Origin: a virus
Lineage: Duplodnaviria > Caudoviricetes
IMG/VR virus record: IMGVR_UViG_3300030389_002537
Coordinates: 1 to 61,719 of that record
Reading direction: 5' to 3' (one strand)
Length of the DNA: 61,719 nt
Shown here: piece by piece, positions 1 to 61,719 of the stretch
Layout of the letters: each line of letters begins with the position of its first letter
Numbering within the stretch: the stretch's first letter is position 1
Translations under genes and position numbers: made by a program
Notes under the pieces: generated by a model
What the model was told of the DNA's origin: nothing
The model's database searches: none
What the model saw: only the letters and a program-made list of their open reading frames with translations

Positions 1-154
1 GCGGCTTTTCTTTTTCGTATATTTGTCGTATGGCTAGCGTACAGCAAGTATATAACTCACTAAAGGATCTGACAAATAAGGAGCAGAAAGGATTTATTAC
101 TCCTCAGATATTTAATTCATTAGCGTCATTAGCTCAAATGAATATCTACAATGA
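1..154. repeat. Terminal direct repeat, left copy (circular overlap)
   Basis: Identical to 61566-61719 except T77 vs C61642 (synonymous AAT/AAC). Confidence 0.95.
18..25 (+). promoter_or_regulatory. Bacteroidetes-type -7 promoter element TATATTTG, 4 nt before ATG
   Basis: Matches TAnnTTTG; follows the terminator at 61552-61580 across the circular junction. Confidence 0.75.
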
Positions 155-767
155 GTTTTTTACGGAGCTTATTGAGGCTAAAAAACTATCTAGACAAAAC
201 TTCGAACTGGGTAGGGATAAATCTGTAAGAAAACTAAAGCTTGAGGATTTGTCATTTATGGTCAGAGAGGCTACGATAAACTCTTCTGATAATGTTTTTA
301 ACAGACCTGAAGATCTGTCAAGGATTATATCTATACGATCTAACAATAGTTTTGATTTTACAAGCGTAGATTCAAGGGTGATGTGCGAGATAATGTACGA
401 TGTGGGTAAAATGAACGCTATACTTGGTAGCAACCTGTCGACACCAACAGAATCTTTTCCTGTAGCGTTAGTAGGTAGAGAGATAGAGGTGTTTCCAAGT
501 ACTATTGACTCTATCATTGTAACGTATTATAAAAAACCAACGTCATTTGAAGTGGGTACTAGAGATGAGCTACCTCTGCAGCCAGCGTACAACGCATTTG
601 AACAGTTTGATGGTAGTCTTATTTTTAATCCAGTAGGTAGTCGAGATTTTATGCTACCAGATCATTGTGTACCTGAGTTGGTAAATGAGATGGCTAAGCT
701 ATTGGGTGTACGTCTAAGAGACCAATCCGTTCAGGCAACAGCAACAAGAGAAGAAGCTAGTGAGTAA
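30..767 (+). CDS. Putative head-tail adaptor / tail ring protein
   Basis: 245 aa; N-terminal NKEQKGFITPQIFN resembles crAss/phi38:1-type ring proteins (recalled); precedes tail genes; TAATG-coupled to next gene. Confidence 0.6.
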   Translation: MASVQQVYNSLKDLTNKEQKGFITPQIFNSLASLAQMNIYNEFFTELIEAKKLSRQNFELGRDKSVRKLKLEDLSFMVREATINSSDNVFNRPEDLSRIISIRSNNSFDFTSVDSRVMCEIMYDVGKMNAILGSNLSTPTESFPVALVGREIEVFPSTIDSIIVTYYKKPTSFEVGTRDELPLQPAYNAFEQFDGSLIFNPVGSRDFMLPDHCVPELVNEMAKLLGVRLRDQSVQATATREEASE

Positions 768-1606
768 TGAGTATGAATAAAGTAAAACTAAGCCAGATTA
801 TACGTGACTTCATCATCACTATGGATGATGATGATTACGTAAGCAATGCATCGGACATAGCTATACGTAACTTTGCGTTGAGGGGTATACGCGAAATAGG
901 TTTTGATCTTGGCAAAAAAATTAGATCTATAAAGTTAACTGTTCAGTCTAACGATACGATTATTTTACCAGATGATTTCGTAGACGTAAGCAAGATAGGA
1001 ATAGTTGGTGCTGACGGAGTTATACGTGCTTTAACAATGAATGGTAATCTAAACTATTCTAGAAAGTATGAGGTGGACTCTAATGGAACTGCAACAAACG
1101 AAACACACGACAGCGAAGAGGGACCGCTTAACATAGAAGCAAACTTCATAAACGACAGACAAGATGATAAAACAGCCACATCAACTGGAGATGTAGATGA
1201 GTTTAATGCTTTTGTGTTCGAAAATTATTTATTTCAGGGAGGTTTTGGTAGGCTGTACGGTGTAGGCGGTGGGTCTGCGCCTGGTGAGTTTAGGATAAAC
1301 CTTGATCAAAACAGAATAGAGATATCTGCTAACTCTGACTTTACTGAGGTTGTTATGGAGTATGTGGCGGATGAAGCTAGATCTACAGACCCAGAGGTTC
1401 ACGTTTACGCAGAAGAAGCTCTAAGATGTTATATATATTATAAACTTGTAGAGCGTAAAGCAAGCGTACCAGCTAATGAAAAGGCGAGAGCGCGTACAGA
1501 ATACTACAATGAGAGAAGAAAAGCAAATGCTAGATTAAGTCACTTTACAAAAGATGAAGCTCTTAAGACAATACGTAAGAACTTCATGCAGGCACCTAAG
1601 TTCTAA
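767..1606 (+). CDS. Putative tail tubular / ring structural protein
   Basis: 279 aa; ILPDDFV and VHVYAEEALRCYI motifs; coupled between adaptor and tail stabilisation genes. Confidence 0.6.
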   Translation: MSMNKVKLSQIIRDFIITMDDDDYVSNASDIAIRNFALRGIREIGFDLGKKIRSIKLTVQSNDTIILPDDFVDVSKIGIVGADGVIRALTMNGNLNYSRKYEVDSNGTATNETHDSEEGPLNIEANFINDRQDDKTATSTGDVDEFNAFVFENYLFQGGFGRLYGVGGGSAPGEFRINLDQNRIEISANSDFTEVVMEYVADEARSTDPEVHVYAEEALRCYIYYKLVERKASVPANEKARARTEYYNERRKANARLSHFTKDEALKTIRKNFMQAPKF

Positions 1607-4600
1607 TGATAGATAAAATTACACCTAGAGCTCTGGATAAAAGTTCAGATTACAGGCTTGTCCCTAAAACAAGCATGATCGATGCGCTTAATGTTTATAT
1701 CACGGATGACGGAGATGGCGCTGAAGGTAATGTAGGCACGTTAAAGAATGTAAGAGGTAATGAATCTGTTGATTATGCGACCCCAGACGATTATCCAACA
1801 GCATCAGAAGACGCTGTTCTTAAAGTTATAGGTAGCGTAACTGACAGTAAAACAAAAATATGTTACTTTTTTGTATGGAGTCAAGTTGCTGAAGATCACG
1901 GCATATGGGCTTATGATAAGTATGGTAAGCTGCCTATATCAAAAACAGAACCTATCGGTATACCAAACTCTTTAAGAAGAGTTTTTACCTCGAATCAATT
2001 CAACTTCCCACAACATGGCTTTGTTAAAGGTGACGTTGTGTATACTAACACAACAGAATTTGAAAAGCATGAAGACATCAGAACTTATTTTGATAACAAT
2101 GAGGGTTTAAAGATAGACTTTGAGAAGGATGCATTATTGTACTTTACAGATAATGTAAACGAACCTAGAAAGATAAACATATACAGGGCGTTACTTGAAA
2201 AAAATGACGCACTTGCAGGCGCTGAATATACAGATGGCAATGAGTTAGAGCTTACTGATTTTATATGTGCATGTCCTAAAGTACCTCTTGATAGAATAAC
2301 TTTTATATTTGATGCTGATTCATCAATATCTACAAACAACTTTGCTGCTTCACCTGGGTTTCAGTTTGCATATCAGCACATATATCAAGACAAAACAGAA
2401 AGCGCTATATCGGTTTACTCAGAAGCAGCATTTCCGCCTTCTATTGTAAACAGAGGTGCAGCTGATGTAAGCGATATATTGGCTCATAACGTATGTATTT
2501 TAAGTATACCTCAAGCTGGTCCAGAAGTAGAAACCATAAGGTTATTAGCGAGATATGGCAACTCAACTAACTTTTTTGAAATAGATGAAGTAGGTAATAA
2601 TGAGTCACTTACAGAAAATTGGGATGTTGATGAAAGGCTTTATAGGTTTTACAATGACAGAGTAGCTTCTGGTGTAAACCCACAAGAAGTAAACAAAACA
2701 TTTGATAATGTACCCCGTAAAGCACAAGCCCAAACAGCTATATCGAACCGCCTCATATACGGAAACTATCTAGAAGGTTTTGACAATATAAATACAGATT
2801 GTGACTCTAGAGTTATATACAACGAAAGACCTCCAGACTATCTAAATCTTACTATAAGCACGCACGCTTCAATAGAGCCTACACCTTACGGAGAAAACAG
2901 GTGTGTGGGTTTTCAGCTTGACACTACAGAGATACCAAATCAAATATCAGAAGGTACTATCGTAAATATAGTTATAGATTATGAACCAGATAAAAACTTT
3001 CATATATACCAAGCGCATGATACTAGCCTAACATATCATCAGTCAAGGCATATGGGTAAGTATTCTGCAAACGCAAGAGGATACAGAAGATACCCCCTTA
3101 AGCAAGACAACTTGATGTACTCTGATAGTGGTGAGGGTCAACCTGGTGCTGATAATGATGGAGATGGAGATTTTCCAGCATATAAGTCTGGAACACAGGC
3201 TTCAAATCAAGAAACTGGTGCAGGATCAAGCGGCGGTTACAGGACTCCAGAGCAATCTGGATCTGTATACTTAGAGGAGCAGGCTCAGAAGTATTTTGGT
3301 AAAAATTTTGGTGTTGGAATAGAAGGGCCTACAGACCCTTCAATATCTCCAGACTCAAACACAAGTGCTTATGATATAAATTTACCAACATGGAGAGCTG
3401 TACAAAATCAACTTGTGCCAGAAATAGAAACAGATCCTAAGGCTGGATTTGGAACAAGCGCTGGAAACCCTCTGATTATAAAAAGTAAGCCTCTTGAGTT
3501 TAGAGTAAGGCTTACGGTTACGCAACCTATAGCGTACAACGGTAGAAAAATTATAGGTACAACTATTACTGAGGCTCTTGCTGGAGCTGATAACGGCTCT
3601 GGAGGGTCACTTACATATGGATACACAGTAAACGTAGATGAAGTTGTAAATGTTGCGAGGATAACAAAAGATGAGTATGACCTTAGCTTAGGGTATGACA
3701 ACTATGAATCTAGTGATTTGACAAATCCTAATTTTACGTTTAAGCAAATAGGCCCAGGAACTGACTACGATAAACTTATTGTAGGTGTAGGGGCAATGAG
3801 AGAAGGTTACGGTGCAGCAGGACAATTTAATACTACTCAACGATTACTTCCTGTTGGGTTCTTTATCATAAACAGAGCAGAGGTTGATTTTTACCTTGAA
3901 CTCGTTGAACCTGATGAGCTTAATCCTGGCGAAAGAGACCACCTAAGGCTGTGTATATCTAAGATAGATATCGATCAAAACGATATAATGACATGTATAA
4001 GGAGACATGACCCTCAATCACCTTGGTGGGTTGTAAGTCCTGAGATTGCATCTGATCCAGCGTTTCAACAATATTGGACATATGGCCTAGGAGATTCATC
4101 TCCTTGGGGTCCATTTTTTCCTTTTTCAGACACCCCAAATCAAACATACGAGGACTCTAATAGTTTTGCGTCAAAGTTTAACATTCCAGACCCTATTTTT
4201 GTACCACGGGGTAGAAAAGATTTTATAATAGGGTTTGATTTAAATGGAGATGGATTAAATTATATAGGTAGTGGTTCATTAGGTGGTATTATTTACCCTA
4301 ACCTTTACTGTTATGGGTATATGGATGTGTCTTCATCTTCGCTGTTTAAATCGCACGCAGAGATATTTGGGGCGGATGAAGAATCTGTAGGTGAGTTTGA
4401 AAATATGTATAAACCAGTTCTCGGTGAGTCTCGTTTTAGATTTAGTCTTATGGATGGTGAAGGTGGGCCAGGTGGCGCTCAAGCTGGTGGAAATTCAGCA
4501 TATGATAATCACATGAATGGTTCGCATGGATCTGTAGCGGCTCAGATATACTTGGATACAGACGAAAGCGATATAAAACTTCATTATTCTATAGGCAATG

Positions 4601-7600
4601 GTAATTGCTACCAGGCATATGTTGGTGGGGTAAGATATGGAGAAGATAGTGCTGATGATTTTGGGGGTCCTTACGCTACAATGAACTCTTCAATTATTAG
4701 TCAATATGGTCTTATGACAGACGAAGAAGCAATTGACGACGGATTAAGTGTTGGAGCAGATGGACAACTACAATTTGGTGATGATTACGCTCGTTTTACA
4801 TATGTTGTAAGCGGTCCGTTCTATACAGGTAGTATAGCTTTAAACCCTATCGTTGGGGCTGACGGATCTAACATACAAGGTAGACCATACCCTCAAGTTA
4901 GAGACTATACAACAACATTACCTTTAATTTGGACCAACACTACAGATGGGGCAAACATAGAGCAAATTACACAGCAGGATTATGGTTTTGGAGATGGTTA
5001 TTATGTTCAGTACAACTGGTTGAAAACATCATTTCCTTGGCCTCAGGTTATGCGTCCACCGCAGGTTCCTGAAAGCTACAGCTGGACATCTAACGGTCAA
5101 ATGAATAGTACCGCTATAGACGGATTGCCTTTCCGTAAAGGTATAGACAATGAAATTAATCCTGATTCAACTGTGGCTGACTCTTATTACAATGGGGATA
5201 ATAACGTAGCAGAAGGGCATAGTGAGTTCGGTTGTGTAGACTTCCGTTTGACGCATTCGCACCTAGAAGGAGGCTCTAGATCTATGTATAGCCCGTCTGG
5301 AGGTTTTGAAAACAATACATCCTTTAAAACCTCTGCTACACACGAGTTTGGGATAGTATATTACGATCAAAGAGGTAGACATGGATATGTAAATTATCTA
5401 GACAGCGTTTACGTAGAAGGTTATAATCCAGGGCGTAGACCTGTAGACGGAAACAATCAAAATAGTCAAGGCTCTGCACACGTTGAACTTACGCTAAAAC
5501 ACGATCCGCCTGAATGGGCTCACAACTATAAAATAGTTTACTCAAAAAACACAAGTTATTCTGACTTTATACAGTATTCTGCGGGTGGTGCGTTTGTGGC
5601 TCAAGGCGAGTCAGCAAGTGGAGACCCGTCTAGAATATACGTTTCTTTAAACTACTTGCAGGGTCATGAAATATCATACTCTGGAGCTTGGGGAGCTAGG
5701 TCTGAAGAAGGAACTCCTGTTATGTACACACCAAAGCAAGGGGATAGATTAAGGGTTATATCGTTTATGCTGGATAATACAAGTGGTTCATCTGTTCCGC
5801 CTCGTGTATATCCTTATAATTATGACTTTGAGGTATCAGATGTTGTAAATTTAGATGATGTAGACAACCCTCTTGCTGAGGGGTATGATGATACTGGAAA
5901 TATTATTCCTGATGAAAATCAAAAAGGATTATTTTTAATACTTAAGAATAACGGTAACGCTACAGGGTTTAGATATCAAGATGTTCGAGATGGCACTCAT
6001 TATTGGGGAGATAACTGTATTATAGAGCTGTATTCTCCACTAAAAGAACTAGATGCAGACGACCGCCTATACTACGAAATAGGTACAACCTATGATGTAT
6101 TTAGAAATAATAATGGAGATCTTGTTCATCAGGGTGATTTCATTAATCAAGAAGGCAACCCTGTTATACTCCTTACAGATGGTGATGTATACTTCAGATC
6201 TCATGCTGTAAATCTTAGAGAATATGATTCATCTCTTGTTGATGGGACGTATATGGGGTATGTAGATATTATCATAAACACAACTGCATATTCTCAAGGT
6301 ACGGACTGGGAAAACTACTCAAGATCTGAGGCTAATTTTAAAAGTTATTATTTAGAATCTCCTGTAGCTACAGATTTATTTAAGTCTGATGCTATACATA
6401 TTGGTAGACCTAATATGATAAAACAGGACGCTCAGGAGTCATACAAAGAGGCTAGTGTTATACACTCAGATAGAGATATTATAGATCACGGTAAAGTGTC
6501 TTATTCTTCTTTCAATAGATCTATACCTATTGACAAAGATTTAGATATGAAGAATGGCGAAATTAACTACCTAGGCAACTGGGATGACAGCTGTTTCTTT
6601 GTCCAGAAAGATAAGTGTGGATATTTTGGCATAGATAGAACTATGATATCAGACCTTAAAGGTGAAAAAAGTCTTATAGCGTCTAGTAAATTTATCAATG
6701 AGCCGCAGTACTACTTAGGTAAAGCAGGGGCTGATGGTAATCCAGAATCCGTTTATGTACTCAACAACTCTGCTTATTTTGCACATAAATCTTTAGGTAA
6801 AGTATTTAAGGCAAGCGGAGGCGGTGCTGGTGTACAGGTTATTTCAGATATAAACATGAGGTCTTGGTTTAAAGATACTTTTGATGCAGCCATGAGCGAG
6901 TCTCAAGTAAATGGTGAAGATGTTAGAGTTGTTGGTGGTTATGACCCAATGAAAGAGGAGTATCTTCTTACTATATTGAGACCTCAGACTTATGAGTTAA
7001 TTACAGATTCTTTTGAACCAACCGTAGACGAACCGCCGCCTCCACCACCTCCACCTCCTGTAGAGGCCCCTGAGTGGGATATATGTAAGTGGTTTAATGG
7101 AACTGAAACTCTTGTTAATATTCAGAATCCTGACTACCCTAGCCCAGATATTGTTCCGTTTACATGGTATGACAACCCATCATATGTAACGGTTGCTGAT
7201 GTAGCTACAGAAATATACGGTGGAGAACCTGGACCATTTACACTTACTGATACTTTAAATCAAGTTGGGTTTGGTAATGTTGCTTTATGGCTAACCTTAG
7301 ATACTGGTGTGTTTACGGATGTATCTCTTCAGTTATTTATAGACACATACTTAACAGAACAAGACGGATCTTTAATAACTCTTGAGTCTCTTGCAGAAAC
7401 TTGCGGGCTTGATTTAGACCCTAATCCAGATCCTGATCCTGATCCAGACCCTGATCCAGATACAGACACAGATGATCCAGAGGATCCAAGACCAGATGAT
7501 GAGCCTGGACCTGTAAAAGACGAAAAAGATAAAAGAAAAGGCAGGGTAAAATATAGTGGAGATGTTAAGTCTGCACAAGACTATGGCGATGTAAAAGAAA

Positions 7601-7854
7601 ATCTATACACTGCTGGTGGAGAGTACTTTTTACCTGACGGTACCGATTACGTAGGTGCTTATCATATACATCCTACGAAAGGAGCTATGGTTGGTGGTAT
7701 GCATATAGAAGAAAAACACGATATTCTTACCCCATATCCACCACTAAAAGCTAAGATACCCGTCGAAACATCTAAATCAAAAAAACAAGAAACAGTAACA
7801 CAAACACGAACTCAAACAACGCCTAGTGGTTCGGGTACATCAGGAGGATATTAA
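1606..7854 (+). CDS. Large tail stabilisation / nozzle protein, N-terminal part
   Basis: 2082 aa; DALNV, LYFTDNVNEPRKINI, NRLIYGNY, FGIVYYDQRGR and VGGYDP motifs typical of this phage group's tail stabilisation protein. Confidence 0.7.
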   Translation: MIDKITPRALDKSSDYRLVPKTSMIDALNVYITDDGDGAEGNVGTLKNVRGNESVDYATPDDYPTASEDAVLKVIGSVTDSKTKICYFFVWSQVAEDHGIWAYDKYGKLPISKTEPIGIPNSLRRVFTSNQFNFPQHGFVKGDVVYTNTTEFEKHEDIRTYFDNNEGLKIDFEKDALLYFTDNVNEPRKINIYRALLEKNDALAGAEYTDGNELELTDFICACPKVPLDRITFIFDADSSISTNNFAASPGFQFAYQHIYQDKTESAISVYSEAAFPPSIVNRGAADVSDILAHNVCILSIPQAGPEVETIRLLARYGNSTNFFEIDEVGNNESLTENWDVDERLYRFYNDRVASGVNPQEVNKTFDNVPRKAQAQTAISNRLIYGNYLEGFDNINTDCDSRVIYNERPPDYLNLTISTHASIEPTPYGENRCVGFQLDTTEIPNQISEGTIVNIVIDYEPDKNFHIYQAHDTSLTYHQSRHMGKYSANARGYRRYPLKQDNLMYSDSGEGQPGADNDGDGDFPAYKSGTQASNQETGAGSSGGYRTPEQSGSVYLEEQAQKYFGKNFGVGIEGPTDPSISPDSNTSAYDINLPTWRAVQNQLVPEIETDPKAGFGTSAGNPLIIKSKPLEFRVRLTVTQPIAYNGRKIIGTTITEALAGADNGSGGSLTYGYTVNVDEVVNVARITKDEYDLSLGYDNYESSDLTNPNFTFKQIGPGTDYDKLIVGVGAMREGYGAAGQFNTTQRLLPVGFFIINRAEVDFYLELVEPDELNPGERDHLRLCISKIDIDQNDIMTCIRRHDPQSPWWVVSPEIASDPAFQQYWTYGLGDSSPWGPFFPFSDTPNQTYEDSNSFASKFNIPDPIFVPRGRKDFIIGFDLNGDGLNYIGSGSLGGIIYPNLYCYGYMDVSSSSLFKSHAEIFGADEESVGEFENMYKPVLGESRFRFSLMDGEGGPGGAQAGGNSAYDNHMNGSHGSVAAQIYLDTDESDIKLHYSIGNGNCYQAYVGGVRYGEDSADDFGGPYATMNSSIISQYGLMTDEEAIDDGLSVGADGQLQFGDDYARFTYVVSGPFYTGSIALNPIVGADGSNIQGRPYPQVRDYTTTLPLIWTNTTDGANIEQITQQDYGFGDGYYVQYNWLKTSFPWPQVMRPPQVPESYSWTSNGQMNSTAIDGLPFRKGIDNEINPDSTVADSYYNGDNNVAEGHSEFGCVDFRLTHSHLEGGSRSMYSPSGGFENNTSFKTSATHEFGIVYYDQRGRHGYVNYLDSVYVEGYNPGRRPVDGNNQNSQGSAHVELTLKHDPPEWAHNYKIVYSKNTSYSDFIQYSAGGAFVAQGESASGDPSRIYVSLNYLQGHEISYSGAWGARSEEGTPVMYTPKQGDRLRVISFMLDNTSGSSVPPRVYPYNYDFEVSDVVNLDDVDNPLAEGYDDTGNIIPDENQKGLFLILKNNGNATGFRYQDVRDGTHYWGDNCIIELYSPLKELDADDRLYYEIGTTYDVFRNNNGDLVHQGDFINQEGNPVILLTDGDVYFRSHAVNLREYDSSLVDGTYMGYVDIIINTTAYSQGTDWENYSRSEANFKSYYLESPVATDLFKSDAIHIGRPNMIKQDAQESYKEASVIHSDRDIIDHGKVSYSSFNRSIPIDKDLDMKNGEINYLGNWDDSCFFVQKDKCGYFGIDRTMISDLKGEKSLIASSKFINEPQYYLGKAGADGNPESVYVLNNSAYFAHKSLGKVFKASGGGAGVQVISDINMRSWFKDTFDAAMSESQVNGEDVRVVGGYDPMKEEYLLTILRPQTYELITDSFEPTVDEPPPPPPPPPVEAPEWDICKWFNGTETLVNIQNPDYPSPDIVPFTWYDNPSYVTVADVATEIYGGEPGPFTLTDTLNQVGFGNVALWLTLDTGVFTDVSLQLFIDTYLTEQDGSLITLESLAETCGLDLDPNPDPDPDPDPDPDTDTDDPEDPRPDDEPGPVKDEKDKRKGRVKYSGDVKSAQDYGDVKENLYTAGGEYFLPDGTDYVGAYHIHPTKGAMVGGMHIEEKHDILTPYPPLKAKIPVETSKSKKQETVTQTRTQTTPSGSGTSGGY
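7411..7500 (+). repeat. Low-complexity (Asp-Pro)n coding repeat
   Basis: GATCC(T/A)/GACCCT hexamer array encoding DLDPNPDPDPDPDPDPDTDTDDPEDP. Confidence 0.85.
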
Positions 7855-7855
7855 T

Positions 7856-8899
7856 ATGTTATACCGAGGAGAAACAGTAGCATTTTCAACAAAAGCAAAT
7901 GTATGGAAAACGAGATACTCGTTTAATCCCACTTGTTATATGGATATGGATAATGATTTTTTATCTAGCGCACCACAAGATGAAGAAGACACTAATCTTG
8001 CTTGGAGACATGATATTGCTACAGGCTACAATACTTTTTACGGATCACTTTATGAATCAATCATAGAGGTTGCCTCAAATCAAAACCCATCTGCTACAAA
8101 AGCATTTAAGGCTGTATCTCTAGAAACAAGCGCTGAAGGCTGGAATTCTATAGTTCGAACTAATATAGATAAAGGGGGCAATACATCTCTTGTACAGGAG
8201 GGAACTATTAGGTCTTTTGATAGCAAAGAAGGGAATCAGTATGCGTCTATGCCTAGAAACTCACAAGGAAACGAGTCTACGTCTAATTTAACATACGTTG
8301 GGAGTGTGACATTAAATGATTTAGTGCCAGGTTATAACTCAGAAAGTGACGTTAGTATAGCAGATCTTGTTGTGCCAGGAACAGCACAGATACAATACGA
8401 GGTACCGCTTCAAAGCATACCTTCAATATCAATAACACCAAGTGAGGCTTCTAAGTTTTATATACCGTCTCCTGCTCAAAACAATCAACTATCTTCATTT
8501 GTTTTTCAGCAAGAGCCAATCCCTCAAGGCAGCTATGAAACAATTTATTCTCTGCAGGGATACAATGTTGACGCTATGTCTATTGTTGGGTATAATTCAG
8601 AGACAAATAGCATAATTTTAGAAACTCCTATACTAAGTATATCACAGTCTGGACAGCAATTAAGTCTAACAGCTTTATTTGCACTTATTGCAGAGTATTC
8701 TAGTGAGGCTGGAGTTACTGAATTTGACTTTGATGCACAAATACCTGTATACATGATGACAGACCCACGTATAAATGGGGATATGATGAGAGGTCCATAT
8801 GCAAACATTAGTATTATTAGGGAGTCTGCATCTCCATTTGAACTATTTTCTATCAACGTAGACTTTGAAAACACTAAGCTTGATGGTAGTTTGGGATAA
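7856..8899 (+). CDS. Tail stabilisation protein, C-terminal part as a separate ORF
   Basis: ATG at 7856, 1 nt after TAA 7854 (track start 7826 is GTG); TVAFS..WKTRYSF, NTFYG, KAFKAVSLE, KEG and GDMMRG motifs. Confidence 0.6.
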   Translation: MLYRGETVAFSTKANVWKTRYSFNPTCYMDMDNDFLSSAPQDEEDTNLAWRHDIATGYNTFYGSLYESIIEVASNQNPSATKAFKAVSLETSAEGWNSIVRTNIDKGGNTSLVQEGTIRSFDSKEGNQYASMPRNSQGNESTSNLTYVGSVTLNDLVPGYNSESDVSIADLVVPGTAQIQYEVPLQSIPSISITPSEASKFYIPSPAQNNQLSSFVFQQEPIPQGSYETIYSLQGYNVDAMSIVGYNSETNSIILETPILSISQSGQQLSLTALFALIAEYSSEAGVTEFDFDAQIPVYMMTDPRINGDMMRGPYANISIIRESASPFELFSINVDFENTKLDGSLG

Positions 8900-8905
8900 A
8901 ATCAC

Positions 8906-8913
8906 TAAATTTG
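8906..8913 (+). promoter_or_regulatory. -7 promoter element TAAATTTG, 4 nt before ATG 8918
   Basis: TAnnTTTG consensus in a short intergenic gap. Confidence 0.65.
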
Positions 8914-8917
8914 TAAT

Positions 8918-10144
8918 ATGAGTAACGGAATTACTAATCGATCTACGGGACTTACCTCATTACTGCAAGCTCAGACGTTTGCTAACATGACTCCAGAGCA
9001 GCGTCTTCAGTTTCAGCAACAACAGGCCAAACAACAGAGGTTACAGGCTGGCATACAGGGTGCTGCTGGTATTGCTGATTTTTTTAGTGGTAGAAAAGCG
9101 CAACAAGGTGCAGAGCAAGATATAGAAGCTTTAGGGGCTCAGTCTGATGAGATTAGGCAGAAGATGGAGGATCTTAAGATGCCTAGCGCAACAAGCCCTG
9201 AAGCCGTTGCGGCTGCTGTGCGTAACGCTACGATACTCGGAGCAAGAGCTCCACAGGACGATTCATCAGAGCTTGCCGCTGCTAAAATGGCACTTGAGTC
9301 TGGTGCAGACCCAACAAACGTACAGAGAGCTCTAAGCGAGGCTCAGCAACAAAAAGATGAGGCAGAGAGAGCAGAACAACAAAGCGCATTCCAACAAGGT
9401 CTTGGCATGCAACAGATGGATGCGCAGAGACAGTATGAAAAAGAAATGCAAAGCCTTGGTATGGACTACGAAGATACACAGGCTCAGCTGCAGGCTGCAC
9501 AGCAACAGAGTTTGCTCGGTCAGCAGCAGCAACAACGAGGGCAAGCTGGGTTGCTAGGCGGTGCCATACAGGGTTTTATGCAAAATAAGAGAGTTGGGCA
9601 GTTAGGTGAGCAATTAGCTGCGTTAGACCAAGAAGGAGATGACACTACAACAGTAGACGAAACTACAACAGAAGATCAAACTACAACAGGAGACCAAACT
9701 ACAACAGGAGGATATCAATTTGGGGATTATAGCGGAGGTTTAGGTAATCTCATGGGGCAAGGCCAAGGGGGGTTAAGGCAGGGACTTTTCGGGGGAGCAA
9801 AAAACTATGACGGGAGTACAGATTATGACGGCAATCCACTAACTCGATTTGATGAAGGGGGTAGGAATATAGTACAGAAGACACCAGGTGCGTTTAAGCA
9901 CGACGACGGAGACGGTGTGTACGAAGAAGGTGAAAACGAATTAATACTTATGCAGCAGACAGCAGGGGGTCTTGTGGACACAGGTATACGTCAGACGGGT
10001 GGTGAGTTTGTACTCAACCCAAAACAGGCACAGGCACTGGAGACCGCCTACGATAAGATAAAGTCAAAAAAGAACCCAAGCAAGGCAGATCTTATGTTAC
10101 TATTTAAAGCGGCTAGATTCCTAGATGAACCGCAATTTGATTAA
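8918..10144 (+). CDS. Putative internal virion / ejection protein
   Basis: 408 aa; Gln/Ala-rich coiled coil, Gly-rich hydrophobic segments, FDEGG motif; position after tail genes. Confidence 0.55.
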   Translation: MSNGITNRSTGLTSLLQAQTFANMTPEQRLQFQQQQAKQQRLQAGIQGAAGIADFFSGRKAQQGAEQDIEALGAQSDEIRQKMEDLKMPSATSPEAVAAAVRNATILGARAPQDDSSELAAAKMALESGADPTNVQRALSEAQQQKDEAERAEQQSAFQQGLGMQQMDAQRQYEKEMQSLGMDYEDTQAQLQAAQQQSLLGQQQQQRGQAGLLGGAIQGFMQNKRVGQLGEQLAALDQEGDDTTTVDETTTEDQTTTGDQTTTGGYQFGDYSGGLGNLMGQGQGGLRQGLFGGAKNYDGSTDYDGNPLTRFDEGGRNIVQKTPGAFKHDDGDGVYEEGENELILMQQTAGGLVDTGIRQTGGEFVLNPKQAQALETAYDKIKSKKNPSKADLMLLFKAARFLDEPQFD

Positions 10145-10146
10145 AA

Positions 10147-11739
10147 ATGGAGAATAAATATTACGATTATCTAAAACCACAGCTACCTGGTCAGAGTTTT
10201 TCTGACATGGTAAATCAACAGCTGCAGATTGTTCAACAACAACAGCAGCAGAGGCTAGCGCAAGATATGCTGATTGAAAGAGAGCAGCGTAAAATTTTAG
10301 ATGAACAACAGAAACAGCTTTTAGGGTTTGATCCATCTAATTTTTCTGATGTTGACAAGCAGGTTTTTGCTGGTAAGAAAGAATGGTTGGCCGAAAGAAT
10401 AAATGGATTCTACTATACAGGAGCTAACAGGTCTCAATTTGTTGAGGACGTAAACTCATTAAAATCACTGTACGAAGGTCTTGAGACTCACCACGAAAAC
10501 ACAAAAACTGAGCGTGAAAATTTAGAAGGTTTTATATCTGGCACAAAACAATGGACAGATAAAACAATGCAGCTTGGAGACACAAAAGAATCTCTAGATT
10601 ATAAAGTTGCTCAATGGAATACATCAGGTGTTGAACCCGAATCTATAGAGTTTGATCCAGCAACAGGTGATGCGTATGGATACTACACAGACATTAACGG
10701 TATGAGAATGCAGGGTGAAGACGGGGCCGATATGTTTGGGCTGGTTGCAGAGGCACCGACTCGTGGATCTAAGGAGTATTTTTCACCAACCGTATCCCCA
10801 TATCAGAACCTTTTACCTGGTGCGTTTTCTAAAACATACTCAGCGGGCGCAACAAGGCTAAAGAACAATCAGAATCTAACGTATGATCAGAAACTAGCAG
10901 AGCTAAGAGAGTGGGTTACGTTTGATGCTATGAATAACCCTTCTGTTGCGGCAACGGCAAGATCTCAGTTTGCACAGAACTACGGGGAGGATGTGTTTGA
11001 ATCGTATTTAGCTACAGACCAACAAAAAGGTGCAGGACAAGAAGGTTATATACCTATTGACATGCGTGAGTATATTGATGAAACAATGCGGTTCTTGGAG
11101 GGTAACTTGATGGAGCAACCGAGCAAAAAAGAAGACAAAGGTCCATCTGTATTTCCGTCATCTGTACAATTTAAAATTGATGACTTTGTTAAGCCTGGAT
11201 CTGGTTTTGTTGGTCCAACTTTACCAGGATCTGAAGATGAAGATGATAAGTTCGGTAGCGGAATAAGTAGTCTTATGGTGCCTAGGTCTGGTGTAGGTAA
11301 ATCAACAGTAATGGTTGAAAGCTCATACATACCTCAAAGCGCTAGTGATCCAAGAGCAAGAGAAGTTAGCGATCAATATAAAGTTTTAGGTGTAGCTGTA
11401 GACGAAAGCGGTTCTAATAATTTATTTGTGCGTGCAGAAATGTACGTCGAAGAAGATATAGACGCGCTAGATCCTGCATATGCAGCTACATTACAGGGTT
11501 ACGATATAAATGCAGATGGCAAAACAACAAACGTAAAAAAAGTTGTAAATATCGTTGTGCCAGCTATCACAGAAGAAGGTCAGACAAATAACGAATATAT
11601 AAGTATACTAGCTCAAATAGGTTTTAGCGCAGGAGTAAAAGACGGGGACAGGAGAGAGGCAATACAGAAGGGATTAGAGGTGTTGAAGATGTTTAATGAT
11701 AGTGAAGCGCAGATCTTTGCATCCCAACCTGCCCCTTAA
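10147..11739 (+). CDS. Putative internal virion / ejection protein
   Basis: 530 aa; helical Gln-rich N-terminus; lies between the pilot-like and giant proteins. Confidence 0.5.
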   Translation: MENKYYDYLKPQLPGQSFSDMVNQQLQIVQQQQQQRLAQDMLIEREQRKILDEQQKQLLGFDPSNFSDVDKQVFAGKKEWLAERINGFYYTGANRSQFVEDVNSLKSLYEGLETHHENTKTERENLEGFISGTKQWTDKTMQLGDTKESLDYKVAQWNTSGVEPESIEFDPATGDAYGYYTDINGMRMQGEDGADMFGLVAEAPTRGSKEYFSPTVSPYQNLLPGAFSKTYSAGATRLKNNQNLTYDQKLAELREWVTFDAMNNPSVAATARSQFAQNYGEDVFESYLATDQQKGAGQEGYIPIDMREYIDETMRFLEGNLMEQPSKKEDKGPSVFPSSVQFKIDDFVKPGSGFVGPTLPGSEDEDDKFGSGISSLMVPRSGVGKSTVMVESSYIPQSASDPRAREVSDQYKVLGVAVDESGSNNLFVRAEMYVEEDIDALDPAYAATLQGYDINADGKTTNVKKVVNIVVPAITEEGQTNNEYISILAQIGFSAGVKDGDRREAIQKGLEVLKMFNDSEAQIFASQPAP

Positions 11740-11744
11740 TTTAG

Positions 11745-11752
11745 TATATTTG
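11745..11752 (+). promoter_or_regulatory. -7 promoter element TATATTTG
   Basis: Intergenic, 15 nt before ATG 11768. Confidence 0.65.
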
Positions 11753-11767
11753 TAAAAAATAACGCAT

Positions 11768-14700
11768 ATGGCGAGTAAACTTTCACAAGATGATAATAAA
11801 TTCATCGACGACTTATTGAACGATAAGCAATCTTTTTTTTTTAAAAGGAGAGCCAAAAAGAAAGTCAATGCAAGGAGGGGGTCACGTAGACCTCTACGAT
11901 CAGGTTGTAGATTCGGGTTCGAACTATCAGTTCATTTCGGAGGATTCTTTATTGAATACGGTTCCCATAGATTTGGACTTGGGTATACCAGAACAGATAG
12001 ACCTAGATGAAGACTATGATTTTACAACTCATCAATATAACTGGAACGATCTAGACCCGTCATTTGGTCTTGGTGATTACGTATCGAACCGTAATGCATG
12101 GCAAGATAATGCAGACTATCACGTAGGTGGATACTTAGATCCATCTTACCAGCCAGTAGTGCCTAATCAAGAACACTACGACAACACAATAAGCGAAATT
12201 GTGGGGAGTGCTCCAATAGCTCCAGAACCTCTTGATGAAGGACTTATTAGTTTGCTACCTCCAGAAAGCAGACAATACAGAATTGATCTTTACAATAATT
12301 CTGTAATAAAGTACAATGAGGATCTTGAGGTATACAAAACCAATCTTGAGAGCGCTGACAATCAATACAATAAACAGTTTGTTCAACCTTTTAACGAATA
12401 TGTAGAGGCGGTCAACAACGACCACGAAAGAAATATAAAGTTAGACATGCAGGGTAAAAATGCATTGAGCTATATATTTAGAGTGGCGAGTCAAGATAGT
12501 ATTGATAAAATGATTCAAAAAGATTCTGAAGGTAATTTTATGAATCTTACTCCATTTGGAACAATGGATCTAAGTCTCTTGAAAATAGCACCGCTTAATA
12601 ATTCTCCGTTTAAATTACCCAACGGTGAGATTTTAGATAGAGGAAACATACAGCTTGAAGACTTATATCAAGGTACTGCTGAAGATTTTATATCCATAAT
12701 AAACGAAGAAGCTGAAGCTGAAAAACAAAAAGCTATAGCGACTTTAGATCAAAAAATTAGTGAGGTTCAAACTACATTAAATTTAATTAAGACTCCTAGT
12801 AAAAAGCGTTCATATGAAAGGCAGTTAGAAGATCTTACTGAGGAAAAACAAAATATTATGGATTCAGAAACTTTTGGTTTCGACATTACTGCCCGTAAGT
12901 ATTTTGAGAATTATGTTTTTAAAAACATGATGTTAAGCGAGGATGAGTGGAGGAGTTCTACGTTAATGTCTAGAGGTAGAGCTGACGATCCAAATATAGA
13001 TATGGAGGCTGCAGGATTCGGGACGTATAAAGATTATGTAGGTAGACTTGAGAAAAAAATATATGCAGATCTACTATATAATAAAGAAGGGTATGAGTTT
13101 GCTCAAGCCGTAGGTATGCCGCACTTTGGTCTTGTGCTTGATGAAGACGTAGCCGTTGGCGAAAGAAACGCTAGGTTTGCTGACGCAGCTTTAAGCTGGA
13201 GGCAGGGTGTTAATCAGCTTGAAGGTATGATAGATGCTACTGGCGCGACTTATGAGCAAATTTCAAATCTTGGTATACCTTTAGTTGGCGCTAGATCTCC
13301 TGTAAATCAATCTCCATTCCTTAATGCGCTTGATTTCGGTATAGGGGCCTTTAACTATTATGTAATGGGTGGCAGTGAGGATCCTACAGATGAAAATCAA
13401 GCTATAAGGGACGCATTGTTTAAGAGAGATCAAGAAAGAAATAGAAGAATTTCTGAACTAGAATCGCAAAAAACAAAGTTTGCAGTTACAGGTCAGCAAC
13501 TAGATCTTTTAGGATCGGATGCAATACTTAACGAAGGCACTCGTGTAGAACAAATATCTTCTATATTTAATCAAGCTAGAAGAGATATGGTCTTTAGCGA
13601 ACAGATAGATCCTGCGATACAGTCTATGCCTACGTCTTTAGCTGTAATGAGTGTAGCGTTAGCAACATCTGTGCCTACTGGAGGTAGTAGCTTGGTTGCA
13701 GCTGGAGCTGGAGGATTAACTATGGGGACTCTTGTAACAAACAGAACATATTACGACAGTTTTAGCAATCCTATATTCTATGAGAAAAACCCAGACGGAA
13801 GTGTAGATTGGAGTAAGTCTAAAATATCAGAAACAGAAAGACATGCTATGTCATTTATGCATGGTGGTGCAGAAGGATTAGGTGAGGGGTTAGGTACATT
13901 TGTTACATTTGGTGTAGGAAAATTTGCGCTTACTCCCGCTAAGTTTTCTCCTTACAGCATGTTTAAAGGTTCTCCAGGATCTGTTGGAGTAACAAAATTT
14001 AGTGGAGGTAGAAAGCTTTTAGATTATGGATTTGGATTAACTTATTCTATGGGTATTGGAGCTGGAGAAGAGTTTATAGCAGAAGGCACTACAGGTGTTG
14101 CTCAAATGGCTATAGATTCATATTTCTCTGGGGAAACATATACAACAGCTCAGTATGCTGAGAGATTTATGAAGGACGGCAAAATAGGAGCTTGGGCTGG
14201 TATGGGTATGACTGGAGGTGCATACAGTGTAGGTGTGGCCAAAGCTAATCTTTATGAAAAGAATTTCGCTCCTGAGGTATACTCTCAAAAAGTATTTGAT
14301 ACATACACAAACCAATTAACATCAAGCGGTTTCTTTTTTAACGGTGTTGATAAATCAAAACTTAAACAACTTAACAAAGCTTTAGCTACCATACGTAAAG
14401 AAACAGCATCGGGTGGTACTTTTATGAATCTTACCGATGTACAAAAAGATGCGGTTAAACTAGCTACAGAACTTACAGAAGAACTAAATACATCTCAAGT
14501 AAGAGATGGGCTTCTTTTGCAAAACTTATACGATTCTGGAAGAGGGGATCTTGTTGCAGAGGTTGTAGCCATAGACAACCGCCTACTATATTTAAACTCT
14601 GTATTATCAGAGTACACTCAGAATGAAAATGGACAGTGGTTTGATAGCGAGGGAAATCCTGCAGAAGATCCTACAAATATGGAGCTTTACAAGGCTGGTC

Positions 14701-17700
14701 AGCTTCTTTCAGAAACAACAAAAAAACAATACAGAGCTGAGATGAAGACGCTTCAGAATAGAATGGATCTTATAAGGACCATGGCTGAAGCTGACTTTAT
14801 ACACTCACCAGACTACACTCCAGCAGCTAGAGAAGTAGGTGTGGGCAACTGGAGGGAGAACGAATACTACAACACAGAGGATGGAGCAAATTCATACTCA
14901 GAGGTTGTATACGACCAAGAGAAAGGTGAGGTTCAAGGTAATGTTAACCAAGAATATTCTGATATTATAAACAGGTATTCAGAGGCTGCTGCTGGACAGG
15001 CTAAAATAGTCCAGCACACTACAAGAGAATCTATGCTTGCTGTAACAGGAGATGCATCAGCTCTTGCATTCTACAAAGAAGCTACTATAGAGGAAAGAAA
15101 AAGCGGTACGATAGATGAGCTTCATGTGTATGTAGGAGAGGGTCAATCAGTGGAAAGTCTAGAAAGAGAAATGATTCACGAGTTTGGTCACTTCGCTTTA
15201 AGGGACATTGTTGCAGACAAAGAGACAAGAGAGAGTTTAGTTTCTCAAATATTAGAAATAGATAATGACAACGTAAAGAATACAGTTAATCAAGTCAGAG
15301 AAGCTTACCCTGATGTTAGTCAAGAGGTTCTTGAGATAGAGATAATAAATCACTTTATGCAGGACGTTGCTACTGGACAATTAAGTCAGACGGATATTAC
15401 GCAAGGGTTTGAGTCGTGGGGCTTGAACATAATGAATGCAGCTGGTAAGCTAGGTGTGACTAGCAGCGACGCTATACTAAGGGATAAAGATTCTGTTGTT
15501 AAGCTTGCCGCTAAGTATAGCAACTTTGTAAACAGAAACGGAGGTATTACAGGTATAAGAACTCCTGGTCAGGCACAAGCCGTCAAAACACAAAGACAAG
15601 CTGAAGCTGCTATGCAAGAGTCTAAAACATCAGACGGTGCTGGATTAGCTGCAAAGAAGTTTAACTACCTTGAGAACACCAAGATATACTATACAGAAGT
15701 GGTGTCTAAAGAAGGTAGAGACGCTATAAGTAGAATATCATCTGTAAGAGAAAGGACTGCAGATCTAAGTGATTACAATCACTTCAGAAACCTATATGCT
15801 AAACTAACAGGTAATGGTGTAGCTCCTTCTAGAATGAAGGATATATACTTCATAAAGGACGGTAAGAGATTTGATGTAAAGCCTCCAAGACCTAAGACAA
15901 ATAAAAAAGGTGAGGTTTTACAAATGGAGGTTCCTAAGAGGATGACCTACAATGAGAGAAAACTTGCTATGGCTGTAGAGACACAAGAGTATGAGGATAT
16001 GTTAGCTCAAGAAAGAGCAGATCTTATGGGGGAGGTTGGAGATCTTTGGAAAAACAATGATAAATCGATTAGTCTTTATACTAACTTTCTTGATTTCAAC
16101 CCTACAATAAAAGGTGAATTTGATTTAGGTCCTAGAAGTAGAACTATTGAGTCGATAAACTCTGACATAGAAGATTATGTTATTGCAAAACAAAACATAC
16201 AGGCTCTTATAGATTCAGATATAACAGAAGACGATCTTAAAGCTTTAGCGGGTAGAGATAATAAAATTAGCAGGAGTGAACATCCTAACATATTTAATAT
16301 GATGGGGTTACGTAAAGCAGAAACACATACACAAAAGGCGGACCGCCTCACTAACAGCATGGAAGGTAAAGGTGCTGTATGGCAGCTACTACCAAAAGAT
16401 TCACCTTCTTATGAGAAACGTATACCTGATCTAAGATTAGCTACGCCTGCTGAACTTCAGTATGCATCAGATAGGTTTGATAGAATAGAGGATGAACCTT
16501 TAGATGGTGACTTGCTTGATATAGACACATCAGAACCTACAGGGCTAGCTGCAAGATCTATAAATTATGATAAGAGAAAAGCTATATTTAAAGGTGTTAC
16601 TGCTGAAAACTTTAATGATTTTGTAAACGGCAAAATAAAATCTGGTAGCATACAAAGCTTTGAAGACCTTAAGAATTTAATGAGAGAAGCTAACATGCTT
16701 GATTCAACAGGAAAGCTTCGAATGAGTCTTCACAACGTAGATAGAACTATGGTTGGTCCTGGATCACTGCCTGTACATGGAGATACTTTTAACTTCCATT
16801 TATCTGGGGGTCCTATGGGCAACTCTGTTGCGGCTATGCAAGGTGCTAATATTGGTCACAACACCACAACAAGACAGTCTAGCATTAACATTACAAATTA
16901 TGCAGACAAAGCAAAACAAAATAACGATACATACTTATTAGGCCTTAAGTTACTTTCAGAAGAAAATAGCTTTGGTAATCCTCAGGTTTTTAAGGTTGCT
17001 GTACAATACACTTTGCAGTATTTACAAAACGAAAAAACGTCAGAAGCTATACAAGATTTTCTTGTCGATAGCTTTAATTCTTTCTTCAATAATAAATCTT
17101 ACGTAGCTGGATTAAGAACTACGAAAGAAGATGCTGAAAAAGTAATTAGTTTATTGGGTAAAAAGTTTCAACCATTTGGAATGGTGGATGGCGTAACTAT
17201 GCAAACTGGATCTATGCAGATAAATTCTAGACAAGGACTAATTAATTTCTTAGAAGAAATATCAAACGCATCTTTAGATGAAATCACATCCAATACCAGC
17301 TTTGCAGACAGAGCTTCCCTAGCAGGAAGATTGTTTAAAACCAGAGTGGGTTTATCTGCTCAACCTGGATTTGTAAGTCAAGAGCAGTTTTTAGATGCGG
17401 TAAATCAAAACGAGTATAAAGGTGTAGAAAACGGAGCTGTTGTTAACGCAACACTAATGGACGTTAATAATACAAACTTACACGGAATTAAAGGTGTATC
17501 AGGTCACTTAAAAGGTGTTGGGGCTAATGCTCTTGCGGAGTCTACATCATACAATTTTGGTGTTACTGGACACATAACAACATTCCATTTTGAAAAACCA
17601 TTATCTAATGAGGGTGTACAAGAGATGCACTCTAGACAGCAAACTAGCAGCGATTTCTTAGCATCACGTAGATTACCAGGCAGAATATACACACAAGGTC

Positions 17701-20570
17701 TTTCAGCTTGGGAACAGTCTACGCCCACCGCTTACGGAGCAACGCTTCAAAGGCTTGCTACAAGATTACAAGATAGATTTAGCGACGTGCTACTTCTTCA
17801 GCAAGATATAGAAGTTTTCAGAGGAAGTAAAGTTCCTGAGTCTCAAGACTTTGAGATGGCTATGGATATCATGTACGGTAAAGTTCGTACAGATCTAGAG
17901 GCCTTGGAGGTTGTACTTGCAGAAATACAGAGCTCAATGAACACTGCAAACCTTACGGCAGAGCAGGTATCTGATTATCTATATGCTAAGCACGCAGAGG
18001 AACGTAACAAAAAGATAGAGAGCACTAGACCTGAAATGAAGGATGGTTCTGGTATGACTACAGAAGAAGCTGGAGAGATAATACAAGAGTTAGAAACTCC
18101 AGAAATGGTAGCCATATCTAAAATGGTGTATTCAGTAATTGAAAACACGCGTAAGACTATGGTTCAATCTGGATTAGAAACCTCACAAGTTATAGAAGTT
18201 TGGGAAGGATTGTATAAAAACTACGTGCCTCTTAACGGATTATCTGCAGATGAAATAGACGGAAACAACTCATCGTATCCAACAGGCGGTGCTGGTATGG
18301 CTATCTACGGTAAAACCACAAAAGCTGCAAAGGGTAGAGCAAGTAAAAGCGGAGTAAATCTTATAGCCAATGTAATTATGCAGAACGCTATGGTACAGCA
18401 AAAGGCTCGTAAAAATCAGGCTATGATGTCTCTGTACAATCTTGTAAAAAATAATCCAAACAAAGAGGTGTGGGGCATATTCTCTACAAAAAAACCCATG
18501 CAGAAAACCAACAAAGAGGGCAAGAGGGTTAACATGAATGAGTTTGAGATGAAGTCAGACAGACGCATGGTGCCTATAAGGGTGAACGGAGAGCAACACT
18601 TTATCTTTTTCAAAAAATCAGACTATGCAGATGCTTTAAACGGCATGACTGAAGAGAAATTATCTAAAGTATTTAAGGTGATGTCAGGTCCTATGACGTT
18701 TATGCGTAATGCATTCACGCAGTACAACCCGTCGTTCTTTGTAGGTAACTTCTTTAGAGATATACACGGTGCGGTCTTTAATGTTATGTCTGAGATTGAG
18801 AGAGAGGGCGGTATCCTTCAGGGTTACGACATTAATACTAAGAAGTTTACTTCGTCTCTTGTTAAAAGATCATTCTCTGTGCTTGGACACTTATTAAAAG
18901 ACAGTGCGTTTAGCAGAGAGATGAGCCCAGAGATGAGAGAGTATCTTACAGAGTGGGAGGCTGCAGGCGGTAGAACAGGATTCTCTTATTCTGAAAGTAT
19001 AAACAACGTAATAGAAAATCTTAGGGTTGATGCAGAAACTCCAGGTAAAGTCAAGGCTGCTACTCAATATGCTTTTTCAAAACCAAAACAATTTTTCCAG
19101 TATGTAGCTAATGTAAACGAAGCATTCGAGAACAGTATAAGGCTGGCTGCATATATAGAAGCTAGAGAGGCAGGGGTAACTAAGCAAAGGGCAGCTCAGC
19201 TATCTAAAAATATCACCATAAACTTTAACAAGTCTGGTGAATTGGGACCGTCTCTTAATCAGACATTCCTGTTCTTTAACGCTGCGGTGCAAGGTGCTAA
19301 CAGATTTAGCAGAACATTCGCAACATTAAAAGCAGAACTACCAAATAATCCAGACGAAACTACAAGCTGGAAGAACAGAGTTACAAGCGCACAAAAAGTT
19401 GCAGCTGGTATGGTTTTACTTTCAGGACTTCAGACTATATTGAATATGTCTTTATCTGGAAGAGATGATGATGGAGAATTATACTACAATAAAATACCAG
19501 AGTATAAAAAAGAGAGAGGATTTATTATATGTTACGGATCAGGACCTAATGACTACATCTCTATACCTTTAGGATACGGCTACAATATGTTTAATGTTTT
19601 TGGCATGCTGCTAGCGGAGGTATCTGCAGGTGCTAGACATTACGACGACGCTCTTGTTGACTTTGGTTTATCTTCTTACAGCGCATTCTCTCCTATAGCA
19701 ATGGGTAATACCGACGAGCTTGGACCAGCAATTTTAAAGTCACTTACCCCAACAGTAGCAAAAGCTCCTTTAGATGCTTTCGCTTGGAACGAGACTTATT
19801 TTGGTGGTAAAGTTTTCCAAGAGCAGTTCCCGTTTGGGGCTGAGACTCCAGTATCAACAATGTCGTTTAGATCACCAGATGTTGTACAAGATTTATTTGT
19901 AGGGCTGCATGAAATGACTGGCGGTAGAACGTATATTGACGGAACTCTTGAAGTGAATCCAGATCCTTATTACTACATAGCTTCATCATATTGGGGCGGA
20001 GCTGGTGATTTTGTAATGGATGTAACAACCTTAGGTAGAAGTGCTTACGTAACTGGAGCTAGAAAGTATAATGCTCTTATAAGCACTAGAACTAACGAAG
20101 AGTTTATAGAAACCCTATTCAAAACTCCTCAAGAAGACAGGCCAGTTATAAGATTCAATGACGTACCTATTGTTAAAACTATATATGGTGCAGGAGCATC
20201 TAGGTTCTATGACTTTGATTTATACGAAAAGAATGTATACGAGGTTTTACAATTTGATAAGGAACTTCGTAAAGGTACTGTTGAATCAAGAAAAGGGGTT
20301 GACTTTACAGGAATACAAGCTTTAAAGAAAGAGTATTTAAAAGTAGAAGAAGCTTTAAAAGTTATAAGAGAAGAAAAGAAAAAAGCTAGGGATATTGAAG
20401 ACTATATTGATAGAAGCAACAGAGCGTATCAATTGCAAGAAGCTGAGCGTCAGTTAGTAACTATATTCAATGCGAAATATTATCAACTAAGAGGTCAATA
20501 CCTCGATCCAAAACCACAAGGATTTATACCTATAAACGATATTAGAAAAATACTAGGAACAGATGAGTAA
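11768..20570 (+). CDS. Giant polyvalent ejection protein (zincin metallopeptidase motif, LPD38-like C-terminus); true start probably 11768 with a frameshift at the T10 tract
   Basis: 2900-aa ORF 11868-20570; HEFGH at 15177-15191; Gly-rich membrane-like segments; C-terminal NFNKSG, FLFFNAAVQG and IPLGYG motifs; removing one T from 11833-11842 fuses ORF 11768 in frame. Confidence 0.7.
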
Positions 20571-21000
20571 GAAAAAAATTAAAGACACCAAGCTTGGATC
20601 TTGGTTGGCAGAAAAAGCACCACAAGTATTAGGTGTTGTTGGGGATCTTCTACCAGACAGCGGTGGGCTGGGTGTGGTAAAAAATCTTATAGACAAAGAC
20701 GATACTGTTGATTCAACTGAAGCTCAACAAAAAATAGATGCAGAGGTTAGATTTCAGGAAAATGTAACAGAGCGCTGGAAGGCTGACATGGGCAGCGATG
20801 TTAAGCTGGCTAAACTTATACGCCCTGTTACACTTATATGCCTGATGGCTATGTTCATGATTACCATGATGATTGACAGCATGGATAACGTAGCATTTAA
20901 TGTAAAAGATTCATACGTTTCTCTACTTGAGCTACTTATGTTGACCGCCTTTGGTGCTTACTTTGCAGGACGTACTATTGAGAAGAAGGGGAAGAAATAA
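20563..21000 (+). CDS. Holin-like membrane protein
   Basis: ERWKADMGSD..KLIRP followed by two hydrophobic helices and YFAGRTIEK; last late gene. Confidence 0.65.
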   Translation: MSKKKIKDTKLGSWLAEKAPQVLGVVGDLLPDSGGLGVVKNLIDKDDTVDSTEAQQKIDAEVRFQENVTERWKADMGSDVKLAKLIRPVTLICLMAMFMITMMIDSMDNVAFNVKDSYVSLLELLMLTAFGAYFAGRTIEKKGKK

Positions 21001-21415
21001 GTCTATCCCTTTCTTCTTTAAGGTTTTGTATTTTATTTTCGTATTGAGATATACGTCTATTTATAACTGATACATCGTAATCTCTGGCTACGTTAGTCAT
21101 GTGCATCTCACATATAGCGTGCGCAGTATTATACTTCTGAGCATAACCTTTCCAGTGAGTCATATTTGTTTCGTGGTTTCTAACGTAATAACACACTGTG
21201 CTTCTGTCTCTACCCAAAACCTTTGATGTATTTGTGTCAGACATGTAGCTGCGTAGGACAGTTCCAATAGCTGCCCTTACTTGTGTTTGCTCTGGATTTC
21301 TTCTGTTTGTAGGCTCAATATTTAGAGCTTTATAAACTTCTTGGGCGGCTATTGCACCCACGTTCTGTAATTGTGTTGACTTTCTCATCGTACTGGACAT
21401 GCACCTGTTGCGCAA
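20975..21415 (-). CDS. DnaA C-terminal-like HTH DNA-binding protein
   Basis: VLGRDRSTVCYY resembles the DnaA domain IV RDHTTV motif; C-terminal coiled coil; start may be ATG 21388. Confidence 0.5.
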   Translation of the reverse strand: MRNRCMSSTMRKSTQLQNVGAIAAQEVYKALNIEPTNRRNPEQTQVRAAIGTVLRSYMSDTNTSKVLGRDRSTVCYYVRNHETNMTHWKGYAQKYNTAHAICEMHMTNVARDYDVSVINRRISQYENKIQNLKEERDRLISSPSSQ

Positions 21416-23277
21416 TCTTGAATATCTATATCTTCCATGTTAATATCATGTATAGATGTTATTGGCGTGCATTGTGATTTAATTTTATTATATGTTTTCT
21501 TATCTATTTCTTCAAGCGGAGCTTGATCAAAGCCATGGTCGTTGTGTAATAGGAATGACACGGACTTTACATTTACGTAGTTCTCGCGTAACCACGCTTT
21601 AATTTCATCTAATTCTTCTTTCCTATAGTAAACGGTCACTGACACTGAGTTATCGCTCCATTCAGCCTGTAATCGCTTTATAACCTCAAGTTGATCTACT
21701 GCTGACATATCGGCCGCAAACTTAGTGCCTTTTGGAAACTTACATGGAAACTCTACAACGACTGTAGAATGATCCTCTGTGCCGTCAAAGTTTCTTACAT
21801 ATTCTATGCGAAAGCCATTGTTTCTGCACACGCTGACCAACTCGCTATCAGCAGACATTCGTATTCGCCTAATGTAGTATTCGGAATATCCAGGGTGTGC
21901 TCCTGGTGTAACGCCAGCAAGTAAACTAAGCGTTCCTGATGGTTTAACTGTTGTAAGTTTAATAGATGTTGGGAATCCCGCATCTCTAGAGTAAGTTCTA
22001 TCATATTCACGTAGGTAAATATAGCAACTTTCGAGCCAACTACGTTGTTCTTCTGTTGCCTGTAAATAACCTGTCACACCTATACCCATTCTCATGTGTC
22101 TGTGGACAATATGTTCTGTCTCTTTGACAGCACACCTTATAGACAAGCTGTGCTTGTTGATGCGGTACAGGTAGACAGCTACCTTTTTAAGTTCTTTTTC
22201 TGACTCTATATTCGGTAAATATATTTCAGCTAGACAACATGTCTCAAACGGAGCTAGAGATTGCTCTGCACATGGATTATAACCCATTACATCTGGATCA
22301 GGGTATTGCATCTCACCTGTCCTACCCATACGCCTTGAAGCTTCTAGATTAATTAAGCCATACGGTTCTCCGTTACCTTCGTAGCCACCCCAGAACTCAT
22401 CAGGCAGTTGATCTATATCATCACACACCACTGAGTTATTTGACATCGCCCTCCAGTTAGGTATACCGCCTAGGTCCCATCGCTTTGCACGTAGATATTC
22501 TAGATCGTCATGATCTCCTAATGCAATCTGAGCTGATCGTCTTACATTACCAGCCACAACTATCTTACCTATAATGTTCATAATATCAAGACAATCAATA
22601 GGTTGTAGTCTTTTATTAGAGCGATTGTTTAAGATGTTATTAATTTCTTGCATGCCCCATATAAGATCCTGGCTACCTGAAGCTGTACCTCCGAAACCTT
22701 TTATTGGAGAGCCAGCTGGTCTAATTAAGTGCGTTGCATATGTAAACCCTTCACCTGTAACGAAGCTTGCTTCAAGTACACGTTTGAGTAATTCTGTCCA
22801 TCCCTCACGAGAATCAGGCACAATGAAGTCAGCGCCATTATCGTTTACGTTTTCTATCTTAACCTTACGTTTTACTTTTGGTAATTGATATACATGCTCC
22901 CTTTGTATGTTGTAGCCAACTCCTGATCCAAGCATAAGCATTTCAAACGCCCAGGTGAATGGACGTATAGGTTCGTCAACAACAGTGAACGCACAGTTTT
23001 GTAGAGAGGGTAAACCTAATTTATCTACAGTTTTTGTGCCAAGTTGCCACAAGAATCTACCAGCAACAGTGCCTTTTAGATTCATCATCATGTCTTTTAT
23101 TTCACCTTGTTCGTACTTATTGAAGTCACATCCTAGTTGTTTGTTACACGCTTCGACAACCCTGTCAACCGTGTCTTCCCACTCTTCTGAGCCTTCTTTC
23201 ATTGGTCTTGCATACGTTCTTTTATAGGTAGCGTATCCCACCTCCCCCCAGGGGATGTCTTCTGATTTGTACTTCAT
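21385..23277 (-). CDS. nrdJ: Class II (adenosylcobalamin-dependent) ribonucleotide reductase
   Basis: 630 aa; YKRTYAR, LQNCAF, GNVRRSA, NPCAEQ, ETCCLAE and TTVKPSGT motifs; no R2 subunit gene seen. Confidence 0.9.
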   Translation of the reverse strand: MKYKSEDIPWGEVGYATYKRTYARPMKEGSEEWEDTVDRVVEACNKQLGCDFNKYEQGEIKDMMMNLKGTVAGRFLWQLGTKTVDKLGLPSLQNCAFTVVDEPIRPFTWAFEMLMLGSGVGYNIQREHVYQLPKVKRKVKIENVNDNGADFIVPDSREGWTELLKRVLEASFVTGEGFTYATHLIRPAGSPIKGFGGTASGSQDLIWGMQEINNILNNRSNKRLQPIDCLDIMNIIGKIVVAGNVRRSAQIALGDHDDLEYLRAKRWDLGGIPNWRAMSNNSVVCDDIDQLPDEFWGGYEGNGEPYGLINLEASRRMGRTGEMQYPDPDVMGYNPCAEQSLAPFETCCLAEIYLPNIESEKELKKVAVYLYRINKHSLSIRCAVKETEHIVHRHMRMGIGVTGYLQATEEQRSWLESCYIYLREYDRTYSRDAGFPTSIKLTTVKPSGTLSLLAGVTPGAHPGYSEYYIRRIRMSADSELVSVCRNNGFRIEYVRNFDGTEDHSTVVVEFPCKFPKGTKFAADMSAVDQLEVIKRLQAEWSDNSVSVTVYYRKEELDEIKAWLRENYVNVKSVSFLLHNDHGFDQAPLEEIDKKTYNKIKSQCTPITSIHDINMEDIDIQDCATGACPVR

Positions 23278-23309
23278 ATTTTGTTATTTTTTTTAGATGA
23301 AAAGGACGG

Positions 23310-23341
23310 CTAAGATAGCACTAAATATCCTTTTTGTCAAG
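23310..23341 (-). promoter_or_regulatory. Bacteroidetes-type promoter for nrdJ (TTG-N20-TATCTTAG)
   Basis: -33 and -7 elements with 20-nt spacer; -7 has one mismatch to consensus. Confidence 0.55.
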
Positions 23342-23824
23342 TGATTGAGGATCAATATACCAGTCTCTGTAAGGTATTACCTCATAGCTATTTAACTCCC
23401 TCAGATCGTGTAAAGCAAGCAGTGTTATTTGATCCTGCCTATCTTTTCTTTGGTATATTTTACGGTATGCATCCTTCTTCCACACCCTCTTACTAAAGTC
23501 AACATTCTTCTTACACCAGTCTAGCAGTTCTTCACGCTCAACACGAACATAACCTCCTACCTCGCACATTTCGAATGCTATCCATTTAGCCTTACCAAGT
23601 AGCCAACCTGCATCGCCTCTTACATTCTTAAACTCTACCCATATCTCATCAGGTAAATTATTGCCTTTGACATCAACACCGTCTTCACCGTGCCAATAAT
23701 CAATGTGCATTTTTATATCTTCATCTCTCGATGATTTAACAGCGTCTGGACAAGCCCTTTCGTAACGGGTCGCAGAAACACCGCCGTCCCTCCAGGACCG
23801 CCTAAGTCTACCTTTATCTACCAT
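23321..23824 (-). CDS. PD-(D/E)xK-like nuclease-fold protein
   Basis: HIDYW..VDVKG..IWVEFKN..GWLLG motif pattern. Confidence 0.5.
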   Translation of the reverse strand: MVDKGRLRRSWRDGGVSATRYERACPDAVKSSRDEDIKMHIDYWHGEDGVDVKGNNLPDEIWVEFKNVRGDAGWLLGKAKWIAFEMCEVGGYVRVEREELLDWCKKNVDFSKRVWKKDAYRKIYQRKDRQDQITLLALHDLRELNSYEVIPYRDWYIDPQSLDKKDI

Positions 23825-23828
23825 AGTA

Positions 23829-24044
23829 TTACAGGTTATGTATCTCCTTCGCAGCTTCTCTAATTAGATCAAGCTCGATGTTCATTGCTTGCCTCAGATC
23901 AAGTATTGCCCTGTTTATCTTATCCGTATCTGTAATTGGCTCTCCATCTTCATCATGCATAAACTCATCATAATAGGCGGTTATATGCTCGCGCATGCGT
24001 ACACACGCTTTGCAATACTGCCAGCTAAGTTCATCCTTCGTCAT
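23829..24044 (-). CDS. Hypothetical protein
   Basis: 71-aa ORF packed within the operon. Confidence 0.65.
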   Translation of the reverse strand: MTKDELSWQYCKACVRMREHITAYYDEFMHDEDGEPITDTDKINRAILDLRQAMNIELDLIREAAKEIHNL

Positions 24045-24477
24045 TTTGAATGGATTTTAGTATTTCATCGACCGCTTGGTCGACCTGTTGTTTATTTCTC
24101 GCAAGGTACACATCGTACCCTAAGTCATTATTCATTATATACCCTAAAAATATCTTCCACCGCATCGGAAAATCATGATGAGACGGTAGATATCCTTTGG
24201 TTTCTATTATCCACTTATGATCCTTACCCACAAAGTCAGGTGTGTACCGAATCGGTTGCTGTACTGAGTTAGTGCGATCAGACATAAGCTTTTTTTTTGC
24301 AGTCATCTTAAAATACTTGTTCGTAAATCGAAAAGAATCCATAAGAGTAAACTGCGTTTCTTCATAGGTAAACTTTATGCCTGATTCACGAAGCTTGTCT
24401 GAACAATACTTCTCAATCGCGGACTTAAACTTACCTAATGATTTTTTAGGGGCGCGTTTGCGCTTATTGCGTTTCAT
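24031..24477 (-). CDS. T7 endonuclease I-like Holliday junction resolvase
   Basis: FKSAIE..FTYE..YTPDF..IIETKG motifs. Confidence 0.75.
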   Translation of the reverse strand: MKRNKRKRAPKKSLGKFKSAIEKYCSDKLRESGIKFTYEETQFTLMDSFRFTNKYFKMTAKKKLMSDRTNSVQQPIRYTPDFVGKDHKWIIETKGYLPSHHDFPMRWKIFLGYIMNNDLGYDVYLARNKQQVDQAVDEILKSIQNDEG

Positions 24478-24483
24478 TGGAGG

Positions 24484-24516
24484 ACAAGTTACACTCCGTG
24501 TAAGTATACTTCCAAA
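24484..24516 (-). promoter_or_regulatory. Possible promoter (TTTG-N21-TAACTTGT)
   Basis: Intergenic; shares ATAAATTTGGA with the 32472-32503 promoter; -7 degenerate. Confidence 0.45.
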
Positions 24517-24517
24517 T

Positions 24518-26320
24518 TTATTTTAATAAAATTTCAGAGAAATTTATTGCAGATTGTGTATCTCCCTCAAAATGAATAGGTTCGAATAATTTTTCTCTAG
24601 TCTCCCACGATGTAAAACCAGTATGAGATAGATTCATTAGCAGATTATATGGCTGATCAAATGGTGTAGGCTGACCGCCTGTCTCTACCTCACGCACTTT
24701 ACGCACATGGAACTCACTGAGTTTACGTATGTTATGGTCTGGTGCTTGAACCTTTCGATGAATAGTAATGAAACAATCAGCACGGTTAACAAATTTACCG
24801 CCTCCCTCTGTATCCTCAGCAAATGGTGCAACTGGCAAGCCATCTGATCCTTTACGTCTTTGTGCTTCTGTTACAGCATGCATATTCAGCCATACAGCTA
24901 CGTTGTTTGCTGTTGAGTATGTAAGAAACTCACTAGCAGCTTCATAGTGGTAGTCATGTACACCAATACTTGAGTTCTTCATGTCTAACTTCAATGAGTT
25001 GTAGGGATCTACAAATATGGCATCTATTTCTTGTTGCGATCTAACCTTCTCCATGAAGACTATAATGTCGCTGTAGCTGTATACCTGATTATTATTGATG
25101 ATAGTGAAGTGTTCTTGCACCCACTTGTATGCCTGCTTGCGCTGAGCATACGTCATATCACCAACCTTTCTGTCTGCTGCAAACTGCATAAGCTGCATCT
25201 TTACTGATGCGGTTCTGTTCTCAGATGAGTATATCAACCACTTCCAGTTATGACGTATAGCTGCGTTTGCAATTAAATATAGCGCTGTAGTTGTCTTACC
25301 TACATTACTGTGTCCGTTCATGATCACAAATTCCTTCTTGTATCGGAAATACTCATCGAGTTTTGGATCTCCTGTATCCAATCCCACCTCAATATTACCT
25401 TGTGAGAAGTCGTCAATCCACCTAAAGTCCTCATCATCAGATGATATGAATGACATATCACCGTCGTTGATAAGCATTTGACGCTTAGCTTGTTTCTCTT
25501 CATCAATAATCTCACGTATAGGTGTATTTTTTCCGTTCTGAATCATATCCACAATAGTAGACATAGCTTGATCTTCAGAATCTAAATCTCTCTTTGAGAT
25601 CTCACGAAATAACACGCGAACCGCTTCGTCCTCCTCCATACGCCCAGCCGCAATGTATCCACCACACAATCGCGCAGCCTTTACAAGAGCTCTATGCTTG
25701 TCACCATCCTCAGCAGCTCGTATAATACGTGCAGCTAGGTTAAGCTTCATGTAATCTGTATACTTATAAGCTTCGTTTGTAGGTGTTTGAGCCTCAGCAA
25801 ACTCTGTAGAGAATGCTCCGAACTTTTTCCATTCATCTTTGATGATGATGTCGGGGTCGTGAGATTCAAAGCATGCACGAGATTCATTGATACCTGACTC
25901 GTCAACCTCAAGTGTGTATTGCTTATTAAAGTACGTGCACAAGGCACGAAAGTGATCTCTGTGTCTCTCTGGGTTTGTTATCTGCACAAGCGCTTTAACG
26001 CCGTCACCAGACGGTGACACCCAGCAAGAATGGACATACTGATCCGTAGCCAAAGCTGTCTTCGTCGCGTCAACATTAACGTGATCGAAGTCCAGAACAA
26101 TGTATCCGCTATGTTCGAAAAGCGCATCGTCAGATCTTGACGAAAACTCACCACTGAAGCATACAATCGGTAGCTTACGTTTCTTTTCTTTTTCTCCATT
26201 ACGAACCTTCTGTATCAGATCCTGAGACTTCCCGTCTTGTATACGAGATAGTGCAGTCGCCAACTGTATGTGATGTGGCGCTTCCTTGTCGAATACATTC
26301 TTGAATATTGTTACTTTCAT
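24518..26320 (-). CDS. Primase-helicase (VirE-N/BT4734-like primase domain + SF4 helicase)
   Basis: KRKLP, DFDH, SPSGDGVK and SRACFES motifs; Walker A GHSNVGKT; VDPYN; ATG start at 26320 (MKVTIF). Confidence 0.8.
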   Translation of the reverse strand: MKVTIFKNVFDKEAPHHIQLATALSRIQDGKSQDLIQKVRNGEKEKKRKLPIVCFSGEFSSRSDDALFEHSGYIVLDFDHVNVDATKTALATDQYVHSCWVSPSGDGVKALVQITNPERHRDHFRALCTYFNKQYTLEVDESGINESRACFESHDPDIIIKDEWKKFGAFSTEFAEAQTPTNEAYKYTDYMKLNLAARIIRAAEDGDKHRALVKAARLCGGYIAAGRMEEDEAVRVLFREISKRDLDSEDQAMSTIVDMIQNGKNTPIREIIDEEKQAKRQMLINDGDMSFISSDDEDFRWIDDFSQGNIEVGLDTGDPKLDEYFRYKKEFVIMNGHSNVGKTTTALYLIANAAIRHNWKWLIYSSENRTASVKMQLMQFAADRKVGDMTYAQRKQAYKWVQEHFTIINNNQVYSYSDIIVFMEKVRSQQEIDAIFVDPYNSLKLDMKNSSIGVHDYHYEAASEFLTYSTANNVAVWLNMHAVTEAQRRKGSDGLPVAPFAEDTEGGGKFVNRADCFITIHRKVQAPDHNIRKLSEFHVRKVREVETGGQPTPFDQPYNLLMNLSHTGFTSWETREKLFEPIHFEGDTQSAINFSEILLK

Positions 26321-26573
26321 TGTCGTTTGCAATCATTAGTAGGACCATATATCCAGCACAGTCCATTAGTGTGTCTTCTGTCTCATCATTGAGACCTACA
26401 TTAGCTATTCTTTTTAGCTTGTCGTCAAGTCTTATTCTTATAGCTTCGGACGCTTTAAGGGAAGAAAAAATGCCTACAGGGTTCAAAGCTGAATCCCCGT
26501 AAGCATCGTTTTTCTGTATAAGCAAGTCCTCAATCTCTTGACATTTTAATTTAATTTTGTCTTTTGTGTTCAT
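26199..26573 (-). CDS. DUF1599 / nucleotide-modification-associated domain 1 protein
   Basis: KNDAYGDS..IRLDDKLKRI..DTLMDCAGY motif. Confidence 0.7.
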   Translation of the reverse strand: MNTKDKIKLKCQEIEDLLIQKNDAYGDSALNPVGIFSSLKASEAIRIRLDDKLKRIANVGLNDETEDTLMDCAGYMVLLMIANDNESNNIQECIRQGSATSHTVGDCTISYTRREVSGSDTEGS

Positions 26574-26826
26574 CTAGTGTTACTTGAGATCGTGATAACT
26601 CCACACTATCCAATATCTCACGCACGATAATTTCTTTGTTCTTTGCCTTTGGCGTGAAGTATTTCTCGCGAAGGCGGTGCATAGTTTTCTTATCGTAACG
26701 CATGATATCAGACGGTGTGTCGAATACAGTGACTATCCACTCTTTACGCTCGTGTACGACCTTCCGTTTTTTGAAGGCAACACGAACGTGCGAGTGTCTA
26801 ATCATAGGTTTAGAATGGCATGTCAC
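26551..26826 (-). CDS. Hypothetical basic protein
   Basis: ORF packed within the operon. Confidence 0.6.
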   Translation of the reverse strand: MTCHSKPMIRHSHVRVAFKKRKVVHERKEWIVTVFDTPSDIMRYDKKTMHRLREKYFTPKAKNKEIIVREILDSVELSRSQVTLDEHKRQN

Positions 26827-27118
26827 TTGTTACAGCTTCTGCCTCAGCCTTTGCCTGCTTCTCAGCACGCTTTGCCTTAGCTGCCTCACTATTCGGATCG
26901 AATACCGAACAGCACGGCTTACCATTCTTAGACATGAAAAGCTTTACATATACGTTACCGCCTTGCCCTTCGGCATTGCGCGTAGTTGCAAATTTTTCAA
27001 TCATTTCTTTCAGCTCTGTGTCTTTAAACTTGACAGACCAGCTTGAAAGTTGTCCCTCGTACATACGAGGCTCTTCGCAGTACCCAACGAGTACTGAATC
27101 ATAACTTTGATCACTCAT
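26810..27118 (-). CDS. Single-stranded DNA-binding protein-like
   Basis: Ends in DMPF, an SSB-type tail; next to recombination genes. Confidence 0.65.
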   Translation of the reverse strand: MSDQSYDSVLVGYCEEPRMYEGQLSSWSVKFKDTELKEMIEKFATTRNAEGQGGNVYVKLFMSKNGKPCCSVFDPNSEAAKAKRAEKQAKAEAEAVTSDMPF

Positions 27119-27190
27119 GATACAAATGTATTAATTATTAAAAAGTGTAATGCGTAGATTATCAATAGGTTCCACGCGACCTTGCATGTT

Positions 27191-27952
27191 TTATACAATA
27201 AATTCTGCATAACTATTCTGTGTTGGTGAGCCCTCGGTTAACCATTGTTTGATGTTGCCGACCGCTTCATTAAACTTCATTTCTCCCTTGAATAGTGTTT
27301 CATCTGAACACTTAACCAAGGCTGGGTAAAATGGGTAGGTTTTTTCCTGGACAACCCAGTAGTAATCCTTGATCCCAAACACCTGTGTATATATGTAGGC
27401 TTGGATGTCGTAACACCAGCTGTTCACGTCATAGCGAAACTTATCTACACTACGTGAAGACTTGCTGTCTGTTATAAAACCATCCCCCAAGCAGTCAAGG
27501 AATCCTCTGACGGGTACGCCATCAATCTCTTCATTGAATTCTACTTGGTATTGTCCAGATAAATAACTACTGAGTAGACCACAGGCTTCAAGCCTCTCGA
27601 TCATCTCACTCGCTTTCTTCCAATCTTCCTGTGTGACGAGCGTCTTACCCTCATTCTTTTCAGAAATCTCCGCCTTCCATTCTCGGTAACGCTTAGTATT
27701 CCTAGGATATTTACCACCAATATCGGCGACAATATCGCCGTCATCCAAACGATAAAATTGATCATCTAATTTCTCTGGTTCGAACAGCATCATGTCGTAT
27801 AGGCTGCCAAATGTTAATGCATCTGACTCTTTCTTGAGTTGCCCCCTCATGTACATCTCCCAAAGACGCATGTCTCCGAGAGCGTACTTGATAGAGGAAT
27901 AAGAAAGGTGTCCTTTACCCACAGATTCTGTTAGCTGTTCTCTTAATGTCAT
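27191..27952 (-). CDS. RecE / exonuclease VIII-like PD-(D/E)xK nuclease (DUF3799-like)
   Basis: LSYSSIK, FGSLYD, RGFLD, DSKS and YDIQAYIY motifs. Confidence 0.75.
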   Translation of the reverse strand: MTLREQLTESVGKGHLSYSSIKYALGDMRLWEMYMRGQLKKESDALTFGSLYDMMLFEPEKLDDQFYRLDDGDIVADIGGKYPRNTKRYREWKAEISEKNEGKTLVTQEDWKKASEMIERLEACGLLSSYLSGQYQVEFNEEIDGVPVRGFLDCLGDGFITDSKSSRSVDKFRYDVNSWCYDIQAYIYTQVFGIKDYYWVVQEKTYPFYPALVKCSDETLFKGEMKFNEAVGNIKQWLTEGSPTQNSYAEFIV

Positions 27953-28473
27953 CTTACAAACTTCTTGAGTCCAGCTACTTGCTTTTCAGTGAGTTGCTCA
28001 CCATATTTAGCCACCACAGAATCAAATGCTTTGCGCTTGTCTGTTGATGTCTTGATATAACCAACCGCCTTATCCATAATATTTTCTACACGTGCAGATG
28101 ATGATGAATCACTTTCTTGCTTAGCAATAGCGTCATTTACCTCATTGGCTGATGCGATAGAGGTGTCGATACCGATACCCATCATTGCAAGAGCTCTACC
28201 TATGGCTGATGTTTCACAGTTTTCTACGTAGCTAGTCTTGTTGATATGGCTACCTGAACGCTCTTCATGTGCGTGTCCTGTAGCTATTACACGCTGATCT
28301 TTGTCAGCTATAATGCATTTGCATACACACATTTCTGAATCAAGAGCGGTAAACTCTGTAGATATTGTCCAGTTTTTGTACTCATCTTCCTGGCGAAAGA
28401 ACTTAATACGCTCGTTTACTTCGACGTATTGCTTGCCACGTATGTTCGTGGTCTTGAACTTATAGTTACTCAT
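27949..28473 (-). CDS. ssDNA-annealing protein (Rad52/Sak-like fold)
   Basis: GKQYVEVNERI..ATGHAHE..ENCETSAIGRALA motif; paired with the exonuclease. Confidence 0.6.
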   Translation of the reverse strand: MSNYKFKTTNIRGKQYVEVNERIKFFRQEDEYKNWTISTEFTALDSEMCVCKCIIADKDQRVIATGHAHEERSGSHINKTSYVENCETSAIGRALAMMGIGIDTSIASANEVNDAIAKQESDSSSSARVENIMDKAVGYIKTSTDKRKAFDSVVAKYGEQLTEKQVAGLKKFVR

Positions 28474-28507
28474 ATAAATTAAATTTAATTGTTTACAAAA
28501 TTAGTAA

Positions 28508-28921
28508 TTAGAAATGTTCTAAGCAAGAAATTTCTCTTTTAATTTTAAGGTACATGCCAAGACTTTGCATAAGCTTGACTGCACCTGACTTCACCCCATG
28601 TGCTGCTCTCTCGTAGTCCACCTTAAAGGTTTGTTCTGTTCCGAGCAGCTCTTCGATTAACTCTTCGCCTGCATAACTAGATGCTAGTTGATCAAGTAAA
28701 TCAGTCATTGTGGAATCAGTTACCTCTATAAATATCTTTACGATATCCTCTGGTGTCCATTTCTTCCACTCATCGTACCCAAACTTCTGTATGTCTATCT
28801 TGCACAGATTACCTGCACAATCTACTATATCGAAGTCATCATCATCTTCACAGTCATCTATAAAGATGTCTATGTATCGTAGTGCTTCATCTTCTGTAAT
28901 CAAAATCCAAAGTTTTTGCAC
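28508..28921 (-). CDS. Acidic hypothetical protein
   Basis: 137 aa, D/E-rich; non-ATG start. Confidence 0.6.
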   Translation of the reverse strand: MQKLWILITEDEALRYIDIFIDDCEDDDDFDIVDCAGNLCKIDIQKFGYDEWKKWTPEDIVKIFIEVTDSTMTDLLDQLASSYAGEELIEELLGTEQTFKVDYERAAHGVKSGAVKLMQSLGMYLKIKREISCLEHF

Positions 28922-29097
28922 AAATCGTACACGTTTGACATTTTAGCTACTAGCTTGTGGTTAGAAATTGTTCTATCTCTATCTTTCCTAGCAGTTTCAT
29001 ATTCTTTCACGAACAGCTTGATAAGATGCATTGCATCTACATGCTTGGGTGTTAGCTGCATGGTTGGGGGGAATAAATATTCTTTTGTTTTACTCAT
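28900..29097 (-). CDS. Hypothetical protein
   Basis: 65 aa; preceded by AATCCAATAAAG leader motif. Confidence 0.6.
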   Translation of the reverse strand: MSKTKEYLFPPTMQLTPKHVDAMHLIKLFVKEYETARKDRDRTISNHKLVAKMSNVYDLCKNFGF

Positions 29098-29172
29098 CTT
29101 TATTGGATTGATATGTTAAATAAATAGCTGTCACTATATAGAACAGTGCAACTGGAATTAGTACTTGTAAAT

Positions 29173-29643
29173 TCATGTGAATTTTTGTGTTTTAATTGTT
29201 TCATTCTTGTTAGCCACGCTGTGTTTCTCACCAATGTAGTAGTTCCAGTACGCATCGACTGAACATTCTGACTTGTACTTATCGGGCATACATTGAGGCG
29301 GTTGCTCAAATGACTCATGTGGTATGTCATCGGGCGCACTGAACAAAGAATCCTCGCATTTACTTATTGTCATGTGTTCCCTACCGTATTTCCAACGATA
29401 TATTGTGCCTAACGACATCATGTGTTCGTACAGCCAATCGTAATGCAGTGAGTTCTCACGCACCCACTTGGTAGATGGGTGGTTGTAGTGCGCTTTCTTG
29501 TATGGCACGTTGTCGCCATTACCGTAGTGATGGTGTGCTGTGCATAGCATCTGTGCTGATTCAAGTATCATCTTTACTACATGTTTGTCATACATGTAGC
29601 TAGCGGCTACGCTTGGATCTTCGTGTAAATAAAATATATTCAT
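29173..29643 (-). CDS. Pyrimidine dimer DNA glycosylase (T4 endonuclease V)-like family protein
   Basis: MNIFYL..DKHVVKMILESAQML..HYNHPS..PQCMPDKYK..AYWNYY motifs. Confidence 0.75.
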   Translation of the reverse strand: MNIFYLHEDPSVAASYMYDKHVVKMILESAQMLCTAHHHYGNGDNVPYKKAHYNHPSTKWVRENSLHYDWLYEHMMSLGTIYRWKYGREHMTISKCEDSLFSAPDDIPHESFEQPPQCMPDKYKSECSVDAYWNYYIGEKHSVANKNETIKTQKFT

Positions 29644-29657
29644 GTTAATTAAATTAG

Positions 29658-29753
29658 AGTGAGCAAGAGGAATCGAACCTCAATGCATAACCAATAAAAG
29701 CAGTCAATCGGGTAGGGGCATCACACCCTAGCGGATCTTGCCAGACGCTCACT
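29658..29753 (-). ncRNA. tRNA-like structured RNA, about 95 nt (not a canonical tRNA)
   Basis: Acceptor-like stem GTGAGCG/TGCTCAC; T-arm GAGG-TTCGATT-CCTC; internal hairpin TAGGG/CCCTA; intergenic. Confidence 0.55.
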
Positions 29754-29763
29754 AAGTATGTCG

Positions 29764-29946
29764 TTACATACCAATCAATATCTCAAACGCTTTGTCCATA
29801 GCATAGGTGCGTTGCTGTGTCATCGTACCGCATACTTGTGGTTTCGGTAACAATATAGATGCATCATCAATAGTGTATGTGGTTGCACCTCTTTGTATAG
29901 CGTTAGCTATCTGTCTTTGGTGGTGTAGTCTTTCTTGTGTAGTCAT
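29764..29946 (-). CDS. Hypothetical protein
   Basis: 60-aa ORF in the early operon. Confidence 0.55.
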   Translation of the reverse strand: MTTQERLHHQRQIANAIQRGATTYTIDDASILLPKPQVCGTMTQQRTYAMDKAFEILIGM

Positions 29947-29978
29947 AGTGTGTTATTTTGCTTTCATATATCCATCGC

Positions 29979-30206
29979 TTAGTCCTCGACTGACGTACCC
30001 GTTTCGGTATCATCATAAGTATCGTCCTGAGGCTCTTTGCTATGCTCTGCTTTATGTAAATCATTTAATTGCATTTGTAGTTGTTCCGCTATGATACGCC
30101 ATTGCATAGCGGATTTCAACAGAGTTGTCTTGGTGTTTGCCTTGAGAACAGTTTTAATCTGCTCCTTTGTCCACCCCTCTAGTGGGTTAAATTCTTGTTC
30201 ACTCAT
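29979..30206 (-). CDS. Hypothetical protein
   Basis: Start MSEQEF at 30206 overlaps the upstream stop (ATGA). Confidence 0.55.
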   Translation of the reverse strand: MSEQEFNPLEGWTKEQIKTVLKANTKTTLLKSAMQWRIIAEQLQMQLNDLHKAEHSKEPQDDTYDDTETGTSVED

Positions 30207-30403
30207 TGATTTTGTACTTTGTTTAATCTTTTTAACTTCTCGTTGTTGCTTAAGGTTTCCCAATCTTTTGGCTTTATTATGCCAGGCGTAGCAAAGACAA
30301 TTCTTTCTTTGCGCTTGATTATTTCTTCTACCTTAGCATCGATTGGTGCGCTCATGTCTTGTAGCATCATGAACATCTTCATAAAATTTGCTGTGTTATT
30401 CAT
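30203..30403 (-). CDS. Hypothetical protein
   Basis: 66 aa; GIIKPKDW motif; coupled. Confidence 0.6.
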   Translation of the reverse strand: MNNTANFMKMFMMLQDMSAPIDAKVEEIIKRKERIVFATPGIIKPKDWETLSNNEKLKRLNKVQNQ

Positions 30404-30671
30404 TGTTATATTGGTTTATAAATTCTATTACTGCCTTGTACATCATGTCTATCCCCCCACTTGACATAGGTGTAATTACAACTATATCGTTTTTGTTATA
30501 TATAGTAACATCACCATCATTTCTATTTACCCAATAGCCAAGACTTTCAATCCTCTCCACTACAGGCATAAGCCAATCCCACGAATTGTGGTATGTGTTG
30601 CCGTGAGCATCACATCTATATTCGTGATTCATAAATTCTGCTATTAGTTTGTTATTGTTAGTGAGTTCCAT
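30396..30671 (-). CDS. Phage protein with YHxSWDWLMPVVE motif
   Basis: NNKLIAEFM..YHNSWDWLMPVVERIESL, recalled as common in Bacteroidetes phages. Confidence 0.65.
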   Translation of the reverse strand: MELTNNNKLIAEFMNHEYRCDAHGNTYHNSWDWLMPVVERIESLGYWVNRNDGDVTIYNKNDIVVITPMSSGGIDMMYKAVIEFINQYNNE

Positions 30672-30831
30672 CGTTTGTTATTTCTTTTATTGCGTCAATA
30701 AGCATATCTCTAGCGTGTGTCGGATCGGACAGCACCGCCTGTACTAGCCATTCAAATTCGTCCTCCATGTTATATCCGTTGCGTATAATATCAACGTACC
30801 TCTCTGCTCGTTCTTGTATCTTGTAACTCAT
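30658..30831 (-). CDS. Small hypothetical protein (57 aa, not in ORF track)
   Basis: MSYKIQERAERYV...DGTH read manually; AAACCAA leader. Confidence 0.5.
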   Translation of the reverse strand: MSYKIQERAERYVDIIRNGYNMEDEFEWLVQAVLSDPTHARDMLIDAIKEITNDGTH

Positions 30832-31060
30832 TTTGTTTTGGTTTAATTGGTTTTGTAATTAGTTCTGCTAGTTCGTGCATACTGAATGATGCGAACCCTG
30901 ATTGTGTTTTTGGTTTACGTTGTCTGTCCTTCATATTTGTTAAAATTACTTACTATTATCTCGCACATAGTTCTCAAAGTGCGGTCTGGCATGTCGTCAA
31001 AGTGTGTAAGCAAGTCCTCTTGCACTCGCTCTCTTAGTTCTCGTAGTTGATGTATTGTCA

Positions 31061-31333
31061 TTATCTCACATTTTGTGTGTTAATATTCCATTCGTCTAGT
31101 ATGTCAAGCACTTTCTCGTGTATACACATTGTGCCGTCATAGTCTAAAAGTTCTTTACCTTCAAGCCATAGCCCACCTTCTTCGTGATATAACATACCAC
31201 CTTCGTCTACATCGCATAACTCAAACCAACCCCACTCATGCTCTGTGTCTATGCTTACCTCTAATTGAATCTCTGCGTCCTTATCTAGCCTACCTATGTC
31301 TTCGGTAAATGTTATTGTTTTATTGTATTTCAT
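31061..31333 (-). CDS. Acidic hypothetical protein
   Basis: 90 aa; GWFE..EGGLW..LLDYDG. Confidence 0.65.
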   Translation of the reverse strand: MKYNKTITFTEDIGRLDKDAEIQLEVSIDTEHEWGWFELCDVDEGGMLYHEEGGLWLEGKELLDYDGTMCIHEKVLDILDEWNINTQNVR

Positions 31334-31518
31334 ATCATTGTAATGTTTCCGTTTGTGTCTATGTAACCCGCATCGATCAGAGCTGATGCAGTTCGCCCGT
31401 AGCTACCTTGTAGCGTCCATGCTTTACCACTGCTGATTAGCTCAGCGAATAGCTCTAGCACTCCCGTGTCGTCTAGAAGACCGCACTCGAAGTCGATTAT
31501 TTTGTCTGTTATATTCAT
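31330..31518 (-). CDS. Small phage protein with AWTLQGSYGR motif
   Basis: Likely start MNITDK at 31518; motif recalled as common in phages. Confidence 0.65.
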   Translation of the reverse strand: MNITDKIIDFECGLLDDTGVLELFAELISSGKAWTLQGSYGRTASALIDAGYIDTNGNITMI

Positions 31519-31772
31519 GATGTTAAGTCCCAAATTAGTTCTACGTTTTCTATAACTTCGAGTTCTCTGTCAGTACATGTTACTCCGTCCTTTACGGGGT
31601 ATATATTAGCTTGTAAGCCAAAATCTTCTCCGTTCTCTAAGAGTACTTCTCCGAATACGTTGATGTCTATGTATGGGCATAAACCCCACCATATATCTCT
31701 GCTTTCTTCGAAGTCTCCTGCGGGTATCACTAGTTCCCCGAATAGTTTTGATTTGATTAGTAATGATTTCAT
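31515..31772 (-). CDS. Hypothetical protein
   Basis: 85 aa; ATACATC-ATG leader. Confidence 0.6.
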   Translation of the reverse strand: MKSLLIKSKLFGELVIPAGDFEESRDIWWGLCPYIDINVFGEVLLENGEDFGLQANIYPVKDGVTCTDRELEVIENVELIWDLTS

Positions 31773-31780
31773 GATGTATA

Positions 31781-31990
31781 TTATTTAATTGATTTTGTAA
31801 ATTCCTTCCATGCCATGCACTCGGTGCTACCTAAGTCTATGGCTATCTCTATGTTGGATATGTGTGTCCATGCATCGTCAGAGTGTATAGTCTGCTCGTA
31901 CATACTTTTACCGCTTTCGAGGTGGTCTATGACTACCTGAGCGTCGTCAATTATCATCTTCATTCGATGTATTAAATCTTCTCGTTTCAT
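31781..31990 (-). CDS. Hypothetical protein
   Basis: 69 aa; AAACCAATAAAACATACATC-ATG leader. Confidence 0.6.
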   Translation of the reverse strand: MKREDLIHRMKMIIDDAQVVIDHLESGKSMYEQTIHSDDAWTHISNIEIAIDLGSTECMAWKEFTKSIK

Positions 31991-32000
31991 GATGTATGTT

Positions 32001-32234
32001 TTATTGGTTTACTTTTGCTTTTACGGATAGCATTTCTGTGTCGCATTGCTCAAGCTCTGCTTCACCTAGCGTATCCCATATCTCATCGTATAGATACTCA
32101 TATCTCAGGTATTCGTCGCCTTCGAGCTCGTAGTTTGTTATTCTTTCAACGGCTGATGGCGTAAGTTCGTCAGGTAAAGCTACCTCGATTGTGGTGGTGT
32201 ATGTACGCACCACTTCTATTTCAAATAGTTTCAT
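32001..32234 (-). CDS. Acidic hypothetical protein
   Basis: Likely start MKLFEIEV at 32234; ends NQ-stop. Confidence 0.6.
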   Translation of the reverse strand: MKLFEIEVVRTYTTTIEVALPDELTPSAVERITNYELEGDEYLRYEYLYDEIWDTLGEAELEQCDTEMLSVKAKVNQ

Positions 32235-32236
32235 GA

Positions 32237-32362
32237 TTATTGGTTTTTTGTCCATGTTTCGTATGCAAAGTCTATTGCATCGTTGATTTCTACTGCCTCT
32301 TCACGAGTGATTGTGTACCCTTCCATTCGGTACACTTCGATAATGTTATCTATTACGTCCAT
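32237..32362 (-). CDS. Small hypothetical protein (41 aa, not in ORF track)
   Basis: MDVIDNIIEVYRMEG...WTKNQ; ATACATC-ATG leader. Confidence 0.55.
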   Translation of the reverse strand: MDVIDNIIEVYRMEGYTITREEAVEINDAIDFAYETWTKNQ

Positions 32363-32390
32363 GATGTATTAATTGGTTTTCGATTGGTTT

Positions 32391-32465
32391 GATTCAAGTG
32401 GGTAGTAGCACGCCATATAGCTACTAATTACGTGGTTGGTTTCGCCTAACCTCGACCATTGAATC
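32391..32465 (-). ncRNA. Structured 5' leader (multi-stem junction)
   Basis: Closing stem GATTCAA/TTGAATC; inner stems TAGTAGC/GCTACTA and GGTTAGG/CCAACC; starts just after a promoter. Confidence 0.45.
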
Positions 32466-32471
32466 GGACTG

Positions 32472-32503
32472 CTAAGATACGACATAGAGTCCATAAATCC
32501 AAA
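32472..32503 (-). promoter_or_regulatory. Early promoter (TTTG-N20-TATCTTAG)
   Basis: -33 and -7 elements at Bacteroidetes spacing; AT-rich upstream. Confidence 0.65.
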
Positions 32504-32527
32504 TTTATTTTTGTAATAACGTAGTTA

Positions 32528-32830
32528 TTAGTATAGCTTTTTGACCTCCATGTCTAACTGTTTAGCAGCATAGTTGATGTGCTTAGATGTAGTGGGTGAA
32601 TGGTGCTTTGGTACGACTAGCGTGCCTACACCCTCCCACCCAAAAGCAACGTCAGTTTCGTAGCTCTTGACTATGATTCGCCACCCATGCCTACCGTTGT
32701 ACTCTTTACGCACCGATAGGTTTTGCTTGTACTTTGGTAAATCGATCTCGCGTGTGTGCGGTACACCCCACAGGTGTCCATCATCTCTGTACATTTCGTA
32801 CACTTCGTCTGCTCTTTCTAGTAATCCCAT
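32528..32830 (-). CDS. Phage protein with SYxT and SPTTSKHIN motifs
   Basis: 100 aa; motif recalled as common in phage early regions. Confidence 0.65.
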   Translation of the reverse strand: MGLLERADEVYEMYRDDGHLWGVPHTREIDLPKYKQNLSVRKEYNGRHGWRIIVKSYETDVAFGWEGVGTLVVPKHHSPTTSKHINYAAKQLDMEVKKLY

Positions 32831-32832
32831 GT

Positions 32833-32976
32833 TTATTGATATTTGTCAAGTTTAACATCGCTGTATCCACGCACACTAAATTCGTGTGCAAGCATAGTAG
32901 CATCATCTAAGGTTAGTAAGTAGTCGTTTACTTCTGTACCACCTACCCACACTGAATAAATTTTTTCTGTATCCAT
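32833..32976 (-). CDS. Small hypothetical protein (47 aa, not in ORF track)
   Basis: MDTEKIYSVWVGGTEVNDYLL...; AAAACCAATAAAAC-ATG leader. Confidence 0.6.
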   Translation of the reverse strand: MDTEKIYSVWVGGTEVNDYLLTLDDATMLAHEFSVRGYSDVKLDKYQ

Positions 32977-32988
32977 GTTTTATTGGTT

Positions 32989-33138
32989 TTAAAAGTTAAT
33001 ATCTAATTTTGCTTGTTCGCAGAATGCCTCTGCCACTAGGCTTACGCCTTCTGTGTCCTCACACCATGTGAAGTACTCGTATGCTAGTTCTAGCTCTTCA
33101 AAGCTAAATCCTCTGTATGGGTTGAATATTCTACTCAT
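32989..33138 (-). CDS. Small acidic hypothetical protein
   Basis: Start MSRIFNP at 33138, ATGA-coupled to upstream mini-gene. Confidence 0.55.
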   Translation of the reverse strand: MSRIFNPYRGFSFEELELAYEYFTWCEDTEGVSLVAEAFCEQAKLDINF

Positions 33139-33218
33139 GATGCTATCGCCATTGTGCATACGCTTACTACAAAGATTGTCCATGTGCTTAGCACGATTGT
33201 TATTAGTTTATCCTTCAT
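33135..33218 (-). CDS. 27-aa membrane peptide (not in ORF track)
   Basis: MKDKLITIVLSTWTIFVVSVCTMAIAS; AAACCAATAAAAA-ATG leader; coupled at both ends. Confidence 0.5.
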   Translation of the reverse strand: MKDKLITIVLSTWTIFVVSVCTMAIAS

Positions 33219-33221
33219 TTT

Positions 33222-33389
33222 TTATTGGTTTAAATTGTCATATTGTTTAGCTAGGTATTCGATTTCTTCAGGGTGTATGGCTACATTCAGGTACTCCGAT
33301 ACGTTGATGTAGAGCATACCACCTACCTCTTCGCTAGGCGTTTCGTGGTGTACTTCAAGCACGAATGATGCTTTTTCTAATTGTGTCAT
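33222..33389 (-). CDS. Small hypothetical protein (55 aa, not in ORF track)
   Basis: MTQLEKASFVLEV...DNLNQ; ATGA overlap with upstream gene. Confidence 0.55.
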   Translation of the reverse strand: MTQLEKASFVLEVHHETPSEEVGGMLYINVSEYLNVAIHPEEIEYLAKQYDNLNQ

Positions 33390-33823
33390 AGCAATATTTC
33401 TTTTTGGTTTTTACAGTCGTAGATTGCGATTTCGCCATGCTCTTTCGCTAGTTTCGTAGCTACGTCAAGGCTATACAGGTGTTGCACAAGGTCGAAGTAT
33501 ATCTGCCCCTTGTGTATCCATGTACCTACACCAATTCCAGAGGCGTACTTGTACATACGGTATGTGTTTTGGTGTTCATCAAGTAGCGTGTGATACTTAT
33601 CCCATAGCTTTTTGAACGCTTTGAAGTGTGCGCTTACGTCAGGGTATGCACTGCCGTCAACCTCTGCATACATAGTGGTTGGTTCAGTTAAACCACCTAC
33701 AATGTAACCTTCGGTTGGGTTGGTTGTGCCATCTGCAAGGCGTGTATATCCACCGTCTATGAGCGTATTAGCGTACGGTATACGTTTCTCGTATTCTTTC
33801 AGTAAATCCATAGAATAGTTCAT
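33386..33823 (-). CDS. Early phage protein of unknown function
   Basis: GGYT..PTEGYIVG..GTW..YFD..A.LA..GEIAIYD pattern. Confidence 0.65.
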   Translation of the reverse strand: MNYSMDLLKEYEKRIPYANTLIDGGYTRLADGTTNPTEGYIVGGLTEPTTMYAEVDGSAYPDVSAHFKAFKKLWDKYHTLLDEHQNTYRMYKYASGIGVGTWIHKGQIYFDLVQHLYSLDVATKLAKEHGEIAIYDCKNQKEILL

Positions 33824-33846
33824 GATGTATAAAATTTTGGTTTGTA

Positions 33847-33900
33847 AGAGGGTTTATATACTACTCTCATAAATGAGAGGAGTAGTATATTAAACCTTCT
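33847..33900. other. Long imperfect hairpin (possible RNase III site)
   Basis: AGAGGGTTTA-TATACTACT...AGTAGTATA-TTAAACCTTCT inverted repeat. Confidence 0.55.
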
Positions 33901-33908
33901 AAAGGTTA

Positions 33909-33954
33909 GAGCCAAGAGGGGATTCGAACCCCTTCGCACCCTGTGTGCTTGGCT
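33909..33954 (-). ncRNA. Minimal tRNA-like element (acceptor stem + T-arm only)
   Basis: AGCCAAG/CTTGGCT 7-bp stem stacked on AGGGG-TTCGAAT-CCCCT; only 14 nt in place of the D and anticodon arms. Confidence 0.6.
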
Positions 33955-33964
33955 TGTGTGGGTG

Positions 33965-34360
33965 TTACGCTACCTGTGGCGCACCGTCCATGAGTGCCTT
34001 GCAGTAGCGAACTGCGTCCTCAACAGAGTAGCCGAGTGAACGTAGTTCACTGAATTCAGGTAGGGCATTCACCTCTGCAACCGCTTCGGGTATGAAGTTT
34101 TCAGCTATCGCTGACTGCTTTTGCGCTTGCGCTTCGAGCTTTTGGTTTTTCGAAACCTTCGCTTTTGCCTTGCGCTTTGGCTTGCGCTTCGGTGCAGGTG
34201 CTACCTCTTCGAGGTTAGAGATAAAGTTTGCTAGAGTCTCCATAGACTCTGACAACTCCTTAAGGAGTTTCACAGCGTGTGCCTTGCGCTTGCTTGTTGG
34301 GTTGAACTTCGCTTGATTTACGGCTTTCTTTGCCTGCTTGATGAGTGTGCTTGTAAGCAT
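33965..34360 (-). CDS. First early gene, Lys/Ala-rich hypothetical protein
   Basis: 131 aa directly after the early promoter; ATACATC-ATG leader. Confidence 0.7.
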   Translation of the reverse strand: MLTSTLIKQAKKAVNQAKFNPTSKRKAHAVKLLKELSESMETLANFISNLEEVAPAPKRKPKRKAKAKVSKNQKLEAQAQKQSAIAENFIPEAVAEVNALPEFSELRSLGYSVEDAVRYCKALMDGAPQVA

Positions 34361-34408
34361 GATGTATAAGATTTTTGGTTTACGTCAATTCCGAATGAAT
34401 CGACACCA

Positions 34409-34440
34409 CAAAGATATGGAAATAAAACACCGATGTCAAG
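34409..34440 (-). promoter_or_regulatory. Major early promoter (TTG-N20-TATCTTTG)
   Basis: Perfect Bacteroidetes/Flavobacterium consensus; followed by hairpin GTCGATTC/GAATTGAC. Confidence 0.8.
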
Positions 34441-35047
34441 TTTTTGAGGGATTAATTTCGTGCGCGATTTCTCCCGCAGGAAGGTTACGAAGTAACCCGC
34501 GTGGAAACAGGCGAAAATTCGGGCTATGCCGCGAGCGCTTGCGTGTGCATGACGCGAGGCAGATTTTGTATTGATAATTCATGGTTTGTATTGCAATTAA
34601 ATCGCCAATAAATGCTAACAATGAGGGGGTAATTATCAACAATAAAACTGAGGGTTGTGCGCATGCGTGTTAGAGTTATACTCTAAGACGTGTATGGTAC
34701 GGGGGTGATTGTCACACACTTACGTCGAACCGTGCCCAATTTCGTGTATTTGCGATGCGGTTAAACAATGAGTTTAAGTTTGATGCACTACTTACTTGGG
34801 TATCAGTGAGTTACCGTCGTACACTTGGGCATGTCACACGTCCATATGCGAAGGGGGGAGGTCAAAATTTTCGATTTTTTTACAAAAAATTTGCTTTTTA
34901 AATTACATATAATCCCCACCCTAAACATTTCTCGCCGTTTTTTCCAGGGGGATCCGTATTTTTTTTGCGATGGTTATACCCCCTTCCCATTCTAAAGCAT
35001 TGATAAGCGGTCAATTAGACTATTTTGCTTAAATCAGCACTTTAATC
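34441..35047. other. Non-coding region between divergent promoters (candidate physical termini or origin)
   Basis: No credible ORF; CGCG-rich patches, G runs, A/T tracts, palindrome TTAGAGT-TAT-ACTCTAA at 34670-34686. Confidence 0.5.
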
Positions 35048-35078
35048 TTGACTTTTAAAAAAATATGTTATACCTTTG
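35048..35078 (+). promoter_or_regulatory. Rightward promoter (TTG-N20-TACCTTTG)
   Basis: Perfect -33/-7 consensus and spacing. Confidence 0.8.
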
Positions 35079-35167
35079 CTATCCATATGATGCATATCAA
35101 AGCTAATCTAGATGATTAGGGTGTGTATACACGAATAAGCATTATAAATGTTAAATACAGGTTAGCT

Positions 35168-35455
35168 ATGCGCATAAAAAAGAGAGATCCAAAGGTAGGA
35201 ACGGGTAAAAAACCAAAGGGTTCAGGAAGAAGGCTGTATACAGACGAGAATCCTAAGGATACTGTGCGTATAAAGTTTGCTACACCAGCAGATGCCAGGA
35301 GGACCGTATCAAAAGTGAAAAGAAGCGGTAAATCTTTTGCAAGAAAAATACAAATATTGACGGTTGGTGAGCAGAGAGCTAAAGTAATGAAGAAGAATAA
35401 AGTTGTAAATATATTTAAAAGAGGTAAAAACGCCATTCGTCGTGAAAGTAAATAA
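35168..35455 (+). CDS. Small highly basic protein
   Basis: ATG 35168; DPKVGTGKKPKGSGRRLYTDENPKDTV motif. Confidence 0.7.
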   Translation: MRIKKRDPKVGTGKKPKGSGRRLYTDENPKDTVRIKFATPADARRTVSKVKRSGKSFARKIQILTVGEQRAKVMKKNKVVNIFKRGKNAIRRESK

Positions 35456-35564
35456 AAGAAAATACATATCTAACAAGATCAAGAAGATTATGGCCGAGGG
35501 TAAGCCCATGAAACAGGCGGTTGCTATCGCCTTGAGTATGTATAAGAGGAAGATGAAAAAGTAG
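35442..35564 (+). CDS. 40-aa basic protein (not in ORF track)
   Basis: GTG start; EGKPMKQAVAIALS motif. Confidence 0.6.
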   Translation: MKVNKRKYISNKIKKIMAEGKPMKQAVAIALSMYKRKMKK

Positions 35565-35572
35565 TATATTTG
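35565..35572 (+). promoter_or_regulatory. -7 element TATATTTG, 4 nt before ATG
   Basis: Consensus match directly after a stop codon. Confidence 0.7.
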
Positions 35573-35576
35573 CTCC

Positions 35577-36827
35577 ATGGCATTATTCGACAATATTAAC
35601 CGAAGACTCAAATCTATGCAGGAAGGCGGGAGACCGTTTGTAATGCCTGAGGTAGATGATGGATCTATCGGCGGATTTAACAGACCAGAGCTTAGAGGTC
35701 TGCGTAAACAAGCTCGTAGAGGTACATTAACCAATAGAGAACGTAGACGTTTAAACTATTTAACAAACGAGGCTAGAGGAAGGCGAAGAAGTGGACTGCT
35801 TGGTGGACTAGGCGGTGCAGCCGCGGCTTTAGGTGCAGCTGCGCTTATTAAAGGTGGCGGTGCTAAGGGGTTGATGGATAGTATTAAGGGTAGAATGGAT
35901 AGCCTTAAAGAAGTATTAGAAACTAGAAAAGAGGAAAGAGATATAGCTAAAGAGCAAAAACCATCAAGAGAAGATCGTAATATTGAGATGTTGGAAGGTA
36001 AGCCAGCAACTGAGATCGAAAGAGATCAAGGAGAAAGACCTGCGCTAAGAGGTGTTGATGAGAATGATGCAGCTATGAGACAGCTTATGGAGGAGCGAGA
36101 TTTAGAAGAGTCTGATCGTTTAACAGACGAGGAGCAGCTACAGGAAGCGACAAGAGAAGCGGATAAGATCTCTGCGATAGACGAAGCAAAAGCAGCAGGA
36201 ACATTCAAAAGAGTAGGTCCACCTCGTGGTGGAAGCACTCCAGAAGAAGAGTTTGCTCCAGGAACCAGCACAGAGGATATGTTAGAAGCACTTCAAAATG
36301 TTGAAACACCAGAAGAACGACAAAGAATACTAGATGCGATGGGAGCTGTCACAGGTCTTAGTGGAGAAGAGGAGCAGAAACAGCAGATGATATTAGAAGA
36401 GGCTCTACAAAAAGGTAGAGGAACTCCAAGTGGTCCATTGCAGGGTGGTGTACCTTCAGGTCAGGGAGAGGAAGTTGAAGTTCCTATGTCAACTAGAGAC
36501 ATGTTAACACAACTAAAACAAGGGGTAGATCCTGAACTTTTAGGCGCTGTTAGAGGCGGTGGTGGAGAAAGTTTACTTTCTAAAGTTGATCCAGAAGGTT
36601 TAGTTCAAGGTGAAGAAGGCGCAGAGGGAGCTTTAAGGCTCTTGCAAACTATAAATAAAAGAAGAGCAGATTTTGGTTTACCGCCTGCTACTAAATTAAC
36701 CAGGGAGTTATTAGACTCTCCAACAGGTACGATTGAAAGACTTAATCCACCTCAGGCAGGTCCAATACGATCAGGTAGAATGGATGCTGGTGGCATGGTA
36801 AAACGAATGATGGCAAGATATAACTAA
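35577..36827 (+). CDS. Hypothetical protein, possibly capsid-internal
   Basis: 416 aa; MQEGG and MDAGG motifs at the termini; one Gly/Ala hydrophobic segment; charged coiled coil. Confidence 0.6.
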   Translation: MALFDNINRRLKSMQEGGRPFVMPEVDDGSIGGFNRPELRGLRKQARRGTLTNRERRRLNYLTNEARGRRRSGLLGGLGGAAAALGAAALIKGGGAKGLMDSIKGRMDSLKEVLETRKEERDIAKEQKPSREDRNIEMLEGKPATEIERDQGERPALRGVDENDAAMRQLMEERDLEESDRLTDEEQLQEATREADKISAIDEAKAAGTFKRVGPPRGGSTPEEEFAPGTSTEDMLEALQNVETPEERQRILDAMGAVTGLSGEEEQKQQMILEEALQKGRGTPSGPLQGGVPSGQGEEVEVPMSTRDMLTQLKQGVDPELLGAVRGGGGESLLSKVDPEGLVQGEEGAEGALRLLQTINKRRADFGLPPATKLTRELLDSPTGTIERLNPPQAGPIRSGRMDAGGMVKRMMARYN

Positions 36828-37300
36828 TGGCAACACTAACATCAACAATAACAGAGAGTATATCTCTAAACGGAGCGGACAGAGGATCCACTAATACATT
36901 AAGTATATCATCCGTAACACAGGTGTTCCACCGTATCGTAACATGTCCAGCAGATCAAGATACCACTTTAGTAACTTTCGATGATTCCACAGATGACGTA
37001 GCTGGTACAGCTGGTGCATTAGATGTAGAAGATGTAAAGTATATAAGGGTAACAAATCTTGGTTCACAACCAGTAAACTTATCATTACAGATAGATGCAG
37101 GAGAAGACAATACAGCTGCTGACGAGTCAGCCACTATATTGTTAGCTGCAGGTAGGAGCTTTATTATGGGGGCAGCAGCGGACGGTGTAGCTGTAAGCGA
37201 TACTGATGGTAATATAGTTACCACTTTACACCATTTAGAATCATTATTAATCGACCCTTCGAGTAACGCGGTTACTGTAGAGGTATTTATAGCAAGTTAA
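36827..37300 (+). CDS. Putative virion structural / decoration protein
   Basis: 157 aa, beta-rich; similar to the ORFs at 53230 and 53625. Confidence 0.55.
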   Translation: MATLTSTITESISLNGADRGSTNTLSISSVTQVFHRIVTCPADQDTTLVTFDDSTDDVAGTAGALDVEDVKYIRVTNLGSQPVNLSLQIDAGEDNTAADESATILLAAGRSFIMGAAADGVAVSDTDGNIVTTLHHLESLLIDPSSNAVTVEVFIAS

Positions 37301-37303
37301 GAT

Positions 37304-39076
37304 ATGAAGTATATGAAAAAAGGCGGGAGATCATTCCCAGATTTAAACAAAGATGGTAAGATAACCATGGCTGATATCTTACAAGGTAGAGGCGTTATAA
37401 GAGGTAAGCGTAAAAAGAAGAGAGCAGCAGGAGGTATGTATGTACCGCCTGGCGATCAGATGGGTATTGGTGGTGCTTTACTTACCGTTGGCAGGAATAT
37501 AGCACAAGGCAAGGGATTAGGTAGCGGTGTGTTAAAAGGTGTAGGTAGAGCTGCCGTTACACCAGGTAGCGGAATAGGCGCTGGTGCTGGACTTGTTGGA
37601 GCTTTGGCTGGAAAATCTAAAAACCCAATGATTCAGAAAATAGGTAAAGGAATTTCTGGGGTTGGACAGATAGCTGGCATGTTCACTGGCGGCGGAGGTG
37701 CTGGTGGAGGTATTCTTCAAAAGGCTGGTGGTCTATTGAAGGGAGCTACTGGTGGTGGTGTACTACAGGGCTTGGCTGGAAAGCTTTTTGCAGAAGACGG
37801 CATGAAGGTGTCATACGGTGATGGGGGTAAGATGAGCTATGGGCACGGAGGTGAAGCAAAGCCTATGGTTGTGCTTAAAATAGCTGAGGACGGTATGAAG
37901 GTTATGAAAAATGGTGGTGTAAATGGTGTAAATGGAGATAATGGAGATAATGGAGATATTGTTTTTAAAGGTGACGAAAAGATAGATGCTCCTGGAGATA
38001 CAGGAACTGACATCTATACATCAATTGAAAGAGGTGCCAACAAGTATGCAGCTACCAAAGAGGAAAAAGAAGCTAACGAAGCTTCTAGAAAGGCTCTAGT
38101 AGCAGATATCAAACAAATTCAAAAAGAGAACGAAGACAAATTTAAAGAGCTTCGGGATAGTGGACAAATTACTAATCTGGAATATGCCGAACTTACTGGT
38201 AAAAGCGCAAAGGGAAAACCTTTGAAAACTATGGGTATATTGTCTAAATTAGGTGTTATAAATTTAGAAGACTACCCTAATTTCAAGAAGCGTATTGATT
38301 TTTTTACTGCTGGATGGGGTGATCAAACTAAAGCAGACTTTATTAAAGGAATAGATGCTGAGGTTATTAATGAAAATTCACTTTCAGAAGCTGGAAGTGC
38401 TGGTAATAAATCACAAGTAAGTGAGGCTAGCTTTATAGAAAGGATGTATAGAGGTGGAGATCCATCAAAAGGATTTAAGAGGTCTCTTACAAATAGAGAG
38501 GGTGAATTAGAATATAAAATGATAGATAATTTAAATCCTTTTGCAGGTAAAGAACTAGAAGCTTCAAGATTTGGAAAGACGAATTTAGTTAGATTTGGTC
38601 CATCTCAATTTTATACTTACATAGAGGGGCAGGAGCGTAAAGATATTGATCCAATAGAACCTTTAAAAGCTACTGCAATACCGATTGAAAGACGCGAGCA
38701 GGATATAGCAATGAGAATGAGGGAAGCACCTGAACCCCTAGTCCCTGATCCAGACCCTGATCCAGATCCTGATCCTGATCCTGATCCTAGTCCAGATCCT
38801 GGTACACCTCCAGGACCTTCTCAGATAGACCTTGGGATTCCTGAACCTATTTATACAGACTACACTGGAGGGATGGAAACATTAGCTACTGGCCCGTTTC
38901 AACAACAGGAGAGATTGATAAGCGAACAAATGGGAAGTCAAGCAGACGGAGGCAGGGTTTACGATAAAGGAGGTAAAATGCCCCCAGAGCTATTAGCTTA
39001 CTTTTTAAAGAAGCGAAAGGAAAAGAAGCGCCGCATGATGATGGGTGGTAGAAATTATAGAGTTGTAAAGAGATAA
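37304..39076 (+). CDS. Hypothetical protein with many xxGG motifs
   Basis: 590 aa; FPDLNKDGKITMADIL (EF-hand-like loop), Gly-rich region, (DP)n tract around 38744-38800. Confidence 0.6.
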   Translation: MKYMKKGGRSFPDLNKDGKITMADILQGRGVIRGKRKKKRAAGGMYVPPGDQMGIGGALLTVGRNIAQGKGLGSGVLKGVGRAAVTPGSGIGAGAGLVGALAGKSKNPMIQKIGKGISGVGQIAGMFTGGGGAGGGILQKAGGLLKGATGGGVLQGLAGKLFAEDGMKVSYGDGGKMSYGHGGEAKPMVVLKIAEDGMKVMKNGGVNGVNGDNGDNGDIVFKGDEKIDAPGDTGTDIYTSIERGANKYAATKEEKEANEASRKALVADIKQIQKENEDKFKELRDSGQITNLEYAELTGKSAKGKPLKTMGILSKLGVINLEDYPNFKKRIDFFTAGWGDQTKADFIKGIDAEVINENSLSEAGSAGNKSQVSEASFIERMYRGGDPSKGFKRSLTNREGELEYKMIDNLNPFAGKELEASRFGKTNLVRFGPSQFYTYIEGQERKDIDPIEPLKATAIPIERREQDIAMRMREAPEPLVPDPDPDPDPDPDPDPSPDPGTPPGPSQIDLGIPEPIYTDYTGGMETLATGPFQQQERLISEQMGSQADGGRVYDKGGKMPPELLAYFLKKRKEKKRRMMMGGRNYRVVKR

Positions 39077-39082
39077 CCACTC

Positions 39083-39253
39083 TTATTTTTCCCATGGCAT
39101 AGGCGACTGAAGATGTCTGTATGTAATTACAAGTTCTTGCATCTGTGCACTGTTGTACCTTCTAATCTTTCGATTGTTTTCTGATGCCTCTGTTGGTAAG
39201 AATGGTAGTAGTAATGCTACCCCTAGTGCTGTTAATAATATTTTAGTTTTCAT
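39083..39253 (-). CDS. Small putatively secreted peptide (56 aa)
   Basis: MKTKILLTALGVALLLPFLPTEA signal-peptide-like start; fills the gap antisense to the late arm. Confidence 0.5.
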   Translation of the reverse strand: MKTKILLTALGVALLLPFLPTEASENNRKIRRYNSAQMQELVITYRHLQSPMPWEK

Positions 39254-39285
39254 AACGTATGGATTAATGGTTAACAAATCAGTCG

Positions 39286-39293
39286 TATATTTG
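39286..39293 (+). promoter_or_regulatory. -7 element TATATTTG upstream of the DUF5675-like gene
   Basis: Same CGTATATTTG context as other late promoters. Confidence 0.5.
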
Positions 39294-39427
39294 GACTGCT
39301 GATCTCAGTATACGATAAAGTTTTCGTAAAAACAAATTTTGATTGAAAAAAAAATACTTTAACACAAAGAAAAAACGCAAAGATCCAGCCGTAGAGGCAG
39401 AAAAAATAAGGTTAAATAAAATAAAAA

Positions 39428-39949
39428 ATGAAACTAGAAGTAATAAGATTCAACAAAGGTAAAGATTCCACTAACGGTATATTATTCGATATAACAGATG
39501 GACCACGAAAATTTCTATGCTACACGCTGGAAGACGAAAGTCGCGAGAAAAAAGTATACGGAGAAACTTGTATACCTGAAGGAGAGTATAATATCGGCTT
39601 TCGAACTGTGGGTGGATATCACTCCAAGTACAGCAAGAGATTTGCTGACATACATAAAGGTATGCTTCATGTCTTGGATGTCCCAGGCTTTGAATATATT
39701 CTTCTTCACTGCGGTAATACTGATGAGGACACTGCGGGATGTTTACTACTGGGTGACACGCAAGAAAACAACAACACAAAAAAAGACGGTTTTATAGGAA
39801 AGAGCACTACCGCTTACAAGCGTGTGTATCCGCCTATAGCAAAAGCACTAGAAGATGGAGAGGAGGTAACTATCGTATATAGAGATTTTACAGAAAGTCT
39901 TATATTGCAGCCGTCGGATATAACTGAATTTTTTGGAGGACAAGCATAA
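39428..39949 (+). CDS. DUF5675-like protein, candidate endolysin
   Basis: CYTLED, TCIPEG, VPGFEYILLHCGN and TAGCLLLG (H..C catalytic-like) motifs. Confidence 0.7.
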   Translation: MKLEVIRFNKGKDSTNGILFDITDGPRKFLCYTLEDESREKKVYGETCIPEGEYNIGFRTVGGYHSKYSKRFADIHKGMLHVLDVPGFEYILLHCGNTDEDTAGCLLLGDTQENNNTKKDGFIGKSTTAYKRVYPPIAKALEDGEEVTIVYRDFTESLILQPSDITEFFGGQA

Positions 39950-40707
39950 TGTTAGGATTAGGAAAAAGTATATTATCACCATATGTAGGAGGTGAAACTC
40001 CTTATACAAACACTCACTCTGTTCGTTTTCCTCAATCAACAACAACTGATTTTTTTGACACAAATACTACTTTGCAAACTCAGTTAAGAGGATCATTTTC
40101 TATTTCTATGTGGGTTAAACCTGACGATGGCCAATCTAGTTTTGAATGTTTTGTTGGCGTAAACAAAGGCGCACAAAATGCCTTTAATTTTTTTAAAGGA
40201 AACAATGATACTAAGTTAGCATTAATTCATTTTTCAAATTCAGGTCTCGCACTATACCAAAGCAATAGTGCTAATTTTACTGATGGCGAAATGGACTATA
40301 TTCATATAGGTGTAGTAGTAACTAAAAATAGTGGAACTCTTACTTCATACAAACTTTACGTTAATGGTAGTGAAGTAGCTGGAACTCTAACTTCTGGAAT
40401 TACAGAGGCCAACCATAGTAATTATACTAACGATCTTAATCTAATTATAGGAGCGTCGCGGTTTGGATCGGGTCTTCTTGATCAAAATAATCCATTTAAG
40501 GGTAATGCTGATGAATTCGCTTTTTTTGATGATGCTCTTACGGATGCCGAAATGCTCGCTATAGGTGGTGGAGGAGCCCCTACAGATATTACAGGTCATG
40601 ATCACTTACACCTTTACTATAAGATGAATAACAGCGTCACTGATGAAGCTGGCAATAGCAACGGTTCATTAGGAGCGCAAGCTGTTTTCTCAACAACAAT
40701 ACCTTAA
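39949..40707 (+). CDS. LamG / concanavalin A-like lectin domain protein
   Basis: FSISMWVKP, YIHIGVV, LYVNG, LIIGA and FKGNADEFAFFDDALT motifs. Confidence 0.75.
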   Translation: MLGLGKSILSPYVGGETPYTNTHSVRFPQSTTTDFFDTNTTLQTQLRGSFSISMWVKPDDGQSSFECFVGVNKGAQNAFNFFKGNNDTKLALIHFSNSGLALYQSNSANFTDGEMDYIHIGVVVTKNSGTLTSYKLYVNGSEVAGTLTSGITEANHSNYTNDLNLIIGASRFGSGLLDQNNPFKGNADEFAFFDDALTDAEMLAIGGGGAPTDITGHDHLHLYYKMNNSVTDEAGNSNGSLGAQAVFSTTIP

Positions 40708-40709
40708 TT

Positions 40710-40937
40710 ATGGCTGTATATGCAATACTTACTGAAGAAGAGCTTAAATCTTTAACTAATTCAGAAATATTTGATTTTATATGTAACAACTATAAAGCTC
40801 ACTCTGATAGTCCTAAAAGGCAGATGCTTGTTTTTGAAGATTCTTTGCCATCTAGTTTAAGTTCTTATAATCCCTATACAGAGACTGAAGTTCAAGCTAT
40901 GTTTGCGGATCCTAATGATCAATGGTTTTACACCTAA
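40710..40937 (+). CDS. Hypothetical protein
   Basis: 75 aa directly after the lectin gene. Confidence 0.6.
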   Translation: MAVYAILTEEELKSLTNSEIFDFICNNYKAHSDSPKRQMLVFEDSLPSSLSSYNPYTETEVQAMFADPNDQWFYT

Positions 40938-41356
40938 ACATTTAACTCTCTATAAACTCTTTGCACAAGTAGTCTAGCTTTTTGAGTTAACGCATATCTT
41001 ACTCTGTAGTTATATTTAGTTTCATCCCTAAATAAATGATCTTCATATGTATTAGATGGTGTGAGTTTATCAAAATGCTTATATAAATATCCTTTATTAA
41101 GCAGAGGATATATAAACCTATTCTGTGTATTGTTCTTATTCATTTTCATATCCATTGATGCGAAGTCTATAGTAAAAAACTGAAGATCGTAACCCCACAG
41201 TAAAAACTCTACCTCACTCCATTTCAGATCAGTACCGCTTGTTATTTTATGCTTAACTTGTTTTAGTCGCTTAAGGTGGTTTCTTAAGATATATTTCTTA
41301 TCTTGCAGTGCAAAATCTCTGAAAAGACGTTTCTTTGGAACTCTACTTTTAGGCAT
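40934..41356 (-). CDS. Winged-helix DNA-binding protein (putative regulator)
   Basis: EVEFLLW..LLNKGYL..YALTQKARLLV, a MarR-like pattern; isolated antisense gene. Confidence 0.55.
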   Translation of the reverse strand: MPKSRVPKKRLFRDFALQDKKYILRNHLKRLKQVKHKITSGTDLKWSEVEFLLWGYDLQFFTIDFASMDMKMNKNNTQNRFIYPLLNKGYLYKHFDKLTPSNTYEDHLFRDETKYNYRVRYALTQKARLLVQRVYRELNV

Positions 41357-41381
41357 TGAAATAAATTTATGGGATAAAGAT

Positions 41382-41693
41382 ATGGAAGAACAAGCTTTTT
41401 TCTTAGAGATTCAGCGACTATCTATGGAAATAGATAGAGTTATTGATAGATACGGTATGCGTGATAGGGCTTTATCTATCATGGTTACTGGGTTGATTGA
41501 TACAAACATATTTGGAGACACAAAAATAAAAGCTATATACAGTTATAGCTTGGAATCACAAGAAGAATTAGATAATATAATAAACTTTATTGATAATACC
41601 TGGAACGATCCAAGAGAAGATTATACTGATCAAAAAAAATACTACAGAGATATAGATGATCTTCTTGACGGCACAGGAATAGAATTAGAATAA
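41382..41693 (+). CDS. Acidic hypothetical protein
   Basis: 103-aa ORF. Confidence 0.65.
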   Translation: MEEQAFFLEIQRLSMEIDRVIDRYGMRDRALSIMVTGLIDTNIFGDTKIKAIYSYSLESQEELDNIINFIDNTWNDPREDYTDQKKYYRDIDDLLDGTGIELE

Positions 41694-41694
41694 A

Positions 41695-41931
41695 ATGGAA
41701 AATGTAATAAGAAAAATTGTGGTCGGAAAAGACCCTAAAAACGGCATGGCGTATTATGTCGGGATGAAGGCTGGTACAGGAGAGGTTTGTGCTATAGTAT
41801 ACGATGAAGCTTATCTTGTTAGGTGGGGAAAAACTAGATACTTAGTATACCTTGATACTGATGACACTCAGGTGTTATGGAAGTCTATTGATGAGATGCC
41901 GTGTATGTTGGAGTTTGATTGTAATTTTTAA
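41695..41931 (+). CDS. Hypothetical protein
   Basis: IRKIVVGKDPKNGMAYYVG..LWK motif, recalled as lying upstream of GroES-like genes in this group. Confidence 0.65.
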   Translation: MENVIRKIVVGKDPKNGMAYYVGMKAGTGEVCAIVYDEAYLVRWGKTRYLVYLDTDDTQVLWKSIDEMPCMLEFDCNF

Positions 41932-41934
41932 GAT

Positions 41935-42522
41935 ATGAAAACTCTTCACGTTTTTGTCGTTGAGCTTGAGAAGCAAATAAACGACACCATAAAGACCGAC
42001 TCAGGCCTTGAGCTTTTTATAGATACTAGATTTGAAAACGGTCAGTTCCCCAATAGAGTGACATCTGGTCCAGTTGTTTCACCACCTATCAAATATAATA
42101 CAGGTGTAGAGGTTGGCGATGAGTTATACTTTCACCATTTGGTTGTTTTAAATGAAGGTCAAAAACTTACTGGAGAAGACAATCATTTCTTTGTTAATTA
42201 TAGCCCAGACATAGCCCTTCATAATCAAGCTATAGCTTATAAAAGCCAAAAAGATGGTAAGATAAGGTGTCTTGCAGGATGGTGCTTATTAAAGGCTGTA
42301 GAACAGGAAGAAGATGACGATTCTGTTATTGAAGTAGTTTCTTTAAAAGATGACCTACCTACAAAAGGTGAAGTTGCATATTTATGCCAAGAAGGTAAGG
42401 ATATGGGTCTGAAGCCTGGAGATATTGTTGAGTTTGGACAGAATAGAGATTATCGCATAACTATAGACGGTCAGGAATACTATCGAACTCGTGCGGAAGA
42501 TTTATTAGGAGTATATGTCTAA
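41935..42522 (+). CDS. GroES-like co-chaperonin (two tandem GroES-like units)
   Basis: KTDSGLEL..VEVGDELYF and KGEV..LKPGDIVEF..IDGQEYY..EDLLG. Confidence 0.6.
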   Translation: MKTLHVFVVELEKQINDTIKTDSGLELFIDTRFENGQFPNRVTSGPVVSPPIKYNTGVEVGDELYFHHLVVLNEGQKLTGEDNHFFVNYSPDIALHNQAIAYKSQKDGKIRCLAGWCLLKAVEQEEDDDSVIEVVSLKDDLPTKGEVAYLCQEGKDMGLKPGDIVEFGQNRDYRITIDGQEYYRTRAEDLLGVYV

Positions 42523-42805
42523 GTCTAAATTCACCACGATAGAAGCTGCACAAAGGCTTATGAATAGTATGGAGATCGCTATCAATAACATGATTGACGA
42601 GATCAAAAAACCTGTAGACCCAGAGATAAATGGTAGTGCTCGAAAAGCTGAGCTACAATCTATAAAACAGACAGCGACAGATGCTAAAGAACTTCTTGTT
42701 GAAAGACAAAGATTAGAGCAGATGATAAAGGACTTAAATGAAAGCGGTTCTATAGAACAATCCAAGGATTACTCTGGCGGTTTTGCGGAAAGATTTTCGA
42801 AGTAA
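42515..42805 (+). CDS. Putative terminase small subunit
   Basis: Helical 96 aa ending GFAERFSK; upstream of the large subunit. Confidence 0.45.
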   Translation: MSKSKFTTIEAAQRLMNSMEIAINNMIDEIKKPVDPEINGSARKAELQSIKQTATDAKELLVERQRLEQMIKDLNESGSIEQSKDYSGGFAERFSK

Positions 42806-42810
42806 CTTTG
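42803..42810 (+). promoter_or_regulatory. -7 element TAACTTTG, 4 nt before ATG
   Basis: Consensus match overlapping the upstream stop. Confidence 0.6.
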
Positions 42811-42814
42811 TAAT

Positions 42815-43054
42815 ATGAAGTTATCTAAAAGAAACTATAGAAAAGAATACGATAAGTTTCAAGCATCTCGACAGCAGAAAAAAAATAGAGCAGGAAGGAA
42901 TAAGCGTAGAAGAAGGTTTCTTAAAATGGGTTTAGTAAAAAAAGGTGACGGCAACGACATACATCACAAAGGCGACAAAGTAAAAATAATGAAAGCTTCA
43001 AAAAATAGAGGCATATCTGAAAAGTCTAGATTAAAAGGCTCTACAAGAAAATAA
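42815..43054 (+). CDS. Basic HNH-like protein, possibly degenerate
   Basis: RNYRKEY..KGDGNDIHHK..SKNR motif adjacent to terminase. Confidence 0.55.
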   Translation: MKLSKRNYRKEYDKFQASRQQKKNRAGRNKRRRRFLKMGLVKKGDGNDIHHKGDKVKIMKASKNRGISEKSRLKGSTRK

Positions 43055-43060
43055 ATTAAA

Positions 43061-45175
43061 TTGAACGTATTATTATATACTGAAGAGTATGATGAACCTG
43101 CTATCAAGATTTGCCCCAACGGTTCGGAAGGTGAGATTATCGAACTCGGTGGGCTACTCATTTGCCTTCCAAAAAGGCCGACGAAGAAAAACATTATCGG
43201 ATATAAAGAACCAGACTCTATGCAAATGTGGAGAAGGATATCTATGCCGAAGGAACTGTCTCGTATTCGTTCTATGGATGAGTGGGCAGAAATGCCAAAA
43301 CAGTTTAGAGAGAAGTTTCGTCCATATATCGAGGAAGAGTTTAGGCGTAGGCGTGAGGGTTTTTGGTTTTATAACAACGGTACACCTACATATATTACGG
43401 GGAGGCATTACATGATGCTTCAGTGGAGCAAAATGGATATAGGTTATCCTGACTATCTTGAGTTCCAACATGAAATCTTTCTACACATGGCTGCATGCGA
43501 GGCTGATCCACGTTGCATTGGTCAGCTTTATACTAAGTGCCGTCGTTCTGGGTACACTAATATATGTTCTGCTGTACTTGTTGACGAAGCAACACAAGTT
43601 AAAGACAAGCTGCTCGGCATACAGTCAAAAACTGGTAAGGACGCTCAAGAAAATATTTTCATGAAGAAGGTGGTTTATATGTTCAGAAACTATCCTTTCT
43701 TCTTTAAACCTATACAAGACGGTACAACTAATCCACGTATGGAGCTAGCTTTTAGGGAACCGTCAAAGCGTATTACAAAAAACAACAAAACATCACAAAC
43801 TGGTGAAGCGCTTAACACAGTTATAAACTGGAAAAACACAACTAACAACGCATACGATGGTGAAAAGCTACACATATTGTATTTAGATGAAGCAGGAAAA
43901 TGGGAAAAACCTACAGACATAAGAGACGCATGGAGGATTCAGAGGACTTGTTTGATCGTCGGAAGAAAAATCGTGGGAAAGGCTTTGGTGGGAAGCACGG
44001 TAAATCCGATGAGCAAAGGGGGAAAAGAGTACAAAGAGCTATGGGCGGACTCGAACCCTTTGGAGAGGAACGCGAATGGTAGAACTATAAGCGGGCTATA
44101 TAGATTATTTATACCAGCCCAGCAGGCTATAGAGGGCTTTTTTGATAAATATGGCCAGCCTGTTGTAGGCACACCAAAAGAAGCGGTGGAGGGTATAGAT
44201 GGTGATATGATTTCTATAGGGTCTAGGGAGTATTTAAAAAACGAAAGAGAGAGCCTTAAGCATGATCCTTCAGAACTTAACGAGGTAACTAGGCAATTCC
44301 CTTTTACCACAGACGAAGCCTTCAGGGATAGTATCGAGGGTAGTATATTTAATATAGGTAAGATATATCAGCAGATAGAATATAATGACGAGCTGTTTCC
44401 AAATCCCGTAGTAAAAGGTAACTTTATATGGAAAGAAAAAGATAAAGAGGTTGTATTTAGTCCAGACGTAAACGGTAGATTTAAGATAGCATGGATGCCG
44501 CCAGAATCTCAAAGAAACGTAGTGAGAGTAGATAGAGGTAAAAGGGTACCGCCTTTTTCAGATAGAGGATGCGGTGGTGTGGATAGCTATGATCTTGACG
44601 CTACGCTAGACGGTAGGGGTTCAAAAGGTGCCTTGCATCTTTACAATAAATTTCATATGGAGAATCCATCAAATATGTTTGTTGTTGAGTATGCATCCCG
44701 TCCAGATCTTGCAAAAATATTTTATGAGGATGTTTTGATGTGTGCATTTTTCTATGGGTACCCTATACTAATAGAAAACAACAAGTATGGTATAGCAAGG
44801 CACTTTGAATCAAGAGGTTACGACGGATATCTTATGGATAGGCCTCAACATTTAAAAGGTAGCACAAAGACTGTTTCTGTAAAAACTAAAGGTATACCAT
44901 CAAACTCTCAAGACGTAATACAATCACATGCTCAAGCAATAGAATCGTATATACATGAACACGTTGGTGTAAACTATGAAACAGGAAATATAGGGAATAT
45001 GTACTTCAATGATACACTTGAGGATTGGATAGGATTTAAGATAGACAAAAGAACAAAATTTGACTTAACGATAAGCTCTGGATTAGCTTTGTTGGCTGCT
45101 CAAAAAAGCAAGCCAAAGCCTAAAAGTAACTTTACTGAAAAGCAGTTTTTTAGGAGATATAAGGTAACTGGATGA
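43061..45175 (+). CDS. terL: Terminase large subunit
   Basis: 704 aa; KCRRSGYT, LYLDEAGKW, VGST, nuclease GVDSYD, IENN and FDLTISSG motifs. Confidence 0.9.
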   Translation: MNVLLYTEEYDEPAIKICPNGSEGEIIELGGLLICLPKRPTKKNIIGYKEPDSMQMWRRISMPKELSRIRSMDEWAEMPKQFREKFRPYIEEEFRRRREGFWFYNNGTPTYITGRHYMMLQWSKMDIGYPDYLEFQHEIFLHMAACEADPRCIGQLYTKCRRSGYTNICSAVLVDEATQVKDKLLGIQSKTGKDAQENIFMKKVVYMFRNYPFFFKPIQDGTTNPRMELAFREPSKRITKNNKTSQTGEALNTVINWKNTTNNAYDGEKLHILYLDEAGKWEKPTDIRDAWRIQRTCLIVGRKIVGKALVGSTVNPMSKGGKEYKELWADSNPLERNANGRTISGLYRLFIPAQQAIEGFFDKYGQPVVGTPKEAVEGIDGDMISIGSREYLKNERESLKHDPSELNEVTRQFPFTTDEAFRDSIEGSIFNIGKIYQQIEYNDELFPNPVVKGNFIWKEKDKEVVFSPDVNGRFKIAWMPPESQRNVVRVDRGKRVPPFSDRGCGGVDSYDLDATLDGRGSKGALHLYNKFHMENPSNMFVVEYASRPDLAKIFYEDVLMCAFFYGYPILIENNKYGIARHFESRGYDGYLMDRPQHLKGSTKTVSVKTKGIPSNSQDVIQSHAQAIESYIHEHVGVNYETGNIGNMYFNDTLEDWIGFKIDKRTKFDLTISSGLALLAAQKSKPKPKSNFTEKQFFRRYKVTG

Positions 45176-45180
45176 TTTAC

Positions 45181-45188
45181 TATATTTG
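45181..45188 (+). promoter_or_regulatory. -7 element TATATTTG before the portal gene
   Basis: 6 nt before ATG 45195. Confidence 0.65.
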
Positions 45189-45194
45189 CATAAT

Positions 45195-47606
45195 ATGTAC
45201 GGACAAAATAACGTAAATAAAAAGAACGGTTTTCCCGATCCGTTAGCGGATCAACAAACCAAAGAGTCTGATGCATACGGACTACAGTACGCAAAGGCTA
45301 TTCACGCTCAGTGGGGCGAAATGAACGAGGTGTCTTCTCTGTATGCTAGAAGAAACAAATTGTTTGATAGAAACAGAGATTATTCTAACGGTACTCAGGA
45401 TACAACTATATATAAGCAGCTTTTAAATTCTTTATCACCAAACAAGGGTGACGGAAGTCTTTTAAATTTAGATTACACTCCAGTACCTATACTCCCAAAA
45501 TTTGTAAAAGTAGTCGTAAACAAAACTTTAGCAAGAGATCCATACCCAAATTTAGAATCTATAGATCCATTATCATCTTCTGAGAAGAATAAGAGAAAGG
45601 ATAAGATGAGAATGCAAGTGGAGGCAAAAGAGTTATTGAAGTCTTTGAAAGAAAAAACAGGTGTTGTTCTGGATATGGATCCAGATAATATACCAGACAC
45701 GTTAGAGGAGGCTGAAATATTTATGGATACTAACATTAAGACTGATGCTGAGATAGCTGCTCAGGTCGGGACAAACATGACATTATCCTGGAGTAACTTT
45801 TCTGATACCACATATAGAAGAGCTGTTAACGATATAGTTACACTTGGCATGGGTGTTGTTAAAAGAAGGAATGATCCTAACCAAGGCATATCGATAGAGT
45901 ATGTAGATCCAGCTTCTTTTATACATAGCTACACGGAAGATCCAAATTTTGAGGATTTAGTATATGCAGGAAGTGTAAAGAGAATGTCTATTCAGGAGTT
46001 GAAGAGAATGTCAGCTGGGTCTTTTACCGAAGAGCAATACAAAGAAATAGCAGATAAGGTTAAGAATAAAAGAGGCAACGATGCAAACAAGATGTCTCTA
46101 CAACACTACGACGACCGCCTCAACAGAACAAACTATGGTTATGACGAGTATATGGTTGATGTTTTAGATTTTGAGTTTATATCTGTAGACACCATGTTTT
46201 TTGAAGAAAAAGAAAGTAGACACGGTAATAACGGATTTTACTACAAAGGTTTTTCTTATAAAGAAAAGTCTGGTAGTGTCTTCGAGAGGACTCCTCACAA
46301 GATGGAGATGGCTGTTGTTTATGGAGGCTGCTACATCTTGGAGGCTGACAAGCTTTTTAATTACGGTAGATCTAAGAATGTACCAAAGAACATTCACGAT
46401 ATATCAAAATGCAGACTTTCGTATTCTGTAGCAGCTACCAATATCAGAAGAATGATACCTAAATCTATGGTAGAGAGTTGTTCTGGATTTGCAGATATGC
46501 TACAGCTTACACATCTAAAGATACAGCAAGCGATAGCTAAAGCTAAGCCAGACGGTTTAATTATAGATATTGAAGGTTTAGAGAATGTACAGTTAGGTAA
46601 AGGCGGTGAGTTGCAACCTCTAGAGCTACATGATATATACGAACAGACTGGTGTCTTCTATTACAGAAGTAAAAATCCAGAGGGAGGATTTCAAAACCCA
46701 CCTATACGTGAGATAGGAAATACTATAAGAAACATAAATGAGCTCATAGGTTTGTATAATCACTACATGCAGCTTATTAGAGATACGACGGGTATCAATG
46801 AGGCTATGGATGCTTCTACACCAAAAGGTGATGCTCTTGTAGGTGTTCAGCAGCAAGCAATCAATGCTGGTAATAATGCAATATATGATATCACAAACGC
46901 ATCAATGATGTTGTTTAAGAGGGTTTGTCAGGATGTTGTTAAATGCTTACAGATACTTCCATCGGATTCAGTTCTATACAAGATATATACAAATGCTATA
47001 GGCGAAGAAAACATGAATGTACTTACTTCGTTTAAGGAATTGTCTATGTACAACTTCGGGGTGCATGTTGTTAAGGAGATGGAAGATAAGGATAAAGAAT
47101 ATCTGGAGATGAATATACAGATGGCTATACAGCAGCAACAGATTGATTTAGAAGATGCCATGGCTATAAGAAACATCAAGGATGTTAATCAGGCAGAAAG
47201 GTTGCTTATTATACGTAGAAAAAAGAGAATGCAGGAGCAGCAGCAGATGGCTATGCAGAATTCTCAACAGCAAGCTCAACAAGCTGCAGCGGCTGCAGAA
47301 CAAGCTTCAGCAGCTCGTATGCAAGAATTGCAAGCGCAAGCTCAAATAGACCAGCAAGAGATACAGTTGAAGGGTCAGCTTGAAATGCAGCTAGCTCAGA
47401 TGAGACATGAGTTCAATAAAGAGATTGAAACAATACGAGCTCAGGCTACTCTTGGATTTAAAGAGGATGATCAAAATTTCAAAGAGAAGCTAGATATAAT
47501 GAAGGAGGATAGAAAGGATCAACGTCAAGAGGATAATGCAGAAAATCAAATGAAGATCACACAAATAGCTCAGGGTGAGGAACCAGAGCCACAGCAAATG
47601 ATGTAA
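45195..47606 (+). CDS. Portal protein
   Basis: About 800 aa after terL; LNLDYTPVPILPKFV and IRDTTGINE motifs; Gln-rich C-terminal coiled coil. Confidence 0.85.
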   Translation: MYGQNNVNKKNGFPDPLADQQTKESDAYGLQYAKAIHAQWGEMNEVSSLYARRNKLFDRNRDYSNGTQDTTIYKQLLNSLSPNKGDGSLLNLDYTPVPILPKFVKVVVNKTLARDPYPNLESIDPLSSSEKNKRKDKMRMQVEAKELLKSLKEKTGVVLDMDPDNIPDTLEEAEIFMDTNIKTDAEIAAQVGTNMTLSWSNFSDTTYRRAVNDIVTLGMGVVKRRNDPNQGISIEYVDPASFIHSYTEDPNFEDLVYAGSVKRMSIQELKRMSAGSFTEEQYKEIADKVKNKRGNDANKMSLQHYDDRLNRTNYGYDEYMVDVLDFEFISVDTMFFEEKESRHGNNGFYYKGFSYKEKSGSVFERTPHKMEMAVVYGGCYILEADKLFNYGRSKNVPKNIHDISKCRLSYSVAATNIRRMIPKSMVESCSGFADMLQLTHLKIQQAIAKAKPDGLIIDIEGLENVQLGKGGELQPLELHDIYEQTGVFYYRSKNPEGGFQNPPIREIGNTIRNINELIGLYNHYMQLIRDTTGINEAMDASTPKGDALVGVQQQAINAGNNAIYDITNASMMLFKRVCQDVVKCLQILPSDSVLYKIYTNAIGEENMNVLTSFKELSMYNFGVHVVKEMEDKDKEYLEMNIQMAIQQQQIDLEDAMAIRNIKDVNQAERLLIIRRKKRMQEQQQMAMQNSQQQAQQAAAAAEQASAARMQELQAQAQIDQQEIQLKGQLEMQLAQMRHEFNKEIETIRAQATLGFKEDDQNFKEKLDIMKEDRKDQRQEDNAENQMKITQIAQGEEPEPQQMM

Positions 47607-47607
47607 A

Positions 47608-48036
47608 ATGGCAAAGATAAATTTCGACATATCAAAAAGACTTGACATCACTGTTAAGCGTGGTGATTCTTTTAAATTAGAACTAACACTAAAAGATTCT
47701 AGTGATAATCCTTTAAACCTACATGGTGATACATTTCATTTTGCAGTTGCTGCAGAAAATGGTATTAGAATGGGGACTAACACGGTAGTGCCTCCTCCGA
47801 CCATTGTTACAGATCAAATACTTACAGACGACGAGAGCACAACAGCAGAGACAGCTACAGGTAAAGTTAGGTTTGAGGCTTCAGCAGCTGATTTAAAATT
47901 TAATTTACCAGCAGGAACTCATAGATATGATATACAATATGTAGACGCTAGTGATACTATTGACGGTGAAGGCAATGCTCGAACAATACTTTTTGGAAAC
48001 TTTATTGTTAAAGACGATTTTAGTATTCTTCTGTAA
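47608..48036 (+). CDS. Ig-like / BppU-like structural protein
   Basis: KRGDSFKLELTLKD..YDIQY..ILFGNFIV motif. Confidence 0.55.
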   Translation: MAKINFDISKRLDITVKRGDSFKLELTLKDSSDNPLNLHGDTFHFAVAAENGIRMGTNTVVPPPTIVTDQILTDDESTTAETATGKVRFEASAADLKFNLPAGTHRYDIQYVDASDTIDGEGNARTILFGNFIVKDDFSILL

Positions 48037-48194
48037 TGAGTATTACAATAAATACATCTACAAGCAGTATGGATATAACAGAGCCTGTTGTAGTGACTAC
48101 AAAAGTTACTGAATCTTCTGTTATAACAACTACAGCTACACATCCTACAAAACTTAATATAGAGGTTACACTTAATTCAAGATCATTAAGATGA
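48036..48194 (+). CDS. Thr-rich 52-aa protein (not in ORF track)
   Basis: MSITINTSTSS...; TAATG and ATGA overlaps at its ends. Confidence 0.55.
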   Translation: MSITINTSTSSMDITEPVVVTTKVTESSVITTTATHPTKLNIEVTLNSRSLR

Positions 48195-50395
48195 GATATA
48201 TACTATCCGCTTTATTTTTTATGCCTACGTTTCTTTTATCTCAAGGAAGTTGGCTTGATGTTCAGGTTCAAACAGATCAATACGCTGGAGAAAGCTCCTG
48301 GAAAATACTTAGTGATTCAAATATTGTAGCCACCAGCTTCCCTCTTCAAAACAACACTTTACAAAACCAAATGGTATTTTTGCCCTCTGGTGATTATGAT
48401 TTTGTGATGATGGATGCTTTTGGTGATGGGATATGTTGTCAATTTGGAGAGGGTTGGTATAGAATAAGCAATAATTGTGGATTAGACACAGCGGTGTATG
48501 ATTTTGACTCAGCTGTAGACACTATACCTTTTACACTCAATCCATGTATGCCACCTCTTCCTGGATGCACCAATCCTGTTGCTAACAACTACAATCCGTG
48601 GGCTAATATTGATAACGGAAGTTGCAATGTATTTGAGTGCGATTCTACAGAGACTTTGGTTTCTATGGACCTTACGCTAGATACATGGCCTGGAGAAACT
48701 GGATTCACATTAGTTGATATAGCTACTGGTGATTTTTATGATCAAGTGATACCTGGTGAGTTTGATTTTGGGGATCAACTTGCTACATATACTTATAACT
48801 TCTGTGTTAGCTTAGGGTTTGAATTAATATTAGTAGATGAGTTTGGTGACGGACTAAACGGTTATGCGTCAGGCGGTCAGGATGGGGCTTGTGTTATTAC
48901 AGCCTGTGACAGTGTATTATGGGAGCTAGAAGACCTAGCATTTACTACGTTTGACGACGGTAATACAATGTACTCTGGGGCTATATTTACAGAGCCGTGT
49001 CCCCCAGCACCGCCCATTTACGGGTGTATGGATGATGATTATGTAGACTATAATCCAGAGGCTGAGTTGCCAGATACTTGTGAAACGCTACATACCTGGG
49101 GTTGTACAGATCCAGAAGCTTTAAACTACGATAGCACTGCAACAATATCAGACCTTGTAGGCCCATGTAGCATACAGATTATCCTTGAGGATGACGCAGC
49201 TGACGGATGGGGTAATTCTACTATAGGTATGGTGCAGGGTGAGCAACAGTGGATGTTTACTGTAGGACCTGGTGAGTTTTCTCAGTCGTGGAATATCACT
49301 TTAGACTCTGACGAAGAGGTTGATATATATTACTTCCAAGCTGGTAATCAACAGCAATCGTCTCAAGAGCTTGCCTTCCAAACACTACATAACTCAGTGT
49401 ATGTCCTTAATGAAGCTGGAGATACTTTGCTGTCTGAGGGAAGTAATCCATTTATAAACAACGGGCAGGGAGCTCTTCAACCATTTACTGGACCTAACTG
49501 GACGGTGTATCATTTTACTCCTTTTTGTGGAGATGGGTGTATACCTTATGTGTATGGATGTACTGATGAAACTTCATGTAACTACAATCCTGAAGCCAAC
49601 ACAAACTCTGACTGTAACTATCCAGTCCAGTATTACGATTGTGATAATAGCTGCATTAATGATGATGATAGTGACGGAGTATGTAATGAGCTGGAAGTTG
49701 TAGGCTGCCAAGATCCGACCGCTTTCAATTATAATGCACTAGCAACAGATGCAGGCGATTGCATCCCAGTTATCTTTGGCTGTACTGATCCTACGCAATT
49801 TAACTACAACCCAGAAGCTAATACAGAAAACGGAGGGTGTATACCTTATGTATATGGCTGTATGAATCCATATGCGTTTAATTACAATCCAGATGCTAAC
49901 ACAGAATTAGAAGACTCGTGTATTGAAGTGTTAGTTGACTGCATGGACCCTGATGCGTTTAATTACAACGAGTTAGCAAACACTCCTGATGAAAATCTTT
50001 GTCTGTATGATGCTGGGTGTATCACAGGCCCTGGAGAGCCTTATTGGTTAAACGACGGGTGTTACGCATGGATCATAGATATTGACCCATATTGCTGTGA
50101 GGTTGCATGGGATGAAACGTGCGTAGATCTTTACTCATACTGCGAGCAAGGATGGCCGCAAGGAGTGCTAGAAACAACAAGAGATATAACTATATATCCT
50201 AACCCTGCAAGCATGATCTTAAATGTGCAGGCCCCCGTAGAGGCTATTACAAGCCTATATAACGCATTTGGACAGCTTGTAGTGGTTGGGACTACAGACA
50301 AGACAATAGACCTCTCACAGCTCTCTAATGGAGTGTATGAGGTTGTAATAGAATATAATGGAATAATTATTAACAAGAAAATTATAAAATCATGA
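48191..50395 (+). CDS. Cys-rich secreted protein with type IX secretion (T9SS) type A C-terminal sorting domain
   Basis: N-terminal signal peptide; 8 GC(T/M/Q)DxxAxNYNPxA-type repeats; C-terminal IYPNP..LYNAFGQ..IDLSQLSNGVY..KKIIK. Confidence 0.85.
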   Translation: MRYILSALFFMPTFLLSQGSWLDVQVQTDQYAGESSWKILSDSNIVATSFPLQNNTLQNQMVFLPSGDYDFVMMDAFGDGICCQFGEGWYRISNNCGLDTAVYDFDSAVDTIPFTLNPCMPPLPGCTNPVANNYNPWANIDNGSCNVFECDSTETLVSMDLTLDTWPGETGFTLVDIATGDFYDQVIPGEFDFGDQLATYTYNFCVSLGFELILVDEFGDGLNGYASGGQDGACVITACDSVLWELEDLAFTTFDDGNTMYSGAIFTEPCPPAPPIYGCMDDDYVDYNPEAELPDTCETLHTWGCTDPEALNYDSTATISDLVGPCSIQIILEDDAADGWGNSTIGMVQGEQQWMFTVGPGEFSQSWNITLDSDEEVDIYYFQAGNQQQSSQELAFQTLHNSVYVLNEAGDTLLSEGSNPFINNGQGALQPFTGPNWTVYHFTPFCGDGCIPYVYGCTDETSCNYNPEANTNSDCNYPVQYYDCDNSCINDDDSDGVCNELEVVGCQDPTAFNYNALATDAGDCIPVIFGCTDPTQFNYNPEANTENGGCIPYVYGCMNPYAFNYNPDANTELEDSCIEVLVDCMDPDAFNYNELANTPDENLCLYDAGCITGPGEPYWLNDGCYAWIIDIDPYCCEVAWDETCVDLYSYCEQGWPQGVLETTRDITIYPNPASMILNVQAPVEAITSLYNAFGQLVVVGTTDKTIDLSQLSNGVYEVVIEYNGIIINKKIIKS

Positions 50396-50580
50396 AAGTG
50401 AATTGGATAAACAGTTGGAACTCTTATAACAAAAAAGAGAAGTATGAGTTAAACTTTAGATTAGGCACAGTAAGCGTGCTTGAAATTTCGTTTTGCCCAT
50501 GCCCAGCATGCGACAAGAAAAAGAAAAAGGCATGCCCAAGATTTAGATTTATGATACTCAACTTTGGATTTGAATTCTAA
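50392..50580 (+). CDS. 62-aa protein with CPCPAC motif
   Basis: Coupled at both ends; ends MILNFGFEF. Confidence 0.6.
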   Translation: MKVNWINSWNSYNKKEKYELNFRLGTVSVLEISFCPCPACDKKKKKACPRFRFMILNFGFEF

Positions 50581-51653
50581 TGACAAAGAAAAAAGATTTA
50601 ACTGTATTTGTCTATGCCTTGATCATGATCGTGGCCTTTATATTAGGCACCACTCTTGAAGCAAAAGGACAAACTCTAAAGAAAACATTTAAGTATGCTA
50701 CATTCTATACTGCTTTTAGTGGTGGTAACTCTGTGGCTGACGACAACATCTATTCCGTGACGAATGGTTTACAGACTGATATTGTTGAAACTCCTTTTGA
50801 TTATTCTATTACAGCTGGTGTTCGTAAGATCGCTAGATTTGGATACGAAAACAGGGCTAATGTTTTTTATGACGGTACAGAAAAATCTTACAGTGATGCA
50901 GCAAACATCGGTAAAGTAAAAGGTTTTGAGTTTTTGTTTGAGGCTGACTGGCGTAGACAACAAGGTAGAAACTTTTTAGATCAAGACTATTTCTTACGAT
51001 ATGTAGCAAAAAATTGGATAGCTAAGGTTGAATACCTGCAGGATGGTTTTGCAGATGTACAATACTTCGAGGGGTCTCAGCGATTAAGACTTAACATAAA
51101 CGACCGCCTCAGTTTTAACATTGGTGTTGCTCAACGTATATCAGAACCTTACGGCTATGATGCTTTAGAAGAGTGGGTGTTGTTAAACAACAATATACAC
51201 TACACAAGCCTCGCTCTACAAGAAGGGTATACCGTAGACGTACAAGGTGGTGAATACTTTGCTCCAGATGGCACGCTCGTAGCTAACAGTGTTGATGTTT
51301 GGGAGCAAGTTATTATACCTCAAGTTATTGACGACTACGTAGCTAGGAAGAGAAGTGAGCTTCCTAATGTTTGGAACTATTCTTTAGTAGTTGGGTATGA
51401 TTACTATAAGTATTCTAAAGAGTTTTGGGTGCATAGTTGGGCTAGTGTGATGCCGTACCACCTTAAGACTGACGATGAGTTTTCTTACTTCGAAACCACT
51501 GAAGGGGGGCAATGGATAGATTACGGTGCAGGCCTTATCTTTGGGTGGAGATTAAACAAGAGTCTTGGTGTATTCTTAGAGGGTAAATACAATAAGTATT
51601 GGAATCGAGAATGGCACGATTTCTCTGTCGGACTAAACTATGTGATATTGTAA
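50580..51653 (+). CDS. Putative outer-membrane beta-barrel protein
   Basis: Signal peptide; aromatic-rich amphipathic strands; C-terminal DFSVGLNYVIL. Confidence 0.65.
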   Translation: MTKKKDLTVFVYALIMIVAFILGTTLEAKGQTLKKTFKYATFYTAFSGGNSVADDNIYSVTNGLQTDIVETPFDYSITAGVRKIARFGYENRANVFYDGTEKSYSDAANIGKVKGFEFLFEADWRRQQGRNFLDQDYFLRYVAKNWIAKVEYLQDGFADVQYFEGSQRLRLNINDRLSFNIGVAQRISEPYGYDALEEWVLLNNNIHYTSLALQEGYTVDVQGGEYFAPDGTLVANSVDVWEQVIIPQVIDDYVARKRSELPNVWNYSLVVGYDYYKYSKEFWVHSWASVMPYHLKTDDEFSYFETTEGGQWIDYGAGLIFGWRLNKSLGVFLEGKYNKYWNREWHDFSVGLNYVIL

Positions 51654-51937
51654 TGGCTAAACAAATTGGAGAAGATACTAAAGTAACACTAGACCTAAAA
51701 ACAATAGGGATGGGTATAGCAGGGCTAGCAGCCCTTATTGGGATGTGGTTTGCTCTTCAAGCAGACATCGCTTTAGCCATGGAGTTACCAGAGCCAGCAG
51801 ATCCAGAGATTACACGCATGGAGTTTGATATGAAGGACCAGCTAGTACGTCAAACAATTATGACAACTCAAGAAGATGTGTCAGAGCTGAAAGAGGACCT
51901 GGACCGCATCGAAGAAAAAATAGATAAACTACAATGA
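51653..51937 (+). CDS. Single-pass membrane protein with C-terminal coiled coil
   Basis: ATG 51653 (TAATG overlap); TM IGMGIAGLAALIGMWFAL; heptad repeats VSELKEDLDRIEEKIDKL. Confidence 0.7.
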   Translation: MAKQIGEDTKVTLDLKTIGMGIAGLAALIGMWFALQADIALAMELPEPADPEITRMEFDMKDQLVRQTIMTTQEDVSELKEDLDRIEEKIDKLQ

Positions 51938-52272
51938 ATAACTTAATCTACATATGTTTGTTTGCAATTACATCTCTTAGTATGGGTATACCAGATTCAG
52001 GAGTATGTGTTGTTGAGTTTAACGCTAGTTTTAACTCTGCTAACAGTGTAGGTTGGATTGATGAGCTTAGCGACTGTAAAGGCAAGAGGGTAGATATAGC
52101 TGCTGAGCCAGAGCTACAAAAAGAACATAAAATTGTGGTAGTGCCAACTGTAATTATATTTAATGAAGGAGAAGAAGTAAAACGATTTCAAGGCAACATT
52201 ATGATGCAACTTGAGGCAACTCAAGATGAAGTGCAAGAGGCGGTCGATGAAATTATAATGAGTGACTTCTAA
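51934..52272 (+). CDS. Exported thioredoxin-fold protein lacking CXXC
   Basis: Signal-like N-terminus; VVEFNASFN, VDI, IVVVPTVIIFNEGEEVKRFQG. Confidence 0.65.
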   Translation: MNNLIYICLFAITSLSMGIPDSGVCVVEFNASFNSANSVGWIDELSDCKGKRVDIAAEPELQKEHKIVVVPTVIIFNEGEEVKRFQGNIMMQLEATQDEVQEAVDEIIMSDF

Positions 52273-52598
52273 TGAAGGTTTGCAAGCATGGATGTAAGAG
52301 TATGCGCAAGGGCGGTAAGATGCCCAAAAAGTTTTCTGTAAAAAGTGGAGACAAGTCTCCTTCTGGCGGATTAACAGCAAAAGGTGTTAGGCGTTATCGT
52401 GCTGCAAATCCAGGGAGCAAATTAAAGACAGCTGTTACAACAAAACCGTCAAAACTAAAGAAGGGTAGTAAGGCGGCTAAACGTAGAAAATCTTTCTGCG
52501 CAAGAATGAGTGGAATGAAGAAAAGGTTAACCAGTGCTAAGACAGCTAGAGATCCAAACTCTAGAATAAATAAAGCGCTTAGAAAATGGAATTGTTAA
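52272..52598 (+). CDS. Small basic phage protein
   Basis: GGLTAKG..NPGSKLKTAV..RRKSFCARM..ALRKWNC motif. Confidence 0.7.
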   Translation: MKVCKHGCKSMRKGGKMPKKFSVKSGDKSPSGGLTAKGVRRYRAANPGSKLKTAVTTKPSKLKKGSKAAKRRKSFCARMSGMKKRLTSAKTARDPNSRINKALRKWNC

Positions 52599-52599
52599 T

Positions 52600-52779
52600 A
52601 TGAAGGCCGTAAAGAAAAAATTAAAGATATCTAACAAAAAGGTATCTGTAGACCCACCAAAAGGTTATCACTGGATGGAGGAGTCTGGTAGATATTACCT
52701 TATGAAAGGAGATTATGCACCGCATCCTGGTGCGGTAGAAAAAGCACAGTTTAAATTATCTAATCATGCCAAGAGTTAA
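52600..52779 (+). CDS. 59-aa basic protein (not in ORF track)
   Basis: MKAVKKKLK...PPKGYHWM... Confidence 0.6.
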   Translation: MKAVKKKLKISNKKVSVDPPKGYHWMEESGRYYLMKGDYAPHPGAVEKAQFKLSNHAKS

Positions 52780-52948
52780 GAAGGTAAAGAAAAAGAAAAT
52801 ACGCTATAAAAAAGGCGGTACGGTAAAGGACGCTTGTTACCACAAGGTAAAGCGTGGCGAGAAAGTATTTCCAAGTGCATACGCTAGCGGAAGAATAGCT
52901 AAGTGTAGAAAAATGGGGGCTGCCAATTACGGGAAGAGTAAAAAATAA
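52766..52948 (+). CDS. Small basic phage protein
   Basis: DACYHKVK..FPSAYASG..KCRK motif. Confidence 0.65.
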   Translation: MPRVKKVKKKKIRYKKGGTVKDACYHKVKRGEKVFPSAYASGRIAKCRKMGAANYGKSKK

Positions 52949-53199
52949 TGGCGGTACGCAAAACAGCAAAAGGGTTAGCGCTAAAGCGCTGGTTCAAAGA
53001 AAAGTGGAGAACCCCTAGAGGAAAGAAGGGGTATAGTGGAAAGGATAGAACCTTCCGCCCTACTGTTCGCGTGTCATCAAAAACCCCAGCCACATGGTCA
53101 GAACTAACGCCACATGAAAAAGCAAGGGCTGCTAAAGAAAAGCGTACAAAAGGCAGGGTGTCTAGATACAAAATCGTCAAAAAAAAGAAACGTAAATAA
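52948..53199 (+). CDS. Small basic phage protein
   Basis: LKRWFKEKW..RPTVRVSSKTP motif. Confidence 0.65.
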   Translation: MAVRKTAKGLALKRWFKEKWRTPRGKKGYSGKDRTFRPTVRVSSKTPATWSELTPHEKARAAKEKRTKGRVSRYKIVKKKKRK

Positions 53200-53203
53200 T
53201 AAC

Positions 53204-53211
53204 TATATTTG
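53204..53211 (+). promoter_or_regulatory. -7 element TATATTTG upstream of the head operon
   Basis: Intergenic consensus match. Confidence 0.65.
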
Positions 53212-53229
53212 CATAAATAACTATTAATT

Positions 53230-53625
53230 ATGGCAACAACAACCGCAACATTAACATTATCGAGCGCAGACTTAACAGGTGACGCTCTATCGTTGTCTAC
53301 AACGGCAACACTAACTAAAGCTGGTACAGTAACTGGATTAGATCAATTTACTGGAATAGCTAGAAAAACATTTTCGTCTACATCTCAGGTAACACTTATT
53401 GCTAAAGCTGATTACACTGATGACAGAGCACATAAAGTGTACTTAAAAAATACTAGCACTGTAGCTACAGAAAATCTCATTGTAACTATTGAGTCTCAGC
53501 TTCTTGGAAGGCTTTACGCTGGTGATTGGGCTTTACTCCCATTTAACGGAGATCAAGATATTAAAATTACTCCTAGCGTTGCCACAGCAATGACTGTTGA
53601 GTATGCTGTAATTTACGAAGCATAA
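53230..53625 (+). CDS. Putative structural / decoration protein
   Basis: 131 aa, beta-rich; paralog-like to the next gene. Confidence 0.6.
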   Translation: MATTTATLTLSSADLTGDALSLSTTATLTKAGTVTGLDQFTGIARKTFSSTSQVTLIAKADYTDDRAHKVYLKNTSTVATENLIVTIESQLLGRLYAGDWALLPFNGDQDIKITPSVATAMTVEYAVIYEA

Positions 53626-54044
53626 TGGGTTTACTCCGAGGCGCACTTACATTAACAAGTTCGGATGTGTTAAGCATCCCAATTAACCTTAACGTCGATG
53701 CATCATTTAGTGCAGATGGTGGGTCTATTGGTCGTGCCAAGGTTTTACAAACAGGCGTGCATAACAACGCTTTAGACCTGTATGTTGCAAACGACAAGCT
53801 AATTACGGCTTATCTATATGCTAAGAATCTAGAGACTGAGAAAGAAAACTTTATGTATATCTACAATAACGCTGGCTCAAACGATGTTGTTGCTAAGTTA
53901 GGCGGTGGTGAGTTTTGTTTTATCCCTGTTGCGGCGGATCAAAACTTAAAGTGTTACGGCACAAGAGTAGATAGTATTATTGAATTTGCTGTATTTGGAC
54001 TAGATAGCTCAGCGGCAGGACCATTCATCGGATCAGGAGACTAA
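53625..54044 (+). CDS. Putative structural / decoration protein
   Basis: 139 aa; LTLTSSD, YAKNL and LGGGEFCFIP align with the previous gene. Confidence 0.6.
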   Translation: MGLLRGALTLTSSDVLSIPINLNVDASFSADGGSIGRAKVLQTGVHNNALDLYVANDKLITAYLYAKNLETEKENFMYIYNNAGSNDVVAKLGGGEFCFIPVAADQNLKCYGTRVDSIIEFAVFGLDSSAAGPFIGSGD

Positions 54045-54057
54045 TAAAAATAAAGAT

Positions 54058-54435
54058 ATGAACGCACACAATCAACTACCAACTAATATATATGCTATAA
54101 GCGCAACAACAACTGACGTAAGCGCTACTCCAGTAAGGGGTAAGTTTTTTGCAATTACATGCTCAGTTGCTGGAACAGTTAAGGTAAAGGGTGCTGATAT
54201 ATTTCAGTATGTAGATGTAAGCGATTCTTCTAGTGTTCACACTGGATTTATAGATCAGGGAACGGGCGCTGCTTTTGCTGACGATGCTACTATGAACTCT
54301 GCTGGCGATGGGTTTTTTGAAACCTTAAGCACTAGCGAGGTTGACCTTGTTATGATTGCTGGTCAGACTATATACGGAAGATTCGATAGCGTAAAGAGTG
54401 ATGGAACATTCACTGGATTTGCGTATGCTGGATAA
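54058..54435 (+). CDS. Putative structural protein
   Basis: 125 aa; AGQTIYGRF motif. Confidence 0.55.
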   Translation: MNAHNQLPTNIYAISATTTDVSATPVRGKFFAITCSVAGTVKVKGADIFQYVDVSDSSSVHTGFIDQGTGAAFADDATMNSAGDGFFETLSTSEVDLVMIAGQTIYGRFDSVKSDGTFTGFAYAG

Positions 54436-54456
54436 TAAAATAATAATTAAAATATA

Positions 54457-55560
54457 ATGGAAAACGCTTCAATAGAAAAAATGGAGATCATGGATACTCC
54501 TGAGCAGCTTGCTGCCTCAATGCAACAAGAACCAACCCCAACAACACAAGAGGCTCCTCAACAGGAGTCTCAACCAGTTGAACAGGTTAATACACCAGAG
54601 GTAACGCCAGAGCCGACACAACAGGCTCAAACGGCACCGCCTCCAACACAAGAAACAACTGCACAACCAGAAACGGTTGAGCAACTACAATACTCAGACG
54701 ATCAGATAGAGACGGCTGTCCTTGACTACATGAGCGAAAGGCTTGGTACGGACATTAATTCTTTTGATGATTTTTATGGGGATGAGCAGGAGCAATCACC
54801 TCTTGACGAGAGAGTTGCGGCGATAGCAGAATTTGTCGAAACGACAGGTAGATCGCCACAAGATTGGTTTAAGTATCAGTCATTAAATCCGTCCGAAATG
54901 AACGATTTAACAGCCGTAAAGGTTGACATGGCTGCAAAGTACCCAAACCTATCAAGCGAAGAAGTAAACTTACTCGTAAAGAATCAGTACAAGTTTGACA
55001 CCGAAACACACGGTGCTGAGCAGGTACAACTATCGCAACTGCAACTTAAAATAGATGCTGAGAATGCACGTAAAAACATTTCGGAGATTCGTGAAAAATA
55101 CAAAGCTCCAAATGTGCAGGCTCCAGCAGATTCATTTATTACCGACGACTGGGTTAACGAAATGACTGACGAGGTTAACGATTTGACTGGATTGCAATTC
55201 GATCTAGGCAATGACAAAACCTTTACGTTTACGATTGACGATAACTACAAGTCTGAGTTAATAGATAAAAATACAAGATTAGAGGAATACTTTGATCCAT
55301 TTGTGCGCCAGGATGGTACATGGGACTTTGATGCACTCTCATCGCATAGAGCCGTTGTTGACAACATCGACCAAATCGTAAGCGCAGCTTACAGACAAGG
55401 TGTAGGTGATGGTCAGAAAGGCTTAGTTGAGAAAGCAGCCAATGTATCAACCGCTTCTCCACAACAGGGTACAAACTCGACACCGAGTGCAAATCCACTG
55501 GCGGAGCAGGTGAAGCAGATTATGAGTCAAAATTCTTCTAAGATGACTTTTAAACTATAA
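54457..55560 (+). CDS. Putative capsid scaffolding protein
   Basis: Acidic, with a Q/E/P/T low-complexity N-terminus; immediately upstream of the major capsid gene. Confidence 0.6.
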   Translation: MENASIEKMEIMDTPEQLAASMQQEPTPTTQEAPQQESQPVEQVNTPEVTPEPTQQAQTAPPPTQETTAQPETVEQLQYSDDQIETAVLDYMSERLGTDINSFDDFYGDEQEQSPLDERVAAIAEFVETTGRSPQDWFKYQSLNPSEMNDLTAVKVDMAAKYPNLSSEEVNLLVKNQYKFDTETHGAEQVQLSQLQLKIDAENARKNISEIREKYKAPNVQAPADSFITDDWVNEMTDEVNDLTGLQFDLGNDKTFTFTIDDNYKSELIDKNTRLEEYFDPFVRQDGTWDFDALSSHRAVVDNIDQIVSAAYRQGVGDGQKGLVEKAANVSTASPQQGTNSTPSANPLAEQVKQIMSQNSSKMTFKL

Positions 55561-55575
55561 AAATTATAAGAAAAA

Positions 55576-57009
55576 ATGGCTACTATACCAAGTACAACTG
55601 TTGATATAGCAGGACATGAGATCTTAACGAGCCCGCAAAAATATGCGGCTATCGGTGATCTTTTGAACGCTGCTGCATCAGGAGTTAATGAAGTCGGTAA
55701 ACCCGACGTAAGTGATATGCTGGTTGAAACATACGGAGACCAAGGTATCACTGGATTTTTAAAGATGACAGGAGCAATCACTGCTGCTGGATCTTCTGAC
55801 CAAGTAGAATTCTACGAAGTTGGTCGTCGTCACAAAGTGTTAGCTTACGGAAGCAACATTAACATTGCTTCTAACGAAATTAACCTGCCTCAAGCAGACT
55901 TAACATACGTTACAGGAGCATCAGGCGCTGTATCAACTCCAACAGGAGCTGTACTAGAGGCTGGTGATATCGTAATGGATAAAGTTACAGGTGTACGTTT
56001 AATCCTTAAGGACTTTAATACTACAGCTGCTAACGACTACACATTCATTCGTTTAGATGGTGAAAACGCTTCAGGTACTAATGAAGTTGACACATCTTCT
56101 GGTGGTGAGTTTATCCACATCGGTAACATGTTCGCTCAGGGAACTGATCAACCTACAAACTTTATCCAACCAGATGTTATCCGTAGAATCAATTCTTACG
56201 CTATTGTAAAGGATCGTTTCGAGGTTGCTGGATCTCAAGCTACAAACGTAGGGTATGTAAACATTGGAAACGGTGACTACCGTTGGTTTATGTACGGAGA
56301 GATGGAAGCACGTAAGCGCTTTATGGACCGTCGTGAGATGACTCTTCTATTCGGTGAGTTAAACGATGGATCTAATGACTTTGGTGGTGCAGGATCTGAG
56401 GGTTACATTACAGCTCTTGAGTCTCGTGGTATCCAAATCACAAATGCTAACTCTAACCCAATGGATAGCTTCTCTGAGTTTGATGATCTTATTCTTGAGC
56501 TTGATAAGCAGGGAGCGCCTTCTGAGTACGCTATGTACTTAAACAGAAAGCAGGATCTTGCTATCGATGACATGCTAGCTACTGGTATCGCTACTGGTGT
56601 TACTGCAGGTCTTCCTGGTCAGTTTGGTGCATTCAATAACGATTCTGATATGGCTGTAAAGCTTGGCTTTAAGTCGTTCACTCGTGCTGGATACACATTC
56701 CACAAGCATGACTGGAAGCTTCTTAACGATCCTACTCTTGTTGGTGCTTCTACTAAGTTCCAGGGTGTTATGGTACCTCTTGCTAACGTAGCTGACGCTC
56801 GTTCAGGCATGAAGTCACCAGCTCTTGAGATGAAGTACAAGGCTGCTAACGGGTACTCTCGTGAAATGGAGCACTGGGTAACAGGCGGTGGTGTGTTAGG
56901 TCACACAAACAATGGAGGTACAGGTAAGGACGTTGCTACGTTCCACTACCGTTCTGAAGTTTGTTTATTAACTCGTGCTGCTAACCAACACGTTCTTCTT
57001 AAGGGTTAA
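55576..57009 (+). CDS. Major capsid protein
   Basis: 477 aa; high-expression codon bias (CGT, GGT, TTC, AAC); LGFKSF..YTFHKHDWKLLND and HYRSE motifs. Confidence 0.85.
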   Translation: MATIPSTTVDIAGHEILTSPQKYAAIGDLLNAAASGVNEVGKPDVSDMLVETYGDQGITGFLKMTGAITAAGSSDQVEFYEVGRRHKVLAYGSNINIASNEINLPQADLTYVTGASGAVSTPTGAVLEAGDIVMDKVTGVRLILKDFNTTAANDYTFIRLDGENASGTNEVDTSSGGEFIHIGNMFAQGTDQPTNFIQPDVIRRINSYAIVKDRFEVAGSQATNVGYVNIGNGDYRWFMYGEMEARKRFMDRREMTLLFGELNDGSNDFGGAGSEGYITALESRGIQITNANSNPMDSFSEFDDLILELDKQGAPSEYAMYLNRKQDLAIDDMLATGIATGVTAGLPGQFGAFNNDSDMAVKLGFKSFTRAGYTFHKHDWKLLNDPTLVGASTKFQGVMVPLANVADARSGMKSPALEMKYKAANGYSREMEHWVTGGGVLGHTNNGGTGKDVATFHYRSEVCLLTRAANQHVLLKG

Positions 57010-57044
57010 TCGTTGATTGTCTAACTATTAAAACTTAGGAAAAC

Positions 57045-57518
57045 ATGGCTACATTCAAATACGGACCAGGAGCAGTTACAGCTGCAAAAAGAGTTACAGC
57101 AACAGATGTATTTACTCAAAATGCTGACGGCGCAATCATAGAAGTTACCCAGCCTGCTGGAACAATTCTAAGAGAAGTTATCGTTAGGTTTACAAATACA
57201 TCTACGCATGGATCTTCTAGTCAAGTAGGCTACGAGCTAGGAACCGCTTCAAGTGGTGCTCAGCTCGGAACCAACGTCGACGGATTTCTTGATGCGGGCA
57301 CTTCAATACCTGAAAATACAGTATACTTACTGAATACAGGTACGGGAAATGCTGCTGCTGATTTTCTTTCAGAAAGCGAAGTGGATACAACTCCAGCTGC
57401 TGCAGTAGGATATACAGACGATGAAAGAAGTATATTCTTGACTTTTTTACACAGCGATCACGCTGTTACTGTTAACTCAAATGTTGAGGTAAACTTTGTG
57501 TTTACTCATCTGAACTAA
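57045..57518 (+). CDS. Putative capsid decoration protein
   Basis: 157 aa between the capsid gene and its terminator; QPAGTIL motif. Confidence 0.55.
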   Translation: MATFKYGPGAVTAAKRVTATDVFTQNADGAIIEVTQPAGTILREVIVRFTNTSTHGSSSQVGYELGTASSGAQLGTNVDGFLDAGTSIPENTVYLLNTGTGNAAADFLSESEVDTTPAAAVGYTDDERSIFLTFLHSDHAVTVNSNVEVNFVFTHLN

Positions 57519-57536
57519 TAGTGTACTAACTACAAG

Positions 57537-57559
57537 AAAGGGGCTTCGGCCCCTTTTTT
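57537..57559 (+). terminator. Rho-independent terminator
   Basis: GGGGC-TTCG-GCCCC followed by T6. Confidence 0.9.
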
Positions 57560-57566
57560 ATTTTCG

Positions 57567-57574
57567 TATATTTG
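57567..57574 (+). promoter_or_regulatory. -7 element TATATTTG, 4 nt before ATG
   Basis: TTTTCGTATATTTGTC is identical to the context at 12-27. Confidence 0.75.
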
Positions 57575-57578
57575 TCAT

Positions 57579-57899
57579 ATGCTTAAATACTTGTTTTTTC
57601 AAAACGGTACCGATGACTCCGCTCTAATGCCAGCAGCAGATCTTATTGACATGGAAATAAGCGCCGACGGAACCGATTTGACTGTATCGTTTAGTAGCTT
57701 ATTACAAACTGAAGGTGTAAATTACTCTATAGTGCTTTCTATAACAGAAGATACAGGTAGGCAGGTTATGTCTGAGATTGCTGATGAAATAGCGTTTGGT
57801 GATAACCCATTTATAACAATAGCTGATGAGGCAAATAGCGAGTTTATACATCCTGACATAACAGCTATAGAAACAACATTAGACGGAAGCTTTCAATAA
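57579..57899 (+). CDS. Acidic structural protein (stand-alone shared domain)
   Basis: 106 aa; KYLFF start shared with the ORFs at 57899 and 59333. Confidence 0.6.
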   Translation: MLKYLFFQNGTDDSALMPAADLIDMEISADGTDLTVSFSSLLQTEGVNYSIVLSITEDTGRQVMSEIADEIAFGDNPFITIADEANSEFIHPDITAIETTLDGSFQ

Positions 57900-58735
57900 T
57901 GGCTATTGATTCAAATAAAAAATTCTTATACTTCAACAAAGATTCTACATCTGGTGAAATGGATGAATCTTTATGTTTTCCTGTGTCTAGTTTTATAGGC
58001 GCTGAAACTCAGACCGCTTCTATAATTGACTTATATTTTAAAGGCTCTAAAAGTGTTGACGCAACGCAAGTAAGAGTTACTATAGATACTGGTTTTATCA
58101 ATATAAAGAATTTTTATAAAAAATTAGTTGATCAAATTAACTTTGGTGAACTAGCGTTTATAAAAGTAATGGATTACGCAGAGAGGCATACTCATCTGTC
58201 TGACGTAACTTTTGCAATGGTTGATAATATTGCACCTACATTTACTTTACAAGACAACATTCTTCTTGCGGACTCAATTACTGTTACTAACGATACAGTT
58301 ACAGATTCTTTAAGAGCTACTTCAAGAAATATTCCAGTAACTCATTTATACGGATCATCAGCTGGATCTCATGAAGGAGATATAATATTTCTCGGTAGTA
58401 CATCTACAACTGCAGGTAAATTATACCACTATAAATCAGATGGCACATGGGAGGAGGCTGATGCTGACTCAGCTTCTACATGTGATGGTCTGTTAGCTGT
58501 TGCTTTAGGGCTTAATTCTGCAACACATGGTATGCTACTAAGAGGCACGGTTACATTAAATCACGACCCAGGAGCATTAGGCGACGTATTGTTTGTATCT
58601 ACAACAGCTGGCGAGATAACAGCAACTGCTCCTTCTGGTTCTGGGGACATAGTGCGAATTGTTGGGTATTGTTTACACGCAACAGGTGGGCAGATATGGT
58701 TTAACCCAGACGGAGCGTTTGTAGAAGTAGCGTAA
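57899..58735 (+). CDS. Putative fibre / spike protein
   Basis: C-terminal WEEADAD..LAVAL..GDVLFVS..GEITATAPSGSGDIVRIVGY domain. Confidence 0.55.
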   Translation: MAIDSNKKFLYFNKDSTSGEMDESLCFPVSSFIGAETQTASIIDLYFKGSKSVDATQVRVTIDTGFINIKNFYKKLVDQINFGELAFIKVMDYAERHTHLSDVTFAMVDNIAPTFTLQDNILLADSITVTNDTVTDSLRATSRNIPVTHLYGSSAGSHEGDIIFLGSTSTTAGKLYHYKSDGTWEEADADSASTCDGLLAVALGLNSATHGMLLRGTVTLNHDPGALGDVLFVSTTAGEITATAPSGSGDIVRIVGYCLHATGGQIWFNPDGAFVEVA

Positions 58736-59316
58736 TGCCATCAGTATTATTAAGACCAAACGCAGAGATTAGTTCAGGTAACTTTGCTAATGAATCTGGA
58801 AGTGGATTTGATGTTGCTAAAATAAACGATCAAAATAATAGCACGTATGTTTATAACACATCTGCAAACCAAAGTTTTGTAGTTGGATTAGATGATACAA
58901 GTGGTTTAGCTGGGGCTACGTTTGATAATTTTGTTGTTATAGCAGTAATGCAAAAACATGGAGCAAGAGGTGCTGACGCTAGTTTTGAAGTTGATATAGG
59001 TGATAGTTCATCAGCAACAACATTTGGTAGTATATCCGATGCAACATTTGTTACAACAAACTTTAGTCCTACGACTAGAATTGCAACTGCAATAAACTTT
59101 GCGGGTGGCGTTTCTGCTAGTGATGTAGACGATATGAGACTTTCAATTACTGGAACTGACCTCACTCAATTTAGACTTTTTGAATTATCTGTACAGATTA
59201 ATTATACGGCAGCAAGCGGTTATGGACAAAATGTAAATACTGTAGCAGCTGCTAACATAGGTAAGATTAACACAGTAGCCACTGCTAATGTAGGCAAAGT
59301 CAACACGGTTGATTAA
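58735..59316 (+). CDS. Putative structural protein
   Basis: Beta-rich; C-terminal (V/I)NTVAxAN(I/V)GK repeats. Confidence 0.55.
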   Translation: MPSVLLRPNAEISSGNFANESGSGFDVAKINDQNNSTYVYNTSANQSFVVGLDDTSGLAGATFDNFVVIAVMQKHGARGADASFEVDIGDSSSATTFGSISDATFVTTNFSPTTRIATAINFAGGVSASDVDDMRLSITGTDLTQFRLFELSVQINYTAASGYGQNVNTVAAANIGKINTVATANVGKVNTVD

Positions 59317-59320
59317 TTAG

Positions 59321-59328
59321 TATATTTG
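59321..59328 (+). promoter_or_regulatory. -7 element TATATTTG, 4 nt before ATG
   Basis: Consensus match. Confidence 0.7.
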
Positions 59329-59332
59329 CAAC

Positions 59333-60697
59333 ATGACCAGAAAGTTTTTTTTGTTCCGTAGATCAGATCCAGTAGGTCCAGTTAAAAGGGTTTCTGAAAA
59401 CGGTAAAGATATACCGATTCTTGCTGTACCTGCAGATAAGATAGCATTTGTTTCAGCAGGTAAAGGTGAAATCAACATAACTTTTAATGACGCTGGTGTA
59501 TACGAAGATAATGAAATGCTTGCTGGGGACTCTATTGAAAAAACAAATATAACCATAGCTTGTGCGGTTGGTCAAGAAATGTTAATAATTGAAAAAATAT
59601 TAATATTTGCAGGTAGCACAGAAGGTAAGCCGATTATGAAGTTTGATGTTCTTGAAAGTTCGTCACCAATATCTGAGGTTGTTTTAGAAAATGTATCTAA
59701 TTTAACAACAAAAATTAAATCTCAACCTACAGAACGTGTTACACAAAAGGTAAGCACAGGTGATTCAGCTACTAGATTCTTAAATGTTATAGGCGAAATA
59801 AATTTTGGTAGTAGAGAGAACAGACCTTTTGTAGATTATAACCACGAAAGCATGTATCCTGTAGATAATACAGATATTGTAGCTGTAGGTGCAGCTCAAT
59901 GGAAAAATGCAGGAACGGGAGGTGCTGCATACGATATAACATCAGGAACTGGATCTGTAACCACACAAACTGAAGCCACAGCTGCTGATGTTGGGCTTGG
60001 TCAAATATGTGCTCAATTCGCATCCAACTCATTCCTAGATGTGCCAGACATTACAGTTAAAGACGACTACACTATGTATTTTGTTATAGGTGATGCAGGC
60101 TCTGGGACAGGCGGTGAAGGATTTGGCGTGTTGTTTGGCGATGATGCTGGAGAAACGACAGGTTTTTCTACAGCTGGAGCTTCTAGCTCTTTTTCTATGA
60201 GACATGATGGATTGCTAGGTCATCCATTTAAAGTAAAAACAAACACATCTACAAGCGGTACGGAAGCTTATTCTTTTCCCGATCCATCATCAATAGCATC
60301 TATAGGCGAAAGACAGTTTTGTTACTCGTTTGTCATCAGAAGAGACAAAGACTTTAATTTGTATCTTTACAACTTTGAAGGCGAAGTAGTTGCATTTGCA
60401 CCAGCGTTTACAGTGAAATCTAAATCTAAGCCTGATTTTAAAGAAGTAGGATCAAAATATAAAATATTAGACACAAGTAAAATAAAAAATAGACTAAGAG
60501 CAAAAGTTACAGAGGGAACTGGAGGTAGAACTGATGGAAACTTATTCATACAGCAGCTTGGTAGTTCTGGAGGTAACGTAACAAATAGCTTTGCAGGTAC
60601 TCTAGGTAGATTCGGTGTAATAACGCGAGATATTGGTGAGGCAAATTGTTCTAAATTAGCACAAGATTTGTACGAGTTGTACAAACCGACAACATAA
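59333..60697 (+). CDS. Structural protein with C-terminal LamG-like domain
   Basis: QWKNAG, YTMYFV, FVIRRD..LYLY and FAGTLGRFGV motifs. Confidence 0.55.
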   Translation: MTRKFFLFRRSDPVGPVKRVSENGKDIPILAVPADKIAFVSAGKGEINITFNDAGVYEDNEMLAGDSIEKTNITIACAVGQEMLIIEKILIFAGSTEGKPIMKFDVLESSSPISEVVLENVSNLTTKIKSQPTERVTQKVSTGDSATRFLNVIGEINFGSRENRPFVDYNHESMYPVDNTDIVAVGAAQWKNAGTGGAAYDITSGTGSVTTQTEATAADVGLGQICAQFASNSFLDVPDITVKDDYTMYFVIGDAGSGTGGEGFGVLFGDDAGETTGFSTAGASSSFSMRHDGLLGHPFKVKTNTSTSGTEAYSFPDPSSIASIGERQFCYSFVIRRDKDFNLYLYNFEGEVVAFAPAFTVKSKSKPDFKEVGSKYKILDTSKIKNRLRAKVTEGTGGRTDGNLFIQQLGSSGGNVTNSFAGTLGRFGVITRDIGEANCSKLAQDLYELYKPTT

Positions 60698-60714
60698 ATT
60701 AAATTTAATACATA

Positions 60715-61530
60715 ATGACAAAAGCAAAAGTGGCAGCTGAGGCCCCAAAAGCTCAGCCCGTACAGGCACCGCCTGCACAAAAGAAAAAGCGCGGTATCAA
60801 GCGCCAAGAAAAAGTTTTACAGCATTCTGAATACGAAATACCTAATCGAGCTGGTATTGTATTTATGCTACCTCAAAAAGGTGTAACTATATACGACTCA
60901 GAAAAAGACACGGTAAGAGAAATTAGATACTGTCCCAACGAGCCGTCTATATATACTGATGAGCAAAGCGACAAAGCTCTTAGACAGAGTGTTGCCTTTA
61001 GAGATGGTAGATTGTTTGTACGTAAAGATCAACCAAATTTAAGATCTTTTTTAGATACACACCCTATGAATATGGCGAATGGTGGTCAGATATTTAGAAG
61101 AGTTGACAAGAAATCAGAAGCTGAAGCTGAACTTAAAAGAGAGTTTGCTTTATCCGAGGCTGTATCTATAGTAAGGGATAAGGAGATAAACGATCTACTA
61201 CCTATAGCTATGTATTTCAAAGTAGACATTAACAAGCCTGTGTCTGAAATAAGATACGACTTACTTAACATAGCTAAAAAGAAAACAAAAGAATTTATGG
61301 AGGCATTTGATTCTCCACAGGTTCAGGTAAGATCTACTATTCAGCAAGCTGCTGATTATCAAATTATAAAAATAAAACAAGACGGATGTTATTGGTTTGA
61401 TGCTAATACTCTTATTGTTGCAAACCCAGTGGGTCAGAACACCATAGACACTATGGTTAGGTTCTGCTTAACTGAAAAAGGAGCATCTGTGCTATCTAGT
61501 TTAGAAGAAAGACTAGACAAGTTAGCATAA
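60715..61530 (+). CDS. Conserved morphogenesis-region protein
   Basis: REIRYCPNEPSIY.DEQ and FRDGRLFV..L..FL..HP motifs. Confidence 0.65.
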   Translation: MTKAKVAAEAPKAQPVQAPPAQKKKRGIKRQEKVLQHSEYEIPNRAGIVFMLPQKGVTIYDSEKDTVREIRYCPNEPSIYTDEQSDKALRQSVAFRDGRLFVRKDQPNLRSFLDTHPMNMANGGQIFRRVDKKSEAEAELKREFALSEAVSIVRDKEINDLLPIAMYFKVDINKPVSEIRYDLLNIAKKKTKEFMEAFDSPQVQVRSTIQQAADYQIIKIKQDGCYWFDANTLIVANPVGQNTIDTMVRFCLTEKGASVLSSLEERLDKLA

Positions 61531-61551
61531 CTCATGATGATGTAGAAGATG

Positions 61552-61580
61552 AGCCGCCTATTATGGCGGCTTTTCTTTTT
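61552..61580 (+). terminator. Rho-independent terminator
   Basis: AGCCGCC-TATTAT-GGCGGCT followed by a T-rich run. Confidence 0.85.
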
Positions 61581-61719
61581 CGTATATTTGTCGTATGGCT
61601 AGCGTACAGCAAGTATATAACTCACTAAAGGATCTGACAAACAAGGAGCAGAAAGGATTTATTACTCCTCAGATATTTAATTCATTAGCGTCATTAGCTC
61701 AAATGAATATCTACAATGA
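61566..61719. repeat. Terminal direct repeat, right copy
   Basis: Repeat of 1-154. Confidence 0.95.

Follow-up and report, generated by a model that had tools for sequence, protein, structure and literature searches.

ACCGCYT, a DNA word apparently selected in the coding sequence of a marine podophage lineage, and its possible reading as a Chi-type signal

Introduction

Some temperate enterobacterial and pseudomonad phages are enriched in the Chi word of their host. E. coli phage P1 carries 50 Chi sites, i.e., one per 1.90 kb, on both strands (31:19) and denser toward the genome ends, and LLS carries 23, i.e., one per 1.86 kb; Chi content is described as patchy among related phages and shuffled with modules (PMC12315714 and bioRxiv 10.1101/2021.07.08.451572). 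In LLS and in Pseudomonas phage MD8 the sites are one-stranded (20:3 and 32:0, respectively) and clustered at an end, and Chi-rich lambdoids are typically without a Rec module (PMC12315714).

Two Chi words of AddAB enzymes, AGCGG (B. subtilis) and GAAGCGG (S. aureus), had been given in a preliminary description of the present DNA and are confirmed in print. L. lactis uses an unrelated word, thus the words read by AddAB enzymes are not generally conserved. The AddAB of B. fragilis is functional, and its Chi is stated to be not known; no enzyme test is known for any Bacteroidota AddAB (PMC2887965). Sequence-specific recognition is also a property of primases: an AEP primase of phage NrS-1 recognises the 8-nt word 5'-TTTGGTTA-3', proposed for origin-specific initiation, with GTG proposed for general restarts, while known lagging-strand primases use cores of 3-4 nt (PMC8718748).

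Here the word ACCGCYT, i.e., ACCGC(C/T)T (ARGCGGT on the other strand), is described in a phage genome and compared with these systems.

Results

The window, i.e., the whole stretch of DNA analysed (61,719 nucleotides), is the entire record and a complete 61.7 kb phage genome. Its GC content is 39.5% by base counts, in line with an earlier estimate by eye of about 38-40%. The preliminary description reported ACCGCCT/AGGCGGT as over-represented genome-wide, which is literally true since the window is the whole record. Its 39 coordinates and strands are all exact matches, and exact matching gives no further copies. The 20 copies of ACCGCCT on the + strand are located at 2747-2753, 6062-6068, 10043-10049, 14578-14584, 16342-16348, 20944-20950, 22465-22471, 23797-23803, 24674-24680, 24797-24803, 26957-26963, 28064-28070, 30734-30740, 36680-36686, 37444-37450, 44548-44554, 46114-46120, 51103-51109, 54636-54642 and 60768-60774. 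The 19 copies on the - strand are located at 1264-1270, 6819-6825, 9556-9562, 12406-12412, 18284-18290, 18965-18971, 23975-23981, 26672-26678, 29296-29302, 35515-35521 (the sole ACCGCCT copy outside called ORFs), 35810-35816, 36554-36560, 46601-46607, 48871-48877, 52238-52244, 52813-52819, 53900-53906, 56883-56889 and 60109-60115.

The density of ACCGCCT is thus one per 1.58 kb. Chance expectation is 2.36 ± 1.48 copies with a largest value of 6, and 39 copies are reached in 0 of 100 dinucleotide-preserving shuffles; first-order and third-order Markov models predict 2.7 and 7.8 copies, respectively. ACCGCCT is the most over-represented 7-mer of the genome (z 21.9); a one-step variant ranks next, and the next unrelated word has a z of about 9. 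ACCGCTT, which had been noticed as also frequent, is present in 25 copies vs. 4.29 ± 1.84 expected. These are again exact matches, on the + strand at 1123-1129, 8404-8410, 12590-12596, 17727-17733, 24071-24077, 25620-25626, 27261-27267, 31910-31916, 34080-34086, 39809-39815, 41234-41240, 49718-49724, 55450-55456, 57243-57249 and 58013-58019, and on the - strand at 4809-4815, 11406-11412, 14324-14330, 15101-15107, 35005-35011, 35323-35329, 42742-42748, 44181-44187, 59214-59220 and 60253-60259. All 7 positions of the word are specified, the Y position being degenerate: the selected word is ACCGCYT, with 64 sites in the genome, i.e., about one per kb.

In coding sequence, ACCGCCT is present in 38 copies, vs. 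5.67 ± 2.37 after synonymous shuffling and 4.08 ± 1.95 after codon permutation. The corresponding values for ACCGCTT are 23 copies vs. 6.33 ± 2.38 (synonymous shuffling), and a reversed control word is found 3 times vs. 3.58 expected. ACCGCCT is enriched in all six reading frames, partly via rare codons; the contexts listed in the preliminary description (D-R-L with CGC, T-A, P-P, G-G and E-A-V) are every one present. The word is realised in 7 of 15 [NDH]-R-L contexts (0.25 expected) and in 17 of 108 X-G-G contexts (2.97 expected). Under a simple Markov model the transition neighbours of the word appear enriched; once codons are controlled for, enrichment among the neighbours of ACCGCCT is left for ACCGCTT and, weakly, for ACCGCAT alone. 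Sites arise only through substitutions of several different kinds, among them double changes (e.g., AGA to CGC). The preliminary description had proposed a selected DNA-level signal, with a host Chi mimic, a primase site, a modification site and a protein-binding site as candidate functions, and had named the loss of the excess under codon and dipeptide control as the result that would speak against it. This control was run and the excess stays with protein sequence and codon usage fixed, which supports the proposal of a selected signal: neither codon nor dipeptide usage accounts for the excess of ACCGCCT.

The 64 sites are distributed 35:29 between the strands. Their gaps have a CV of 0.62 and a maximum of 2365 bp, a regularity equalled by 0 of 5000 random placements and by 0 of 356 control words, and ACCGCTT sites sit in the gaps between ACCGCCT sites (P<0.0002). 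Successive 10 kb segments contain 8, 11, 13, 11, 8 and 10 sites. Even spacing is also the tendency in the other four strongly positive genomes (combined p=0.006). The strand with 35 sites has one per 1.8 kb and that with 29 sites one per 2.1 kb, and the gaps on the top strand are significantly regular (CV 0.55, P<0.0005). Orientation does not differ between left and right (Fisher p=0.45), and the counts taken along the gene blocks show no strand polarity (36:25 for the sense strand, p=0.20). The sites are not palindromic and 0 pairs of opposite orientation are found within 60 nt. A polar word of the KOPS/AIMS type was considered and rejected, there being no strong strand skew either overall (35:29) or with respect to the sense strand (36:25).

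The phage family spans more than 599 IMG/VR contigs. The word is enriched in only 7 of 26 relatives' genomes, and its distribution is patchy and mosaic. In motif-negative relatives the shared peptides are written in other codons: where the peptide is the same, the word is found at 0 of 10 positions in G002 and at 0 of 7 in G003. Site conservation in relatives, the other check that had been proposed, was also run. At orthologous positions, motif-positive relatives keep identical sites somewhat above background (42 of 119 vs. 29.5 expected from background 7-mers) and motif-negative relatives are below it (10 of 133 vs. 27.1). The sites turn over between motif-positive genomes. Among the relatives, no gene cluster tracking the trait by presence and no inhibitor-like gene separating motif-negative from motif-positive genomes was found. 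The two best candidates have counter-examples: a 100-aa gene (32528-32830) is also present in the negative records G023-G025, the whole-record word counts of which are flat (7 vs. 5, 4 vs. 6 and 5 vs. 4), and a Pyr_excise-like gene (29173-29643) is also present in G019 and G025.

The trait follows a single replication-module clade, defined by the primase-helicase (24518-26332, - strand; BT4734-like AEP domain and DnaB_C; support 1.0) and the class II ribonucleotide reductase (21385-23277, - strand; support 0.999). In four strongly positive genomes the contig includes the primase, and these primases make up a single clade (support 1.0); the TerL and portal of the four, in contrast, are spread over at least three clades. 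Only 7 scattered fixed differences, and no indel, set the primase of the positive clade apart from 17 others. G021 has a primase of the negative type (75% identity) and yet contains motif-rich segments.

Of the 74 ORFs, 45 were scanned, including every ORF of at least 190 aa. Neither a DNA polymerase nor a methyltransferase or other modification enzyme was found in these 45 ORFs, nor was an integrase; in the absence of a polymerase among them, the primase-helicase is taken as the main replication enzyme of the phage. The phage encodes a PDDEXK exonuclease (DUF3799, exonuclease VIII-like; 27191-27952, - strand) and a 174-aa protein (27949-28473, - strand), which is probably a divergent ERF-type annealing protein: 2 of the 17 members of its family match Pfam ERF (4e-42). 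Three markers point to a host among Bacteroidota, i.e., the T9SS C-terminal sorting domain of a 734-aa protein (48191-50395, + strand), a crAss muzzle domain and the BT4734-type primase. The cultured relatives named to host genus all infect Flavobacteriaceae, and the source labels of the phage records are marine metagenome only. The host is thus probably a marine member of Bacteroidota, and the Flavobacteriales host guessed in the preliminary description is plausible on indirect grounds. The phage is one of a lineage of uncultivated marine podophages carrying the word. The word excess is absent in two MAGs with related contigs, eight relatives of one MAG and three Bacteroidales plasmids, none of which is a credible host.

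Discussion

The present genome resembles the Chi-enriched phages P1, LLS and MD8 in several respects: (i) a short asymmetric word is the commonest k-mer, with copies about 1.6-1.9 kb apart; (ii) the excess goes beyond codon usage and near-variants are the next commonest words; (iii) the distribution is patchy among relatives and reshuffled with modules. Sites on both strands are shared with P1. On the contrary, its even two-stranded coverage differs from the one-stranded, end-clustered sites of LLS and MD8 and from the sites of P1, denser toward the ends. Moreover, unlike these three phages, it is podovirus-like and marine, and no integrase was found among the scanned ORFs; the words of the three are experimentally known host Chi, while ACCGCYT is known from phage sequence alone.

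By analogy with P1 and LLS, we tentatively read the word as a possible Chi-type signal for the host AddAB nuclease. ACCGCYT would be a cis-acting DNA word, written by selection into the coding sequence of one podophage lineage, and its most likely reader would be a host helicase-nuclease of the AddAB type. This nuclease would enter at exposed double-strand ends, be they the ends of the injected genome, the tails of concatemers or breaks made by restriction or CRISPR. It would before long reach a correctly oriented copy and would there change from degradation to RecA loading. Phage DNA would in this way be protected or channelled into recombination-dependent replication.

Several observations count against a Chi-type signal. 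The sites are evenly spread, whereas those of P1 and LLS gather toward the genome ends, and no inhibitor-like gene separates motif-negative from motif-positive relatives. A PDDEXK exonuclease and a probable ERF-type protein are encoded by the phage itself, unlike in the Chi-rich lambdoids, which typically lack a Rec module. The presence or absence of this module does not explain the difference in trait, because motif-negative relatives share it (the exonuclease of G002 is 94% identical to that of this phage). The trait follows the replication-module clade, which a reader encoded by the phage would predict more directly than host AddAB. Finally, no substitute word was found in the motif-negative relatives.

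Such a phage-encoded reader could be the AEP-type primase-helicase itself, which would need or strongly prefer ACCGCYT on the template. The word would then be no host mimic but a recognition or loading word priming the lagging strands of a polymerase-less phage, and selection would therefore keep a copy per 1-2 kb on each strand. The spacing of 1.8-2.1 kb per strand, with its regular top-strand gaps, falls on the scale of Okazaki fragments, and as for primase sites a template word read on single strands would be needed repeatedly along both strands. The single primase clade of the strongly positive genomes, against the scattered TerL and portal, and the role of the primase-helicase as main replication enzyme argue in the same direction; the clade association, however, is one evolutionary event, the enzyme of the positive clade is hardly distinct from the others, and G021 combines motif-rich segments with a negative-type primase. 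General priming words are 3-4 nt long, e.g., the GTC-type core of T7 primase, and need no enrichment, whereas 7 positions are specified here. The 8-nt word of NrS-1 is a precedent as to length, but it is proposed for origins and not for general restarts (PMC8718748), and no genome-wide selected 7-mer tied to a primase was found in the literature searched. A signal for the lagging strand only should also be polar under simple replication models, contrary to the sense-strand counts. On balance a primase word appears unlikely. A slightly better case, though still an improbable one, can be made for another sequence-specific factor of phage or host (a protein for DNA compaction or partition, a packaging accessory, or a base modification that protects the DNA), for which more and better-spread sites would be better. 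A 7-mer that is fully specified save for one degenerate position, and that covers both strands evenly and symmetrically, would fit any protein that has to decorate the whole genome; moreover, no function can be assigned to several small genes of the replication module and of the early class. Nevertheless, no gene cluster is present in step with the trait, no modification enzyme was found in the 45 ORFs, and a dimeric binder is unlikely because the sites are neither palindromic nor paired.

That the excess has no function and merely results from biased mutation or repair, or from copying of host oligonucleotide usage, is very improbable. Phage genomes often drift toward the word usage of their host, and the enrichment of transition neighbours under the simple Markov model would agree with this origin, but codon control removes most of it and the sites need varied substitution types. 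Mutational bias cannot yield a spacing more regular than that of every control word and, to our knowledge, an excess of 9- to 14-fold that is confined to a 7-mer greatly exceeds the biases that repair produces. Hardly credible is a word resembling the DNA-uptake sequences of a naturally competent host. USS/DUS have a density of about one per kb and are found on either strand and in all reading frames; the density, strand distribution and mostly genic location of ACCGCYT are alike, and Pasteurellaceae USS cores end in GCGGT. However, USS/DUS belong to competent bacteria and often form inverted pairs in terminators, whereas no such pair is found within 60 nt in this phage; a phage of virulent type gains nothing obvious from uptake signals, and marine metagenome labels and Bacteroidota markers do not fit Pasteurellaceae.

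If the Chi reading is true, ARGCGGT would be the first candidate Chi word for the AddAB of marine Bacteroidota, obtained from a phage genome. The Chi-rich strategy of temperate phages of enterobacteria and pseudomonads would then be found in abundant marine podophages as well, with a new rule, i.e., even two-stranded coverage instead of clustering at an end. If the word belongs to the primase, a replication enzyme would be shaping a genome in a manner not seen before, and this would be the first sequence preference of a replisome enzyme visibly sculpting the synonymous sites of a whole genome. In either case the phage family offers a natural experiment: with close relatives that have the word, others that lack it and mosaics of the two, the strength of selection on synonymous sites can be measured.

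A restriction or modification target was also considered and is not supported: no methyltransferase was found in the 45 of 74 ORFs scanned, and the word is enriched and not avoided, in contrast to CCGG, which occurs 0 times vs. about 61 expected.

The resemblance to Firmicute Chi words is post hoc. The length of 5-7 nt and the asymmetry of these words match the word described here. The major variant, AGGCGGT, has G where the Firmicute words have A, while the minor variant, AAGCGGT, contains AGCGG of B. subtilis. The relative G004 favours the 8-mer GAAGCGGT (13 copies), which contains GAAGCGG of S. aureus.

Definition of the word and independence from coding

The 61,719-bp window covers a virus record in full. 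The heptamer ACCGCCT (AGGCGGT on the other strand) is present there in 39 exact copies (plus strand, 20; minus strand, 19), and the 39 positions listed in the preliminary description are all exact. Dinucleotide-preserving shuffles of the window contain 2.36 ± 1.48 copies (maximum 6). ACCGCCT is also the top over-represented 7-mer of the window, with Markov expectations of 2.7 (first-order) and 7.8 (third-order). A T follows ACCGCC in 39 of 49 copies, an A precedes CCGCCT in 39 of 50, and swapping the end letter at either end lowers the count to 2-6; thus the unit is a fully specified 7-mer. A longer motif is rejected, since the 15 bases flanking each side of the sites are not conserved and no 8-mer is dominant in this genome. 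ACCGCTT, also reported as frequent from the sequence alone, reaches 25 copies vs. 4.29 ± 1.84 expected. These copies fall in the gaps between ACCGCCT copies (P<0.0002), thus both variants act together as a single set of 64 sites (top strand, 35; bottom strand, 29), and the selected word is ACCGCYT.

The 74 ORFs called in the window represent 94% of the genome and contain 38 of the 39 ACCGCCT sites. The excess persists when codon and dipeptide usage are controlled: shuffling synonymous codons within each gene (proteins and per-gene codon usage being kept) leaves 5.67 ± 2.37 copies, with a maximum of 15 in 1000 shuffles, vs. 38 observed in ORFs, and codon permutation leaves 4.08 ± 1.95. With a very conservative shuffle, in which the neighbouring nucleotides are fixed too, the expectation rises to 21.4 ± 2.9 and the observed count is still at z 5.7. 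For ACCGCTT within CDS, 23 copies are observed vs. 6.33 ± 2.38 after synonymous shuffling, while the reversed control word is flat. ACCGTCT and ACCACCT were considered as further enriched variants and discarded, their simple-model excess being accounted for by codon usage.

All six frames realise ACCGCCT far above the prediction from codon usage. The word is carried by 17 of 108 possible X-G-G contexts (2.97 expected), 7 of 15 [N/D/H]-R-L contexts using the rare CGC codon (0.25), 6 of 26 X-P-P contexts using CCG (0.50) and 3 of 24 T-A-X contexts (0.11). The shuffles and the per-frame counts rule out a codon or dipeptide artefact. The excess is thus real and statistically very strong, and selection is on DNA, not on protein; the core of the preliminary description, i.e., a selected DNA signal, withstands the synonymous-codon control.

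Spacing and polarity

The 64 sites lie 947 bp apart on average, with gaps of at most 2365 bp and a gap CV of 0.62. An equal regularity is reached by none of 5000 random placements and by no control word out of 356 6- and 7-mers of comparable frequency. Taken per strand, the gap CV is 0.55 on the top strand (P<0.0005) and 0.76 on the bottom strand (P = 0.09). In the other four strongly positive genomes (i.e., relatives with an ACCGCYT excess), 7 of the 8 per-strand CVs are under the random mean (combined p 0.006); even spacing is individually significant in the window only, none of these four being individually striking. Heterogeneity due to recently imported segments would raise clustering and not regularity, so even spacing favours selection on coverage and disfavours a purely mutational origin. 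No strand polarity is observed in the window (sense strand: ARGCGGT 36 vs. ACCGCYT 25, p = 0.20), nor any difference between the left and right halves of the genome (p = 0.45).

Distribution among relatives

The family comprises at least 599 IMG/VR contigs, and 26 whole or partial genomes (1.40 Mb) were compared. Clear ACCGCYT-type enrichment is found in 9 of 49 TerL loci of at least 8 kb. Among the genomes, the window (G000) has the highest enrichment (8.9x), followed by the relatives G001 (8.0x), G009 (7.7x), G027 (7.3x), G004 (4.9x), G008 (4.6x) and G021 (3.4x); the remaining 19 range from 0.5 to 2.9x. A k-mer scan of 21 genomes reveals no substitute word of comparable strength in the 15 negatives. 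In cultured relatives, ACCGCCT counts in the first 50 kb are 3 vs. 0.74 (elemoA), 3 vs. 2.39 (phi38:1) and 7 vs. 2.20 (MW202828). Unrelated phages sharing the ribonucleotide reductase (RNR) were rejected as carriers: upon 64 of 80 RNR loci analysed (at least 9 kb), strong enrichment is limited to the G009, G008 and G004 loci, and the 16 loci with at most one other gene of the window are all at or below 2.5x.

At orthologous sites with an identical peptide, the word is kept in 0 of 10 cases in G002, 0 of 7 in G003, 1 of 10 in G005, 3 of 8 in G004 and 6 of 8 in G001. Nucleotide alignments, in which the sites of the window are compared with the background 7-mer identity of the same blocks, give 10 of 133 identical sites for the six negatives tested (27.1 expected, P = 5.5e-5) and 42 of 119 for the six closest positives (29.5 expected, P = 0.005), 49 of these 119 being still a motif; the alignment rows share the same sites and are not independent. 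Conservation in relatives, on which the preliminary description made its reading depend, is thus above background in positives and below it in negatives, which indicates that the sites are derived in the positive lineage. Retention of the sites is only modest, and they are replaced elsewhere. G021 (L174-L177) is mosaic, some of its segments being motif-rich and others motif-poor: its structural block of about 19 kb is 88-90% identical to the negatives G025 and G026 (L214-L217), with 4 sites in both, and its other sites are located in segments without match to these two genomes.

Gene content and candidate determinants

Among the products of the window are a large terminase, a portal protein, a virion structural protein, a protein with a crAss-type muzzle C-terminal domain (7826-8899, +), a 2900-aa protein with an LPD38 polyvalent-protein domain (11868-20570, +) and a 734-aa protein with a C-terminal sorting domain for type IX secretion (Por_Secre_tail; 48191-50395, +). 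The window also encodes a primase-helicase (24518-26332, −) in which a BT4734-like AEP domain is combined with a DnaB-type helicase domain, a class II RNR and a PDDEXK exonuclease (27191-27952, −). Neither a DNA polymerase family nor a methyltransferase family is matched in the 45 of 74 ORFs scanned, which include every ORF of at least 190 aa. The phage appears to rely on its own AEP primase-helicase plus the host polymerase.

The gene adjoining the exonuclease (27949-28473, −) encodes a 174-aa protein, and 2 of the 17 members of its family match Pfam ERF at 4e-42. In G018 and G020, it is replaced by clear ERF-family proteins (L178:8559-9176 and L194:2665-3279) with about 30% identity to its product. 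This replacement beside the exonuclease suggests that the 174-aa product is probably a divergent annealing protein. PDB profile searches with this protein and with a 100-aa early protein returned nothing usable, an hhalign comparison with the elemoA ERF protein gave no match, and 10 early or replication proteins scanned with PADLOC gave no hit.

With the genes of the window as queries against 21 genomes, the gene of the 100-aa protein (32528-32830, −; precomputed Pfam PF26096, with 81 close clusters in marine metagenomes) is found in 5 of 5 covered positives and in none of the 15 negatives. Among contigs retrieved through it, whole-record counts are 7 vs. 5 (G023), 4 vs. 6 (G024), 5 vs. 4 (G025) and 4 vs. 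3 (G026), G027 being the only non-flat one (19 vs. 5). The gene is clustered in G023-G025, and the G026 match is limited to residues 1-51 at a contig end. Being present in contigs with flat counts, it is not a sufficient determinant. A Pyr_excise-like gene (29173-29643) is contradicted by G019 and G025. When the 1721 ORFs of 26 genomes are clustered without bias, no gene cluster tracks the trait. An inhibitor-type gene specific to negatives is also rejected, the genes found to be typical of negatives being limited to those of an M15 endolysin, an M43 peptidase and a structural protein.

It can be added that lysis genes are swapped within the family (window 39428-39949, +, vs. L164:8777-9277, −). 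Ten of 16 full negatives and none of 5 strong positives carry the M15 peptidase endolysin; a DUF5675 protein is found instead in 4 of 4 full-length positives, in 3 of 3 partial contigs of positives and in 5 of the 16 full negatives.

G000, G009, G008 and G004 are monophyletic in the primase tree (support 1.0), and so are these four with G001 in the RNR tree (support 0.999). Positives in the TerL and portal trees form at least three groups interleaved with negatives. The trait follows the clade seen in the primase and RNR trees, which in effect amounts to a single evolutionary event; such a linkage would be produced by a host shift as well as by a change in a phage protein. The primase of the positive clade differs from 17 others at 7 scattered positions, without insertion or deletion.

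Host

TerL identity with the nearest cultured phages is about 41%. Of 92 records matched in the TerL search (the portal was also searched), Flavobacterium phages account for 68, Cellulophaga phages for 15, Tenacibaculum phages for 2 and a Maribacter phage for 1 (86 in all). The sequencing runs holding the phage are, among the matches listed, marine, seawater and estuary metagenomes only, with no isolate. It is reasonable to infer that the host is a marine member of Bacteroidota, probably of Flavobacteriia. A TerL scan of genome contigs retrieved two contigs (L098 and L099), located in MAGs that bear the labels Parvibaculum sp. and Gammaproteobacteria bacterium. No comparable word excess exists in the MAGs (872 vs. 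1095 for the control in G006, 951 vs. 556 in G007), thus this placement is probably a binning error. In eight relatives of G007 the word is at or below the control, and three Bacteroidales plasmids have no excess (67 vs. 117, 26 vs. 57 and 65 vs. 100).

Comparison with Chi and other readings of the word

Phage genomes enriched in a cis-acting word are already known, and ACCGCYT is a new form of this phenomenon. According to bioRxiv 10.1101/2021.07.08.451572, Chi is GAAGCGG in S. aureus and AGCGG in B. subtilis, in agreement with the words first quoted for this DNA, and GCGCGTG in L. lactis; in phage P1, 94.8 kb contain 50 Chi distributed over both strands (31 on top), Chi being the commonest octamer of this phage and denser toward the ends. 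PMC12315714 reports 23 Chi in phage LLS (one per 1.86 kb, oriented 20:3, clustered at one end) and an orientation of 32:0 in phage MD8; Chi-rich phages of this type have no Rec module, and Chi sites are proposed by the authors to be gained and lost through module shuffling. The AddAB of B. fragilis is described as functional and its Chi stated to be unknown in PMC2887965. PMC8718748 describes recognition of 5'-TTTGGTTA-3' as well as GTG by the AEP primase of phage NrS-1. No paper was found in which this word occurs along with "phage" or "motif", and among the papers listed in literature searches there was nothing on Chi in Bacteroidetes and nothing relevant on over-represented heptamers in flavobacterial phages.

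ACCGCYT is tentatively proposed as a candidate Chi-type word, i.e., a possible signal for the host AddAB helicase-nuclease; among the readings considered, it is the likeliest. The word is of suitable length and fully specified, and it resembles AddAB words. Its density and rank (which match those of P1 and LLS), its balance between strands (as for a phage whose ends can be on either side), its patchy and mosaic occurrence among relatives and an AddAB enzyme with no stated Chi in the host phylum also point in this direction. However, coverage is even, whereas Chi in P1 and LLS is end-weighted; the phage has its own exonuclease and probable annealing protein, unlike Chi-rich phages with no Rec module; and the trait is linked to a replication-module clade. 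This linkage would be explained, as would the Okazaki-scale spacing, by a primase or replisome word. Such a word fits poorly with the absence of polarity, with near-identical primase sequences and with known primase specificities, and is rather improbable. Reading by another sequence-specific factor, e.g., a binder or a modifier, is slightly less so, though unlikely, no gene supporting either of them. A non-adaptive origin, contradicted by the even spacing and by the variety of substitutions needed, is very improbable, and a word of the uptake-sequence type is the least credible of all; part of the probability is allotted to none of these readings.

Other words in these genomes

CCGG is absent from each of the 26 genomes (1.40 Mb), about 61 copies being expected in the window alone. 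The window also lacks AACGTT (14.1 expected), CTCGAG (7.8) and GACGTC (5.7) and is depleted in GGCC (34 of 93). The pattern is classical restriction-site avoidance, common to positives and negatives. The palindrome GGTATACC is found 7 times in the window (1957, 11982, 13272, 22460, 44891, 51226 and 51985), always within genes, for about 0.55 expected per strand. GTATAC has 37 copies in the window vs. 16.2 expected; GTATATA is instead strongly in excess in several relatives (27 vs. 2.3 in G012).

The closest deposited relative, the freshwater-spring podovirus MW202828.1 (L102, 1-50000; TerL 48%), has its own repeated word, CGTTAACG, with 22 copies vs. 0.6 expected, located within AACGACAC-type words and distinct, as a repeated element, from ACCGCYT. 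GACGGTA was rejected as an analogue in the negatives G002 (12:1) and G010 (10:1), being one-stranded and probably codon-driven. Weaker two-stranded excesses are observed for GACGGTA in G005 (L095-L097; 19 vs. 3.0, 8:11) and for AGTCGGT in G017 (L167-L169; 21 vs. 5.4, 10:11). Different members of the AGNCGGT family may be favoured by different lineages.

Follow-up and report, generated by a model that had tools for sequence, protein, structure and literature searches.

The intergenic RNA element encoded on the minus strand of the window, as we call the whole 61,719-nt stretch of phage DNA analysed (IMG/VR record IMGVR_UViG_3300030389_002537; Caudoviricetes), belongs to a family of conserved structured RNAs. 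In the reading that we favour, with a probability of roughly 0.55, it would be a C4-like RNA that is cut from the early transcript and masks the translation initiation regions of several early genes. The RNA is predicted to switch off, probably, the translation of a number of early genes of the phage itself, a role proposed because an exposed loop of the fold complements the sequence located just before early start codons. The fold is conserved among homologues and displays this loop, the complementarity is specific for strand and position, loop and leaders co-vary in part, and the element co-occurs with the leader motifs.

The element (Table 1) lies 11 nt past the stop codon of the ORF at 29764-29946 and 14 nt ahead of the ATG at 29643, where a Pyr_excise-like gene with a match to PF03013 begins, and forms the boundary between the small early ORFs and the replication/repair genes. 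A preliminary description, made from the letters of the window, had pointed to an acceptor-like stem, a T arm and a seed UUUUAUUGGUU flanked by UGC...GCA, and all three were located on the minus strand exactly where it had placed them. The acceptor-like stem P1 is 100% paired in the 14/14 aligned sequences, with pair 6 being C-G in seven of them and U-A in the other seven; pair 3 is G-C in 14/14 members, and the family is therefore devoid of G3:U70. The first five acceptor pairs and the T loop UUCGAUU are invariant in the family, the invariance of the acceptor being partly built in because the main collection scans fixed GTGAG; a scan without a fixed acceptor again returned exclusively GUGAG-type members. 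Similarly, UCUGG in the unpaired segment is invariant and many members read UCUGGAUUCG, an invariance that derives in part from the search pattern, because the scans recovering most members demanded TCTGG. The discriminator varies (A in 10 members, U in 4) and CCA is mostly not encoded.

Table 1. Coordinates of the RNA element, its structural parts and the leader copies in the window.
Feature	Position	Strand	Description
P0 hairpin	29756-29771	-	GUAUGU-AACG-ACAUAC; ends 3 nt before G1
Small RNA element	29658-29752	-	95 nt; G1 = 29752; discriminator U = 29658; R1 score 114.4 bits
P1 acceptor-like stem	29752-29746 / 29665-29659	-	GUGAGCG / UGCUCAC; 7 bp including one G.U
Unpaired segment	29738-29745	-	UCUGGCAA; analogue of tmRNA D-loop
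P2	29737-29734 / 29709-29706	-	GAUC / GAUU; encloses P3; whole unit 29706-29737
P3 hairpin	29730-29726 / 29717-29713	-	UAGGG / CCCUA; loop UGUGAUGC 29725-29718
P4 hairpin	29683-29703	-	13-nt loop UUUUAUUGGUUAU 29699-29687; seed UUUUAUUGGUU 29699-29689
T arm	29666-29682	-	(U)GAGG-UUCGAUU-CCUC(U); GAGG...CCUC = 29681-29667
Leader copy	33220-33230	-	AACCAAUAAAA; exact; 1 nt before ATG 33218
Leader copy	32978-32988	-	AACCAAUAAAA; exact; 1 nt before ATG 32976; loop duplex -10.9 kcal/mol
Leader copy	31999-32009	-	AACCAAUAAAA; exact; 8 nt before ATG 31990; leader carries ACAUCAUG too
Leader copy	30842-30852	-	AACCAAUUAAA; one mismatch; precedes ATG 30831
Leader copy	30406-30416	-	AACCAAUAUAA; one mismatch; precedes ATG 30403; duplex -8.5 kcal/mol
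Leader copy	32237-32245	-	AACCAAUAA; 9 nt; precedes ATG 32234
Shorter partial leader matches			precede ATGs 32362 and 29097

Covariation across homologues supports the five helices of the fold. In the alignment of the 14 distinct IMG/VR members collected at E<=2.4e-10 with our covariance model R1, 95.1% of the helix cells are paired and 13/25 pairs are altered on both sides, a level of both-side change matched by 0/500 shuffles, while slid controls were 36-57% paired. Both-side changes affect 3/4 pairs of P2, 4/5 of P3 and 3/4 of P4; the T-arm helix (helix 5) is 91% paired with two pairs altered on both sides. On its own, the window copy folds unremarkably (z = -1.0) and its minimum free energy structure differs from the covariation-supported one, so that the true fold is visible only through homologues. 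The seed is retained in these homologues as the loop of a covarying hairpin, P4, and being unpaired in the supported fold it constitutes a conserved accessible seed. The P4 stem reads CUGC/GCAG in the family, the window copy pairing just UGC/GCA, with the variants CUGU/ACAG, CUAC/GUAG, CUGA/UCAG, CUGCA/UGCAG and CUACG/CGUAG; stems are 3-5 bp and loops 13-20 nt long. Each loop consists of a U-run, a variable middle and then UGGUU, U-run and UGGUU being present in all members. These invariant letters could stem from a constraint other than pairing. On the geometry of the loop, at least 11 pairs within a 13-nt hairpin loop would require the short P4 stem to open. In P3, the loop GUGAUG is retained in most members. 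The P0 hairpin, which precedes the element, contains the stop codon of the preceding ORF (29766-29764); at 55/75 loci a hairpin with 5 or more bp ends 1-6 nt ahead of G1, with an AACG loop in 40 and 18 distinct 5' stems.

Addition of a metagenome scan brought the family to 106 parsed elements, or about 76 loci once de-duplicated, with lengths of 95-125 nt. The family is one of uncultured marine phages akin to Flavobacteriia podophages, probably with Flavobacteriia as hosts. A pattern scan of 185,579 species genomes gave 10 stretches and 0 members, and a blastn search of 50,697 phage records with two family members as queries either gave nothing or hit, in the T arm alone, the tmRNAs of Streptomyces phages (6 records). 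R1 searches detected no element in the cultured relatives MW202828, NC_055852 and NC_055853, nor in the complete genomes of two further relatives (G004 and G015), the same whole-genome search being positive in 5/5 known holders. Five contigs (G006, G009, G010, L206 and L212) end just upstream of the element and were uninformative.

The preliminary description had also called the RNA tRNA-like, a label that does not hold in the strict sense. Neither in the window nor at the homologous elements did ARAGORN predict a tRNA or tmRNA gene, and it reported no tag peptide; Rfam gave 0 matches at gathering scores in the window and 0 of any family at E<=10 over 29400-30000, and on these results a tRNA or tmRNA annotation was dropped. 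With canonical tRNA (RF00005) the element shares a 7-bp acceptor, a T arm with a UUCGAUU loop, a discriminator position and four arms emerging from a junction, but it has 8-9 unpaired nt after the acceptor in place of a D stem, and the arm in the anticodon position combines its 3-5-bp stem with a 13-20-nt loop, versus 5 bp and 7 nt in tRNA. With the tRNA-like domain of tmRNA (RF00023) it has in common the 7-bp acceptor, the lack of a D stem, the unpaired UCUGGAUUCG-type segment and the type of T arm (GGGGG-UUCGAUU-CCCCC). Unlike tmRNA, of about 360 nt, the element with its 95-125 nt is too small for the usual pseudoknots, lacks G3:U70, the alanine identity pair, has no conserved tag frame or stop and hence no mRNA-like domain, and carries the extra hairpin P4 between P2 and the T arm. 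The scaffold is thus not a cloverleaf: it resembles the tRNA-like domain of tmRNA in having no D stem, and carries two extra hairpins, P3 and P4. Below the gathering score of 47 bits, RF00023 matched 3/14 distinct members (29.1 bits, E 1.7e-8; 27.2 bits, E 1.1e-7; 19.5 bits, E 6e-4), in alignments that run end to end via the tRNA-like domain with the middle deleted and pass through the unpaired UCUGG segment; the window copy and seven further member loci gave no RF00023 match. A tag-peptide reading of the P4 region was rejected: UGA, UAG or UAA align in some members, but loop indels shift the frame, and no tag frame or stop is conserved across members. A search for a phage SmpB found none.

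The evidence for pairing begins with the leaders of the window itself. The 11-mer AACCAATAAAA occurs there in four exact copies against 0.09 expected, a number that 0/100 shuffles attained, and its copy on the + strand is the one inside the element (29689-29699); no other leader-type copy exists on that strand, in agreement with the opposite orientation reported earlier for all leader copies. Exact complements of the seed had been announced before the ATGs at 31990, 32976 and 33218, where they indeed lie 8, 1 and 1 nt away, and the partial matches claimed before 32234, 29097, 30403, 30831 and 32362 were recovered as a 9-mer, one-mismatch copies or shorter stretches. Leader copies often occupy the entire 12-nt gap between stop and start codons, and the ATG-adjacent match score of the 19-nt hairpin sequence of the window was matched by 1/1000 shuffles.

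The claim that the seed is complementary to many early initiation regions was largely borne out beyond the window. Over 146 kb upstream of 70 loci, the transcript strand holds 25 complements of an element's own loop, each ending 1-11 nt before an ATG, and the opposite strand holds 0. One example of a different loop is G005, whose loop UUUUGAUUUGGUUU complements the leaders AAACCAAAUCAAAA-UG (14 nt) and UAAACCAAAUCAA-gAUG (13 nt); its 14-, 13- and 10-nt matches at ATGs were equalled by 0/1000 shuffles. Among shuffled loops, chance alone yields roughly one match of 10 nt or more per genome. When the five best loop-leader duplexes were summed and compared with those of 200 shuffled loops, the number of shuffles as good on duplex energy was 3 for G000, 10 for G003, 0 for G005, 1 for G007, 5 for G002, 2 for G011, 1 for G013 and 0 for G012; duplex energy was not enriched in G001 (129/200 shuffles equally good) and G008 (69/200), and the exact-match test with loop shuffles was not significant in G003, G007, G001 and G008. 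The duplexes are AU-rich and weak, about -9 to -16 kcal/mol.

Whether seed and leaders co-vary, as had been proposed, received a mixed answer. Leaders of the own-loop type numbered 26 against 10.5 expected, a count reached by 2/5000 locus-label shuffles, and after removal of the window's class 10 remained against 3.3 expected (6/5000), although shuffle and Fisher tests overstate independence because loci within a class are related, so that these figures correspond to about 3-5 independent lineage events. The proposal failed in the class ATT (17 loci), with one own-type versus five window-type leaders, and also in the G008 type and in G001; own-type leaders were absent from the CAT and G008-type classes. 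The co-variation is therefore partly supported: the middle of the loop appears to track the leaders overall, yet weakly or not at all in some lineages. Leader motifs also distinguish phages with the element from those lacking it. On leaders of called ORFs up to 3 kb upstream, AAACCAW was present in 56/396 from element-bearing loci versus 6/375 from 48 relatives without the element, and CATCATG in 28/396 versus 1/375. A loose count (AACCA plus any ATG within 24 nt) was no different, with 0.92/kb without the element versus 0.3-1.7/kb in element-bearing classes; only the counts at called ORF starts separate holders from relatives without the element.

A contact of the P3 loop with the start context CAUCAUG is a weak, secondary idea. 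In this comparison 56/1000 (G000) and 43/1000 (G003) shuffles were as good, and no significance was reached in G005, G007, G001, G002 and G008. CATCATG and AACCA were found together in leaders (2x2 table: 13, 15, 49 and 319), and CATCATG was at 0/48 in the classes with the P3 loop GUGGUUC.

The element is situated at the distal end of the small early gene block and appears to be co-transcribed with it. No terminator-like sites were found on the minus strand between 28800 and 34700, and in the search for a promoter of its own sigma-70-type sites were at chance level (16 found versus 16.5 expected). The Bacteroidetes -7 promoter motif has the consensus TAnnTTTG, which was present upstream of the element in 1/67 loci versus 3/335 control windows. 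At another intergenic site of the same operon, five genomes carry an unrelated tRNA-like minihelix of 46-48 nt with a covarying acceptor.

What we infer from these data, from expression and processing to in vivo pairing and a repressive effect, is as follows. RNase P would cut at G1, leaving an upstream mRNA that ends in the P0 hairpin, and a 3' nuclease would trim behind the discriminator; an RNase P-made 5' end is invoked because of the acceptor/T-arm stack and the lack of terminator or promoter signals nearby. Via its single-stranded P4 loop, the freed RNA might then pair with the AAACCA-x-AAAA motif that fills the 10-15 nt ahead of the start codons of several upstream early genes, while the P3 loop GUGAUG may provide a weaker contact with the CAUCAUG start context. 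In this way early genes could be shut down together after transcription of the distal part of the operon. According to PMC6847099, the host clade initiates translation without Shine-Dalgarno (SD) sequences and mRNA structure tunes initiation. Since Flavobacteriia ribosomes do without SD pairing and need an unstructured initiation region, the loop-leader duplex should block initiation.

Other explanations have to be considered, two of which take the tRNA-like shape as the essential feature. The RNA might mimic the tRNA-like domain of tmRNA and serve as a decoy or hijacker directed at the translation machinery of the host, with SmpB, the ribosome, an aminoacyl-tRNA synthetase, the CCA-adding enzyme or tRNA-modifying enzymes as candidate partners, the P3 and P4 loops as protein or ribosome contacts and leader complementarity as a secondary matter. 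The end-to-end RF00023 matches in three members, the invariant UCUGG(AUUCG), T loop, first five acceptor pairs and loop UGGUU, and the recovery of GUGAG-type members alone by the acceptor-free scan are in line with such a role. We regard it as rather unlikely, since those scores fall far under 47 bits and eight loci including the window copy lack a match, G3:U70 is missing in 14/14, the discriminator is variable, CCA is mostly absent, no phage SmpB was found and acceptor invariance was partly built in by the GTGAG-fixed scans; a decoy predicts neither complements confined to one strand and to ATGs (25 versus 0) nor loop-leader co-variation. In a more speculative reading, the element would act like a trans-translation device addressed by sequence, evicting or blocking ribosomes at chosen phage initiation sites, instead of being a passive antisense mask. 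Host SmpB and EF-Tu, or a phage substitute, would deliver it to the ribosome in tmRNA style, and the extended P4 loop would serve as a long 'anticodon' for the AAACCA-x-AAAA leader; we consider this far-fetched. Compatible with it are an acceptor, UCUGG and T loop conserved beyond the needs of a processing handle and pairing sites that abut the start codon. Decidedly unlikely, in our opinion, is pure punctuation, in which RNase P and Z would cut the polycistronic early transcript at the tRNA-like fold, parting early-gene mRNA, with P0 as its 3' end, from the downstream DNA-metabolism genes and releasing a functionless RNA. The intergenic position between small early ORFs and replication/repair genes, 11 nt after a stop and 14 nt before an ATG, the P0 hairpin at 55/75 loci and the minihelix elsewhere in the operon all fit. 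That very minihelix indicates that an acceptor and a T arm suffice for a processing signal, whereas the P3 and P4 hairpins, the invariant loop letters, the leader complementarity and the co-variation are left unexplained; punctuation is compatible with the antisense explanation as an additional role.

The remaining alternatives dispense with pairing altogether. If the 11-mer were bound at the DNA level by a phage or host protein, for instance an early-gene regulator, its recurrence before many early genes and its lineage-specific variants would reflect co-evolution of protein and site, and the inverted copy in the RNA gene would be accidental. We find this highly improbable: in every member the sole inverted copy falls in the loop of a hairpin that covaries, the others share one orientation and lie 1-11 nt before an ATG, often filling the whole 12-nt stop-start gap, and not at promoter distance, and no candidate regulator was identified. 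Finally, a decayed tRNA/tmRNA relic or integration-site fragment matching an AT-rich leader motif by chance might escape recognition by ARAGORN and Rfam, and the seed is indeed AT-rich, with roughly one match of 10 nt or longer arising per genome from shuffled loops. Its probability seems to us close to negligible, being contradicted by covariation: five helices under strong purifying selection, with compensatory changes, over some 76 loci, both acceptor strands present and complementarity recurring with different loop variants do not resemble decay. An integration-site or prophage relic was rejected, as none of the 10 pattern stretches from species genomes is a member.

If the antisense explanation is true, nature has placed a regulatory seed in one arm of a tRNA/tmRNA-like scaffold, in marine phages of lytic type, and has aimed it at a whole early-gene set. 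Engineers' "tRNA scaffold" uses the same design, at which the C4 RNA of P1/P7 also hints. It would likewise reveal a route for controlling gene sets in Flavobacteriia, whose ribosomes ignore Shine-Dalgarno sequences and rely on unstructured leaders. A family of about 76 loci, a fold, loop classes and matched leader variants make the idea directly testable by compensatory mutations.

Our literature search (without supplements) returned no description of a phage RNA consisting of only the tRNA-like domain of tmRNA, nor of a tRNA-shaped anti-leader RNA; related principles are nevertheless known. The protein repressor RegA of phage T4 shuts off many phage early genes by occluding AU-rich initiation regions; a coordinated early-gene shut-off is proposed here as well, with the difference that the putative repressor is a base-pairing RNA, which would make it an RNA counterpart of protein early-translation repressors such as RegA. 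In the TMERs of murine gammaherpesvirus 68, whose ends are defined by tRNA-processing enzymes, a viral tRNA-like module is also physically coupled to a base-pairing regulatory RNA; unlike these eukaryotic transcripts of RNA polymerase III, with a separate miRNA hairpin downstream, the element has its pairing loop in an arm of the fold itself. The C4 RNA of P1/P7 (RF01695), from a temperate phage-plasmid, has essentially a single target operon, located downstream of it; the element has many candidate targets, located upstream of it, its host clade is SD-less and no integrase was noticed in the phage. According to PMC5320573, C4 is phage-encoded, co-transcribed with the genes that it controls and released by RNase P, and it blocks translation through two loops that bind the mRNA both at the ribosome-binding site and upstream of it. 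The loops of the element are complementary to the ribosome-binding region of apparently co-transcribed genes, and there are again two conserved loops (P4 strongly and P3 weakly supported), with targets in antiparallel-pairing order on one leader. The resemblance is functional alone: sequence and structure do not match, with 0 Rfam matches at E<=10 on the element, and in contrast to the three stems and about 77 nt of C4, which has no T arm, the element presents a true acceptor, a T arm and a tmRNA-like unpaired UCUGG. Processing and repression were shown for C4, and we infer both for the element. By analogy, then, its logic would be that of C4, while the tRNA/tmRNA-like scaffold and the many targets would be distinct to this family.

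The minus-strand intergenic element, with its acceptor-like stem, its T arm and its seed, was recovered where the preliminary description had placed it, and the exact and partial seed complements before the early start codons listed in the table were likewise found as described, so that this observation proved correct in every detail.

Features of the element, its predicted leader partners and neighbouring sequences in the window
Feature	Position	Strand	Details
RNA element	29752-29658	-	95 nt, intergenic; acceptor-like stem GUGAGCG with UGCUCAC, 7 bp; T arm GAGG-UUCGAUU-CCUC
Seed 11-mer	29699-29689	-	UUUUAUUGGUU; flanks UGC...GCA
P0 hairpin	29771-29756	-	includes stop codon of upstream ORF
5' neighbour, stop codon	29766-29764		60-aa ORF; TAA
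3' neighbour, start codon	29643		ATG of Pyr_excise-like gene (PF03013)
Spacer, element to next ATG	29644-29657	-	14 nt; CUAAUUUAAUUAAC
Exact leader copies (n=3)	ATGs 33218, 32976, 31990	-	1, 1 and 8 nt before the ATG
One-mismatch leader copies	before 30403 and 30831
9-mer leader copy	before 32234
tRNA-like minihelix	33909-33954	-	46 nt; acceptor AGCCAAG/CUUGGCU, 7 bp; hairpin region GCAC-ACAGG-GUGC; T arm GGGG-UUCGAAU-CCCC; discriminator C
Region directly after minihelix	33855-33907	-	small hairpin AACCUU-UAG-AAGGUU
Giant ORF	1606-7854	+	2082 aa
Giant ORF	11868-20570	+	2900 aa

The record is a complete virus of 61,719 bp, whose large terminase shares 41-48% identity with those of Flavobacterium (elemo), Cellulophaga, Tenacibaculum and Maribacter phages (92 records), and all 20 sequencing runs with part of it (20/20) are marine, seawater, plankton or estuary metagenomes. 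Its leaders are A-rich and carry no Shine-Dalgarno sequences, which fits a host among the Flavobacteriia, whose ribosomes are described in PMC6847099 as ignoring such sequences and relying on an unstructured leader and an A at -3. The element forms the border between a set of about 25 small early ORFs, which belong to no known family, and genes of DNA metabolism (exonuclease, primase/helicase, ribonucleotide reductase), and no minus-strand terminator-like site was found in 28800-34700. The spacer that follows it is conserved at homologous positions (CUAAUUAAUUUAAC in the L008 type of locus), even with a different downstream gene; after 3' processing of the element it would constitute the entire 5' leader of the downstream mRNA.

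Across the family, the order from 5' to 3' is the acceptor stem P1, an unpaired UCUGG plus 3-5 nt, the helix P2 around hairpin P3 (loop usually GUGAUG), (U)GAC, the inner hairpin P4, the T arm, P1' and a discriminator A or U. The P4 stem, CUGC/GCAG, shows many compensatory variants, and its loop of 13-20 nt is the seed, in which a U-run is followed by a variable stretch (the loop middle: AU, AUU, AUA, GAUU, AAU, CAU and others) and then UGGUU. The hairpin P0 ends 1-6 nt before the first acceptor nucleotide in 55 of 75 loci, with 18 distinct 5' stems and the loop AACG in 40 of the 55. In the window, ARAGORN called 0 tRNA and 0 tmRNA, Rfam gave no match (around the element none even at E<=10), and the single-sequence fold of the element was unremarkable (z = -1.0). 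The conserved fold is strongly supported by covariation. R1, the covariance model of the family, recovers 14 distinct members from IMG/VR (E<=2.4e-10), and in their alignment, whose fitting to the model favours structure, 95.1% of cells are paired, against 36-57% in slid controls, with both sides changed in 13 of 25 pairs and the observed values reached by 0/500 shuffles; the covariation expected by the preliminary description across related genomes is thus borne out for the fold. Because the main collection scans fixed GTGAG at the 5' end, part of the invariance seen in the first five acceptor pairs comes from the search itself; a scan with the acceptor not fixed returned solely GUGAG-type members among the matches listed.

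Retrieval through the neighbouring gene gave 80 related loci, few of which (L003, L008 = L009, L011) have the element upstream of that gene; the closest relative, L002, lacks it. Pattern scans yielded 15 member loci in IMG/VR, with L314 in addition among the matches listed, and 118 stretches in metagenomes; in all, 106 elements were parsed, corresponding to 76 loci after de-duplication. Among 185,579 species genomes there were 10 pattern matches and 0 family members, no member was found in cultured phages, and a covariance-model search of three cultured relatives detected no element.

The 61.7-kb window has four copies of the seed complement, AACCAATAAAA, where 0.09 would be expected, one of them being the element itself, and the score of the three exact 11-mers at ATGs was reached by 1/1000 loop shuffles. 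The element-bearing genome G005 has a different loop (UUUUGAUUUGGUUUA), whose matches there are one of 14 nt that overlaps an ATG, one of 13 nt located 1 nt upstream of an ATG, and others of 10 nt at an ATG; this match score was reached by 0/1000 shuffles. When the sum of the five best loop-leader duplex energies was compared with that of 200 shuffled loops in complete or long genomes, the shuffles as good numbered 3 in the window, 10 in G003, 0 in G005, 1 in G007, 5 in G002, 2 in G011, 1 in G013 and 0 in G012, and 129 in G001, 69 in G008 and 45 in G010, whose upstream region is missing. Taking as the own target of each locus AACCA, the complement of its loop middle and AA, 146 kb of sequence upstream of 70 loci contained 25 sites on the transcript strand versus 0 on the opposite strand, and 25/25 ended 1-11 nt before an ATG. 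Clear own-type targets are missing from G001, the G008 type and class ATT, so the invariant UGGUU may also serve another partner. A second seed-like stretch, GAUUUGGU(U), lies where P3 joins the 3' strand of P2 in L206 (13786-13894), L212, L401 and related loci, a subtype which may hence carry two anti-leader copies per RNA.

The preliminary description further held that seed and leader motif should co-vary. With leader-like sites classed by the 4 nt after AACCA, loop class AT (the window type) had 16 own-type sites and also 16 of the ATTA type; class ATA had 5 (ATA-type sites numbering 0 in AT and GATT and 1 in ATT), GATT had 3 (GATT-type, 1 in ATT and 0 in other classes) and AAT had 1. The own-type total of 26 versus 10.5 expected was reached by 2/5000 locus-label shuffles, and that of 10 versus 3.3 without the window's class by 6/5000, fractions that are not true probabilities, since loci within a class are relatives; independent lineage events number roughly 3-5. 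The signal was positive overall but lacking in class ATT (1 own-type against 5 window-type sites) and class CAT (0 own-type sites), and from these sequence comparisons the tracking of leader by loop appears real but incomplete.

Co-occurrence was assessed on leaders of called ORFs within 3 kb upstream, in element-bearing loci and 48 relatives lacking the element. AAACCAW leaders amounted to 56/396 with the element versus 6/375 without (Fisher p 1.7e-11, loci not being independent), and the CATCATG start context to 28/396 versus 1/375 (p 9e-8, with the same dependence among loci). Whole-genome R1 searches, which recovered the element in 5/5 known holders, found none in the complete relatives G004 and G015, and 0/22 leaders of G004 had AAACCAW or CATCATG. 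Within seven element-bearing genomes, AAACCAW leaders were 32/142 in the 7 kb upstream of the element versus 7/310 elsewhere, and CATCATG leaders 15/142 versus 3/310. A looser count, AACCA with any ATG up to 24 nt downstream, did not discriminate between loci with and without the element. In the same early region, many relatives lacking the element have a tRNA-Met (CAU) gene 1.7-2.8 kb ahead of the Pyr_excise-like gene (L010 1618-1770, L030, L033, L035, L036, L041, L042, L064, L069, L076, L079), and L010 has a tRNA-Arg (UCU) in addition.

The P3 loop, (U/G/A)GUGAUG, can pair, G.U included, with CAUCAU(G), and AAACCA... lies 5' of CAUCAUG in the leaders, the order needed for antiparallel binding of P4 (3') and P3 (5'), as at ATG 31990 (AAACCAAUAAAACAUACAUCAUG). 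CATCATG and AACCA tend to share leaders (2x2 table 13, 15, 49, 319; odds ratio 5.6), and CATCATG is found in 0/48 in classes with P3 loop GUGGUUC. A direct P3-loop test was weak (56/1000 shuffles as good in the window, 43/1000 in G003) and not significant in five other genomes. As a secondary and tentative point, P3 may be a second leader contact.

Further upstream, directly 3' of the stop of ORF 33965-34360, lies a second, unrelated tRNA-like minihelix with no ARAGORN or Rfam call, kept in G011, G013, G001 and G002 with a covarying acceptor (AACAUAG/CUAUGUU). The small hairpin behind it, kept in five genomes, is followed by a long AT-rich inverted repeat (UAUACUACUC..CAU / AUGAGAGUAGUAUA), then ..CCCUCUUACAAACCAAAA.. 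and the next ATG. Similar repeats occur in front of the first early genes of G005 and G007, together with a AUACACUACCUCUUAA box common to both; the repeats and box may represent an early promoter or transcript boundary.

The best-supported reading, drawn from sequence comparison, is that the element acts as an antisense RNA against several upstream early genes: it would be excised from the early transcript and, by pairing, would mask their initiation regions. Four rival readings were weighed against it: a chance match of seed to leaders, a protein site at the DNA level, a role solely as punctuation for processing, and a decoy of tmRNA-domain type aimed at host factors; none jointly accounts for strand- and ATG-specific complements plus co-variation, and a processing role is in itself compatible with the antisense reading.

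As to the scaffold, 3 of 14 members (L008/L219, L011/L207 and L206; 29.1, 27.2 and 19.5 bits, gathering score 47) align from end to end with the Rfam tmRNA model, at least 300 middle positions being deleted, through the acceptor, UCUGGAUUCG and the T arm, and it thus resembles the tRNA-like domain of tmRNA. Identity with tmRNA was rejected: G3:U70 is missing in 14/14 members, the tag frame is not conserved among them, the discriminator is variable, CCA is in most cases not encoded and the phage has no SmpB. Complete one- and two-piece tmRNAs are reported from about 2% of phage genomes (PMC9004378), and nothing in the literature searched describes a version reduced to the tRNA-like domain. Other short RNAs of about 85-115 nt, with a 7-bp acceptor, GUCUGG immediately after it and a T arm at the end, occur in unrelated viral contigs (L082 528-639, L091 10318-10429, L125 1670-1782, L177, L089 549-656, L095, L150 1337-1428 and 1947-2029); R1 matches them weakly (E 2e-5 to 0.1), and there may be further families of small RNAs similar to the tRNA-like part of tmRNA.

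Among known systems the nearest is the C4 RNA of P1/P7, described in PMC5320573 as co-transcribed with its targets and RNase P-processed, with two loops pairing at and upstream of the ribosome-binding site. The element falls outside the C4 family, as Rfam gave no match, and differs from C4 RNA in its tRNA/tmRNA-like scaffold, its many predicted targets and its location downstream of them.

Follow-up and report, generated by a model that had tools for sequence, protein, structure and literature searches.

The conserved core of the locus described here is a phage-only trio of genes, encoding a predicted outer-membrane β-barrel of 357 residues, a 94-aa membrane protein and a 112-aa thioredoxin-like protein, whose homologues are arranged in this order in 72 of the 80 loci of this phage family and which is present in hundreds of viral contigs; the adjoining gene for a type IX secretion system (T9SS) cargo is not part of this core. 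Since the trio is found among the lysis genes of related phages, it could represent an undescribed mechanism for breaching the outer membrane, and we tentatively read it as a lysis-linked, spanin-like set of putative function in which an outer-membrane protein takes the place of the lipoprotein. The window, a stretch of 61,719 nucleotides (IMG/VR record IMGVR_UViG_3300030389_002537), belongs to an uncultured marine phage whose host is probably a member of the Bacteroidota.

An earlier note on this DNA had described five overlapping genes between the portal and capsid genes, and all five ORFs were found at its coordinates on the plus strand (48191-52272), joined by ATGA or TAATG overlaps and flanked by the portal (45186-47606) and scaffold/major capsid (54457-57009) genes (Table 1). 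The overlaps do not delimit these five genes, since equally tight packing runs on both sides (portal to 47608, 47608 to 48036, 48036 to 48191, and from 52272 onward). In the distant relatives Elemovirus and ctfjg026, scaffold and capsid genes directly follow the portal with no block between. Export signals were called by hydropathy and inspection, which gave hydrophobic N-termini on four of the five proteins, as the note had it, the 62-aa protein being the one without. We are highly confident in the descriptive part of this account, namely the genes, folds and co-occurrence as opposed to the lysis role.

Table 1 Features discussed in the text, with their positions in the window.
Feature	Coordinates	Strand	Basis
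T9SS type A cargo, 734 aa	48191..50395	+	ORF, HMMs above cut-off, AF2 model
T9SS type A C-terminal sorting domain, within cargo gene	50192..50386	+	PF18962, structure matches
Cysteine-containing protein, 62 aa	50392..50580	+	ORF; no family match
Predicted outer-membrane β-barrel, 357 aa	50580..51653	+	AF2, Foldseek, VIA-align
Bitopic membrane protein, 94 aa	51653..51937	+	Hydropathy; weak PHROG matches
Thioredoxin-like protein, predicted exported, 112 aa	51934..52272	+	PDB profile matches
Holin, 145 aa	20563..21000	+	phrog_3427
DUF5675 protein	39428..39949	+	PF18925

The 734-aa product is a type A T9SS cargo. Its hydrophobic N-terminus ends at LLS/Q, three β-sandwiches lie at approximately aa 19-116, 155-266 and 325-442, cysteine-rich CxDxxAxNYNxxA mini-repeats are present, and the C-terminal domain (CTD, aa 664-734) contains the series YPNP...GQ...GVY...KKIIK. 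Two HMMs and the fold bear out the type A assignment: the CTD scored 36.6 bits against Pfam Por_Secre_tail (cut-off 27) and 35.8 bits against TIGR04183 (cut-off 23), with 42.5 bits for PF18962 in a six-frame search (cut-off 27), and in the AF2 model (pLDDT 69.4) VIA-align matched it to the CTDs of RgpB (5ag9_B; Z 9.2, rmsd 1.7, 65 aligned) and NucA (8glk_D; Z 8.3) and, at Z 7.5-8.2, to the translocon-bound CTDs of RemZ, RemA and FspA, the mirolase CTD and PorZ entry 5m11, aligned at its residues 686-775. Foldseek likewise returned 8glk_D (TMt 0.75, 29% identity). Neither Foldseek nor VIA-align detected an enzyme fold in the cargo; as no more than a lead, domain 1 resembled the calcium-dependent carbohydrate-binding module 2xhh_A (VIA-align Z 7.0). 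Relatives differ greatly in the N-terminal part (30-98% identity, median 48%), which is hypervariable, and in loci such as L004, L006, L008, L009 and L012 cargos of 38-41% identity stand beside barrels of 91-95% identity. Export of the cargo from an infected Bacteroidota cell would proceed via Sec and the T9SS of the host.

T9SS cargo genes of phages have already been published (Bellas et al. 2020, PMC7468147; de Jonge et al. 2019, PMC6949934), which qualifies the claim of the note that no characterised phage system resembles this one, although none has indeed been characterised. As described in the relevant passages of these papers, the genes of 'Cryophage' and of crAss-like cluster 2 contigs resemble the one here in their type A sorting domain, in differing strongly from one phage variant to the next and in their position close to head or structural genes. 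Cryophage cargo has recognisable enzyme or PA14 domains (PMC7468147), whereas no enzyme fold was detected in the cargo here, and those passages make no mention of a trio of barrel, membrane protein and thioredoxin-like protein (PMC7468147, PMC6949934).

Structure prediction supports, with moderate confidence, the identification of the 357-aa product as an outer-membrane β-barrel. It is predicted to have 12-14 strands after a signal peptide that by hydropathy and inspection ends at AKG/Q. An insert at aa 189-263, about 75 residues long, is conserved, with invariant residues spread across aa 190-261, and presumably lies on the cell-surface side. The AF2 model (pLDDT 64.8, pTM 0.60) is poor in its N-terminal third; AF2, Foldseek and VIA-align point to a barrel, as the note had proposed. 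All matches listed by Foldseek in the PDB at E ≤ 1e-4 were outer-membrane barrels or their assemblies (TM 0.23-0.37), and VIA-align ranked Tsx first (Z 13.0, rmsd 3.6, 187 aligned), then the EstA barrel (12.6), KdgM (11.5), NanC (11.3), NalP (11.3) and AaaA (11.1). No sequence match to the barrel was found in Pfam, including PorP/SprF (PF11751), in NCBIfam or in the PDB, and Phage_OMP (PF24653) matched nowhere in the window. Homologues formed 326 representative clusters at E ≤ 1e-3. In BFVD, a library of predicted viral structures in which porin-like phage proteins are common, one unnamed 342-aa protein matched (A0A516LKJ4, E 2.3e-22, 23% identity), the remaining matches being generic barrels. 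Outer-membrane proteins encoded by phages, such as lambda Lom, PF24653 and those annotated in BFVD, are likewise β-barrels inserted in the host outer membrane, but none is described as accompanied by these two partners or as part of a lysis cassette.

The 94-aa protein (counted from ATG; initiation at a TTG at 51599 would lengthen it to 112 aa) has a 17-residue N-terminus and a single hydrophobic segment (approximately aa 18-37); beyond an ELPEP linker lies a helix-prone, acidic tail of net charge -10, and the protein contains no cysteine. A type II topology, N-in and C-out, appears to fit it. It gave weak PHROG matches only, to families of unknown function, and no PDB sequence match. Its median identity to relatives is 82%, equal to the terminase level, compared with 80% for the barrel, 68% for the portal and 58% for the capsid protein. 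The profile of the 112-aa protein matched 148 PDB sequences at E ≤ 1 (best E 1.4e-5), of which the 60 listed were all thioredoxins or engineered thioredoxin-like proteins; its score against Pfam Thioredoxin, 22.3 bits, is slightly under the 23.5 cut-off. Judged from these matches it is a thioredoxin relative, as the note had suggested, in which FNASFN aligns at the WCxxC position, so that the CxxC active site is missing; C25 is nearly invariant and C48 invariant. It is predicted to be redox-inactive and exported to the periplasm.

Comparison with relatives separated the trio from the cargo. Of the 76 related loci with a full barrel ORF, 72 have a CTD-bearing ORF that ends ≤600 bp upstream of it; together with the order of the trio, this means that the arrangement of the four genes is not due to chance. 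Within this family the module lies at the portal/scaffold site, as in the window, in 40 of 80 loci and, as cargo-barrel-94-112, directly after the homologue of the window's holin in 22 (14 others had no site assignment and 4 no full barrel ORF). In the sister clade, with a barrel about 33% identical (96 contigs, 80 loci analysed), the barrel gene is usually followed by a gene for a secreted 180-256-aa protein, in many loci by one for a small holin-like protein with two TM segments, and then by the 94-aa and 112-aa homologues, an endolysin (Peptidase_M15_3, about 60 bits; phrog_894, E 1e-30 to 1e-33) and a phrog_3427 holin. Among its 65 loci with a full trio, 59 have an endolysin-type gene ≤3 kb from the trio, abutting it in 31, a count that takes in DUF5675 and phrog_3000 homologues, which are putative lysis enzymes only; a holin lies ≤3 kb away in 41. 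A purpose-built CTD profile found the T9SS sorting domain in none of the 80 sister-clade loci, and PF18962 in none of five whole records, and the trio is therefore independent of the cargo. The secreted protein, present in all 65 trio loci, shows no relationship to the cargo beyond a signal peptide. Of the interpretation given in the note, the cargo, barrel, thioredoxin fold and co-occurrence thus stand; the single unit built on a T9SS cargo, with the 62-aa gene as a fixed member, does not. The cargo would instead be an exchangeable accessory of one clade, encoded next to the barrel.

In the window, the holin (E 1.2e-22 against phrog_3427) has a hydrophobic segment at approximately aa 80-107 by hydropathy scan and, by eye, a second stretch near its C-terminus. 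Its gene ends the late operon, and the neighbourhood of its homologue is the module's alternative site in relatives. The DUF5675 protein (PF18925, 97.4 bits) is by position only a candidate cell-wall enzyme: in the sister clade its homologues fill the trio-side places held in other loci by Peptidase_M15_3 endolysins, a family with no member in the window. Its sequence has no relative in the PDB and does not resemble the M15 enzyme of Elemovirus. Among the ORFs of ≥30 aa in all frames of the window, none matched the lipobox pattern, nor did any in a complete 28.8-kb sister-clade genome; no lipoprotein-type spanin candidate was found in either. In that genome the lysis cluster contains the barrel, the secreted protein and all hydropathy-flagged proteins but two, a 181-aa ORF adjoining that of the barrel and, about 8 kb off, a 571-aa ORF.

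Gene context most favours, among the roles listed in the note, that of an unusual spanin substitute, supported by the holin and endolysin linkage in relatives, the lack of a rival spanin candidate and a fitting topology. The trio would act at the end of infection, at the outer-membrane step of lysis, with one phage protein per envelope layer: the 94-aa protein, with its short acidic helical periplasmic tail, would take the role of i-spanin, the barrel would replace the usual o-spanin lipoprotein, and the thioredoxin-like protein would serve as a periplasmic connector or chaperone. We infer the topology, BAM assembly, physical contact within the trio and any part that it plays in lysis. Two-component spanins such as lambda Rz/Rz1 (PMC6139136, in the parts bearing on them) similarly pair a type II inner-membrane protein having a helical periplasmic domain with an outer-membrane partner, jointly cover inner membrane, periplasm and outer membrane, and are encoded by adjoining genes near holin and endolysin, as the trio is in relatives. 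The trio differs in that its outer-membrane partner is a β-barrel of about 330 residues without a lipobox rather than a small lipoprotein, in its third, thioredoxin-like protein, in its cysteine-free inner-membrane protein, and in being highly conserved and without sequence similarity to spanin families. The literature leaves room for such a spanin, since the pertinent sections of Kongari et al. 2018 report about 13% of genomes, including Bacteroides and Croceibacter phages, without a spanin and raise, as a possibility only, that 'an OMP could act as an o-spanin' (PMC6139136), and a 2025 survey, in its part on Bacteroidetes phages, gives them unimolecular spanins only (PMC12596118).

Several observations count against a lysis role. 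No sequence or profile similarity links the trio to known spanin or lysis families. The passages of Kongari et al. on these points make the case that disulfides between molecules are a general feature of two-component spanins and describe spanins as extremely diverse (PMC6139136), with which the cysteine-free 94-aa protein and the unusual conservation of the trio conflict. The periplasmic part of the 94-aa protein, about 57 residues, is short for bridging the periplasm unless its partners add the rest, confidence in the barrel model is moderate, its N-terminal third being poor, and the window's module is far from the holin (27 kb) and the DUF5675 gene (8 kb). Adjacency alone is weak evidence, because accessory genes unrelated to lysis, such as lambda bor, can adjoin lysis cassettes.

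The cargo or another secreted protein is always beside the barrel, which an anchoring or display role fits equally. On this account, which we consider rather unlikely, the barrel would be the cognate outer-membrane anchor or shuttle of the adjoining secreted protein (the cargo here, the 180-256-aa protein in the sister clade), serving superinfection exclusion, receptor masking that keeps progeny from being lost on debris, or adhesion; surface remodelling, the purpose proposed in the note, would take this form. In each of the two clades the barrel does have a secreted, cysteine-rich, repeat-bearing neighbour (the cargo in 72 of 76 loci here, the secreted protein present in 65 of 65 trio loci of the sister clade), and the exchange of cargo N-termini among near-identical modules is the pattern of a surface-interaction protein, matching the variable T9SS cargo genes of 'Cryophage' in the part of PMC7468147 that treats them. 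The fold points the same way, the barrel being nearest to Tsx and to the 12-stranded, passenger-holding autotransporter translocators (EstA, NalP, AaaA), as does, tentatively, the resemblance of cargo domain 1 to a carbohydrate-binding module. A parallel exists in SprB-SprF, where the gene for a T9SS cargo adjoins that for its PorP/SprF-like outer-membrane partner. Such pairs have been described with type B CTDs, but the cargo here is type A, and the barrel lacks a PF11751 match and is closest in fold to Tsx, KdgM/NanC and the autotransporter translocators. Type A CTD cargo is not known to require a private barrel. Moreover, the insert presumed to lie at the surface is conserved and not variable, the secreted proteins of the two clades are unrelated apart from the signal peptide, and display accounts neither for the constant 94-aa and 112-aa partners nor for the holin/endolysin neighbourhood in the sister clade.

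The 94-aa and 112-aa proteins might instead control the timing of lysis and not disrupt the outer membrane, targeting the holin in the manner of an antiholin or of a periplasmic sensor such as T4 RI, with the barrel and secreted proteins as unrelated neighbours. Their genes abut (gap ≤60 bp) in 63 of 72 loci of this clade and 65 of 65 of the sister clade, can stand 1-3.5 kb from the barrel with other genes between, and in the sister clade lie directly upstream of endolysin and holin. We regard this as improbable, since the barrel accompanies the pair in every locus with the order unchanged, the pair is distant from the holin in the window, and it has no similarity to known antiholins. Highly improbable is a Tsx-like porin importing nucleosides or other nutrients during infection: despite the top structural match to that nucleoside channel and the frequency of porin-like phage proteins in BFVD, unrelated 12-stranded barrels come within about 1-2 Z units of Tsx, the gene lies in late or lysis operons and not among early or metabolic genes, and the two partner proteins are left unexplained.

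The 62-aa protein has no family match and no export signal. Its gene is seen in 42 of 80 related loci, and homologues are detached from the barrel in two sister-clade loci (L100 and L121); it is a facultative passenger of the module.

The five open reading frames (ORFs) that the earlier note had described as an envelope cassette are present at the proposed places in this complete 61.7-kb virus record, and their junctions do overlap as ATGA or TAATG. The same overlap packing extends from the portal gene through 47608 and 48036 and beyond 52272, and the overlaps thus do not single out these five genes. We refer to the 734-aa cargo gene and the three genes for a barrel, a 94-aa membrane protein and a thioredoxin-like protein as the module, and to the last three as the trio. 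In Elemovirus and ctfjg026, scaffold and capsid genes come immediately after the portal gene; in the window, about 6.8 kb of small genes are inserted between them. The capsid protein of the window shares 28-31% identity with its counterparts in Flavobacterium elemoviruses, Cellulophaga podophages and an uncultured podovirus. Directly 3' of the module lies the gene of a DUF6321 protein (70.6 bits), whose PHROG matches are the C-termini of far larger phage proteins, followed by genes of three small, very basic proteins (59, 60 and 83 aa), a region with homologues in some related loci only. Three further small proteins (131, 139 and 125 aa), encoded just upstream of the scaffold gene, matched no PHROG family.

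Coordinates of the module and of other features discussed in the text
Feature	Sequence	Position	Strand
ORF of 2,082 aa, late operon	window	1606-7854	
ORF of 2,900 aa, late operon	window	11868-20570	
145-aa holin	window	20563-21000	
Divergent early block	window	21385-23277 and 24518-26332	-
195-aa protein with C-terminal Cpn10/GroES domain	window	41935-42522	
Small genes between portal and scaffold/capsid	window	47608-54435	
Cargo, 734 aa	window	48191-50395	+
62-aa protein	window	50392-50580	+
Barrel, 357 aa	window	50580-51653	+
94-aa membrane protein	window	51653-51937	+
Thioredoxin-like protein, 112 aa	window	51934-52272	+
DUF6321 protein and three basic proteins	window	52272-53199	
Proteins of 131, 139 and 125 aa	window	53230-54435	
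Secreted cysteine-rich protein, sister clade	L088	8056-8775	
Secreted cysteine-rich protein, sister clade	L121	8028-8798	
Secreted cysteine-rich protein, sister clade	L131	6707-7402	

A search of IMG/VR with the barrel returned 477 contigs with a relative, and 80 loci were kept, 76 of them with a full barrel ORF. The proposed co-occurrence in relatives was confirmed, the barrel, 94-aa and 112-aa genes being found in that order in 72 of the 80 loci, and an ORF with a type IX secretion system (T9SS) C-terminal sorting domain (CTD) ends at most 600 bp upstream of the barrel in 72 of 76, the four exceptions being three loci cut by the locus end and one that is rearranged. The module occupies two alternative places in an otherwise identical backbone: the site between portal and scaffold, as in the window (40 loci), or a site directly after the homologue of the 145-aa holin, where the late operon ends, ahead of the divergent replication genes (22/80); its position could not be placed in 14 loci. 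Two sites in one backbone indicate that the four module genes move as a unit, and the window clearly exemplifies such a transfer of the entire module, out of the holin site and into the one between portal and scaffold. The view that distant loci lacking portal and capsid matches have unrelated backbones was rejected, since they share this backbone and carry the module elsewhere in it. Compared with the proteins of the window, median identity was 82% for the 94-aa protein, 80% for both barrel and terminase, 70% for the thioredoxin-like protein, 68% for the portal, 58% for the capsid, 50% for the scaffold and 48% for the cargo. Cargo variants only 38-41% identical occur beside barrels that are 91-95% identical, which indicates that the N-terminal part of the cargo is exchanged with the trio held constant.

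The trio is restricted to phages. In the protein atlas, the three nearest clusters consist of viral sequences only (100%), and a common Pfam family was carried by none of 30 feature-search matches. One genome per species across 185,579 species yielded only six barrel loci (L166-L171), all in metagenome-assembled genomes and labeled as Nitrosopelagicus (an archaeon), Rickettsiales, Parvibaculum, Sphingobacteriales, Flavobacteriales and one unclassified taxon; the labels are mutually inconsistent, and the contigs most probably belong to phages and were mis-binned.

Starting from a barrel representative about 33% identical to that of the window, a second group was reached (sister clade; 96 viral contigs), of which 80 loci were kept and searched with profiles of the three trio proteins, giving a barrel in 79 and the full trio in 65. 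The usual gene order is barrel, a secreted cysteine-rich protein of 180-256 aa, often a small protein with two transmembrane segments and a weak match to holin phrog_9987, then the 94-aa and 112-aa homologues, an endolysin (Peptidase_M15_3, about 60 bits; phrog_894, E 1e-30 to 1e-33) and a holin (phrog_3427). The 145-aa protein of the window is likewise a holin by PHROG (phrog_3427, E 1.2e-22), with one hydrophobic segment in a hydropathy scan and a second, near the C-terminus, seen by eye in the translation. Of the 65 sister-clade trio loci, 59 have an endolysin-type gene (M15, phrog_3000/phrog_33083 type or DUF5675 homologue) no more than 3 kb from the trio, 31 have one that abuts it, and 41 have a holin within 3 kb. 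DUF5675 itself could not be upheld as an endolysin, having no PDB relative and no similarity to the Elemovirus M15 enzyme, and is a candidate by position only. In a complete 28.8-kb sister-clade genome, six ORFs were flagged by the hydropathy scan: the holin, the small two-transmembrane protein and the thioredoxin-like protein, all in the lysis cluster, where the barrel and the secreted protein (both read as exported from their N-termini) are encoded as well, and in addition a reverse-strand ORF over the 94-aa gene, a 181-aa ORF beside the barrel and a 571-aa ORF about 8 kb away. No ORF of at least 30 aa in any frame of this genome or of the window matched the lipobox pattern used.

A T9SS sorting domain was not detected in the sister clade, neither with a CTD profile that was built from the first clade and is possibly too narrow for this one (0/80 loci) nor with PF18962 in five whole records, two of them rated 100% complete. 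The view of a five-gene cassette built around the cargo therefore does not hold: the sister clade keeps the trio without the T9SS domain, which makes the trio, not the cargo, the conserved core. The secreted protein was tried as a relative of the cargo and rejected, hhalign aligning the signal peptide only (probability 44%). Its C-terminal tail, YNLxGQ...GxYIxxGKxK, resembles the last strands of a CTD, with no HMM support. Near its N-terminus, in the loci listed in the table and others, stands a motif, NDGWxDCVDxSDE, that we take to resemble the calcium site of LDL-receptor class A domains, again with no HMM support, and the protein further contains acidic repeats, in a stretch whose length varies (DT-I/V-x-E-I/V-EY-V). 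Homologues of the window's 139-aa protein adjoin the lysis region in L088 and L100, two sister-clade loci.

The barrel had no sequence relative in Pfam, NCBIfam or the PDB, its family profile gave no PDB sequence match, and none of 25 family members had a consistent Pfam match; 326 representative clusters were detected at E≤1e-3, down to about 25% identity, in a library of 1.8 billion proteins. The AlphaFold2 model (pLDDT 64.8, pTM 0.60) consists of long antiparallel hairpins in series, with a poorly modeled N-terminal third. The barrel matches listed by Foldseek at E≤1e-4 were all outer-membrane barrels or assemblies containing one, at low TM scores (0.23-0.37), and VIA-align superposed the model on Tsx (Z 13.0), the EstA autotransporter barrel (12.6), KdgM (11.5), NanC (11.3) and NalP (11.3). 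Model and fold matches thus bear out, at moderate confidence, the earlier assignment of this product as a barrel, predicted to be an outer-membrane barrel of 12-14 strands, the exact strand count being unsettled. A conserved insert, some 75 residues long (aa 189-263), should, from strand parity, face outward, and the C-terminal end reads ...NYVIL in the window and ...FNYLIF in the sister clade. The PorP/SprF family PF11751 gave no match at E≤1 in a six-frame search of the window and none by hmmscan of the barrel, and no PorP or PorV fold was seen among the structural matches listed. The cyanophage family Phage_OMP (PF24653) also gave no match at E≤1, appearing only as a language-model neighbor (0.94), a lead only. 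A possible catalytic Ser/His pair (S268, H285) was discarded, the two residues lying at opposite ends of neighboring strands by strand position. Searches for cultured relatives with tblastn, using the window barrel, one barrel of the sister clade and a 40%-identical representative, found no match among 50,697 deposited phage records, nor did megablast of window positions 43000-58000 against deposited phage records; no viral locus was found for the distant representative P0075.

The 94-aa protein comprises one hydrophobic segment (approximately aa 18-37), an ELPEP linker and an acidic tail (net charge -10), and its residues 55-76 are almost wholly invariant. The thioredoxin fold proposed for the 112-aa protein was corroborated by its family profile, which matched 148 PDB sequences at E≤1 (best E 1.4e-5), the 60 of these that were listed all being thioredoxins or engineered thioredoxin-like proteins; the single sequence scored 22.3 bits, below the PF00085 cut-off of 23.5. 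The N-terminus of the protein is hydrophobic, and two of its cysteines are conserved. CxxC is absent, and FNASFN aligns at the WCxxC position in 22 of 22 homologues, which makes it a redox-inactive thioredoxin-fold protein. It occurs in at least 6,927 clusters at 90% identity in marine metagenomes, a lower bound given that only 8,000 candidates were scored, and the trio is very common in such metagenomes.

That the 734-aa protein carries a T9SS CTD was verified with Por_Secre_tail PF18962 (36.6 bits, cut-off 27) and TIGR04183 (35.8 bits, cut-off 23), and in a six-frame search with PF18962 this CTD (42.5 bits) was the sole T9SS sorting domain of the window. In the AlphaFold2 model (pLDDT 69.4), three beta-sandwich domains, mini-repeats rich in cysteine and a sandwich at the C-terminus can be made out, in an arrangement that is unreliable given the pTM of 0.27. 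The CTD portion, modeled at a pLDDT of about 66-85, superposed on the CTD of RgpB (5ag9_B) with Z 9.2 and an rmsd of 1.7 Å over 65 aligned residues (VIA-align), on the translocon-bound CTDs of NucA, RemZ, RemA and FspA (entries 8glk_D, 8gl8_D, 8gl6_D and 8glj_D) with Z 7.5-8.3, and on the mirolase CTD and PorZ entry 5m11 (its residues 686-775) with Z 7.9-8.2, and Foldseek matched it to 8glk_D with a TMt of 0.75; as modeled, the CTD has the beta-sandwich fold of solved T9SS CTDs. Outside the CTD only generic C2, FN3 or Ig arrays were matched, together with a weak match to a calcium-dependent carbohydrate-binding module (Z 7.0), and no enzyme fold was found in the model, in which, given its length, single domains may escape detection. 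Many cargo cysteines are invariant among relatives, as expected of an exported protein, and the N-terminus, hydrophobic with a Kyte-Doolittle maximum of 1.92 over 11 aa and with LLS|Q at its end, is a putative signal peptide. Among deposited phages the cargo matched only a 43-residue cysteine repeat of Synechococcus phage S-CAM3. In marine metagenomes it falls in at least 5,120 clusters at 90% identity, the count being a lower bound because only 8,000 candidates were scored. The statement that no characterized phage system resembles this one is right in that none has been characterized, but phage-encoded type A T9SS cargo is already published (PMC7468147, PMC6949934). For the trio no description, nor any of a barrel-based spanin, was found in the literature covered, the main texts of openly accessible journals.

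The T9SS CTD, together with Gln after the predicted signal-peptide cleavage site, points to a Bacteroidota host. Gln directly after the cleavage site is the 'Bacteroidetes Q rule', as worded in PMC10367356. The pattern was found in the barrels of this clade (64/76 loci) and of the sister clade (77/79), and in the thioredoxin-like (65/65) and secreted (76/76) proteins of the sister clade, against 135 of 1,621 other ORFs taken as a control. The odd one out was the thioredoxin-like protein of this clade (3/72), which, judging from these N-termini, may stay anchored by an uncleaved signal in one of the two clades and be released in the other.

We tentatively propose, as a reading somewhat short of an even chance, that the trio acts in lysis, at its outer-membrane step. 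The 94-aa protein would be the type II inner-membrane part of a spanin-like complex, the thioredoxin-like protein a periplasmic adaptor, and the integral barrel would replace the lipoprotein as outer-membrane partner. The lysis-gene context and the two invariable partners of the barrel support this proposal. Against it stand the lack of similarity to any spanin and the unusually high conservation of the trio; moreover, lysis cassettes also gather accessory genes. In two-component spanins the o-spanin is a lipoprotein with a lipobox, whereas the outer-membrane candidate here is a beta-barrel without one. An i-spanin has an N-terminal transmembrane domain, N-in and C-out, and a helical periplasmic domain; from its hydrophobic segment and acidic tail such a topology is plausible for the 94-aa protein, but the presumed periplasmic tail is short (about 57 aa), and none of 21 aligned homologues contains a cysteine, in contrast to the conserved periplasmic cysteines of two-component spanins. 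Two-component spanins are encoded within the lysis cassette or next to it; in the window the module is far from the holin at 20563, and in the relatives counted above it adjoins holin or endolysin-type genes. According to PMC6139136, no spanin was found in about 13% of genomes, including those of Bacteroides and Croceibacter phages, and Kongari et al. state there that 'an OMP could act as an o-spanin'; PMC12596118 gives only unimolecular spanins for Bacteroidetes phages.

The main rival, which we consider unlikely, is that the barrel anchors or handles the adjoining secreted protein and that the module changes the surface of the infected cell. The constant adjacency of barrel and secreted protein and the swapping of cargo heads among modules are in its favor, but the lysis-gene context and the two invariable partners argue for a role of the trio in lysis instead. 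The two readings are compatible, not exclusive. A broader interpretation, which we hold to be rather doubtful, is that the trio is a third kind of outer-membrane disruption device beside lipoprotein spanins and disruptin-type peptides, an envelope-spanning complex with an integral, BAM-assembled barrel as its outer-membrane member, belonging to a highly abundant ocean Bacteroidota phage group, and in one clade joined by a swappable T9SS-exported binding protein that would couple surface display to cell opening. Little is documented on how Bacteroidota phages open the outer membrane. A trio acting at the outer-membrane lysis step would turn the 'OMP as o-spanin' possibility into a concrete case open to testing and would supply marker genes for annotating the lysis cassettes of ocean phages, across thousands of genomes. 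With its hypervariability, the T9SS cargo constitutes an extensive natural series and raises the question of what phages gain by having a protein secreted by the host at a late stage of infection.

Elsewhere in the window, the late operon contains two giant ORFs, the larger of which ends at the holin gene and is detectably similar in related loci only in its C-terminal third (24-48% identity). The Cpn10/GroES domain protein (30.6 bits) is encoded just upstream of the terminase, and Elemovirus has an annotated co-chaperonin at the equivalent place. The first gene of the divergent early block encodes a ribonucleotide reductase (phrog_367, E 2e-132); a primase/helicase (phrog_18375, E 2e-186) is encoded there too.
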